The notes: generated from the sequence alone by a model not told the origin. DNA of 38,975 nucleotides from Pseudobdellovibrionaceae bacterium (GCA_044359815.1 JBIKLL010000019.1:1-38975), one strand, 5' to 3'; counted from the first letter of the stretch, positions 1 to 38,975 are shown. Made by a program: numbers and translations.

Positions 1-1034
1 GCCACATTATGCAAAAGTTCTTTTTCAAGACGCTCTAAAATTTTACGACTTGTAACCTGTTTGCCGTCTTTGCCACCAAAAGGACCATCATTCACAGAAA
101 AAATCATACCCACTGTTGGCTCTTCAACTCTAATTCTGGGCAGTGGTTTGGGATCAGCGGCAGAGGTAATCGTGTCACCAATCGAAAAATCCTCCATACC
201 TGCAACGATCGCAATATCACCCGCACCAATTTCTTGAACTTGAACGGGTTGATTCACATGATATTGAAACAAGGCACTGACCTTGAGTTTTTTATTTCCC
301 TTTTCCATGGTGCACATAACATCGTCGCCAACTTTGATCGCACCGGCTCTGACACGACCAATTGCCAAACGACCCACAAAACTGTTGTAAGACAGATTTG
401 AAACTAAAATTTGTAATGGTTTGTTGGCTTCAACCTTGGGCGGTGGCACCAAGTTCACGATTTTTTCGTACAGAACCTTTAAATTATCGGTGTGATTTTG
501 TGGATCCAATGTGGCCATGCCTTCACGGGCAATTGTGTAGACTGTTACAAAGTCGGCCTGTTCTTCGGTAGCATCCAAATCAATAAACAAATCAAAAACT
601 TCATTTAAAACTTCTTGAATCCTGGCATCCGGACGATCGATCTTGTTGATACAGACAATGATTTTCAAATTTTGCTCAAGTGCTTTACGCAAAACAAATC
701 TGGTCTGTGGCAAGGGTCCTTCACTGGCGTCAACTAATAGCAAAGCTCCATCAACCATGTTTAAAACACGTTCAACCTCGCCGCCAAAGTCACTATGCCC
801 GGGTGTATCGACGATATTGATTCGGTAACCATCATAGCTAAATGATGCATTTTTCGCGGCAATTGTAATCCCGCGTTCACGCTCCAGATCCATAGAATCC
901 ATAAGTCTGTTTTCGACCTGTTCGTTTTCACGAAAAGTTCCAGCTTGTTTGATCAAATGATCAACCAATGTGGTTTTGCCATGATCGACGTGTGCAATGA
1001 TTGCGATATTTCTGATTTTTTCAGGATTAAACAT
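1..1034 (-). CDS. typA: Translational GTPase TypA/BipA (partial; 3' end runs off the window)
   Basis: Not in the ORF track. Manual translation from ATG at 1034 gives [25 protein letters not shown]...ERERGITI...[14 protein letters not shown]...NKID, and at the window edge ...[12 protein letters not shown]. These are G1-G4 motifs and TypA-type sequence. Confidence 0.95.
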
Positions 1035-1059
1035 AGATCATCCATTCTAGCTAAGTAGC

Positions 1060-2076
1060 TTAGCCGTGTCCACCCATTAAAAAACCCTGATTGTCAGGAT
1101 TGTGCTGCTCTTGGGAATTACAGCTCTTAAAATAACTGATTGTTGCATCAAATACGGCCTGCGTGTCCTCAAGTTGAAAAACCTGCCTACGAAACTGGCT
1201 TGCATTTGGATAACCAGTGGAAAACCATATCGAAAGTTTTTTCAGTTGGATATTAAAAATTCTAGGAGCGCAGTGTTTTGACAATCTCAAATACAAATTT
1301 TCAATCACTTGATCCATTGGTAGTACATCTGCACTAGAATTTTTCAATAATTGCAAAGACTGACGAATGATTTGTGGATTTTTAAGCACTCCTCGGCCAA
1401 TCAAAATACCATCACAACCCGATTGCTGCAGTTTCTGAACAGCTTGATTAGCTGTGACCACATCGCCATTTCCCAAAACTGCGATTTTTGACTGAGATTT
1501 TATTTGTTTGATGTAATCCCAATCAGCCAAACCATCATAAGCCTGCGATCGAGTTCGTCCATGAATTGCCACCCAGGTCACACCCTCATTGTAAGCAATA
1601 TTGCAGACTTGATCCGCATTTCGCGATCCCTGATCCCAACCTGTTCGAATTTTTATCGTTAGAGGTATTGAAATAGCATTTTTAACGGCAGAAATTATTT
1701 TTGTTAAATGAGGCAAATCCTTAAGAGCCGCCGATCCGCCACCCTTTTTTGTGACTTTCGGAACAGGACATCCAAAATTAATATCTATAAAATCTGCCCC
1801 CTTGTCCTGAGCAACTTGGGCCGCATAGGCCATGATTTCAGGATCCTCGCCAAAAATCTGTATACCCAAGGGATGTTGGTTGGGTTCAAACTGAAGCATC
1901 TGCAAAGTCTTTTCAGAACCGTACTTTATGGCAGTAGCCGAGATCAATTCCGTCACAACTATGCCAGCACCCTGATCTTTCATAAAACTGCGAAACGCGT
2001 TGTCAGTGATCGCAGCCATTGGTGCCACTACAAAAGGATTTTCCTGCAAATAAGACAATAGTTTAACTGAATCCAT
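1060..2076 (-). CDS. dusB: tRNA-dihydrouridine synthase (DusB-like)
   Basis: APMA, QIFG, DINFGCP, KIRTGW, HGRT, NGDV and IGRG motifs of the Dus family. Confidence 0.9.
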   Translation of the reverse strand: MDSVKLLSYLQENPFVVAPMAAITDNAFRSFMKDQGAGIVVTELISATAIKYGSEKTLQMLQFEPNQHPLGIQIFGEDPEIMAYAAQVAQDKGADFIDINFGCPVPKVTKKGGGSAALKDLPHLTKIISAVKNAISIPLTIKIRTGWDQGSRNADQVCNIAYNEGVTWVAIHGRTRSQAYDGLADWDYIKQIKSQSKIAVLGNGDVVTANQAVQKLQQSGCDGILIGRGVLKNPQIIRQSLQLLKNSSADVLPMDQVIENLYLRLSKHCAPRIFNIQLKKLSIWFSTGYPNASQFRRQVFQLEDTQAVFDATISYFKSCNSQEQHNPDNQGFLMGGHG

Positions 2077-2138
2077 ACCAAGGGCTATTTATCCCGAAAA
2101 TGATTTCTGAATCCATTAAAAAAACCGAAAATGTAACT

Positions 2139-3278
2139 ATGAAGGTCAATAAATGGACCCTATTGGGTTCAATGATATTTTGTCTGGTGCTGTTTCAGAA
2201 CTTTATACCCAGGTTTTCTGATCAAGCCCCTGAACGCCGACCCCGGATATTCTTTCTGGGACTGGCTGATTCATTGTGGGTCCCGTTGGATTTGGGAAAG
2301 ATCGAAAAATCAGACATGGCTTTTATCATCAGTGAGCAGCTAAAACGAGCCACCAAGCCAGGGGTATATGTTTTGGATTTCGGCTCTGCAAAAATTCTGT
2401 CTGAATGGCTCAAGGACCCTATATTTATCACGCAAATTTATAACTGGCTCAAAGAAAATCCCGTCAAGTTTGCCCTGACTTTACCATTGAGCAATTGTGT
2501 TGATGCCAATCAGGTTAATTCTGAACTGGGCAGCATTTTACCAGACGGGACCCCGATAAATCTGAAATATTCATTTTTTACTTTTGATCTGAGCTCGGCG
2601 ACTGATTTAAAAAAATGTGCCAGCACATTAAAAGCAACGGTTGAACGTATTTCTGAATACAAAAAACATTGGAATGATTTGAGTGATTCCAGCGTTAATG
2701 TCGGCATGCTATTAAATGATCCTAACCAAGTCGAAGCCGCTTCATTGGGTTCCTTGTTAACAGACGCTTTGGATAATGTTGGTATGGATCTACATTACAT
2801 TCAAAAAACTTCTGATTCAAAAATATCGGCAGAAGTTTGGAAGGACAACTTTCTGAAACTGAAATCAGTTTATGGAACCAGTAAATTTGGCGCCGTAGTG
2901 ACTCAAACAGAAAAAATAAAATTAGGTGGGTTAGATTTTGTACAAACCACATCGACTGATTTAGCTTTGCAACCACCTAACGTTGGCGGAAAAGTTCAAA
3001 TCAACAACGGACATTATTTGTCTGGTTGGCTGTTTATGAATGATGTCGTGAATACCGCGGTATATATCGAGATTTTTGAGAATAAAGAATCCCTGCACAA
3101 AGGGCAAAAACCTTTGGCCACATTTAAATTTGATCGCCCCAAAAGCTGCAATAAAGTCGATCCCTGCAGACTGGACATCAACAATCTGGAATTACCCATT
3201 AGCTTTCAGCACCGTTTGAAAGAAATGGTCGCCGTCGTCATGGATCAACAACATTTAACTTACACAGAGCTCAAGTAG
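2139..3278 (+). CDS. Hypothetical membrane-anchored or secreted protein
   Basis: Long ORF (track start 2100). ATG 2139 gives an N-terminal signal/TM segment ending LVLFQNF. No family recognised. Confidence 0.7.
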   Translation: MKVNKWTLLGSMIFCLVLFQNFIPRFSDQAPERRPRIFFLGLADSLWVPLDLGKIEKSDMAFIISEQLKRATKPGVYVLDFGSAKILSEWLKDPIFITQIYNWLKENPVKFALTLPLSNCVDANQVNSELGSILPDGTPINLKYSFFTFDLSSATDLKKCASTLKATVERISEYKKHWNDLSDSSVNVGMLLNDPNQVEAASLGSLLTDALDNVGMDLHYIQKTSDSKISAEVWKDNFLKLKSVYGTSKFGAVVTQTEKIKLGGLDFVQTTSTDLALQPPNVGGKVQINNGHYLSGWLFMNDVVNTAVYIEIFENKESLHKGQKPLATFKFDRPKSCNKVDPCRLDINNLELPISFQHRLKEMVAVVMDQQHLTYTELK

Positions 3279-3282
3279 CAGA

Positions 3283-3504
3283 CAAAATTTATATTCAAGA
3301 CATGGCGTCCTTTTCATAGAATAAAAAATTAAATATATAATTCTATTTAAAACGGTCACAGCTCTTTATTTCGTATCGCCACTCAAATCGCTCGGCCCAA
3401 AGGGCCCCGCCTTCCAGGCTCCGCAGAGGAGCGTTTTAAATAGAATTATATATTTAATTTTTTATTCTATGAAAAGGACGCCGGGTCCAATAATTTAAAT
3501 TTTG
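3283..3504 (-). repeat. Long-hairpin element copy 1: perfect 51-bp inverted repeat around a conserved GC-rich core
   Basis: Arms 3304-3354 and 3432-3482 are exact reverse complements. Outer pairing CAAAATTTA (3283-3291) with TAAATTTTG (3496-3504). Core 3354-3432 is shared with copies at 17781-17842 and 28590-28652. The strand label is only the orientation relative to copy 3. Confidence 0.9.
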
Positions 3505-3589
3505 GATAATTGATTTGCTTTTGATTTGTTGTACCATCAAAATCTTAAATGTTTTTGGATTGAAGCATTTTATATAAAGCGAGGTTGTT

Positions 3590-4138
3590 TTGAAAAACAC
3601 TGTGATCAGATTAATGGATGGGACGCTGGCAAAATTATTTAAATTTGAAAAACGGATAAAGTTTTTACTGTTAGCTGTTTTTTCATCGGTGCTTTGTTTC
3701 GGTCAATTTAGCTTAGCTGGTAACCTGGGTTTGGGTCTGATTTTGGGATCACCCACTGCATTTACTGGAAAATTTTATCGCACAAACACGATTGCCTATG
3801 ATTTTGGAATTGCGTTTTCACTGTCTGATTATTTGTTGGTTTATTCGGATTATTTAATCCACGTGCCTAATGGAGTTTTTAAAAACCCGCGACTGACTCC
3901 GTATTATGGAATTGGCGGAATTGTTGTTTCAACCAGAACCTCTAGATCCAGCAATGATAAAATTTTGGGTAAGGATTCTGGCTCTTTGGGTGCAGGAGTC
4001 CGTGTTCCATTCGGTGTGGACTGGCGACCAGCGACTCCTCCATTGGCGTTTTTTGCAGAAATAGTTCCTGGATTAGCTGTGATTCCTGAAACCGGCGTTT
4101 TGGTCGAAGGTGGAATTGGCCTACGGTATTTTTTCTGA
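3590..4138 (+). CDS. Small outer-membrane beta-barrel-like protein (DUF3996-like)
   Basis: Signal peptide, then GLGLILGSPTAFTGK, amphipathic strands (GVRVPFGVDW, FFAEIVPGL) and C-terminal GIGLRYFF. The true start may be downstream of the TTG. Confidence 0.65.
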   Translation: MKNTVIRLMDGTLAKLFKFEKRIKFLLLAVFSSVLCFGQFSLAGNLGLGLILGSPTAFTGKFYRTNTIAYDFGIAFSLSDYLLVYSDYLIHVPNGVFKNPRLTPYYGIGGIVVSTRTSRSSNDKILGKDSGSLGAGVRVPFGVDWRPATPPLAFFAEIVPGLAVIPETGVLVEGGIGLRYFF

Positions 4139-4146
4139 ATTAAAAA

Positions 4147-5757
4147 CTAGGTGTTCACACATTTTAAAAACTGAGGGCCGCTGATTAAAACAACTGAGCT
4201 GCGTGGAACCTTTTTGCCACGATCCGGCCAATCACTGGTCAGGTTAGCCAAATCTTTGGTGTCCTCACCTGGATGTTGCACCGACAGAATCAGCGCTTCA
4301 CTGTTGGGTAAAAAACAGGGCCCTGTAAATTCAGCACCCATGGGTGCCGAAGCTACTTGAATAGGCGTCCCCGCATGAGGTCCGCTCATCGGTATAAACA
4401 ACAAAGCATTGTTGCCAAAATTTTTGTAGGCCTCTTTCAAAGCCGGATTAAACGATCGGTCTGTTGTAATCCACAAATTCCCACCTTTATCGAAGGCCAA
4501 ATTATCTGGACAACTGAGCCCGGATTCCAGGCCACCCATCATCCAAGTTTTGTAATCAAATTCCATCGACAGTGGATTAGAACCTGATTCAGAAATTTTC
4601 AAAATACTGCCGTGGGGCCGCCCCTTGGGAATATTGTTGGTCAATGCAATAAAAATATCTTTGGTGATGGGATCTTGTTTTATGTCTTCGGGCCGATCCA
4701 ATGGAGTTCCACCAACGACTTTTGCGGCTTCCCGAGCAAAACACAAAAGCTCAGTTTGGTCATAAAACATTTCTGCTAATTTTGGATGCGCGGATAAAAC
4801 CAAGGGCATCCATCGTTTGTTTTCTAAACTGGCTACAAACAGAGTTCCTGTTTCCAATGAATTGGGTTTGTCTGAAATAAATTTATAAATGCACTGATCA
4901 TTTGCATCATCACCCATGTACACAACGGTTCTGCCATCAGCAGCTTTTACACAGGTCGCGCCTTCATGGGAAAATCTGCCCAAGGCCACAAGCTTTTTAC
5001 CCTCACCAGTTGCAGGATTGATTTCAACAACCCAACCATAATGCATAGGTGATCTGGGATAATACTGTGCCCATCCCATGTCTTCTTTCTCGTGAAAAAC
5101 TTTTGTCTTGTCCGCTGAGGATTTAAAATCCCCGTAAAAATGCATAAAATTTTCTTCGCAAGTTAAAACCGTTCCCCAAGGCGTGACCCCTCCAGCACAA
5201 TTTCCCAAAGTTCCTAACGCCGTGTTTGATCCATCAATTTGTCTGAGGGCTGAAAACTTCAAAGGTGTTTTAGCTGTGATTCTGCGATTAAATGGGTGGG
5301 TTTTATCGACCTTCCAAATGCCTTCGTCCTTCAACATTCTAACAATACTGCCACCGACTGCATCCATTTCGGCACTCACTATTTCCTTGGGCTTCTTGCT
5401 GCCAGGTTTATCCACATATCCCAGATGTAAAAGTGAATTCACGTCTTCGTGATTCGTCCATAAATAGCCTTCGACTGGGTTACTGCTATCCAAAGGAATA
5501 AAGGCATTAAAATCACAGTTTGAACCAAATTTCTGTGCAGAGTCTGCACTGATGTTTTCGTTTGATTTCAGCAAAACAGAATAACTAAAGCCCTTGGCTA
5601 AAACTAAATCATCGGCTTTTGTTGGCGCCAATCTGGTAAAAGTACTTTCTAAAGATGGTTTCACCAAAGTCGAACATCCCACAGTTGGTGCAATGGCTGC
5701 AACCACTCCGGTTCTGCCAATAAATTCTAAAAACTGTCTTCTGGTTAACTGATCCAA
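4147..5757 (-). CDS. phoX: PhoX-family (DUF839) alkaline phosphatase, Tat-exported, probable lipoprotein
   Basis: TRRQFL twin-arginine signal and VGC lipobox-like Cys. Motifs NHE, NCAGGVTPWGTVLTCEEN, GRFSHE, DRPED, PDNL, AEFTGP and SVQHPGE. Confidence 0.85.
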   Translation of the reverse strand: MDQLTRRQFLEFIGRTGVVAAIAPTVGCSTLVKPSLESTFTRLAPTKADDLVLAKGFSYSVLLKSNENISADSAQKFGSNCDFNAFIPLDSSNPVEGYLWTNHEDVNSLLHLGYVDKPGSKKPKEIVSAEMDAVGGSIVRMLKDEGIWKVDKTHPFNRRITAKTPLKFSALRQIDGSNTALGTLGNCAGGVTPWGTVLTCEENFMHFYGDFKSSADKTKVFHEKEDMGWAQYYPRSPMHYGWVVEINPATGEGKKLVALGRFSHEGATCVKAADGRTVVYMGDDANDQCIYKFISDKPNSLETGTLFVASLENKRWMPLVLSAHPKLAEMFYDQTELLCFAREAAKVVGGTPLDRPEDIKQDPITKDIFIALTNNIPKGRPHGSILKISESGSNPLSMEFDYKTWMMGGLESGLSCPDNLAFDKGGNLWITTDRSFNPALKEAYKNFGNNALLFIPMSGPHAGTPIQVASAPMGAEFTGPCFLPNSEALILSVQHPGEDTKDLANLTSDWPDRGKKVPRSSVVLISGPQFLKCVNT

Positions 5758-6344
5758 TTGATTCTTCCTTCCAATTTACGAGGTGCTTTCGGCGGATTGT
5801 GATCTGGATACCCTAAAGTGACTGCACAAAGCAACTCTAGTTCTGTCAAATTATAGTCAGGTAAATCTTGAATTTTTAAAAACTCATCGACTTGCTGCTT
5901 GATTTCCAATGGAGCCCCCATGGTGCAAGTCCCCAAACCCTCGACTAAAGCTGATAAGCAGATATTCTGCACAGCCATGTAGACACTGCCAACGCTGGTT
6001 AAATGTTTTTCTTCAGGTGAGTTGCACGAGTAGCAAAATATAATCACCGGAGCTTCGCCCAAAGTATAAAAAAATCTTTCTGTAAACTCATACAGCGAAG
6101 GCTTTAATTGTTTTTGCAGGACAGCCTTGATCCCTTCAAATGATTTTTGCGAATAGTGCAAATACTCGTTTCGCTTGTCACCTGTCACAACAAAAAATTT
6201 CCAGTTCTGTCTGTTCTTTCCGCTAGGTGCGTGAGTCGCAGCATTCAGAATTCTTTCAATGACCTCTTTCGGAGGAAGGTCTGGTCTGTATTTACGAATA
6301 GATTTTCTGGATTCGATTAGGCGATAAAAGTCTTCCTTATTCAT
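5745..6344 (-). CDS. Nitroreductase family protein
   Basis: RKSIRKY, APSGKNRQNWKF, GLGTC and LGYP motifs. Overlaps the phoX start, suggesting co-transcription. Confidence 0.9.
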   Translation of the reverse strand: MNKEDFYRLIESRKSIRKYRPDLPPKEVIERILNAATHAPSGKNRQNWKFFVVTGDKRNEYLHYSQKSFEGIKAVLQKQLKPSLYEFTERFFYTLGEAPVIIFCYSCNSPEEKHLTSVGSVYMAVQNICLSALVEGLGTCTMGAPLEIKQQVDEFLKIQDLPDYNLTELELLCAVTLGYPDHNPPKAPRKLEGRINWIS

Positions 6345-6367
6345 AGTTTTTCAGTATAAATTTTATT

Positions 6368-6844
6368 ATGCGCTTTTGTCTATTTTTACTGAGTCATATT
6401 CATTGGCTGATTACGGGTGTCGCAGTGATCGGGATTTTTTTGCTGACGCAAGAAAAATACGCCAATTGGACCCGGGACACTTTTCAGTCAAACCGTAAAA
6501 AGATTTATTCTTATGCAGAAATGCAGATTCCAAACTCAACAGAAAAAATAACTGTCTACAAGGTTTTGTCTGAGGGCTCCTTGGTCCTTGAGGCACTGTT
6601 CGAGGACGATGGCAGAGTCACAGATCGTCGCAGGCTAGTACTGCCCCAAAGTCAAAATGCCTTTATGAATTTCAGGGGACAATACACTGATTTGGTTTTG
6701 TCAGATTTTGATAATGATGGAACCTTAGAGCTGGTGGCCCCGGCTTTTGATAACGAGATGATACCCAGGCTTAATATCTTCAGACTGGATCCCGAAAATC
6801 ATGGTTTCACAAAACTGGGACCTGGATCGACTACTTTTTTTTAG
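6368..6844 (+). CDS. Hypothetical membrane protein with a DxDxDG (DFDNDG) motif
   Basis: N-terminal TM helix and an FG-GAP/EF-like DFDNDGTLEL. Convergent 14-bp overlap with mltG. Confidence 0.6.
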   Translation: MRFCLFLLSHIHWLITGVAVIGIFLLTQEKYANWTRDTFQSNRKKIYSYAEMQIPNSTEKITVYKVLSEGSLVLEALFEDDGRVTDRRRLVLPQSQNAFMNFRGQYTDLVLSDFDNDGTLELVAPAFDNEMIPRLNIFRLDPENHGFTKLGPGSTTFF

Positions 6845-7898
6845 GATTCTCTGAGTCTTGCATTTGGCGCCAGCTCTTGCCCTCGCGTGCCTGACGATCA
6901 ATCTGATATTTTCTGACAGCTTCCTGGTGTTCTTTATAAGTTTCACTGAATGCATGACGGCCTTCATTCATTGAAACGAAAAACAAATACTTAGATTGTT
7001 CGGGCTTCACTGATGCTAAAATAGCTTCCCGGCCCGGATTGGCTATGGGTCCAGGCGGCAGTCCCTTAATCACATAGGTATTGTATTTTGTAGGACGCAA
7101 AATATCTGCCTTACGAATATTCAAAACCAATTTTCCCTGCTCTTCAGCCATGCCATACAAAATTGTCGGATCAGTTTGCAGCAGCATACCTTTAGCCATT
7201 CTGTTGTGAAACACTGACGAAATCAGCGGCCTTTCCTCGGGGGCACCGGTTTCTTTCTCGACAATGCTGGCCAGGGTTATGACTTTGTGTCGGGTCCATC
7301 CATTAGGTAATGGCAGTTTTAGCTCTGACCAGACATCCTTAAATTTTTTAATCATCATCTCGATCAGTTGCTCGGCACTGGTAAATCGAGTGAATGCATA
7401 AGTTTCGGGAAACAAATAACCTTCCAATGAAATCTGCTTTTCGGACAAATACTTTTCAATGATTTTTGGATCTCGCACCAGTTTTAAAAACTCTTCTTTG
7501 CTGCAGATTCCCTTTTGTTGAAATATTTCGGCAATTTCAAAAATATTCAGGCCCTCAGACAGGGTCACTGTGCGTTCAAAGCTTTTACCCGAAGTGATTA
7601 TATTCAAAATTTCCAAGGCATTCATATCTGTTGCTAGCAGGTATTCACCTGCCTTGACCCGGGCTGTTTGCCCTGTCGCACGAGCGAAAAAATAAAAAGC
7701 ATTTTTATGACCTAGCAAACCTTTTTCAAATAAATTATTAGTGATTTCTTTGAAAGATTCGCCCTTTTGAATCTCAAAAATAATTTCTTGATGCATATAG
7801 GATGCAGGATTGTGCAAATACTTGTTGTACATGAAATAACCGCCACCCAACATGCAAACAACAAAAACCAGAAATACGATATAGACTGATTTTTTCAA
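6831..7898 (-). CDS. mltG: Endolytic transglycosylase MltG (YceG)
   Basis: N-terminal TM, LEGYLFPETY, ASIVEKET (catalytic Glu), LQTDPT, YNTY and GLPPGPIANPG. Confidence 0.95.
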   Translation of the reverse strand: MKKSVYIVFLVFVVCMLGGGYFMYNKYLHNPASYMHQEIIFEIQKGESFKEITNNLFEKGLLGHKNAFYFFARATGQTARVKAGEYLLATDMNALEILNIITSGKSFERTVTLSEGLNIFEIAEIFQQKGICSKEEFLKLVRDPKIIEKYLSEKQISLEGYLFPETYAFTRFTSAEQLIEMMIKKFKDVWSELKLPLPNGWTRHKVITLASIVEKETGAPEERPLISSVFHNRMAKGMLLQTDPTILYGMAEEQGKLVLNIRKADILRPTKYNTYVIKGLPPGPIANPGREAILASVKPEQSKYLFFVSMNEGRHAFSETYKEHQEAVRKYQIDRQAREGKSWRQMQDSENPKKK

Positions 7899-7901
7899 GC
7901 G

Positions 7902-9413
7902 TTAATCTTTCACCGGATATTGAATGCCTGGCATATTTTTGCTGGGATCATAGGGTGTCTGATCCAACAAACTGGCCACAGGCACAGAACAATACTGGAT
8001 TGCAAAATGCGCAGAGGGCCTGTCATTACCTGATTTACCCATGCCACCAAATGGCAACTTTGAGCTGGCACCGTTGGTAGTGCGGTTCCAATTTAACAAT
8101 CCTACTCTGGCTTCCAGTTGAGCCTGTTTGAATTTGGCTTCGTCTTTGGTAAACAAACTAAGTGCTAAACCAAAACCTGTTGAGTTGGTGATTTGCAAAG
8201 ATTCTTCCAAACTGCTGATTTTATAAACGGCTACGTTGGGCCCAAAGATTTCTGTCTTTTGATAAACAGATTTGGGATCAAATTTAGGTACGATATTAAT
8301 ACTGGGGGTTACATAGTAACCTTTGTGTTTTAAATCTAAAACCTTACCACGCATAAGGCTTTCTGCGTTTTCACGTTTAGCGATTTCTTGAAATCTCAGA
8401 TATTTTTCAACGGCGACTTCATTTATTAAAGGCCCCATAAAAACATTTTCTGACCAATGACCAATGCTGATTTTTTTGGCTGCATTGTAAAATTGATCCA
8501 CGAACTGATCATAAATTCTATCATGCACTATCAATCGACTGGTTCCTGAACATCTTTGGCCCGTCGTTAAAAAACATCCCACCAAAGATTCGTAAATAGC
8601 CTTATCGATATCTGCATCGTCAAAAACTATGGTGGCATTTTTTCCACCCATTTCTAGAGCTAAAATTTTCCAATAGTGGTGCAAGGTCTCTTGTTTGATT
8701 TTCAGCCCAACTTCATAGGACCCAGTAAATAAAACTCCATCGACCGATTCGTGGCTGACCAGCTTTCTGCCAGATTCGCCATCGCCTTGAACCAGATTAA
8801 AAACACCTTTTGGAAATTCTGCTTTTTCAAAACACTTAGCTATCCACTGACCCACATAAGGAGTTTGTTCCGAAGGTTTAAATACCACTGTGTTTCCCAT
8901 AATTAGCGAGGGCACAATGTGACCATTTGGCAAATGGGCTGGGAAATTAAATGGCCCCAACACAGCCATCACGCCGCGTGGTTTATAGAAAATCAATCCA
9001 TCCACCGATGGTAAAGCATTTTTAACAGTTTCATCTGCTACTAATTTTAATGAATGCCCCAAGGTCACATCGATTTTTGATGCCAGCAAACCGGCTTCAT
9101 TTAATCCTTCCCACATGGGCTTTCCGGTATCTCGGCAAATTGCTTTTGCTAAATCATCTTTGTGTGCTTCAAAAACTTCTTTGAGTTTATTCAGATAGCC
9201 TTTGCGTTGATCCAGACTGAGCTTTGCCCACGGCAAAAAAGCTTCACGAGCAGCGGCCACGGCCTTGTCGATATTTGAATAGGAAAACGGCACGGTCATG
9301 ATTGAATCTGTTAAATCAGCTGGGGAAATGTCCTTGAACTGCCCATCGCTGTTAGTGACAGGAACAAATTTGCCACTGATAAAATCTCCTAAATATTGGT
9401 TTGCTGGATTCAT
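7902..9413 (-). CDS. astD: Succinylglutamate-semialdehyde dehydrogenase-like aldehyde dehydrogenase
   Basis: GPFNFPAHLPNGH, FKPSE, FTGS, LALEMGGKN and GQRC motifs. Adjacent to an astA homolog. Confidence 0.8.
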   Translation of the reverse strand: MNPANQYLGDFISGKFVPVTNSDGQFKDISPADLTDSIMTVPFSYSNIDKAVAAAREAFLPWAKLSLDQRKGYLNKLKEVFEAHKDDLAKAICRDTGKPMWEGLNEAGLLASKIDVTLGHSLKLVADETVKNALPSVDGLIFYKPRGVMAVLGPFNFPAHLPNGHIVPSLIMGNTVVFKPSEQTPYVGQWIAKCFEKAEFPKGVFNLVQGDGESGRKLVSHESVDGVLFTGSYEVGLKIKQETLHHYWKILALEMGGKNATIVFDDADIDKAIYESLVGCFLTTGQRCSGTSRLIVHDRIYDQFVDQFYNAAKKISIGHWSENVFMGPLINEVAVEKYLRFQEIAKRENAESLMRGKVLDLKHKGYYVTPSINIVPKFDPKSVYQKTEIFGPNVAVYKISSLEESLQITNSTGFGLALSLFTKDEAKFKQAQLEARVGLLNWNRTTNGASSKLPFGGMGKSGNDRPSAHFAIQYCSVPVASLLDQTPYDPSKNMPGIQYPVKD

Positions 9414-10456
9414 CTTTGTTCCTTTCTGAGGTTTTCATAAACAAAAGGTGTTAAAAAAACTTCTTCACCCAAATCTAATCCCAAAACCTGCCTGTCCTTT
9501 TCAGGAATAGCCACAGTGGATTCCCTAATATCATAATGTACTAAGCTGCATCGAAAGTCTTTATTGACCCCGCACATCAGTCCCTGATTTTTAAATGAGG
9601 GATCCTTGAAATCCTGCAATTTAAGCTTTTTACCCTGTTTGATGGGCGCAATGTCCTCGGTCTTTGAACCATAATGTGGACCACCATCAAATGGATCGAC
9701 CTCATCTAAATACTCAAAACCAATACTTTCTAACAAATGCTGTGCAGGTTTTGTATGCTCGCCCACGCGGCCAACCACTGATCGAGCCTTTGCATCCAAC
9801 AGACATAAATAGACGTCTTCTTGAGGAAACAATGATTTAATAAATTCTTTGTGTGACTGCGATAACATATCGGCTTCCTGATAAGGCAACCCTGTAAATC
9901 GTCTGCCCAGTGCTTCCCAAAATTCAGATCGACCTTCGTCAGTCAGTGGCGGTGTTAGTTCACACAAAACGCGGTCTTCAAATCTTTTTCTGTTCAATGC
10001 AATGTAAGCAAATCGGGACAGACTGATTTGCTTGCCCAGTTTCTCGGGACGACGACGGTAAGATTTATCCACCAACAACCCACCAATTTCTGTAGGTCCG
10101 TCTTCGTCAGTTTGAAATCGCAGCACCTGATGGATAAAACCAATACCCAGATCATCGCTGTACAGACTCTTTTTAAAAATTTTAAAAAAATTGTGCGGAA
10201 TGGCTTTACTGCCATGCTTGGCTAAAATCAAAGAACTGCCAATAACTTGTTTTTCCTCGGTGTCTTCCAGAACGAACAGGTATTCAGATTCTGTTTTTTT
10301 AAGCTTTCCCTTAAACGATTGCAGACTGCGATCGATTTTTTGCCCCAGGACCTTCTTATCACCCGGCAGGTTTAATAAATTAAACTGCCTGGCCAAATCC
10401 GTAAGCTGATTTAAATCATCTGCTACCACTGGTCTGACTACAAAACTCATAAACAA
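9410..10456 (-). CDS. astA: Arginine N-succinyltransferase family protein
   Basis: YLFVLED, TEIGGL, LSRF, SEFWEALGRRF, FGYLD-like FEYLDEVDPFDGGP motifs typical of AstA. Confidence 0.88.
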   Translation of the reverse strand: MFMSFVVRPVVADDLNQLTDLARQFNLLNLPGDKKVLGQKIDRSLQSFKGKLKKTESEYLFVLEDTEEKQVIGSSLILAKHGSKAIPHNFFKIFKKSLYSDDLGIGFIHQVLRFQTDEDGPTEIGGLLVDKSYRRRPEKLGKQISLSRFAYIALNRKRFEDRVLCELTPPLTDEGRSEFWEALGRRFTGLPYQEADMLSQSHKEFIKSLFPQEDVYLCLLDAKARSVVGRVGEHTKPAQHLLESIGFEYLDEVDPFDGGPHYGSKTEDIAPIKQGKKLKLQDFKDPSFKNQGLMCGVNKDFRCSLVHYDIRESTVAIPEKDRQVLGLDLGEEVFLTPFVYENLRKEQR

Positions 10457-11787
10457 AACCTTGTCATAATACGTTTATAAAAATCTATGGACATTTCCAA
10501 TTCGCGAATCGCTACATGCTCGTTGGGTGTATTGATGTTTCCTTCGCGGACTCCTGGGCCAAACGAAACACATTCGATGCCAATACGACTCCACAGACTG
10601 GCTTCATTGGTTGAAGACTGCGTGGTCGGCTGATCTGGTAAATCCATTTTTCTGAGCTCATCCCTGCAAACATTTATCAACACAGAGTTTTCTTTGGTCG
10701 AATAGGGCTTTTTGTAATCAGAAATCAAAAACTGAGTCTTTATCTGATCACAGGTTTGTTTTAGCTTGCTCATCCAGGTTTCATAAATTTCGTTGCTGAC
10801 ATTTGGTGGCATTCGGCAACAACCAGAAATCACCACGTGACTTTCAAAAGTTCTGATCAGCCCGATATTCAAAGTTGGGTAAGGTGGATCAAACTGTGGA
10901 TCTTGGTATTCAAGAAATTTTTGTTCCAGGTCCCTGATGGCTTTATACAAAACACACAGTTTTTTAGTCATTGTGTCTTGAACTCCACTGACCGCATCGA
11001 TTTCCAGAAAACCATTGGCCGGCACCGTATTAAAGCTAATACCACCGTCAATTTCCATAATCACAATGCCTTCTGGCATCTGAAGCAAGCTTTCAAACAT
11101 TTTCTTGATGGCACTTTCCCCCAACTGTGGCGCTGATGAATGTGCAGGTTTGCCATTAAAAACTCGGCTTTGCGAAGACGTGCTCTCTTCCATATTATGA
11201 GTTTTTCGATAATTAGCTTCGGCTTCAGAAAATGGAATTTTAAATTCGACTACCGCCAAACCCTTACCGGCATGAATCAGTCGCAACCCCGAAGGTTCGC
11301 CAATGATTCCCATTCTGGCTTTAAAAAGATTTTTTCTGATAACCTTCAGTGCGCCAACCATACCGGATTCTTCGCCGAAAGTTCCCAACAACACCGGTGG
11401 TAACTGAAATTGCTTTCCCATGTCCCGAATCGCTTGCAATTTACACAAAAAATCCAATTTTGAACTGGCAGCTCCCAGGCCATAAATTTTTCCATCGATA
11501 ATGTGAGCCTCAAAGGGATTATGACCGTTTTTTTTCCACATTCCAAACGGCCCCGGCTCGCTGGTGTCTAAATGACTTTGCAATAAAAACTCCAGTGGCG
11601 ATCTGCTTGCAGTCGGTCTGATTACAATATTGGCTTGCTCGATACCGTTTTGAGTTTCAGAAAATATCTGCGGATGCAATCCCAATGATTGGCTGTATTC
11701 ACCAATAAATTGTACCAAGGCTTTGTTGCCCGTGCTGGGTGAAGAATCAATGGCAATAAATTTTCTGCAAACATCAACAAAATCCAA
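10447..11787 (-). CDS. M20-family (ArgE/DapE-like) metallopeptidase/deacylase with divergent metal ligands
   Basis: SHLDT, GEESG, GEP, GKPAHSS and FGPG motifs. The usual bridging Asp and C-terminal His appear substituted (see findings). Confidence 0.8.
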   Translation of the reverse strand: MDFVDVCRKFIAIDSSPSTGNKALVQFIGEYSQSLGLHPQIFSETQNGIEQANIVIRPTASRSPLEFLLQSHLDTSEPGPFGMWKKNGHNPFEAHIIDGKIYGLGAASSKLDFLCKLQAIRDMGKQFQLPPVLLGTFGEESGMVGALKVIRKNLFKARMGIIGEPSGLRLIHAGKGLAVVEFKIPFSEAEANYRKTHNMEESTSSQSRVFNGKPAHSSAPQLGESAIKKMFESLLQMPEGIVIMEIDGGISFNTVPANGFLEIDAVSGVQDTMTKKLCVLYKAIRDLEQKFLEYQDPQFDPPYPTLNIGLIRTFESHVVISGCCRMPPNVSNEIYETWMSKLKQTCDQIKTQFLISDYKKPYSTKENSVLINVCRDELRKMDLPDQPTTQSSTNEASLWSRIGIECVSFGPGVREGNINTPNEHVAIRELEMSIDFYKRIMTRFCL

Positions 11788-11790
11788 AAA

Positions 11791-13170
11791 CTATTTTCCT
11801 TCGAGCATGCTCTTTTCGATGATTTTTTTAGCCACATCAATGTCTTTGTCCTGAATCACAGCTGGAATCAAAAATCGAACTCTGACCGGGTCCTTCCCAC
11901 AATTGAAAGCCACCATTCCGTTTTGAAAAAGTCTTTTCAGTAAAGCGTCGACTTGTTCTTTTTTACCATCATAGGGTGTGACCGCAATCATCAAACCCAA
12001 TCCGCCGGCGTCTTTGAGCATGCCTTTACATGTGGTTTCGTTCAGATCATTCAACATTCCCACAAATTTTTTGTGAATTTGATTGATGCGACCGTTGGGT
12101 CCTAAATAATTTTCTTCGGTCAAAATATCTAGGGTTTCTATCCCAGCGCTCAGCGCCACTGTTGCCCCCGAAAAGGTTCCAGCAATCAATCCAGGTTGTG
12201 GATTGTATTCTTCGGTGTACAGGGTGCATCCGACCTGAGCGGTCTTGGCAATTGTGCACAGATCGACATAGTTTCCAATATCCAAAGTTTCAAAAGCAAA
12301 TAATTCCCCTGTGCGCGAAAAGGTTTGAACTTCGTCTAACCAAACCGCAATTTTATGTTGCTTGCAAAATTCCAGTAGCGGCACAAAAAATTCTTTGGGC
12401 GCAGCTTGATAACCGCCTTCGCCCAGCATGGGCTCAAAAACAAAGGTAGAAATATTTTTATCAAATTTTGCTACGTGTTCTTTTAAAACTCGCAACGTGG
12501 CTTCACCAGATTGAGGATTTTTTTTGTCATAAAAAGGCAATCGTAAAACTTCATCATAATTGGGCAGTCCGACTTTGTAAGCATTGTTGTCGGTTAATTC
12601 TGCCATCATTGTTGATCGGCCAGCAAAAGCATTGGTGAAACCCAAAATCATCCTGGCTGGTGAATGTTTTTGTCGAGTAAGTTTCAATGCATTTTCGTTT
12701 GCCATAGTTCCACAGGTTGAAAGCCAACCGTATTTAATGCGGCTTTTTTTGCCAGCTAAGCCCACCAGTTTTTCCAAAAATTTTGTGTATTCGCGGTTAG
12801 GTTGCAAATTACCTTGATTAACAATGTCTGCGATAGCTCCCCTAACACAGGCTTTCAAAATCCTGGGATGACTGTGACCCATTAAATGAATTCCAATACC
12901 GTTGATCAGATCCATTTTCACACTGCCGTCTTCGAGCTCAACATAAACCCCAGTACCACCACCGGAACCCACATAGGGATAATTCAAAGGTCGGCCCCGG
13001 ATTTTACCTGCGCGATCAATCTGAGATTTTCCGTTTTCTGCGAATTCTTGATTCGGCGCCGCCACTGCCCCCAAAGAATTTGAAAGCAACATAACCTCAT
13101 CCACCAATTGCGTGATTAAACTTTGAACCTTTGCTGATTCTTGAATTTTATGGCCAATCAAAGCTGACAT
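11791..13170 (-). CDS. Class III PLP-dependent aminotransferase (AstC/ArgD/lysine aminotransferase-like)
   Basis: GTMANENALK, AFAGRS, EPMLGEGG, DEVQT, AK (PLP Lys) and GTFSG motifs. Confidence 0.88.
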   Translation of the reverse strand: MSALIGHKIQESAKVQSLITQLVDEVMLLSNSLGAVAAPNQEFAENGKSQIDRAGKIRGRPLNYPYVGSGGGTGVYVELEDGSVKMDLINGIGIHLMGHSHPRILKACVRGAIADIVNQGNLQPNREYTKFLEKLVGLAGKKSRIKYGWLSTCGTMANENALKLTRQKHSPARMILGFTNAFAGRSTMMAELTDNNAYKVGLPNYDEVLRLPFYDKKNPQSGEATLRVLKEHVAKFDKNISTFVFEPMLGEGGYQAAPKEFFVPLLEFCKQHKIAVWLDEVQTFSRTGELFAFETLDIGNYVDLCTIAKTAQVGCTLYTEEYNPQPGLIAGTFSGATVALSAGIETLDILTEENYLGPNGRINQIHKKFVGMLNDLNETTCKGMLKDAGGLGLMIAVTPYDGKKEQVDALLKRLFQNGMVAFNCGKDPVRVRFLIPAVIQDKDIDVAKKIIEKSMLEGK

Positions 13171-13196
13171 TGAATACTCCTTTTCTGGGAAGATTC

Positions 13197-13225
13197 AGTG
13201 TACTGAACTGCGTTAGTAAAAACAA
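13197..13225 (-). promoter_or_regulatory. Putative sigma70 promoter of the ast-like/mltG operon
   Basis: Minus strand TTGTTT-N17-TACACT, upstream of a GGAG RBS and the ATG at 13170. Confidence 0.45.
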
Positions 13226-13275
13226 GGTCAGCTGCCCATAGACAGAGACAAATTACGAGAATAAAATTCCTTACT

Positions 13276-14055
13276 ATGGTTCAGAAAATACTTATCGTAA
13301 TTTGCCTGCTGATTTCTGCAAATCTGAATGCACAACAGGATTTTCAGACTGATTTTCAAAACGGTGTGGCTTTATTCCAACAAAAAAAGTTTACCGAGGC
13401 CTCTGAGGCTTTCAATAACGCATTAAAATCGCAACCAGGCAATTTTGCTTCGTTGTTTAACTTGGCTTTAGTGCAGGTAGAGCTCAAAAACCCTGCAATG
13501 GCGATAGGACTTTTGCGAGTCGCATTAGAAATCAAGCCAGGCCATATTGGAGCCAAAACAGCTTTAGAAAAAATCCTGCGGGACAACCCAGTCACTGAAT
13601 TGCCTCGCGAATTACCGGTTTGGGAACAGTTTCGGTCTATTTTTTTGGTCGAAGTATCTTTGGACCGTTATTTAATGTTGCTTGCGATTGCTTTGGCATC
13701 AACGCTGTTTTTTGGAATCAGAAATTTGCATTTTCGAAAACAAGCACTGCTGAATGATCAAGATCCGCCGGGATACTCATTTGCATTAATGTGTTTGGCT
13801 GCGATGACTGTGATTTTTTTGGCGCTCTCTGCGTGCAAGTTTTATGACCAGCAAATACCCAGGGGCACGTTGATTTCAAACAATGTTCCACTGCGGTCAG
13901 CGCCCGATGGCGAAAGCCCCGCATTGATCGAACTGAGCGCTGGAATTTACGTCGAGATTTTAAAACAAGCTGATAATTGGGTTCAGATTTCGTATCCCGG
14001 TAGCTTCAGCGGCTGGGTTGAACGTTCAACATTGTTAACTGTTACAAAGGAGTGA
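13276..14055 (+). CDS. TPR plus SH3-domain membrane protein (BatE-like)
   Basis: Signal peptide, TPR helices, two TMs and a C-terminal SH3b-like segment (LRSAP...WVQI...GWVE). Confidence 0.75.
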   Translation: MVQKILIVICLLISANLNAQQDFQTDFQNGVALFQQKKFTEASEAFNNALKSQPGNFASLFNLALVQVELKNPAMAIGLLRVALEIKPGHIGAKTALEKILRDNPVTELPRELPVWEQFRSIFLVEVSLDRYLMLLAIALASTLFFGIRNLHFRKQALLNDQDPPGYSFALMCLAAMTVIFLALSACKFYDQQIPRGTLISNNVPLRSAPDGESPALIELSAGIYVEILKQADNWVQISYPGSFSGWVERSTLLTVTKE

Positions 14056-14585
14056 TTGTGGATTTTATTTGGGAAAATTTATTTAGAAATCGAAAGCGCA
14101 ATCTGACTTTGGCTGAAAATTTAAAAAGCAATACGCTGTTTCAAGATTTTAATTATTTTGAGCTCAAGATGCTGGAAAACATCGTTAACGTCAGACAATA
14201 CCGCACGGGTGAAAGCATTTTTCGCCAAGGCGAAGTCGGTGTGGGGATGTATATTATCATTACTGGCACTGTTAATATTTATGTCGAGGAACTGCAGGCA
14301 GCCTCTGGCGAGCTGAAAACCAATCACATCACGCAACTGAAATCCGGAGATTTTTTTGGTGAATTAGCTTTGGTCGAAGACGAAGGCCGTAGAAGTGCAT
14401 CGGCATCGGCGCATTCTGATTGTCAATTGGCAGGATTTTTTAAACCTGATTTGATCGAGGTCATAAATCGCAATCCCAGTGCTGGGGTCAAAATATTGCG
14501 TCGCTTGGGAGAAGTCTTGGGGACCAGACTCAGACAGACAACCTCTAAGATCACAGAGATGAAACGAATGGACCCTGTTAAATGA
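14052..14585 (+). CDS. Stand-alone cyclic-nucleotide-binding domain protein
   Basis: IFRQGEVG, MYIIITG and GDFFGELAL...RSASA phosphate-binding cassette. No HTH domain. Confidence 0.85.
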   Translation: MIVDFIWENLFRNRKRNLTLAENLKSNTLFQDFNYFELKMLENIVNVRQYRTGESIFRQGEVGVGMYIIITGTVNIYVEELQAASGELKTNHITQLKSGDFFGELALVEDEGRRSASASAHSDCQLAGFFKPDLIEVINRNPSAGVKILRRLGEVLGTRLRQTTSKITEMKRMDPVK

Positions 14586-15631
14586 GTTTAAAATCCTACG
14601 TCTATCAAGAGCGCAGAATTAAATTAGTGTTTTTTATTTTTGCATTGATTCTGTTGTTTTTGGCAGTGGTCAAGATCCCGAACCTACTGGTTTCACTGCT
14701 GCTGGCGATTGTTAACTATTACCTGTTATCACCCATTGTAAATTTGCTGGAACGAAAGGGCCTTTCCAGAACAATTGCCACACTGATACCCTTTGGCGCT
14801 CTGACTTTTGTGATCATCACTTCAGTAAATATTTTTGCACCCATGCTGATCGAACAGGCCACCTCAATCAAGGATCAACTGCCAAAATATTCCAACGCAC
14901 TTAATGAATTAGTGATCAAAATCGAAAACGTCGTGAACAGTGTCGCCAGCGGAATGTATGAAGGCGATTTAAAATCCAAGTTTATGCCCGAAATCACTAC
15001 CTGGGCCGGTTCGTTGATCAGCAAAGCACCCGAATACCTGTCGCAGTCTTTAACGGTTATGATCTTGAGTCCTTTTTTAGCGTTTTTTATTTTGTTAGAC
15101 GGCAGATTGTTTATGAAGAATCTGATTGCTTTGGTGCCTAACAACATTTTTGAATTGATTTTGAATCTGCAATTTCAAATTGGCGAACAAATGGGCGGAT
15201 TTATTAGGGCTAAAATCCTTCAAAGCATCATAGTTGGCAGTGTTACCTTTGCTGGGTTGTTGTTTTTGGATTTTCCTTCAGCTTTGGTTTTGGCCGTAGT
15301 GGCGGGAATTTTAAATATAATTCCCTATTTAGGACCGATCTTGGCGTTTATACCTGCTGTGATTGTCCATTTGGCAAATGGTGGCAGTAATGAACTGCTG
15401 TTAGGGATGGTGATGGTTTATGTTGTGGCGCAGATATTGGACACAGCCATTATCACACCCTTTGTTGTGGCTAAAATTGTGGATCTGCATCCCGTCACAG
15501 TTGTTTTAGTTGTTTTGGTTGGGGCTCAGTTTATGGGGGTCATAGGAATGATCATCTGTATACCACTGTACAGCGCAATGAAAGTAACCACCATAGCGCT
15601 TTACCGCCATATTACAGATTTTAGATCTTAA
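14582..15631 (+). CDS. AI-2E family (PerM/TqsA-like) transporter
   Basis: Multi-TM protein with LSPIV, IPYLGP, LHPVTV and GVIGMIICIP motifs. Confidence 0.88.
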   Translation: MSLKSYVYQERRIKLVFFIFALILLFLAVVKIPNLLVSLLLAIVNYYLLSPIVNLLERKGLSRTIATLIPFGALTFVIITSVNIFAPMLIEQATSIKDQLPKYSNALNELVIKIENVVNSVASGMYEGDLKSKFMPEITTWAGSLISKAPEYLSQSLTVMILSPFLAFFILLDGRLFMKNLIALVPNNIFELILNLQFQIGEQMGGFIRAKILQSIIVGSVTFAGLLFLDFPSALVLAVVAGILNIIPYLGPILAFIPAVIVHLANGGSNELLLGMVMVYVVAQILDTAIITPFVVAKIVDLHPVTVVLVVLVGAQFMGVIGMIICIPLYSAMKVTTIALYRHITDFRS

Positions 15632-15713
15632 TATTTCTGTAGCGTTCTGTGTGAAGATCAAAATCCTGCTGGTTTGATTTGACTGATCAAAGGCTGACAA
15701 TCTAGATTGGGTT

Positions 15714-16445
15714 ATGATTAAAAAACTGTTTGCATTATTTGGATTAGTCTTGCTTTTAAGCTCTTGTGCCAGCGATGAAAAGCGCGCTGATACACCCGAA
15801 GGAGCATTTGCCATCGCTCAAGAATTTGAGAAAGCAGAACGGTACGAAGAAGCCATTAAAAGATTTGGCGAAGTTAAAACAAAATTTCCTTATTCCAAGT
15901 TTGCAACAATGGCAGAACTGGCCGTTGCAGATACCTATTATAAACAGGAATCTTTTCCTGAAGCTCAAGTGGCTTATCAGAATTTCAAGGATCTTCATCC
16001 AAAACACACACAGATTGACTATGTAACCTTTAAACTGGGCATGAGCTTTTTTATGCAACTGCCATCGACAATTGATCGTGATTTGACGTTGGCTGCCAGT
16101 GCAATTTTGTTTTTTGAGGAAGTCTCAGACCGCTATCCAAAATCTGAACACGCCAAAGAAGCGGCCCAGAAAAAATTAGAATCAATCAAAATGCTGGCTC
16201 AGAAGGAAGAATACATAGCTGATTTTTATTTTGTCCGTAAGAAATTTGATTCTGCAATCCCCAGGTACGAAGGCTTGTTGGAAAAATTTGGCAGTTATGG
16301 TTTCGAGGAAAAAGCCCTGTCCAGACTGGCAACCAGTAGCTTTAAGGCCGGCGACAAAGATAAATACAAAAAATACCGCTCACAGTTGGAAAATAAATAT
16401 CCAAAATCTTCGGCGCTTTCTAATTTAACCGGGGAAATCAACTGA
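15714..16445 (+). CDS. bamD: Outer-membrane protein assembly lipoprotein BamD (ComL)
   Basis: Lipobox LSSC, TPRs, FPYS, LHP, DRD and YPKS motifs. Confidence 0.9.
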   Translation: MIKKLFALFGLVLLLSSCASDEKRADTPEGAFAIAQEFEKAERYEEAIKRFGEVKTKFPYSKFATMAELAVADTYYKQESFPEAQVAYQNFKDLHPKHTQIDYVTFKLGMSFFMQLPSTIDRDLTLAASAILFFEEVSDRYPKSEHAKEAAQKKLESIKMLAQKEEYIADFYFVRKKFDSAIPRYEGLLEKFGSYGFEEKALSRLATSSFKAGDKDKYKKYRSQLENKYPKSSALSNLTGEIN

Positions 16446-17170
16446 TGGCTTCCAGTTTGGTTCAAGATTTATTTTTAGAAGCTAAGGAACAATTTATCGT
16501 TGGTAATTACAAAGTTGCTGAGCCCATGTTGCAACAAATGATTTTACAAAATTCAAGAAACCCAGAAGTTTTTCAGATGCTAGCGACCATTTATTACGAC
16601 AAGGGCCAGTTCAACAAAGCCATCAAGACTTTTAAGAGGGCCTTAGAGATTGATCCGACTTACACTGATGCCAGTGTGGGTTTATCGATTATTTTAAATG
16701 ACATCGGTAAATACGAGGAAGGCCGCAAGGTTTTTTCGGAAGCTCAAGCTATTTTGGATCGCAAAAAAACAGAAATGGACACCTATGTACAGGAAAAAAT
16801 TTCGGCGAAACACGAGGAAATCGCTGATTTGTATTTTCAGTACAAACATTTCAAGGAAGCCATCGAACAACTGAACCATGCTCATAAACTGACGACGCGA
16901 AAAACTGAAATCACTATGAGAATTATTGAGTGTCAGATTCAATCGGGTCAGAAAGACAAAGCTATCAAAGATTTGCAGAAATTGATTCGCGAAAATCCGC
17001 AGTTTTTGCAGGCCAGAATTAAATTAGGTGTGATTTATTATAATCAAAACAGAATCGTTGAAGCCATTGAACAATGGGAATCCGTGTTGTTCAGGGATCC
17101 AACCCACCCAGAAGCAACCAGATATCTGGAACTTGCGCAAAAATCGCAAGGTGACATGTTGTCACTATAA
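16445..17170 (+). CDS. Tetratricopeptide-repeat protein
   Basis: Several TPR units (LATIYYDKGQFNKAIKTFKRALEIDP; LGVIYY...AIEQW). Translationally coupled to bamD. Confidence 0.85.
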   Translation: MASSLVQDLFLEAKEQFIVGNYKVAEPMLQQMILQNSRNPEVFQMLATIYYDKGQFNKAIKTFKRALEIDPTYTDASVGLSIILNDIGKYEEGRKVFSEAQAILDRKKTEMDTYVQEKISAKHEEIADLYFQYKHFKEAIEQLNHAHKLTTRKTEITMRIIECQIQSGQKDKAIKDLQKLIRENPQFLQARIKLGVIYYNQNRIVEAIEQWESVLFRDPTHPEATRYLELAQKSQGDMLSL

Positions 17171-17183
17171 GAAAGGAATTTTT

Positions 17184-17702
17184 GTGTCGCAAATCAAAGA
17201 ACACATGCTGCCGTTTATCACCAAGGATGAAATCAAGAAGATAGTTAAAAACTTGGCCAAGCAGATTGAATCCGAATATGACGGTCGTGAAATTATTTTG
17301 ATTTGCCCACTGAGGGGATCGATTCATTTTATGTCTGATTTGTGCCGCGAGATTTCGCTGCCAGTACAAACTGACTTTGTACAATTGCAGTCTGTTGAAA
17401 AAGGCGGAGCCATCAAAATTGTTAAAGACATCTCGGTCAATATTGCCGGCAAACACGTTTTGATTGTGGAAGAAGTTGTTGATACAGCCAGGACACTAAG
17501 TTTTTTGCGAAACAGACTGATGGCCTCGTCCCCGGCATCACTCAAAATCGTCACATTGATTGATAAACCGTCTCGTCGTGAATTGCCAATCCGTCCTGAA
17601 TTTGTGGGGCGAACCATTGATGACAGATACATTGTAGGTTACGGCATGGATTCCGAGCAGCTGGGCAGGAATTATCCCGACATCTACGTAATGAAAAACT
17701 AA
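17184..17702 (+). CDS. hpt: Hypoxanthine phosphoribosyltransferase-like protein (divergent motifs)
   Basis: In-frame GTG at 17184 after an AAGGA RBS. LRGS, VLIVEEVVDTARTL, LIDKPSRR, VGYGMD and RNYP motifs. Confidence 0.75.
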   Translation: MSQIKEHMLPFITKDEIKKIVKNLAKQIESEYDGREIILICPLRGSIHFMSDLCREISLPVQTDFVQLQSVEKGGAIKIVKDISVNIAGKHVLIVEEVVDTARTLSFLRNRLMASSPASLKIVTLIDKPSRRELPIRPEFVGRTIDDRYIVGYGMDSEQLGRNYPDIYVMKN

Positions 17703-17929
17703 ATTTTTATCTGAAGAGATCATCTGATCTAACCTATTTTATCCTTTAGAAATAAAATGATCATCGCTTTTAGTTAAAAAGGTCACAGCTCGTGCTTCTC
17801 TGCTCGGGCAAAGCCCCCGCCGTCCAGGCTCCGCAGAGGACCTTTTTAACTAAAAGCGATGATCATTTTATTTCTAAGTCACAAACTTGTTAGATCAGAT
17901 GAATTTAAAAACTAAAAATTTGGTTTTTC
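17693..17929 (-). repeat. Long-hairpin element copy 2: perfect 39-bp inverted repeat plus outer stems around the conserved core
   Basis: Arms 17746-17784 and 17839-17877 are perfect. Outer stems are 17720-17733 with 17889-17902 (14 bp, perfect) and 17693-17709 with 17913-17929 (one G-T pair). Core is 17781-17842. Confidence 0.9.
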
Positions 17930-18047
17930 TAGGTTTTGCGCTTTGAAGAACAGGGCGACGATTCGTGGCGCGCAACAAAGAATGCACTGGCAATTCAAGC
18001 TCTGACAGTGACTAGATTAATTTTTAAATCTGATTGTTCCCTTGATC

Positions 18048-18312
18048 TTTTTACAAAGGAAAAAGATCACTAAAAATTGAATAAGATTTTTTGCGATCAA
18101 GAATTTTGGTTTTATTTTATATGGCTTGTGCAGCGTCGCGCACGGCGTATCTTAGTAATGCAGCATCGAAAGATGATGCATTACGGGAGACGAGGTGCGG
18201 CCGTTAGCGAAAGCCATAAAAAATGTAAAACCAAAATTCTTGAGAGTAAAAATCTAAAAATATTATTTGATTTTTTATTTTTACAAAGGAAAAAGATCGC
18301 GAAAAATTGAAT
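18048..18312. repeat. 35-bp direct repeat pair upstream of the flp/tad cluster
   Basis: TTTTTACAAAGGAAAAAGATCACTAAAAATTGAAT (18048-18082) and TTTTTACAAAGGAAAAAGATCGCGAAAAATTGAAT (18278-18312), 33/35 identical. Confidence 0.85.
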
Positions 18313-18624
18313 CATTTAGCTGGTCAAAGGGCTTGAAAAGCGAGTGCTTTCAACCAGATCTTGGTCGGGTTGATCAATGATTCGTCGAAATATTTGAGTT
18401 TCAAAAAATAAAACGAATGTCCCCGTAAAATTTCGATGGATGTCTCATTCTGAGAATACTGACCAATTGATTGACGTTTTGTTGTCCATTCTTTTGCCAC
18501 TGAGGGTGATTGTCCTGTCCAGCCTTTGTACAGCCAATTTAGCAGTGTTTTTTGTCTCAGGAAAAAGCGAAAATCAGACGATAGGATGTTGAAATCCTAC
18601 GAGATTTTAAAAAGGGGGACATCC

Positions 18625-18816
18625 ATGAGAAATATTAAAAACTTTTTGAACAAATTTGCAAAAGACGAGTCCGGTCAAGGGACCGCAGAATACGTCTTGT
18701 TACTGGCAATCGTTATTGCCCTGGTAGCAATGTTCAGAAACAAAATCAGAACCGCTTTCGAATCGCAAACAAACGCTGTTAGTAGCGGAATCAGCGATTT
18801 TTCGGGCAACGAATAG
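18625..18816 (+). CDS. flp: Flp family pilin
   Basis: ATG after an AGGGGG RBS. Leader KDESG|QGTAEY with E+5/Y+6, followed by a hydrophobic helix. Confidence 0.92.
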   Translation: MRNIKNFLNKFAKDESGQGTAEYVLLLAIVIALVAMFRNKIRTAFESQTNAVSSGISDFSGNE

Positions 18817-18864
18817 TTTCTGAGCTTTAGAATTTAGGCTTAAGGCAAAAAGGGGGAAGTGGTT

Positions 18865-19065
18865 ATGACAGTCGAATACGTTTTACTGCTGGCTCTTTTT
18901 GCTTTTTTTATTCTGAACGCATTGGTCGGCGGACCTCAGAAAACTTTCAAAGAGGCCGCCCCCAGATTAGGCGCCAGGATAGAAAATCACCTGACGACAG
19001 GTGATGCCTTTATTCAGCCAACAAAAACATATCCACAAGGAAACCGATGGATCGATCGCAAATAG
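18865..19065 (+). CDS. Second Flp-like/minor pilin without a prepilin leader
   Basis: MTVEYVLLLALFAFFIL. In-frame stop at 18841-18843. RBS spacing favours ATG 18865 over GTG 18859. Confidence 0.7.
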   Translation: MTVEYVLLLALFAFFILNALVGGPQKTFKEAAPRLGARIENHLTTGDAFIQPTKTYPQGNRWIDRK

Positions 19066-19559
19066 ACTTTTTATCAATCGTTAAAATATCAGCTGCTGTA
19101 GCCAGTTTGGGCTTTGCAGTTTGGTCTGATTTGAAATCCAGAAAAATTTCAAACAGAACCAATTTGATTATTTTTGCGATCGGTATTCTGGCTTCCTTGC
19201 TTCACGATCCATCAAACGCACTTGAGCTTGCACTGTCTGTACTCACTGCGACAGCCATCATTATGCCGGTTTATATTTTAAAAATTCTGGGTGGTGGTGA
19301 TGCTAAACTGTTCATAGCCCTATCGACATTTTTGACTCCACAGGGAGTTCTTGAATGCTTTGTGGCTTCGTTGATTTGGGGATCGATCCTGGGATTATTG
19401 ATTGTGATTAACAAATCACAGTTGTCGGGATTTGTTTCAAATATCAAAATGCTTTTTTACAGACAAAAGCCTGCAAATGAAACCTTACACAAGATTCCGT
19501 TTTCAGTTGCCATTGCCTTTGCGTATTTGACTCATTTGGTTTTAAGGGGGTCACTATGA
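19047..19559 (+). CDS. cpaA: Prepilin peptidase CpaA/TadV (A24 family)
   Basis: SDLKSRKISN and LGGGDAKL catalytic Asp motifs, IPFSVAI, multi-TM. Confidence 0.88.
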   Translation: MDRSQIDFLSIVKISAAVASLGFAVWSDLKSRKISNRTNLIIFAIGILASLLHDPSNALELALSVLTATAIIMPVYILKILGGGDAKLFIALSTFLTPQGVLECFVASLIWGSILGLLIVINKSQLSGFVSNIKMLFYRQKPANETLHKIPFSVAIAFAYLTHLVLRGSL

Positions 19560-19813
19560 TAATGACTTCTGTTAATAATCAAAAGGGACAGTTTGTTGTT
19601 GAAGCCGTGTTGCTGCTGACAGTAGTTATGGCTTTGACCATGTTAACCAGACAGTTTTTTTCCAGCACAGAATTTGGTAAATCATTAGTCAGCTCACCCT
19701 GGCAGAAATTATCCGGAATGATCGAATGCGGTAGCTGGAATGGCTGTGCACCAGGCAATCATCCCAGCACAGCACAACGTGCTCTAACCTTTGATCCAAG
19801 GGGGAGACAATGA
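19556..19813 (+). CDS. TadE-like pseudopilin
   Basis: NQKG|QFVVE prepilin motif, hydrophobic helix and a Cys pair. Confidence 0.75.
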   Translation: MIMTSVNNQKGQFVVEAVLLLTVVMALTMLTRQFFSSTEFGKSLVSSPWQKLSGMIECGSWNGCAPGNHPSTAQRALTFDPRGRQ

Positions 19814-20418
19814 TGAATCAAAAAGGATTTATTTCAATTGATTTTATGTTTGCCTTTGTGATTTGTTTTGCAATGTCAGCAATTATTTTTTCATTCACTG
19901 TGACCTTAACTGTAGTCGAGATTGCTCAGTATATTGTGTTTTCAACTTCGCGGGCCGCAACCGCAGCCCATGTCAATGTTGAAGAACAAGAAAAACTGGG
20001 ACGTAACAAATACAGCTCACTTTTAAATGACCGAGTTTTTAAGTCACTTTTTTCAAACGGCTGGTTTTCATTGTCTAAGGTTCAGGAACTGGAACTCAGA
20101 ATGGGTAGTGGAGTAAACTATGAATCCGACTATCCATCTAAAGGCAATGCAAACAGAAGTATTTTTCATGGAGCCAGATCTACATTTTCTGCACCTATAT
20201 TAAATATGAATCTGCCCTTTATCGGCGGCACAGATCCCGAGGATGCAGGGTTCAAGGCAAAAATCGCTGCGATTTTGTTCAGAAATCCCAGCCAGAAAGA
20301 ATGTCAGGATTTTATGGCCGCCAGACTGAATGCCATTTGGGCCCTGGAAGGCAATCGCGGCATCAGATTTAAAGGAAACTCTTCTGGACCTACACCCTTT
20401 GAGGACAACGGATGCTAA
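19810..20418 (+). CDS. TadE/TadF-like pseudopilin
   Basis: NQKG|FISID prepilin-like motif (Asp at +5), long hydrophobic helix and SRAA. Confidence 0.7.
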   Translation: MMNQKGFISIDFMFAFVICFAMSAIIFSFTVTLTVVEIAQYIVFSTSRAATAAHVNVEEQEKLGRNKYSSLLNDRVFKSLFSNGWFSLSKVQELELRMGSGVNYESDYPSKGNANRSIFHGARSTFSAPILNMNLPFIGGTDPEDAGFKAKIAAILFRNPSQKECQDFMAARLNAIWALEGNRGIRFKGNSSGPTPFEDNGC

Positions 20419-20924
20419 AAATCAAAACCAATCCTCTTATTAATGAAAAAGGCATCGCGATGATTGAAATCATTCCCATCATCGCAGTGTTTGTGTTGTT
20501 GCTAAATTTTTCCATTGGATTTTTTGGTGTTATACATTCAGGAATACTGGCATCCATCGGTGCCAGAAATTACGCCTTTGAAACCTTTCAGTTCAGATCA
20601 AATCTTAATTATTTTCGTGACAACAGCGGGGGACTTGATTTTACCTACTATTCAATAGGATACAGATTTCACGCCAATATATCTGAAACTAATACAGAAT
20701 CTTATTATTATTCGGCACTCAGACCCATTAAATTTACTGACGTCAAAGGCGTCAATGATCCTGCCGGCAATGCTGAAGAACACAGAAAACTGGCAGCGAT
20801 TCAAGAGGGCAAATTAGCATCTGACGTAGGCGTCAGCGAAGGCGTAAGCCCAGTATGGATTAAAACTTTGTATGGCATGTGTATGACGGCATCTTGTGGA
20901 ACTCAAATTAGGAGTGCACCATGA
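20412..20924 (+). CDS. TadE-like pseudopilin
   Basis: NEKG|IAMIE motif, PII, GARNYA and a C-terminal Cys pair. Confidence 0.75.
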   Translation: MLKIKTNPLINEKGIAMIEIIPIIAVFVLLLNFSIGFFGVIHSGILASIGARNYAFETFQFRSNLNYFRDNSGGLDFTYYSIGYRFHANISETNTESYYYSALRPIKFTDVKGVNDPAGNAEEHRKLAAIQEGKLASDVGVSEGVSPVWIKTLYGMCMTASCGTQIRSAP

Positions 20925-21805
20925 ACAACGAATCCAGAACACTATGGTTATCATTGGGGGCAGGGCTGTTTGCAGCATTTTTGCTGTACAGTTATTCACA
21001 AGAGAAAAAGGCCGAATACGACAAGGTCTACGGAACCATGAAAAACGTTGTGATCGCTGCAAAAGATATCAATGAAATGACAACGATCGATGACACTATG
21101 TTAGAGGTCATTCAAAAACCTGCGGATTTTCTGGAGCCAGCCAGCATCAACGATCCCGAACAGGCTGTGGGACAGGTCGCTGCCACACCGATCAAAAAAG
21201 GCGAACAGCTTTTGACTACTAAATTGTTACAACCGGGACCAGACACAGGGATTTCGTTGCAAGTAGCACCCACAAAACGTGCTGTGACCCTGCCCATTGA
21301 TGAGGTTCGTGGTGTGGCAAAACTAATCAGACCTGGTGATCGCGTAGACATTTATGCCGCTGTGGATTCTGGCAAAGGCATCAATTCAAAACGTGAAGTG
21401 ACTTTAATTATGCAAGACGTAGTTGTTTTAGCGACTGGTGTGAACGTTGTTAACAATATCCCCAGAACCATTGAATACGACAGCACAGGCAAAAATGTGA
21501 TACAAACATCACTGACTGGAAACACTCAGTACAATTCAATCACTATCGAAGCTACGCCAAAAGAAGCACAAGACCTTATCTATATATATTCAACCTCGCC
21601 TTCAAATTTATTTTTTACTTTGAGAAATCCTAATGACCGAGCTTTACCACCAAGGCTGCCCAGCTCAACTTCGGATTCAGTGATGGGCAGACCCAGTGTA
21701 GAAATGCCTGCGGCGGTGACACCAGTCACATTGCCGCCTCCTGCGCGTACCGTTCCCAGGGCACTTCCACCAAAAAAGAATCCGGGAGGGTTTAAAAACC
21801 TATGA
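20921..21805 (+). CDS. cpaB: Flp pilus assembly protein CpaB/RcpC
   Basis: TM, SAF-like VVIAAKDI, RAVTLPID...LIRPGDRVDI, VLATG, LRNPND and a Pro-rich tail. Confidence 0.9.
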   Translation: MNNESRTLWLSLGAGLFAAFLLYSYSQEKKAEYDKVYGTMKNVVIAAKDINEMTTIDDTMLEVIQKPADFLEPASINDPEQAVGQVAATPIKKGEQLLTTKLLQPGPDTGISLQVAPTKRAVTLPIDEVRGVAKLIRPGDRVDIYAAVDSGKGINSKREVTLIMQDVVVLATGVNVVNNIPRTIEYDSTGKNVIQTSLTGNTQYNSITIEATPKEAQDLIYIYSTSPSNLFFTLRNPNDRALPPRLPSSTSDSVMGRPSVEMPAAVTPVTLPPPARTVPRALPPKKNPGGFKNL

Positions 21806-23346
21806 GTACGCACATCAAATCACCGATCGCAATTTTATTGTCGATCCTAACATTTATTCTGTTAAGCGAGCCTTCTATGGCTCGTAGGCCAGCCAGTGTA
21901 GACACAGCTTCGACCGAAGAAGAAGTGGACGTAAAAAACGAAAAAAGCCGTAAGGCAATCAAGCTAACTATTGGCACAACCTCGGATGAACTACTGCCAG
22001 CCAACATGCCTTCAAACGTGACCTTTAATGGTTCATTCAAGAAAGTCACCGAGGCTCAGTTTTCAAAAGAAAGTAACACCGTCAGATTTATCCCTAAACG
22101 CGAAGGCGATGGGATCATGACGATCTTGGACAGCAAAGGCCGAATCGTAAAAGAATTTGTATTGATCGTCAGAAAATCCAAAGTGGACGCCGTGATGAGG
22201 GAAATCCAGGCCTTATTGGGTGACATCGAAGGCATTCAGATAAAAATCGTTAACAACAAAGTTGTTGTTGATGGTCAGGTTTTACTGCCCCGAGATATGA
22301 CCAGGATTTACAATGTCGTAAAACAATTTGGTGATGAGCAGGCTGATTCACTTGTATCGCTTTCGCCACTTGCACAGAAAAAAATTGCGGAATTTATCGC
22401 TAGGGACATCAACAATCCAGAAATCGAAGTCCGTGCCGTTAACGAAAAATTTATTCTCCAAGGCGTTGCCGGAAGCGAAGAAGAAAAACAGCGCGCAGAA
22501 ATTATCGCCAAGACTTACATTCCACCTATTATTATTGAGAGAGCTGTGCGGGACCAAATCGTTAAACCTGCAAAACCAGCTAATGATGGTGTGATTAATC
22601 TAATCACCGTCAAACCTGCACCGCCACCATCACCAGGTAAGATTATTCAGTTGGTGGTTCACTATGTAGAGCTTAAAAAAGATTATTCAAAGGGTTTCAG
22701 ATTTCAGTTTACGCCTGCCATTGATGATAAAACCAATATGACCTTTTCATCCAGCTCACAGGAGCCCGGTGGAGTGACATCATCAATCACTGGTGTGATC
22801 AATAATTTATTACCTAAACTAAACTGGTCAAAAAGCCACGGGCACGCCCGAGTTTTAGAAAGCACCAGTATGATTGTTCAAGACGGAAAAACCGGAACAA
22901 TCAATGCCTACAGTGAAATTCCCTATCAGACGATCACTAAAGACGGTCCTTCGACAGGATTTAAACCTGTGGGTATCGCATCACGAATCACACCTGTGAT
23001 TTTAGGTGAAAGATCTGATTCAATTAATCTGGATATTGCATTTAAAATTGATGCTTTGATTGGTATTGACGGTAACGGACCACGTACCAGCACAAACCAA
23101 ATCGAAACTTCGATCGTAGTCAGAAGCGCACAGAGTGCTGCAATTGGTGGCTTGATCAGAAACTCAGCCGCTACTGGATATAATAACCCTCAGGGACTGC
23201 CTCAGAATCCCATCATCAGTTTATACGCATCAAAAGATTTTCAACGGAATCAAAGTCAGTTCGTGGTTTTTGTGACCCCAATTATCAAGGCCAGCGCCAG
23301 CACGGGTTCAGAAAAAATCAAAAAGAAGTTCAGACTTCAGGACTGA
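21802..23346 (+). CDS. Tad secretin RcpA/CpaC-like protein with BON-like domains
   Basis: Signal peptide, T2SS-T3SS_pil_N-like and BON-like segments, and secretin motifs (GHARVLES, EIPY, SAAIGGL, FVVFVTP). Confidence 0.8.
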   Translation: MSTHIKSPIAILLSILTFILLSEPSMARRPASVDTASTEEEVDVKNEKSRKAIKLTIGTTSDELLPANMPSNVTFNGSFKKVTEAQFSKESNTVRFIPKREGDGIMTILDSKGRIVKEFVLIVRKSKVDAVMREIQALLGDIEGIQIKIVNNKVVVDGQVLLPRDMTRIYNVVKQFGDEQADSLVSLSPLAQKKIAEFIARDINNPEIEVRAVNEKFILQGVAGSEEEKQRAEIIAKTYIPPIIIERAVRDQIVKPAKPANDGVINLITVKPAPPPSPGKIIQLVVHYVELKKDYSKGFRFQFTPAIDDKTNMTFSSSSQEPGGVTSSITGVINNLLPKLNWSKSHGHARVLESTSMIVQDGKTGTINAYSEIPYQTITKDGPSTGFKPVGIASRITPVILGERSDSINLDIAFKIDALIGIDGNGPRTSTNQIETSIVVRSAQSAAIGGLIRNSAATGYNNPQGLPQNPIISLYASKDFQRNQSQFVVFVTPIIKASASTGSEKIKKKFRLQD

Positions 23347-23362
23347 TTTTTAGAGGGGGAAA

Positions 23363-25609
23363 ATGTATATCAATCAGCAGTGTCATTTAATTGCTGTAAC
23401 CGGTGGCAAAGGTGGCGTCGGCAAATCTGTATTTGCTGTGAACCTGGCTATGGCCATTCAGTTTGAACTAAAATCCCCAGTTTTATTAATTGATGCTGAT
23501 CAAAGATCTTGCGGTGACCTCAATGTTTTATTGGGCATCAGACCCAACAAAACAATTGCTGACGTGGCACAATTTCAGGGATCAATGACTCCTCAGAACC
23601 TACCGCAATTGGTAACGCCCCACCCATCAGGGATTGGATTTATCGGTGCGGTCCGAGGGCCCGAAGAAACCCTCAACGTGCAGGCTGATTTATTTTTAAA
23701 ACAACTGGAACATTTGAGCCGGCATTATAAATACATCATCGTGGATGTGGGTCACGATTTCAAAGAACTGCAGCTAAAGATGATGCAAGAATCTACATGT
23801 ATTACCATTGTCACTGTGCCTGAGCTTTTGGTTATCAATCAAACTCAGCGATTGATCCATGATTTGCTGACAGCGACTTTTCCCTTGGACATGATGCAAC
23901 TGGTGATCAACAAGGTCGGTCCCTCTGGATTAAGTCCACAGGCAATTTCGCAATCATTAAAACTGACTGCCATGGCGATGATTCCACAGGACGATATAAG
24001 TGCTTCTGGATCCATTCAAAGGGGACAGCCTTTTGTGATGGCCCAAAACAGACTGCCAATCAGTCAGGCTTATCATGAATTTGTTCGCAGACTGACCGGC
24101 GGAGTTTTGCAAAGATTAAAAACTTTAAACAGACCCACTGCCCCTATCAGCAGTGCTGCCAGCTCGGGAGCCTTCCCATCAATGGCTCCCAGTCAACAAT
24201 CAGCAAATCCTTTGGGCGACAATGCTCAACAGATTGATCCCAGAAATGTGCTTAAGATCAGAATCCACAACGAACTGATTAAGGCCATGGATTTAAAAAA
24301 AGGCATTACCGAAACCAACAATGACCCTGCCAAAGAAGCCGCCTTAAAACAAAAAACTTTGCAGACCATCACTCAGCTGGTCGATCGCGAAGCTCCAAAC
24401 ACTGCCCGCGAGGAACGTTCAAAAATTATCAAAGAAGTTCTTGAGGAAGCTTTGGGTTTGGGACCACTGGAAGATTTGCTGAAAGATCCCAACGTGACCG
24501 AGGTCATGGTTAATGGATATAAAAAGATTTTCGCCGAAAAAAGCGGAAGAGTTTCATTAACACCAGTTACCTTCACATCCAATTTACATTTAAGAAACGT
24601 GATTGAACGTATCGTGACTCCATTGGGCCGCAGAATCGATGAGAAAACTCCTTACGTGGACGCCAGATTAAAAGACGGCAGCCGCGTGAATGCCATCATC
24701 GAACCGCTGGCAATTGATGGACCATCACTGACAATCCGAAAATTTAAAAAAGGCGGAATCACTGCCGAAAAATATATTGAATACGGTTCAATCACAAAAC
24801 CGATGATTGATTTTTTAAAAATCTGCGTTGAAAACGGACTCAATGTTGTTATCAGTGGTGGTACTGGGTCTGGTAAAACCAGTTTATTAAATATGCTTTC
24901 AGGATTTATCCCAGCACATGAACGTATCGTCACTGTTGAGGACGCTGCCGAATTACAAATGCAACAAGATCACGTAGTCAGATTGGAAAGCCGTCCCGCA
25001 AATATGGAAGGCACTGGGGCCGTCACAATCAGGGACCTGGTCAGAAACGCCTTGCGTATGCGACCCGACCGAATCGTTGTTGGAGAGTGCCGTGATGGCG
25101 CTGCCCTGGACATGTTATCAGCGATGAACACGGGTCATGATGGTTCAATGACAACCACTCACGCGAACTCGCCCCGTGAATGCATCGCCAGGCTTGAAAC
25201 ACTGTGTTTGATGGCCGGAATGGATTTGCCTATCAGAGCGATTCGCGAACAAGTCGCCAGTGCCGTGAATCTGATTATTCAGATTTCAAGACTCAGCGAT
25301 GGATCCAGAAAGGTCACCAGCGTGACCGAAGTATGCGGCATGCAGGGTGACACAGTAACACTGCAGGAAGTTTTTAGATTCAAAGAAACTGGTTTTGATA
25401 AAAACAGAAAAATCATGGGAAACTTTCAAGCTATGGGTTTGATACCCACATTTATTGAAAAACTTGAAGCCAAGGGTGTTTACATCAGTCGCGATCTGTT
25501 TAGCAATGATCCCAATCTGATGTCCACGCCCACTGCTAAACCCGCCACAAAATCCGCCCTGGATCCTATGGCTGCCTTCAGAAAAACTGGTACTGGAGGT
25601 AAGACCTAA
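23363..25609 (+). CDS. tadA: Fused CpaE/TadZ (MinD/ParA-like) and CpaF/TadA pilus ATPase
   Basis: N-terminal deviant Walker A GGKGGVGKS. C-terminal GLGPLE, DARLKDGSRVN, GGTGSGKT, EDAAEL, LRMRPDRIVVGE and AMNTGHDGS. Confidence 0.92.
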   Translation: MYINQQCHLIAVTGGKGGVGKSVFAVNLAMAIQFELKSPVLLIDADQRSCGDLNVLLGIRPNKTIADVAQFQGSMTPQNLPQLVTPHPSGIGFIGAVRGPEETLNVQADLFLKQLEHLSRHYKYIIVDVGHDFKELQLKMMQESTCITIVTVPELLVINQTQRLIHDLLTATFPLDMMQLVINKVGPSGLSPQAISQSLKLTAMAMIPQDDISASGSIQRGQPFVMAQNRLPISQAYHEFVRRLTGGVLQRLKTLNRPTAPISSAASSGAFPSMAPSQQSANPLGDNAQQIDPRNVLKIRIHNELIKAMDLKKGITETNNDPAKEAALKQKTLQTITQLVDREAPNTAREERSKIIKEVLEEALGLGPLEDLLKDPNVTEVMVNGYKKIFAEKSGRVSLTPVTFTSNLHLRNVIERIVTPLGRRIDEKTPYVDARLKDGSRVNAIIEPLAIDGPSLTIRKFKKGGITAEKYIEYGSITKPMIDFLKICVENGLNVVISGGTGSGKTSLLNMLSGFIPAHERIVTVEDAAELQMQQDHVVRLESRPANMEGTGAVTIRDLVRNALRMRPDRIVVGECRDGAALDMLSAMNTGHDGSMTTTHANSPRECIARLETLCLMAGMDLPIRAIREQVASAVNLIIQISRLSDGSRKVTSVTEVCGMQGDTVTLQEVFRFKETGFDKNRKIMGNFQAMGLIPTFIEKLEAKGVYISRDLFSNDPNLMSTPTAKPATKSALDPMAAFRKTGTGGKT

Positions 25610-26484
25610 TGGGTTGGCTTGCAAACGATTCATTGATGATTATTTCTGTTTCTGCCTGTGTGTTTTTAGCATTTTATTTTATGTCTGATCGCGTACTGGG
25701 TTTTGTACAAACCAAAAGCGCCAGTCAACGTGATGAAATCTTGAAAATGCTTGAGATGATGTTTGTTGAAACCAATCGCAGACGATTGGCCATCATGCTG
25801 TACCTTATGAGCTACGGTTTGGCCTTAGTTGTGTTTCTGGTACTGCTTCCCAATGTGCTTTTGGGCACAGTGATGGCCATGGCTTTTGGGGTTTTGGGTT
25901 CAATATTGCCCAAATTATTTATTAAGTCTTTGTTTGAAAAAAGATGTTCAAAATTTGTGGCACAGATGGTTGATGGCTTAACAATTATGTCCAATGGTGT
26001 GCGCAGCGGATTAAGTGTTGTGCAATCAATGGAGCGTGTTGCGGAAAACCTGCCCAATCCTATATCGCAAGAATTTGCCTTGGTGCTGTCACAAATCAGA
26101 ATCGGTCGCAGTGTCGAAGAAGCCCTGATTGATCTGGGTGATCGTATTCAAAAACCTGATGTTCAGATGTTTGTTACCTCGATTAATATTTTAAAAGAAA
26201 CCGGTGGTAATTTAGGGGAAACCTTTACCACGATTTCATTAACCATCCGTGAGCGACAAAAAGTCGAAAAAAAGATCGAAGCCCTAACAGACCAAGGTGT
26301 GGTTCAAGGTATGATTATTACCTTAGTCCCGTTCTTGATGATCATTTTGTTTCTGGCAATAGACCCTAGCTATATAAAACCCATGTTTACTACGACCATG
26401 GGAATTGTATTTTTGGGAATGATGATACTGCTGCAAATTATTGGTGGCATTGCTATTAGAAGAATTGTTAAAATAAAAGTGTAA
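25609..26484 (+). CDS. tadB: Tad inner-membrane platform protein TadB
   Basis: T2SSF-type domain with RSGLS, PISQEF, ETGGNL and IRER motifs, plus TMs. Confidence 0.88.
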   Translation: MGWLANDSLMIISVSACVFLAFYFMSDRVLGFVQTKSASQRDEILKMLEMMFVETNRRRLAIMLYLMSYGLALVVFLVLLPNVLLGTVMAMAFGVLGSILPKLFIKSLFEKRCSKFVAQMVDGLTIMSNGVRSGLSVVQSMERVAENLPNPISQEFALVLSQIRIGRSVEEALIDLGDRIQKPDVQMFVTSINILKETGGNLGETFTTISLTIRERQKVEKKIEALTDQGVVQGMIITLVPFLMIILFLAIDPSYIKPMFTTTMGIVFLGMMILLQIIGGIAIRRIVKIKV

Positions 26485-26506
26485 ACCTAAAAGAAGGACT
26501 TCAAGG

Positions 26507-28147
26507 ATGAAAGCACTTTTATTGATTCTTTTTTATTCTGTTTCGGCGTGGTCCGTCGTTGATATGCGAAACGCAAATTATGCGCAAACTTGGACCGACC
26601 TCCAAGTTCCAGGAACTGGTTATGATTTAAAAATCACCAGAACCTATAACAGCAAATCGCTGTTTGATGGAATGTTTGGCTATGGTTGGTGCAGCGACTG
26701 GGAGACCAAATTGGATTTCACGGCTGAAGGAAATATTAAAGTTACCGAATGCGGCGCAGGCGCTGAATTGTTTTTTACTCCGCGCGAATTCGGTAAAAAA
26801 GAAATCGACGATACTATTGCTAAAATCATTGAAAAAGTAAAACAGGCCAAAAAAGCCGATGAAAAATCAATTCAAGAATTAGCTGCAGAAATGGTCAGTG
26901 ATCACAATCTGCGGGCTAAGTTCGCATACAGCTACAAAGTAGCCATTCCTGTGAAGGAAGGAACTACTTTTTATGCCAATGGCTCTGAGGTTGAACGCAT
27001 TACCTTGTCTAAGGGACTTTACACCAGATACATGGCCGATGGCAGTTATGCAAAATTTGATAAAGAGGGCCGACTGTTAAATTTCTTTGATAAAAACGGA
27101 AATTTTCTGAAGCTGGATTATGACAAAGGAAATCTGACAGAAGTTGTCGACAACAACGGCCGCAGACTGACGTTCAAATATTATCCTAATAAAAAAGTCA
27201 AATCAGTGAATGGCCCAAACAATCTGAACTCTGAATACAAATATTCTAATCTGGATGATTTAAGTAATGTGAAAAATGCTTGGGGAAATAATTTTAACTA
27301 CACCTACGATGATACTCATAATCTTACGGGTATTGGCTATCCAGATAAAACCACTGTGGCTATCACTTATGACAAAAAAAATGACTGGGTAACAAGCTTT
27401 GTTGACAGGGACAAATGCAAGGAAGACTACACCTACGAATTTAACGAAAAGAATCCTCAAATGCATTACTGGTCAACGGTTAAAAAGACTTGCAATAAAG
27501 AAGTCACAACCGAAGCCAGATATGAATTCTGGTATGGCGAACGTAAGGACGGTCAGGTTTATTTGCAAAAGGCATTGACCAAGGTCAACGGTAATTCAAC
27601 CGAGATCACTTATCATGATACATTTGGTAAGCCGACATCATTAAAAAGAAATTCTGAAGGTTTTGTGTTTGAGTACTATCCAAACGGTCTGGTAAAAACC
27701 AAAACCACTCCCAGATTAAAAATGAGTTACAAATACAATAATGAACTGAACAAGGTTTCCGAAGTTTTTTCGCAGTCCTACGATGAAGCTGGAAAACCGT
27801 TGGGTACAAAAAAATCAGTTTTTAGATACGATAAAAAAGGCAATATGGTTTATGCCGAAAATTCTGACGGACAAAAAATCAATATGTCCTACGACATCAA
27901 AGGCCGTGTTGCTACGATATTGGATCACACTAAAAAAACAGTTAAAATTCAGTACGAAGAAAAATACGGCAAACCACAGATTGTTTCAAGACCCGGCTTG
28001 GGCAGTATTTCAATCAGTTACAAGCAAAATGGCGAAATGGATAAAGTGAATTCTCCTGAAGGGCCCAGTGTGGCATTACAGGTAGCCAGTACATTTAACA
28101 ATTATTTGGATGTGATGCAGCCGGCATTACAAGAAATTTATAATTAA
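26507..28147 (+). CDS. Secreted RHS/YD-repeat protein (DUF6531-like N-terminus; Bd0109-like)
   Basis: Signal peptide, RTYNS...GMFGYGW, and many YD-type repeats. No PxxxxDPxG motif or toxin tail. Confidence 0.85.
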   Translation: MKALLLILFYSVSAWSVVDMRNANYAQTWTDLQVPGTGYDLKITRTYNSKSLFDGMFGYGWCSDWETKLDFTAEGNIKVTECGAGAELFFTPREFGKKEIDDTIAKIIEKVKQAKKADEKSIQELAAEMVSDHNLRAKFAYSYKVAIPVKEGTTFYANGSEVERITLSKGLYTRYMADGSYAKFDKEGRLLNFFDKNGNFLKLDYDKGNLTEVVDNNGRRLTFKYYPNKKVKSVNGPNNLNSEYKYSNLDDLSNVKNAWGNNFNYTYDDTHNLTGIGYPDKTTVAITYDKKNDWVTSFVDRDKCKEDYTYEFNEKNPQMHYWSTVKKTCNKEVTTEARYEFWYGERKDGQVYLQKALTKVNGNSTEITYHDTFGKPTSLKRNSEGFVFEYYPNGLVKTKTTPRLKMSYKYNNELNKVSEVFSQSYDEAGKPLGTKKSVFRYDKKGNMVYAENSDGQKINMSYDIKGRVATILDHTKKTVKIQYEEKYGKPQIVSRPGLGSISISYKQNGEMDKVNSPEGPSVALQVASTFNNYLDVMQPALQEIYN

Positions 28148-28157
28148 GAGGTTAGGG

Positions 28158-28508
28158 ATGAAAAATTTAATTTTAATATTAGCAGTTATGTTCGGATCAC
28201 AAGTCATGGCTGACGACACCACTGCAAACCGAGAACCTGCCAATGAATCGGCTACAGTAAATATGGCTGATCCCGAGATGAATAACAACCGAGGTACAGA
28301 ATTACAAGGCAAGCATGTTTCTGAAATTGGTTGCCCTGAATGCTTACGGCAAATAGGTCGCAGCAACATTGGTGAATCCGCTATTTTAAGGGAAAAGTAT
28401 TTTTATAATCTGTTACCCGAAGAACAAACCTCTGTCCCAGCTAGTTTAAAGCAAGCACCTGCCGGCAAAGGGGTGCAAGACAAAATTAGCCCCCCAAAGA
28501 AAAAATAG
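28158..28508 (+). CDS. Small secreted CxxC protein; probable hit-locus (Bd0108-like) protein
   Basis: Signal peptide, low-complexity polar sequence and GCPEC. Lies directly after the RHS gene and tad cluster, as Bd0108 does in B. bacteriovorus (from recall). Confidence 0.65.
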   Translation: MKNLILILAVMFGSQVMADDTTANREPANESATVNMADPEMNNNRGTELQGKHVSEIGCPECLRQIGRSNIGESAILREKYFYNLLPEEQTSVPASLKQAPAGKGVQDKISPPKKK

Positions 28509-28546
28509 CCAAATTAGCGTCCAACCATCGCGGGAATTATTTAGCG

Positions 28547-28699
28547 GCAGAATTTTTTAGAAATACAAACATCTGATTTTATTTAAATGGGTTCTCCGCG
28601 GAGCCGGGATGGCGGGGGCGCAGCCCGAGCGGATGAAGCACGAGCTGTAACCTTTTGAAGTGAAATTTTATACTTGAATTTTTCAGATACAAATTCTGC
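28547..28699 (+). repeat. Long-hairpin element copy 3 (opposite orientation, imperfect arms)
   Basis: Core 28590-28652 is GGTTCTCCGCGGAGCCGGGATGGCGGGGGCGCAGCCCGAGCGGATGAAGCACGAGCTGTAACC. Flanks pair with G-T wobbles and mismatches. Outer stems are ATCTGA/TCAGAT and GCAGAATTT (28547-28555) with AAATTCTGC (28691-28699). Confidence 0.85.
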
Positions 28700-28808
28700 A
28701 ATAGGATTCTACGCAGGTTTGAACCTGACTCATTTTTAGACACTATGGAGCCCCTATTGGTCATCCCCTCCTAAAATGTCTATTATCTGCAATACAATGG
28801 CCTTCCAG

Positions 28809-28824
28809 TGGCATTAGGTTCGCA
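28809..28824 (+). promoter_or_regulatory. Putative sigma54 (-24/-12) promoter
   Basis: TGGCATTAGGTTCGCA has GG-N10-GC spacing and lies about 30 nt upstream of ATG 28856. Confidence 0.4.
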
Positions 28825-28855
28825 ATTTAACCTAATTGAACTAGAGGAGATATTT

Positions 28856-29077
28856 ATGAAAGCTACATTACTATTGGTTGTTGCCATTACCCTGGCAGCG
28901 GGATCGGCCCTTGCCGGTAAATCCACATGCGTCCATCAAAGGAAAGATAAACTGAAAAGATCGGATTTCTCATGGGCTTTGCCTGGTGGTAAACCACAGA
29001 TCAACAAACAGACCCCGGTTAAAAAAGGTCTGCGCGAAGCTTCAAATCAATCTGTGGGATCATCTAAGAACGGATAA
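28856..29077 (+). CDS. Small secreted basic hypothetical protein
   Basis: GAGGAG RBS, then MKATLLLVVAITLAAGSALA signal peptide. 73 aa. Confidence 0.65.
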   Translation: MKATLLLVVAITLAAGSALAGKSTCVHQRKDKLKRSDFSWALPGGKPQINKQTPVKKGLREASNQSVGSSKNG

Positions 29078-29093
29078 ATTCAGGACCAGTGAT

Positions 29094-29393
29094 TCACTGG
29101 TCTTGTTCATTCTTGTTAGAGCGTGAGAATTCTAATTTCTTCAGCCTGTTGCCAATGGCCTCACGCTTTTCATTAAGCCCTACTTTTTCTGAAATCAGGC
29201 TAAACATATTTTTTATCGATTTTGTTGCCCCCTCAGCCACCTGATGCAGGTACAAAGAGGCTTGAGAACTTTCTATCCAATGGGTCATTTTATCTTCGAT
29301 TTTTTCTGGTCCAATTTTAAACTGCATCACCATCACAATAAGCACTGTTAGAATTAATGATTTCACTGCGAACCACATTTCAGACATTTTCAA
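29094..29393 (-). CDS. Hypothetical membrane protein
   Basis: N-terminal TM. Overlaps the end of the response regulator gene. Confidence 0.6.
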   Translation of the reverse strand: MKMSEMWFAVKSLILTVLIVMVMQFKIGPEKIEDKMTHWIESSQASLYLHQVAEGATKSIKNMFSLISEKVGLNEKREAIGNRLKKLEFSRSNKNEQDQ

Positions 29394-29766
29394 CCTCCGT
29401 ATTAAAGGGTCTGTATCTGTTTAATATTCCGATCAGCTTTTCTTTGGTAAAAGGCTTTTCCATAAACTCTTTGCATCCCAAATCAATGATCTGATCCTTT
29501 AAATGATTTTCATCCAAAGTCGACATCGCCACAATCTTTGCCAGTGGATTCTGGTCCAAAATTTCCTGAGCTGTTTCAAAGCCGTTTTTTTTAGGCATCA
29601 CAAGGTCCAAAAAAATCAGATGGGGTTTCATTTTACGAGCCAAAGGTATGGCTTCTAAACCTGTCGTGGCTTCTATGACCATGTCGCAGCCATAATTTTT
29701 TGCCACAGTCGAAATTATTTCGCGGATAAATCCTGCATCATCAATAACCAAAACTCGATAAACCAT
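29380..29766 (-). CDS. Single-domain response regulator (CheY-like)
   Basis: VLVIDD, FLDLVMP (phospho-Asp), ST and KPF motifs. Confidence 0.9.
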   Translation of the reverse strand: MVYRVLVIDDAGFIREIISTVAKNYGCDMVIEATTGLEAIPLARKMKPHLIFLDLVMPKKNGFETAQEILDQNPLAKIVAMSTLDENHLKDQIIDLGCKEFMEKPFTKEKLIGILNRYRPFNTEVENV

Positions 29767-29822
29767 AATTTATTTTAATTGATTCTGAATTTTAAACCTA
29801 TCTATCCATTGGCAAAACTGGT

Positions 29823-31151
29823 CTATTGGCCCCAACGGTATCCCAGATTAAAAAAGACATTGGATTGAATCACGCTAACACCTGATGGAGTCGCTGCCGT
29901 TTCAGGGTCTGTGACATTGGCATTGCCAGTATATTGATGTTTGTCCTGGGTCAGCGTCATATCAACGATGACCTGATTTTGTCTGGTCAACTTGAATTCA
30001 CCACCCAATGACATTGAGATTCGTGACGAGCTCGGCCCATCACCTGAATAAATTTCGATGGCTGCCGGAGATTCTGCATGATTAACACGAGGAAAAAACT
30101 TGCCACCAAAAACCCAAGAAAAATTTGGTGAACTGGGATATCTGGCGTAAGCATGCACACCTACACCACTGGTTTTTTGGATGTTTCTGACAGTGTTCAG
30201 TGTTGAAACTTCAAACTTGTAATCAAAAAAATCAAAACCGTATTCGATGCTGGGGGATTTTCTGGATACCCCATAAAACTGCCTAAACTCCAGAGCCAGA
30301 TTATTGGTTTCATGCTTGGCAGGTGTTACGTTCTTATTATTTGCCGAAACATCCCCACCCAGAGTGGTTGCAGTCCCCACTGAAAAGCCTATCAATGGTG
30401 ATGGCCAAAATCTGCCGTATAAACCGTAGCTCGGAGCATAGCTGGTGTAGTTTCTGAAATAGTAATTGCTCTTGGAATCTTGATAGTGAAGTCCCATGTT
30501 AATCTGCAGTTCAACTTGATTCAGTCTGATATCATCAGGGTGAACCTGCTCTTTGTAGGCTTCAATAAAGGCCTTACCCTCACCCGTCACCAAATCAACC
30601 ACATGCTGAGTGATTGTTGGAGGACTGGCATCCGGCTCAGCATTTGATTTTGTATCTGAACCCACTCCAGGCTCCGGGCCCAGATCTTTCTTAGAATTTG
30701 TATCAACAGATTTTTCCACATTGGAATCGGCCGTTTTTTGATTCTCGGTGTTTTTATTTGCTGATGTATCAATGACGGTTTTGTCTGCAGGCTTTTTGCC
30801 TTTAACAGAATTCTGTTTGTCCTTGGTAATATCGGTTACTTGATTGCCAATCACCACAGAAACCAAAGAATCCACTGTTTGCAATTTTGCAGGTTTCGCT
30901 TTCTTGTCAGGCAAGGTGTTCTGAATTTTATTGTTAAGTTTAATCGTAGGTTCAACTATTGGCTCAGATCCGGGTTCGTCAATTGGCTTTTTGGTACTGA
31001 ATCGGCCTGTGTTGGAAGTCGGCTTACGTTTGCCATCGCTTTTTAACAACAATGATGAGTCCACCTGGGCAAAGCTAAGTAAGGGATAAATCAATGCTGA
31101 AATTAAGCAAAAGGCTATTACCTTGGGCATAGATGATTTTTCGGATTTCAA
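29823..31151 (-). CDS. Hypothetical outer-membrane beta-barrel protein with a long disordered N-terminus
   Basis: Signal peptide, K/P/S/D-rich low-complexity region of about 160 aa, amphipathic strands, and C-terminal FNLGYRWGQ. Start codon uncertain. Confidence 0.6.
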   Translation of the reverse strand: MKSEKSSMPKVIAFCLISALIYPLLSFAQVDSSLLLKSDGKRKPTSNTGRFSTKKPIDEPGSEPIVEPTIKLNNKIQNTLPDKKAKPAKLQTVDSLVSVVIGNQVTDITKDKQNSVKGKKPADKTVIDTSANKNTENQKTADSNVEKSVDTNSKKDLGPEPGVGSDTKSNAEPDASPPTITQHVVDLVTGEGKAFIEAYKEQVHPDDIRLNQVELQINMGLHYQDSKSNYYFRNYTSYAPSYGLYGRFWPSPLIGFSVGTATTLGGDVSANNKNVTPAKHETNNLALEFRQFYGVSRKSPSIEYGFDFFDYKFEVSTLNTVRNIQKTSGVGVHAYARYPSSPNFSWVFGGKFFPRVNHAESPAAIEIYSGDGPSSSRISMSLGGEFKLTRQNQVIVDMTLTQDKHQYTGNANVTDPETAATPSGVSVIQSNVFFNLGYRWGQ

Positions 31152-31184
31152 AGTTATTTTCTTAACTTAAATCGCAACAGACAA

Positions 31185-31213
31185 TTGACCGTCCTGGGCC
31201 AGAGATTCATACT
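31185..31213 (+). promoter_or_regulatory. Putative sigma70 promoter
   Basis: TTGACC-N17-CATACT ending 9 nt before ATG 31223. Confidence 0.5.
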
Positions 31214-31222
31214 GAATTACAG

Positions 31223-32815
31223 ATGAACACTAGGATTAACTATAAAAGTTTCTGGATTGCGCTGATATTTTTGACCCCTACCTTTGTATGGGCTCAAAAG
31301 ACAAAATATGTTTCCAGTGTAGAAAATCAAATCTCTGTTCGTTCGGTTTTAGTATTTCCATTTATCGATAATACCAAGGGTATTTATTCAGGACCTTTGA
31401 CCAGTAAGCTGAAAAGTCTGATGGACTCCGAGAGACAATGGAACACGGTCGCTGGTCCCGAGCGATCTAATAAGGGACCTGAGTTTTTTGATGAAAACCC
31501 ATCAGCGGTTGTGGATCTGTATAAAAAACATTCTGTCGATGGTGTCATCAGTGGTCGCATATCGAAAGGCCCCAGCGGTTTAAATCTGTCATTAAATCTG
31601 TATGTTGGTAAAGACGGTCTGTTGGCCGCACGAGCAACCCTGAATGATTTTAAAGGATTTGAAATCAAAGAGCTTGAGCACAAGGTTGAACAGCTTTGGT
31701 CAAATCTGAAATCCCGACTGCCCTACGCGGGAATGATCCTGAGTCGTAAAGGACAATTGGTCACAATAAATTTAGGTAAATCTTCGGGCTACAAAGAAGG
31801 CGACGAAATTTCTGTGATTCAAATTTTGAAGATCGAACGCCACCCCAAATTTAAATTTATCACCGGCAGCGAAAAAGAAATTTTTGGTAAAATCAAAATC
31901 TCTAAGGCCGAAGAATTTTTAAGCTTTGCTACAATTTTGAGTGAACGTGAAAGCGGTGTTTTGATTTCAGGCATGAAGCTTATGCCAATAAATTTTGTTC
32001 AATACAACGAGACCCCCATTGATCCTACCGGAAAATTACAACCTGCTCTGAATGATCAGACTGACGGCGACATGGCTTTTGGTGATAAGCCACAGGAATG
32101 GGTTCCAGACGCCACACCGTCATTTGGAAAGCTTGGCTTGATGCTGGGATTGGGGACCTTCACCAATAACAACACCCTGTCGACTGTCGGGGCAATGAAT
32201 TCCTCCAGCAGTGCCACGCCTTCAATACATTTTGATACAGAGCTGTGGCTCAATCCCAATTGGATAGCTAATTTTCAGCTGCACCAGTATGTTTACACTT
32301 TGGTCAATCCCTATACCGGTAGCTCACCCGCAAAGCTCAATGGTCAATCAACAGAAATGTCTTTCAATGTTGGCTACAATTTTCTGTTAGAGGACAAATT
32401 CTTTGGACCCAAACTGGTTTTTACGATGGGTTGGGATCAGTACAAATCAACGATTGATTCATCAACACCGGTGGCTCTGACAGCTTTGACTCTAACAGGT
32501 TTTAATTTTGGTGTGTCTGGGCAATTGCCATTGTCTGATGACACTCCAATGGATGTCGGCGCAGGATTTAATTATTTTATTTCTTCGTCGGTGGATGAAT
32601 CCCCTGTAACATCTGGATCATCCAATAAACCCACAATGATTCGATTTCAAGTATTTGGTGATTACAGATATTCACCAAGATATTCATTAAAAGGCGTTTT
32701 CTTTTATGATCAAAACCAGGTGCAGTTTTCAGGAGTCGGCACCAGAACAGACGTGGGCACATCAGCCAGCCACAACTTCCTAACCTTGGCAGTGGGAATC
32801 AACTACCGTTTCTAA
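31223..32815 (+). CDS. Hypothetical outer-membrane protein (TolB-N/FlgT-like periplasmic domains plus C-terminal beta-barrel)
   Basis: Signal peptide, VLVFPF, a FlgT-C-like GMILSRKGQLVTINLG...GD segment, beta-strands and terminal YRF. Confidence 0.65.
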   Translation: MNTRINYKSFWIALIFLTPTFVWAQKTKYVSSVENQISVRSVLVFPFIDNTKGIYSGPLTSKLKSLMDSERQWNTVAGPERSNKGPEFFDENPSAVVDLYKKHSVDGVISGRISKGPSGLNLSLNLYVGKDGLLAARATLNDFKGFEIKELEHKVEQLWSNLKSRLPYAGMILSRKGQLVTINLGKSSGYKEGDEISVIQILKIERHPKFKFITGSEKEIFGKIKISKAEEFLSFATILSERESGVLISGMKLMPINFVQYNETPIDPTGKLQPALNDQTDGDMAFGDKPQEWVPDATPSFGKLGLMLGLGTFTNNNTLSTVGAMNSSSSATPSIHFDTELWLNPNWIANFQLHQYVYTLVNPYTGSSPAKLNGQSTEMSFNVGYNFLLEDKFFGPKLVFTMGWDQYKSTIDSSTPVALTALTLTGFNFGVSGQLPLSDDTPMDVGAGFNYFISSSVDESPVTSGSSNKPTMIRFQVFGDYRYSPRYSLKGVFFYDQNQVQFSGVGTRTDVGTSASHNFLTLAVGINYRF

Positions 32816-32973
32816 AAGAGACCGTATTACTTTTTCTGTCTACACCGCACGATAAAAAGTTATGAGAATCAAAAAATCAAATTACTTTTTATAAAAGGTA
32901 ATTTGGTGTTTCGATGTTGTGTCATTTTATCGTGCGGTGTAGACAGAAAAAGTAATACGGTCTCTTTTAGAAA
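32809..32973. repeat. Perfect 49-bp inverted repeat with an internal hairpin
   Basis: 32809-32857 and 32925-32973 are exact reverse complements. The spacer contains the stem ATCAAATTACTTTT...AAAAGGTAATTTGGT. Confidence 0.9.
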
Positions 32974-32974
32974 A

Positions 32975-33001
32975 AAAACCCCGAGGGTTACTCGGGGTTT
33001 T
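32975..33001 (-). terminator. Rho-independent terminator of groEL (probably bidirectional)
   Basis: AAAACCCCGAG-GGTTA-CTCGGGGTTTT. An A8 tract gives a U-tail on the minus strand. Confidence 0.85.
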
Positions 33002-33030
33002 GGATAAGTCATTTAGCTTGTTCAGCTTGA

Positions 33031-34680
<1,650 letters not shown>

Positions 34681-34747
34681 TTATTTCTCCTTAATTAATT
34701 ATTTTTAGTTAATTCAATATTTCAATGGCTTTGCCATTAATTGGGAT

Positions 34748-35053
34748 TCAGTTAAAAACTCCCAATACATCTTCTTCACGCATCATCAAAAATTCTTCGC
34801 CGTTTAATTTCAGTTCAGTGCCAGCATATTTGCTGAACAAAACTTTATCGCCAGCTCGTACTTCCAACGGAAGAGTCTTGCCGTCTTCAGTAACTCTGCC
34901 TTTTCCTGTTGCTACGATTTCACCTTTTTGAGGTTTTTCTTTTGCCGTGTCGGGGATAAACAATCCACCTGCGGTTTTTTCTTCTTCAGCCATTCTTTTG
35001 ACCAAAATTCGGTCATGCAGTGGGCGTACGCCAAATTCTGCTGCTTTTGCCAT
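34748..35053 (-). CDS. groS: Co-chaperonin GroES
   Basis: [24 protein letters not shown] and FSKYAGTE motifs. Confidence 0.99.
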
Positions 35054-35118
35054 GTGTCCTCCTTATTAAAGACAATTATTAGTAATAATTTTTGATTAAA
35101 TGTTATGAACCGCCACTA

Positions 35119-35146
35119 ATATGGAGTGACACAGAAAACTGTCAAG
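35119..35146 (-). promoter_or_regulatory. Putative sigma32 (RpoH)-type heat-shock promoter of groESL
   Basis: Minus strand CTTGAC-N14-CTCCATAT, compared with the consensus CTTGAA-N13/14-CCCCATNT. Confidence 0.55.
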
Positions 35147-35192
35147 TTCGGTGAATTTAAGATTGTAATTTATGAATTATTTATGCTTGGTG

Positions 35193-35702
35193 TTAATTGT
35201 AACCAGGCTTACTGGTAGCAGTCTTTGAAAGTCCCTGATTTTGCTGGGGTTCTATTCTGTTCACGCCAATTGCCTTTGCATAGGCTTCCAACAGATCGGC
35301 AACCTCAGTAACGGACATTTTACTGGCGGCTTCTTGGAACCGTCTTTCAGATGGATGCTGGGATAAATACAGCACAAAATAATCAGCCACAGTCAGATCC
35401 TTGGCCACATCAAGGTTCCAGTCCTCTTGGGTCAGATCCTTAGTTAGGTTTTTGGATTGGTCTTCTTTACCCTGTGATTTCAATGACTTAATCTGCTCTT
35501 TAATTACTAATACCCTTTCGCCGACCCTTTCGATCTTCTCGGCCTTCCATTCTCGAAAGCTTTTGACCTCTAGGCCGCTAGTGACTTTGGCTTGGGGGAT
35601 TACATTGTTTTGAGCCACAGTGCTGGCTCGATAGGGCCTCACATTAGGTCCCGCAGCACCCGTCAAAAACCCAAAAATAAACAGAAAGCATATTTTAAAC
35701 AT
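35193..35702 (-). CDS. Hypothetical secreted protein
   Basis: Signal peptide and a helical/coiled-coil region. Confidence 0.65.
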   Translation of the reverse strand: MFKICFLFIFGFLTGAAGPNVRPYRASTVAQNNVIPQAKVTSGLEVKSFREWKAEKIERVGERVLVIKEQIKSLKSQGKEDQSKNLTKDLTQEDWNLDVAKDLTVADYFVLYLSQHPSERRFQEAASKMSVTEVADLLEAYAKAIGVNRIEPQQNQGLSKTATSKPGYN

Positions 35703-35929
35703 AGATGCAGGGTTTGATTACAAGATTTGTTCCCAGATAAAATATTGAATTCTCTTGCAATTTCAATCAGTGCCCGTGTCGAACTTTTTTAACAAGTGCC
35801 CCCAATTTGGGCCATTTACAGGATCTTAACAGACACCTCTGTTTGCTTGTGGGCCCAACAATGTGCTTTCAAGTAAGATTGCACGCACAGTGCAAGGGGT
35901 GGAACTATACATCACTGCTGGTATGATCA

Positions 35930-36646
35930 ATGGGCTCAAAGGAGTCCGCCATTTATAAAATCAGAAAATCCAAAGACCGCGGACATTTTGATCATGGTTG
36001 GCTAGATACCTATCACACATTTTCTTTTGGCGATTACGTTGATCCAGAAAATAATCAGTTCAGCTGTCTGCGGGTGATGAACGAAGACTTTATCAAAGCC
36101 GGTGTTGGATTTCCTATGCACGGACACCGGGACATGGAGATCATTACCTATGTCATTTCGGGGGCCCTTGAACACAAAGACTCACTGGGAAACGGAACTG
36201 TGATTAACGCTGGTGATGTGCAACGAATGACTGCAGGCACGGGAATCAAGCATTCAGAATTCAATCATTCAAAAACCCAAGATGTTCATTTGTATCAGAT
36301 CTGGATTTTACCCAATCAACCTAATCTGCAACCCGGTTACCAACAAAAAAACTACAGCAATGTGGTTTCAATGAATTCTATGAAACTGGTTGCCTCACAA
36401 TCAGGTGAACAGGATTCGGTTTCATTGAATCAGGATATAAGGCTTTATATTGGAAAGCTGAAGAATCAAAATTTAGCTTACAGATTAAATCCCGGCAGAA
36501 GCTCATGGGTGCAATTAATTTCAGGACAACTGAACGTGGATGGCAATGCTATGAGCTCTGGGGATGGGTTAGCCATTACGCAGGAAAAAATTGTGACATT
36601 GGAAAGCCCCACCCAAGCTGATTTTTTATTTTTTGATTTACCTTAA
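35930..36646 (+). CDS. Pirin family protein (YhhW-like)
   Basis: HGWL, HTFSF, GFPMHGHRDMEI, MTAGTGIKHSE and QIWI motifs. Confidence 0.92.
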   Translation: MGSKESAIYKIRKSKDRGHFDHGWLDTYHTFSFGDYVDPENNQFSCLRVMNEDFIKAGVGFPMHGHRDMEIITYVISGALEHKDSLGNGTVINAGDVQRMTAGTGIKHSEFNHSKTQDVHLYQIWILPNQPNLQPGYQQKNYSNVVSMNSMKLVASQSGEQDSVSLNQDIRLYIGKLKNQNLAYRLNPGRSSWVQLISGQLNVDGNAMSSGDGLAITQEKIVTLESPTQADFLFFDLP

Positions 36647-36663
36647 ACCGCACAGGGAAAAAT

Positions 36664-38310
36664 ATGAATAAATTGATTTGGATTGTTTTATTGATTTTTT
36701 CGTCAAGCCAATCTTTAGCCCTCAGAAGCGAAAAGGCTCTGTCGTACAGTCTGGAAAATGATCTTTGGATAGCCAAATTGTCTGAAGGTTTTCATTTTAA
36801 TGAAAAAGCCCCCAATGGAATGCAAACACAAAGTCAGATGTTAAAGCCCAATGTGTTAGAACCAAATAAAATTGTATTTAAATCACCTGATGTTAAATCA
36901 GCCATCGCCAGATTGTATGTTTGTGATGATGCAGTGACTTTTTGCGAAGTCATCACCGTCAATGTGAATTCTGAAATCAATTCGAAATTTAAAATATTAA
37001 ATGAAGGCAAAACAAAGTCCAAATCTGCCTATGGCTTTAACACGGATCTGCAGCAGGCACTGGAGCAAGCAAAAAAATCAAATCAATTGGTAATGATCGA
37101 TTTTTCGGCCAGATGGTGCCCAGGTTGCCAGCGGATGGAAACTGATATTTTTACAAAGCAGAAATTTAAAAAACAAACTGACAAAATTGTGAAGGTCAAA
37201 ATCGATACTGATATGTATGAGAACTCTGTACTGGCTGAAAAGTATCAGATTCTGGGTGTTCCGACAGTGATTTTTTTAAACAGCCAGGGCCAAGAAATCT
37301 TAAGGCTTCTGGATTATGTCAGTGCCGAAGTTTTTTATAAATCGCTGAAGTCGGTTCAGAAAGATCCACGTTCATTCAACAATTTGATTGAGGTCGCAGA
37401 ACAATCAAAGGACCCAAAAGAACTGTACCGACTGGGACAAAGGTTTTTTTGGGGCGGTCAATTTGAAAACGCAGTCAAAGCCCTATCCAAAGTTTCACCA
37501 GCACCCATTGAATTGAATGCAGCAGATTTTTATCATCATCAGAATCTGTTTAACAAAAAACAGATCGATCAAAAAACCTATGCACAAAAACTGTTAACAT
37601 TGCTGGGGCTTGAAAGCCAAAGCACACGGTCCATTGTTTGGAGAACTGAATTATTTGCCACTGAATTTTTAAATCCTGATGAACAAAATAAATTACTGGA
37701 ATCAGGTACGAGGATTTTTGAAACGGCCATGAAAAGCTCGAAGGATTTTAAACGATTGTCTGAGGGTGATGTCTTTGGCGATTTGGTTGGGTATGAAAAG
37801 CTAAGCCTTGCCATGAATTACGCCGACCTGATTGAAACAGGACAGAAAGATCCTGTGGCCACAAAGGCAGCCTGGACAAGAGCTGCTCAAATTGGCGAAA
37901 AATTAAAAATTCCAAACCGTGAAATCGGCCCTTCGGTAAGATTTTTGAGTGCACTTGTAGCCGCAGAAGAATGGGTTAAAGCGCACAAGCTGGTTTTAGC
38001 ACTGAAAAAATCGGATCCTAAAAATGGTGATCTGCTGAGGCGCGAATTGAAAATCCTGGTAGGATTAAAGGACTACGAGTCAGCAAAAAAAATTGGTGAA
38101 CTGGCGTTGCAAGACTCTTATGGCAGAAATCACGTTTGGGTAGTTGAAAATTTAGCGAAAGCCTATGGTGAATCGGGCGCGAAAGACCGTGCTATAAAAA
38201 TTTTGGACGATTATTTGCTTAAACCAGAACTGGATTTAAAAATGCTAAAGTCCACGAAAACTGCATTAGAAAAGCTCAAATCACAATACAGTCAGCAACC
38301 TAAATTATAA
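36664..38310 (+). CDS. Secreted thioredoxin-domain/TPR protein with a DsbD-alpha-like N-terminus
   Basis: Signal peptide, YVCDDAVTFC, DFSARWCPGC, the GVPT cis-Pro loop and TPR-like helices. Confidence 0.75.
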   Translation: MNKLIWIVLLIFSSSQSLALRSEKALSYSLENDLWIAKLSEGFHFNEKAPNGMQTQSQMLKPNVLEPNKIVFKSPDVKSAIARLYVCDDAVTFCEVITVNVNSEINSKFKILNEGKTKSKSAYGFNTDLQQALEQAKKSNQLVMIDFSARWCPGCQRMETDIFTKQKFKKQTDKIVKVKIDTDMYENSVLAEKYQILGVPTVIFLNSQGQEILRLLDYVSAEVFYKSLKSVQKDPRSFNNLIEVAEQSKDPKELYRLGQRFFWGGQFENAVKALSKVSPAPIELNAADFYHHQNLFNKKQIDQKTYAQKLLTLLGLESQSTRSIVWRTELFATEFLNPDEQNKLLESGTRIFETAMKSSKDFKRLSEGDVFGDLVGYEKLSLAMNYADLIETGQKDPVATKAAWTRAAQIGEKLKIPNREIGPSVRFLSALVAAEEWVKAHKLVLALKKSDPKNGDLLRRELKILVGLKDYESAKKIGELALQDSYGRNHVWVVENLAKAYGESGAKDRAIKILDDYLLKPELDLKMLKSTKTALEKLKSQYSQQPKL

Positions 38311-38403
38311 ACGCTAAAAAATCCCTGGATTGATTAAAAAAAGTTGCACATTAACCGTGCTTAGATACCATAAAATATAAACGACTCAAGGATGGGGGAT
38401 TTT

Positions 38404-38975
38404 ATGTTTCAAAAAATAGCTGCGGCTTTAATCACATTATCAATAATCGCTTCTGCAAATCTGGCCACAGCAGGAACTGTAAAAGTCATCCAGAAAAAAG
38501 GCAGCAAAGCTATTATCGAAGGCCCTTTTGTTTCAACTCTGGCAGTTGGAGCAACCTATGATGTGGGCGAAGGCACTTCAGTTGCGTCATCTTCTGCCAC
38601 AAGAAATGTCGCTGGAATTTCTGGGAAAAAATATGTGTTCTCCGGCACCACTTTATTTTCATACTCTAGTAGCAAAAACGAAAGCGCCACCACTGGAGTG
38701 TCATCAAATTCTACTTCGATTTCAATATTTGGTGGTTTTGGATTTGTTATGAACCAATTTGAACTGGGTCCGATTCTGGGCTACACCAGTATTTCGACCG
38801 GAAGTTATAGTTTTACTTCGACAAGTATTGGTGGTTATTTTGATTACAATCTTACATCACCGACCATGACAAATATTGTTTTTGGACCGACGGCAAGCAT
38901 AGCATTAATTTCTTCCTCGGGTATTAATGTGTCGAACTCGGGAAATCAAATTGTACTAGGTGGTTTTTTGAAGTG
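38404..38975 (+). CDS. Outer-membrane beta-barrel-like secreted protein (partial)
   Basis: Not in the ORF track. GGGGG RBS, then MFQKIAAALITLSIIASANLATA signal peptide and amphipathic strands (GGFGFVMNQFELGPILGY). Appears open to the window end. Confidence 0.7.
   Translation, partial: MFQKIAAALITLSIIASANLATAGTVKVIQKKGSKAIIEGPFVSTLAVGATYDVGEGTSVASSSATRNVAGISGKKYVFSGTTLFSYSSSKNESATTGVSSNSTSISIFGGFGFVMNQFELGPILGYTSISTGSYSFTSTSIGGYFDYNLTSPTMTNIVFGPTASIALISSSGINVSNSGNQIVLGGFLK

What the first reader, a model, noticed from the sequence alone, without database searches (positions are those of the whole stretch)
3283..28699. Dispersed family of long hairpins capped by a conserved, covarying branched core (3 copies)
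Seen, all cores written in one orientation. Copy 2 (reverse complement of 17781-17842): GGTC C TCTGC GGA GCC TGGAC GGC GG GGGC TTT GCCC GA GCAGA GA AGC ACGA GCT GT GACC. Copy 3 (28590-28652): GGTT C TCCGC GGA GCC GGGAT GGC GG GGGC GCA GCCC GA GCGGA TGA AGC ACGA GCT GT AACC. Copy 1 (reverse complement of 3354-3432): GCTC C TCTGC GGA GCC TGGAA GGC GG GGCCC TTT GGGCC GA GCG...GAGCTGT GACC, with an insertion in the last part. Changes are compensatory: GGTC/GACC versus GGTT/AACC, TCTGC/GCAGA versus TCCGC/GCGGA, and GGGC/GCCC versus GGCCC/GGGCC. Junction bases (GGA, GG, GA) and the loop GGA are invariant. Each core tips a 150-240 bp hairpin beginning at or within about 40 bp of a stop codon. Inference: a structured ncRNA or ssDNA element under selection for its fold. 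Options include a non-autonomous mobile element (REPIN/MITE-like) moved by an enzyme encoded elsewhere, a 3'-UTR processing or protein-binding module, or a new ribozyme-like RNA. I do not recognise it as a named family. Three copies in 39 kb suggests many copies genome-wide.
Basis: partly seen in the sequence, partly recalled or inferred. Interest (0 to 1): 0.85.

Follow-up and report, generated by a model that had tools for sequence, protein, structure and literature searches.

The report
Capped palindromic repeats of predatory bacteria
The genome of a Bdellovibrio-like predatory bacterium carries about 64 copies of a long DNA hairpin whose tip is a small, conserved, precisely folding module that its relatives also keep; it looks like an undescribed repeat element that sits where genes end, and what the folded tip does is still unknown.

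Summary
The three cores are the only copies in the window. The family has about 64 copies in this 2.95-Mb genome of an uncultured Bdellovibrio-like bacterium. Each copy is a near-perfect hairpin of 135-256 bp. Its tip is a 54-70-nt asymmetric GC-rich module that folds into five helices, P1-P5. The fold covaries within the genome. It also covaries across the order, where diverged homologues occur in 27 of 151 genomes. No Rfam family matches.

The copies fill the gaps behind gene ends; 34 of 60 lie between convergent genes. Arms of different copies are only 62% alike, yet the two arms of one copy are 95% complementary. No transposase, target duplication, RAYT link or U-tract was found.

My best reading (0.5) is a REPIN/ERIC-like, non-autonomous palindromic repeat whose cap is read on one strand, probably as RNA. 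A host-functional ncRNA is the main rival. I rate it a new variant of a known kind, interest about 0.6.

Earlier notes of this scan describe similar capped palindromes in other Bdellovibrio-like genomes. I could not link them by sequence.

The parts
3302..3482 (-). Copy 1: the whole hairpin (about 181 nt), beginning 24 nt after the stop codon (3278) of the + strand ORF 2100-3278
   Evidence: RNA fold of window 3296-3488 (-): -96.1 kcal/mol, z -13.1. Sequence. ORFs.
3354..3432 (-). Copy 1 core, long-form variant: P5 is replaced by a 24-25-nt insert and P4 is lengthened
   Evidence: Covariance-model match 3344-3442 (-), E 8e-7. Long-form alignment of 14 copies.
17720..17902 (-). Copy 2: the whole hairpin. 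The near-perfect inner part is about 17744-17877. It begins about 20 nt after the stop (17702) of a phosphoribosyltransferase gene.
   Evidence: RNA fold -99.8 kcal/mol, z -12.9; the minimum-energy fold reproduces P1-P5. Pfam.
17781..17842 (-). Copy 2 core, canonical short form (P1-P5, 62 nt)
   Evidence: Covariance-model match 17771-17852 (-), E 2e-16. First row of alignment A1.
28547..28699 (+). Copy 3: a degraded hairpin with imperfect arms, about 40 nt after the stop (28508) of ORF 28158-28508
   Evidence: RNA fold z -1.6 only. Palindrome limits.
28590..28652 (+). Copy 3 core, short form of the GGTT/AACC, TCCGC/GCGGA subfamily
   Evidence: Covariance-model match 28580-28662 (+), E 1e-12. 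Alignment A1.

Best explanation
This is an undescribed family of intergenic palindromic repeats of Bdellovibrio-like bacteria. I call them hairpin-cap elements.

A copy is a hairpin of 135-256 bp (median 174). Its arms only have to pair with each other. Its tip is a 54-70-nt asymmetric module that folds on one strand into a stem (P1) closing a three-way junction. One branch of that junction (P2) closes a second junction carrying two small hairpins (P3, P4). The other branch is a small hairpin (P5). The junctions are purine-rich and two loops carry GGA.

I think it works like REP/REPIN or ERIC-type elements. The whole hairpin is a non-autonomous unit that has been copied to new sites by machinery supplied in trans, which is unknown. 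It survives only in the short gaps behind gene ends, where it stands in the place of a terminator hairpin. The cap is the specific handle, read on one strand of a single-stranded nucleic acid, most likely RNA. The arms are kept complementary by hairpin-templated correction (template switching within the palindrome, or fold-back copying) together with selection for folding.

Shown here: the copies, the fold and its covariation, order-wide conservation, position, compensated arms, and strand asymmetry. Inferred: mobility in trans, RNA rather than ssDNA, and any benefit to the host.
For: Copy number: 46 pattern hits against 0 for the reversed control, 62 covariance-model hits and 64 nhmmer hits in 2.95 Mb.

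Fold within the genome: 96.5% of 1144 cells pair, 18 of 31 pairs change on both sides, 0 of 500 shuffles reach this, and slid controls pair at 33-52%. RNAalifold independently recovers P1, P2, P3 and P5.

Fold across the order: 92.1% of 1510 cells pair, 29 of 30 pairs change on both sides, and slid controls pair at 37-44%.

Modularity: there are P3-less copies and long-form copies.

The whole hairpin is the copied unit. C101, C104 and C109 share 84-90% identity over 176-186 bp, ending at the hairpin base, with unrelated flanks.

Arms: 3314 matched against 114 mismatched positions. Between-copy identity is 0.62 against within-copy 0.948. Among stem differences between close copies, 604 are compensated on both arms and 107 are not.

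Position: 34 convergent, 19 tandem, 2 divergent and 5 contig-edge of 60 copies. The median gap from stop codon to hairpin base is 20.5 nt, and 57 of 90 gene ends lie within 30 nt.

The same slot holds a canonical terminator in relatives that lack the element (L193, L273).

Lineage pattern: 27 of 151 genomes of the order and 11 of 151 of the phylum sample. In a scan of all GTDB species, real members came only from one Pseudobdellovibrionaceae MAG.

Strand asymmetry in 72 elements of relatives: G.U 91 against A.C 42, and G.A/A.G 129 against C.U/U.C 17. The sense core is predicted more stable than the antisense core in 50 against 9 (own genome) and 42 against 28 (relatives).
Against: No mobilising enzyme was found. 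The genome's RAYT is flanked by another repeat. RAYT-like genes are not adjacent to elements in relatives, and two nearly complete genomes with elements (G075, G019) gave no RAYT-like hit. The 8-copy Y1-like gene family does not track the element.

No consistent target-site duplication or defined terminal repeat was seen at clean junctions. This was judged by eye.

No two copies are more than about 90% alike, so there is no sign of recent activity.

No empty or filled site is available in a close relative. The best orthologue of a flanking gene is 75% identical.

In one genus-level group of relatives the element is inherited vertically at one locus. It is found in 17 of 30 species and is antisense to prpD in 17 of 17. 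The cap there is strongly conserved, which suits a host function at least as well as a selfish element.

In this genome the arms show no significant strand bias (G.U 39 against A.C 26, p 0.14). No transcript evidence could be obtained.
Confidence: 0.5

Rival explanations
1. It is a host-functional structured ncRNA module rather than a selfish repeat. The cap is a protein-binding or tertiary-structured RNA domain displayed on a long processing or stabilising stem. It is transcribed on the core-sense strand, often antisense to the neighbouring gene or by read-through from a convergent gene. The many copies in this genome are a lineage-specific amplification of a useful part, for example a sponge for a GGA-loop-binding regulator or a boundary element between convergent transcripts.
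For: Vertical inheritance with a conserved cap at one locus in 17 of 30 species while the arms diverge almost completely. Each of the 6 genomes of that group in the phylum sample has 2-8 matches. Strand-specific non-Watson-Crick features occur, including a conserved 3x3 G-N-A/G-N-A internal loop five pairs below the cap. The junctions are purine-rich and two loops contain GGA. Orientation is non-random in relatives: 22 antisense against 4 sense to the nearest gene end, out of 32 hits, of which 4 had no facing gene end and 2 were ties.
Against: Orientation is random in this genome (10 sense and 9 antisense in tandem settings; 29 against 30 relative to GC skew). The hairpins fill the intergenic gaps, leaving no room for their own promoters. 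The spacer between paired elements is not conserved. GGA is replaced by CGA or UGA in many P5 and some P3 loops.
Confidence: 0.27
2. It is a single-stranded DNA site. The hairpin would extrude or fold during replication, repair or transfer, and the cap would be a strand-specific recognition structure for a recombinase, nuclease or primase. This is comparable in logic to integron attC sites, the folded attachment site of a filamentous phage, or single-strand origins.
For: The architecture is a long imperfect palindrome of variable sequence with a strand-specific structured tip. Strand asymmetry of mismatches is equally compatible with ssDNA. There is no target duplication, as expected of HUH-type or recombinase chemistry (by eye).
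Against: There is no orientation bias relative to GC skew in this genome (29 against 30). In relatives the sense strand lies on the strand with negative local skew in 55 of 74 cases, which is not the strand expected to be exposed as lagging-strand template. That measure is confounded with gene orientation. The copies are dispersed, not arranged in arrays, and the conserved part is the tip rather than the base. No linked recombinase was found. There were no hits in viral contigs.
Confidence: 0.1
3. It is a new self-cleaving or otherwise catalytic small RNA carried by a repeat.
For: It has a compact nested-junction fold with invariant unpaired purines and dispensable peripheral hairpins, it occurs in many copies, and it sits on a long closing stem.
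Against: No Rfam ribozyme family matches even at E up to 10 on copy 2 or at E 0.05 or below on seven loci. P5 can be replaced by a different insert and P3 can be deleted, which is unusual for a catalytic core. No candidate cleavage site was identified.
Confidence: 0.05
4. They are ordinary transcription terminators whose loops happen to share ancestry.
For: They stand where terminators stand. The same slot holds a canonical terminator in relatives, and U-rich tracts follow some prpD copies.
Against: No U tract follows the hairpins in this genome. The T fraction is 0.30 and 0.29 against a genome value of 0.295, and TTTT occurs in 1 of 59 and 6 of 59 flanks. A terminator loop needs no conserved, covarying 54-nt structure. 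One conserved copy lies upstream of the SRP RNA gene between divergent genes, not behind a gene end.
Confidence: 0.05

Closest known systems
REP sequences / REPINs with their RAYT (TnpA-REP) transposase
   Same: Both are high-copy intergenic palindromic repeats that fold as single strands, sit behind gene ends and between convergent genes, persist vertically for long times, show compensated arm changes, and have no target duplication.
   Different: REPs are short palindromes, and a REPIN is two inverted REPs without a conserved branched centre (recalled). The defining RAYT gene flanked by the same repeat is not met here: this genome's RAYT (G000 C8:9501-10136) is flanked by a different 22-nt repeat that has 37 exact copies.
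ERIC/IRU, YPAL, Correia, RUP and the Bacillus cereus bcr1-type repeats (MITE-like elements that form RNA hairpins; all recalled, not searched here)
   Same: They are repeats of 100-200 bp that are largely palindromic, are co-transcribed with neighbouring genes, and are reported to keep RNA secondary structure.
   Different: As far as I recall, those families have defined terminal inverted repeats and often target duplications, and they lack a conserved asymmetric multi-helix cap. Here the conserved part is the centre and the ends are ill-defined.
Integron attC sites
   Same: Both are imperfect palindromes of variable sequence and conserved structure, placed just after stop codons, read as one folded strand, sometimes with a branched tip.
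   Different: In attC sites the conserved sequence lies at the base and the tip is variable (recalled), and they stand in same-orientation cassette arrays beside an integrase. Here the tip is conserved, the base is variable, the copies are dispersed among housekeeping genes and their orientation is mixed.
Quasi-palindrome template-switch correction and snap-back inverted duplication (Ripley model).
   Same: It would explain why the two arms of a copy stay 95% complementary while copies drift to 62% identity, and why some palindromes reach beyond the family-conserved part.
   Different: It is a mutational process, not an element. It does not explain the conserved cap or the spread to about 64 sites. 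In this genome the arms are homologous between copies, so they are not simply local duplications.
Rho-independent terminators
   Same: The position behind stop codons is the same, and the element occupies the slot where relatives lacking it have a canonical terminator.
   Different: There is no U tract, the stems are 45-100 bp, and the cap is a structured 54-70-nt module.

Membership tests
REP/REPIN-RAYT system | A cognate RAYT (Y1 HUH) gene flanked by copies of the same repeat | tested here: not met
   The single canonical RAYT-like gene (C8:9501-10136) is flanked by inverted copies of a different 22-nt repeat. Comparing coordinates, no RAYT-like gene of G081, G085, G123 or G161 lies next to an element.
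REP/REPIN-RAYT system | The repeat co-occurs with a RAYT across genomes | tested here: inconclusive
   25 of 27 element-bearing genomes have a RAYT-like hit, but so do 78 of the other 124. G075 and G019 (both 99% complete) have elements and no hit.
REP/REPIN-RAYT system | High-copy intergenic palindromes with compensated arm changes | tested here: met
MITE derived from a DDE transposon | Target-site duplication of fixed length | tested here: not met
   I saw no direct repeats at the bases of clean palindromes (C55, C13, C53, C4, C30, C65 rows). This was judged by eye only. A TA duplication could not be told apart from an extension of the palindrome.
MITE derived from a DDE transposon | An autonomous partner with the same ends and a transposase gene | tested here: not met
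   Every element fully contained in its contig is a hairpin of 135-256 bp without an ORF (59 measured); all 62 covariance-model hits and all 64 nhmmer hits are short core matches. Only Y1 families were searched for as proteins. Other transposase families were not searched.
Integron attC | Conserved core sites at the base of the stem, arrays of cassettes in one orientation, and a neighbouring integrase | tested here: not met
   Conservation is at the tip and falls towards the base. The copies are dispersed on 50 or more contigs in both orientations. An integrase gene was not searched for.
Intrinsic terminator | A hairpin immediately followed by a U tract | tested here: not met
   T fraction 0.30 and 0.29 against genome 0.295; TTTT within 12 nt in 1 of 59 (sense) and 6 of 59 (antisense) flanks.
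Any Rfam 15 family, including the self-cleaving ribozymes | A covariance-model match | tested here: not met
   0 matches at gathering score in the window. Only hairpin-driven chance hits at E up to 10 on copy 2. On seven loci at E 0.05 or below, only microRNA-precursor models and an unrelated neighbouring c-di-GMP-I riboswitch matched.
Structured RNA (generic) | Covariation supporting a fold, on one strand | tested here: met
   29 of 30 pairs covary, and mismatches are strand-asymmetric. Caveats: alignment A2 was fitted to the model, and the sequences are related to one another.
Structured RNA (generic) | Evidence of transcription | not testable with these tools
   The run search returned no culture RNA-seq holding a relative's locus.

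The most novel reading that the evidence does not exclude
The cap is a new class of structured RNA that is conserved throughout the Bdellovibrionales. It would be made from the strand opposite to the neighbouring genes and would have a biochemical activity of its own. For instance, it could be the recognition or guide module of a so far unknown way of copying hairpin-shaped DNA, a ribozyme, or a high-affinity decoy for a GGA-binding regulator. The 64-copy expansion in this genome would then be that system running at high gear.
Probability: 0.22. Interest if true: 0.8.

Novelty: new variant of a known kind. Interest (0 to 1): 0.6.

Why it matters
Bacterial repeat families such as REP, ERIC and MITEs are usually defined by their ends or by a short palindrome. 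Here the conserved, covarying part is a multi-helix cap at the centre, and the long stem is free to change as long as it pairs. That reverses the usual logic and points to a reader of the tip, not of the ends.

The family offers a natural experiment on how long palindromes are kept perfect: 85% of stem differences between close copies are compensated. It also offers a clean candidate for a new RNA or ssDNA-protein recognition module in predatory bacteria, some of which can be grown and manipulated. If the cap proves to be a handle for a new mobilisation mechanism or a regulatory RNA, it would be a useful part. If not, it is still an unannotated feature that breaks assemblies: several contigs end in it.

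Tried and rejected
- Rfam: gathering thresholds on the window, E up to 10 on copy 2, and E 0.05 or below on seven loci including relatives and the long form. Nothing relevant.
- First collection scan with the 20-nt pattern. It returned 103 single hits in high-GC genomes. I took these for chance matches and did not use them.
- Viral contigs with two core patterns: 0 hits.
- The 8-copy, 206-aa Y1-like gene family as a partner. Its copies share only the gene plus about 60 nt and are flanked by short tandem repeats, not by the element. It occurs in 84 of 151 genomes of the order without tracking the element. Rejected.
- The canonical RAYT as a partner. Rejected for lack of adjacency.
- Orientation against GC skew in this genome: 29 against 30. 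No signal.
- Empty site in close relatives. A metagenome search with the flanking phosphoribosyltransferase found 21 loci, the best 75% identical. None of the 16 scanned carries the element. This is too distant to define insertion junctions.
- RNA evidence. The look-up of sequencing runs on a relative's locus gave only small shares in metagenome runs and unrelated raw-read runs. I did not lay reads.
- Literature: four full-text searches found no description. For Karunker 2013 (PMC3627812) I read the found passages and the small-RNA section.
- Earlier scan notes by sequence: nothing.
- A conserved promoter upstream of the sense strand: none seen by eye in the 5' flanks of 72 relatives' elements or in the spacer of paired elements.
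- Coding potential of the core: rejected, because the P4 loop varies in length and whole hairpins come and go.
- The fold of the long-form insert remains unresolved.
Full report
**What is in the window**

The three cores are present as described. A covariance-model scan of all 38,975 bases with filters off finds only these three: 17771-17852 (-), 28580-28662 (+) and 3344-3442 (-).

Copies 1 and 2 are very stable long hairpins as RNA: -96.1 and -99.8 kcal/mol, z -13.1 and -12.9 against 200 shuffles. For copy 2 the minimum-energy fold reproduces the branched cap. Copy 3 keeps an intact cap but has degraded arms (z -1.6).

Each hairpin starts 20-40 nt after a stop codon. The upstream genes are an unknown ORF (copy 1), a phosphoribosyltransferase (copy 2) and an unknown ORF (copy 3).

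**Size of the family**

The window is contig C85 of a 2.95-Mb, 125-contig, 91%-complete genome with 41% GC. I did not verify the name.

- A 20-nt core pattern with up to 2 mismatches occurs 46 times. Read backwards, it occurs 0 times.
- A covariance model (R1) built from 38 short-form copies finds 62 matches at E 0.01 or below. Only 150 of 744 first-look candidates were scored.
- An nhmmer profile finds 64. Of these, 63 coincide with the earlier hits and one lies at a contig end.
- Several contigs end inside a copy (C2, C76, C92, C41, C121).

**The cap and its fold**

The consensus of the 38 short-form copies is TATTTAAAAAGGTCCTCTGCGGAGCCTGGACGGCGGGGGCTTnGCCCGAGCAGAGAAGCAGGAGCTGTGACCTTTTTAAnTA.

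The fold I tested has these parts:
- P1, which continues into the arms.
- One unpaired C.
- P2 (CUCUGC/GCAGAG), which encloses P3 (GCC, loop UGGAC, GGC) and P4 (GGGC, loop, GCCC). P3 and P4 are joined by GGA, GG and GA.
- GA, then P5 (AGC, loop AGGA or ACGA, GCU), then GU, then the P1 return strand.

On these 38 rows, 96.5% of 1144 cells form standard pairs and 18 of 31 pairs show changes on both sides. None of 500 shuffles reaches any of the five measures, and sliding the partner by 1-3 columns drops pairing to 33-52%. The 7 long-form copies and one contig-edge copy were left out of this alignment. RNAalifold, run without my structure, returns P1, P2, P3 and P5, and a shifted P4.

The cap is modular:
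- Nine copies lack P3.
- Fourteen carry a long form in which P5 is replaced by a 24-25-nt insert. Copy 1 of the window is one of them.
- Seven copies combine both changes.

I could not settle the fold of the long insert. Changing loop lengths and the gain or loss of whole hairpins rule out a coding function.

**Relatives**

The exact pattern is not found in 40 relatives. Model R1, however, finds diverged homologues in 27 of 151 genomes of the same order, counting this genome. That includes 13 of 17 genomes of one genus-level group (g9), which give 1-5 matches each, and several genomes of two other families.

A second model (R2), built from 58 matches, finds 2-8 copies in all 6 g9 genomes of a phylum-wide sample. 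Outside the order it hits only one genome of 151 sampled.

A two-part pattern scanned over one genome of each of 185,579 species gave 70 loci. Only 8 matches, in 6 loci of one Pseudobdellovibrionaceae MAG, are real members by R2. Two others are weak (E 0.003-0.004) and 62 are not members. Viral contigs gave none.

Across 53 distinct sequences from the order, 92.1% of 1510 cells pair and 29 of 30 pairs change on both sides. Slid controls pair at 37-44%. Four of five measures are reached by 0 of 500 shuffles and the fifth by 14 of 500. This alignment was fitted to the model and the sequences are related, so the figures lean towards the structure. Still, P2, P4 and P5 each show several different standard pair types.

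No Rfam 15 family matches.

**The arms**

In every genome the cap sits on a long stem whose sequence differs from copy to copy and from species to species, yet pairs.

In this genome:
- The strict palindrome has a median arm of 58 nt, with 3314 matched against 114 mismatched positions in 59 copies.
- Whole hairpins are 135-256 nt, median 174.
- The arms are homologous between copies out to about 85 nt from the cap, with conservation falling outwards.
- They have diverged: the median identity of the inner 58 nt between copies is 0.62 (1770 pairs, maximum 0.88), against 0.948 between the two arms of one copy.
- In 54 close, ungapped copy pairs, 604 differing stem positions are changed on both arms with pairing kept in both copies, and 107 are not. 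These pairs are not independent.
- The best-matching copies (C101, C104, C109) are 84-90% identical over 176-186 bp, which is the whole hairpin, with unrelated flanks.

So the hairpin as a whole is the unit that was copied, no copy is recent, and complementarity has been maintained since. Some palindromes reach beyond the family-conserved part (C21, C29, C33, C43). This fits outward growth or nesting.

**Where the copies sit**

With a crude longest-ORF gene call, 34 of 60 copies lie between convergent genes, 19 between tandem genes, 2 between divergent genes and 5 at contig ends. For 90 gene 3' ends that face a copy, the median gap from stop codon to the base of the strict palindrome is 20.5 nt. 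In 14 cases they overlap, and 57 lie within 30 nt.

The hairpins are not followed by U tracts. Orientation of the cap is random in tandem settings (10 sense, 9 antisense) and relative to GC skew (29 against 30).

In relatives the same slot can hold an ordinary terminator:
- In the prpD-prpB spacer of 30 g9 species, 17 have a model-detectable copy.
- Three have reduced or divergent versions by eye (L186, L189, L195).
- Eight have none. Of these, some carry a short or canonical terminator hairpin (L193, L204) and in one (L208) prpB starts a few bases after the prpD stop.
- One locus is cut by a contig end and one is unclear.

The nearest metagenomic orthologue of the gene upstream of copy 2 has a canonical terminator there. 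None of 16 such loci has the element.

**Which strand is read**

The cap is asymmetric, so its orientation is unambiguous.

In 72 distinct elements of relatives, mismatches within the arms, read on the cap's sense strand, are G.U 91 against A.C 42, and G.A or A.G 129 against C.U or U.C 17. Many of the G.A pairs form a conserved 3x3 G-N-A/G-N-A internal loop five pairs below the cap. Orthologues are counted separately here, so these are not independent events. The known mutational biases of transcription and replication would, by my reasoning, push in the opposite direction.

The sense cap is predicted to fold more stably than its complement in 50 against 9 copies here and 42 against 28 in relatives. 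In this genome's nearly perfect arms the bias is weak (G.U 39 against A.C 26, p 0.14).

Yet in relatives the sense strand is usually opposite to the adjacent gene. It is opposite to prpD in 17 of 17 cases. It is antisense to the nearest gene 3' end in 22 of 26 assignable cases out of 32 hits; 4 hits had no facing gene end and 2 were ties. It lies on the strand with negative local GC skew in 55 of 74 cases.

Pairs of elements in minus-then-plus order, 220-400 bp apart between convergent genes, recur in three lineages. Their spacers are not conserved.

So a single strand is under structural constraint, but it is not the strand carried by the upstream mRNA. I could not obtain transcript data.

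**Search for a partner**

The genome has 9 matches to the Y1 transposase family.
- One is a canonical RAYT-like gene. It is flanked by inverted copies of an unrelated 22-nt repeat that has 37 exact copies genome-wide. This is a classical REP system, distinct from the element.
- Eight are paralogues of a 206-aa Y1-like protein, flanked by short tandem repeats. This family occurs in 84 of 151 genomes of the order and does not track the element.

RAYT-like genes occur in 103 of 151 genomes. They are present in 25 of the 27 element-bearing genomes but are never adjacent to an element, and two complete genomes with elements lack them. I found no target duplication (by eye), no ORF inside any copy and no longer autonomous version.

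**Interpretation**

I read the family as a REPIN/ERIC-like palindromic repeat with an unusual conserved structured cap (confidence 0.5). The arms are kept paired by hairpin-templated correction or fold-back copying together with selection. The copies are tolerated, and perhaps used, in terminator slots.

The main rival (0.27) is a host-functional RNA module. It is favoured by vertical conservation at fixed loci and by non-random orientation in the low-copy genomes. ssDNA-site, ribozyme and plain-terminator readings are less likely.

Four literature searches found no description. Earlier notes of this scan report capped, terminator-position palindromes in other Bdellovibrio-like genomes. I could not link them to this family by sequence.

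Noticed in passing
window 32815-32968, and G000 C8:9501-10136: A long inverted repeat of about 154 bp lies between convergent genes. Its outer ends are a variant of a 22-nt repeat, and a canonical terminator follows at 32970-33000. The exact 22-mer has 37 copies genome-wide and flanks, in inverted orientation, the genome's single canonical RAYT-like gene. This is a classical REP/REPIN-RAYT system, separate from the finding.
   Followed up: partly
G000 contigs C23, C48, C56, C47, C49, C100, C125, C8 (gene coordinates): Eight paralogues (80-86% nt identity) of a 206-aa protein with weak Y1-transposase similarity and an H-x-H motif. Each has a conserved 60-nt upstream block and is flanked by different 7-8-nt tandem repeat arrays. 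Homologues, often in many copies, occur in 84 of 151 genomes of the order.
   Followed up: partly
L152 1278-1358 (relative G073, contig C41): A c-di-GMP-I riboswitch (75.5 bits) with its terminator lies about 100 nt upstream of an element in the same orientation, and a second element lies about 550 nt further upstream. This recalls the riboswitch-containing merRNA of B. bacteriovorus but is not a general association.
   Followed up: no
L238 and L232 (relatives G081 and G089): The arms of the left element of a minus/plus pair in one species resemble the arms of the right element in the other. This suggests that the segment between the two inverted elements has flipped by recombination.
   Followed up: no
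5' and 3' flanks of elements in genus-level group g9: Many copies share short sequences just outside the hairpin base: TTCGAAGAC-like on one side and CCCCGCG-like after a CCAATCC stem end. At the prpD locus a small hairpin with a UUCG-type loop sits between the stop codon and the element.
   Followed up: no
window 18526-28147: A Flp-pilin and prepilin-peptidase (tad-type) locus starts downstream of copy 2. An RHS-repeat/DUF6531 protein (26507-28147) precedes copy 3. A PhoX phosphatase gene (4147-5757, - strand) lies near copy 1.
   Followed up: no
L162 (relative G127) and L192 (relative G187): Arrays of 20-nt and 7-nt tandem repeats directly adjoin elements or the prpD spacer in these relatives.
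   Followed up: no
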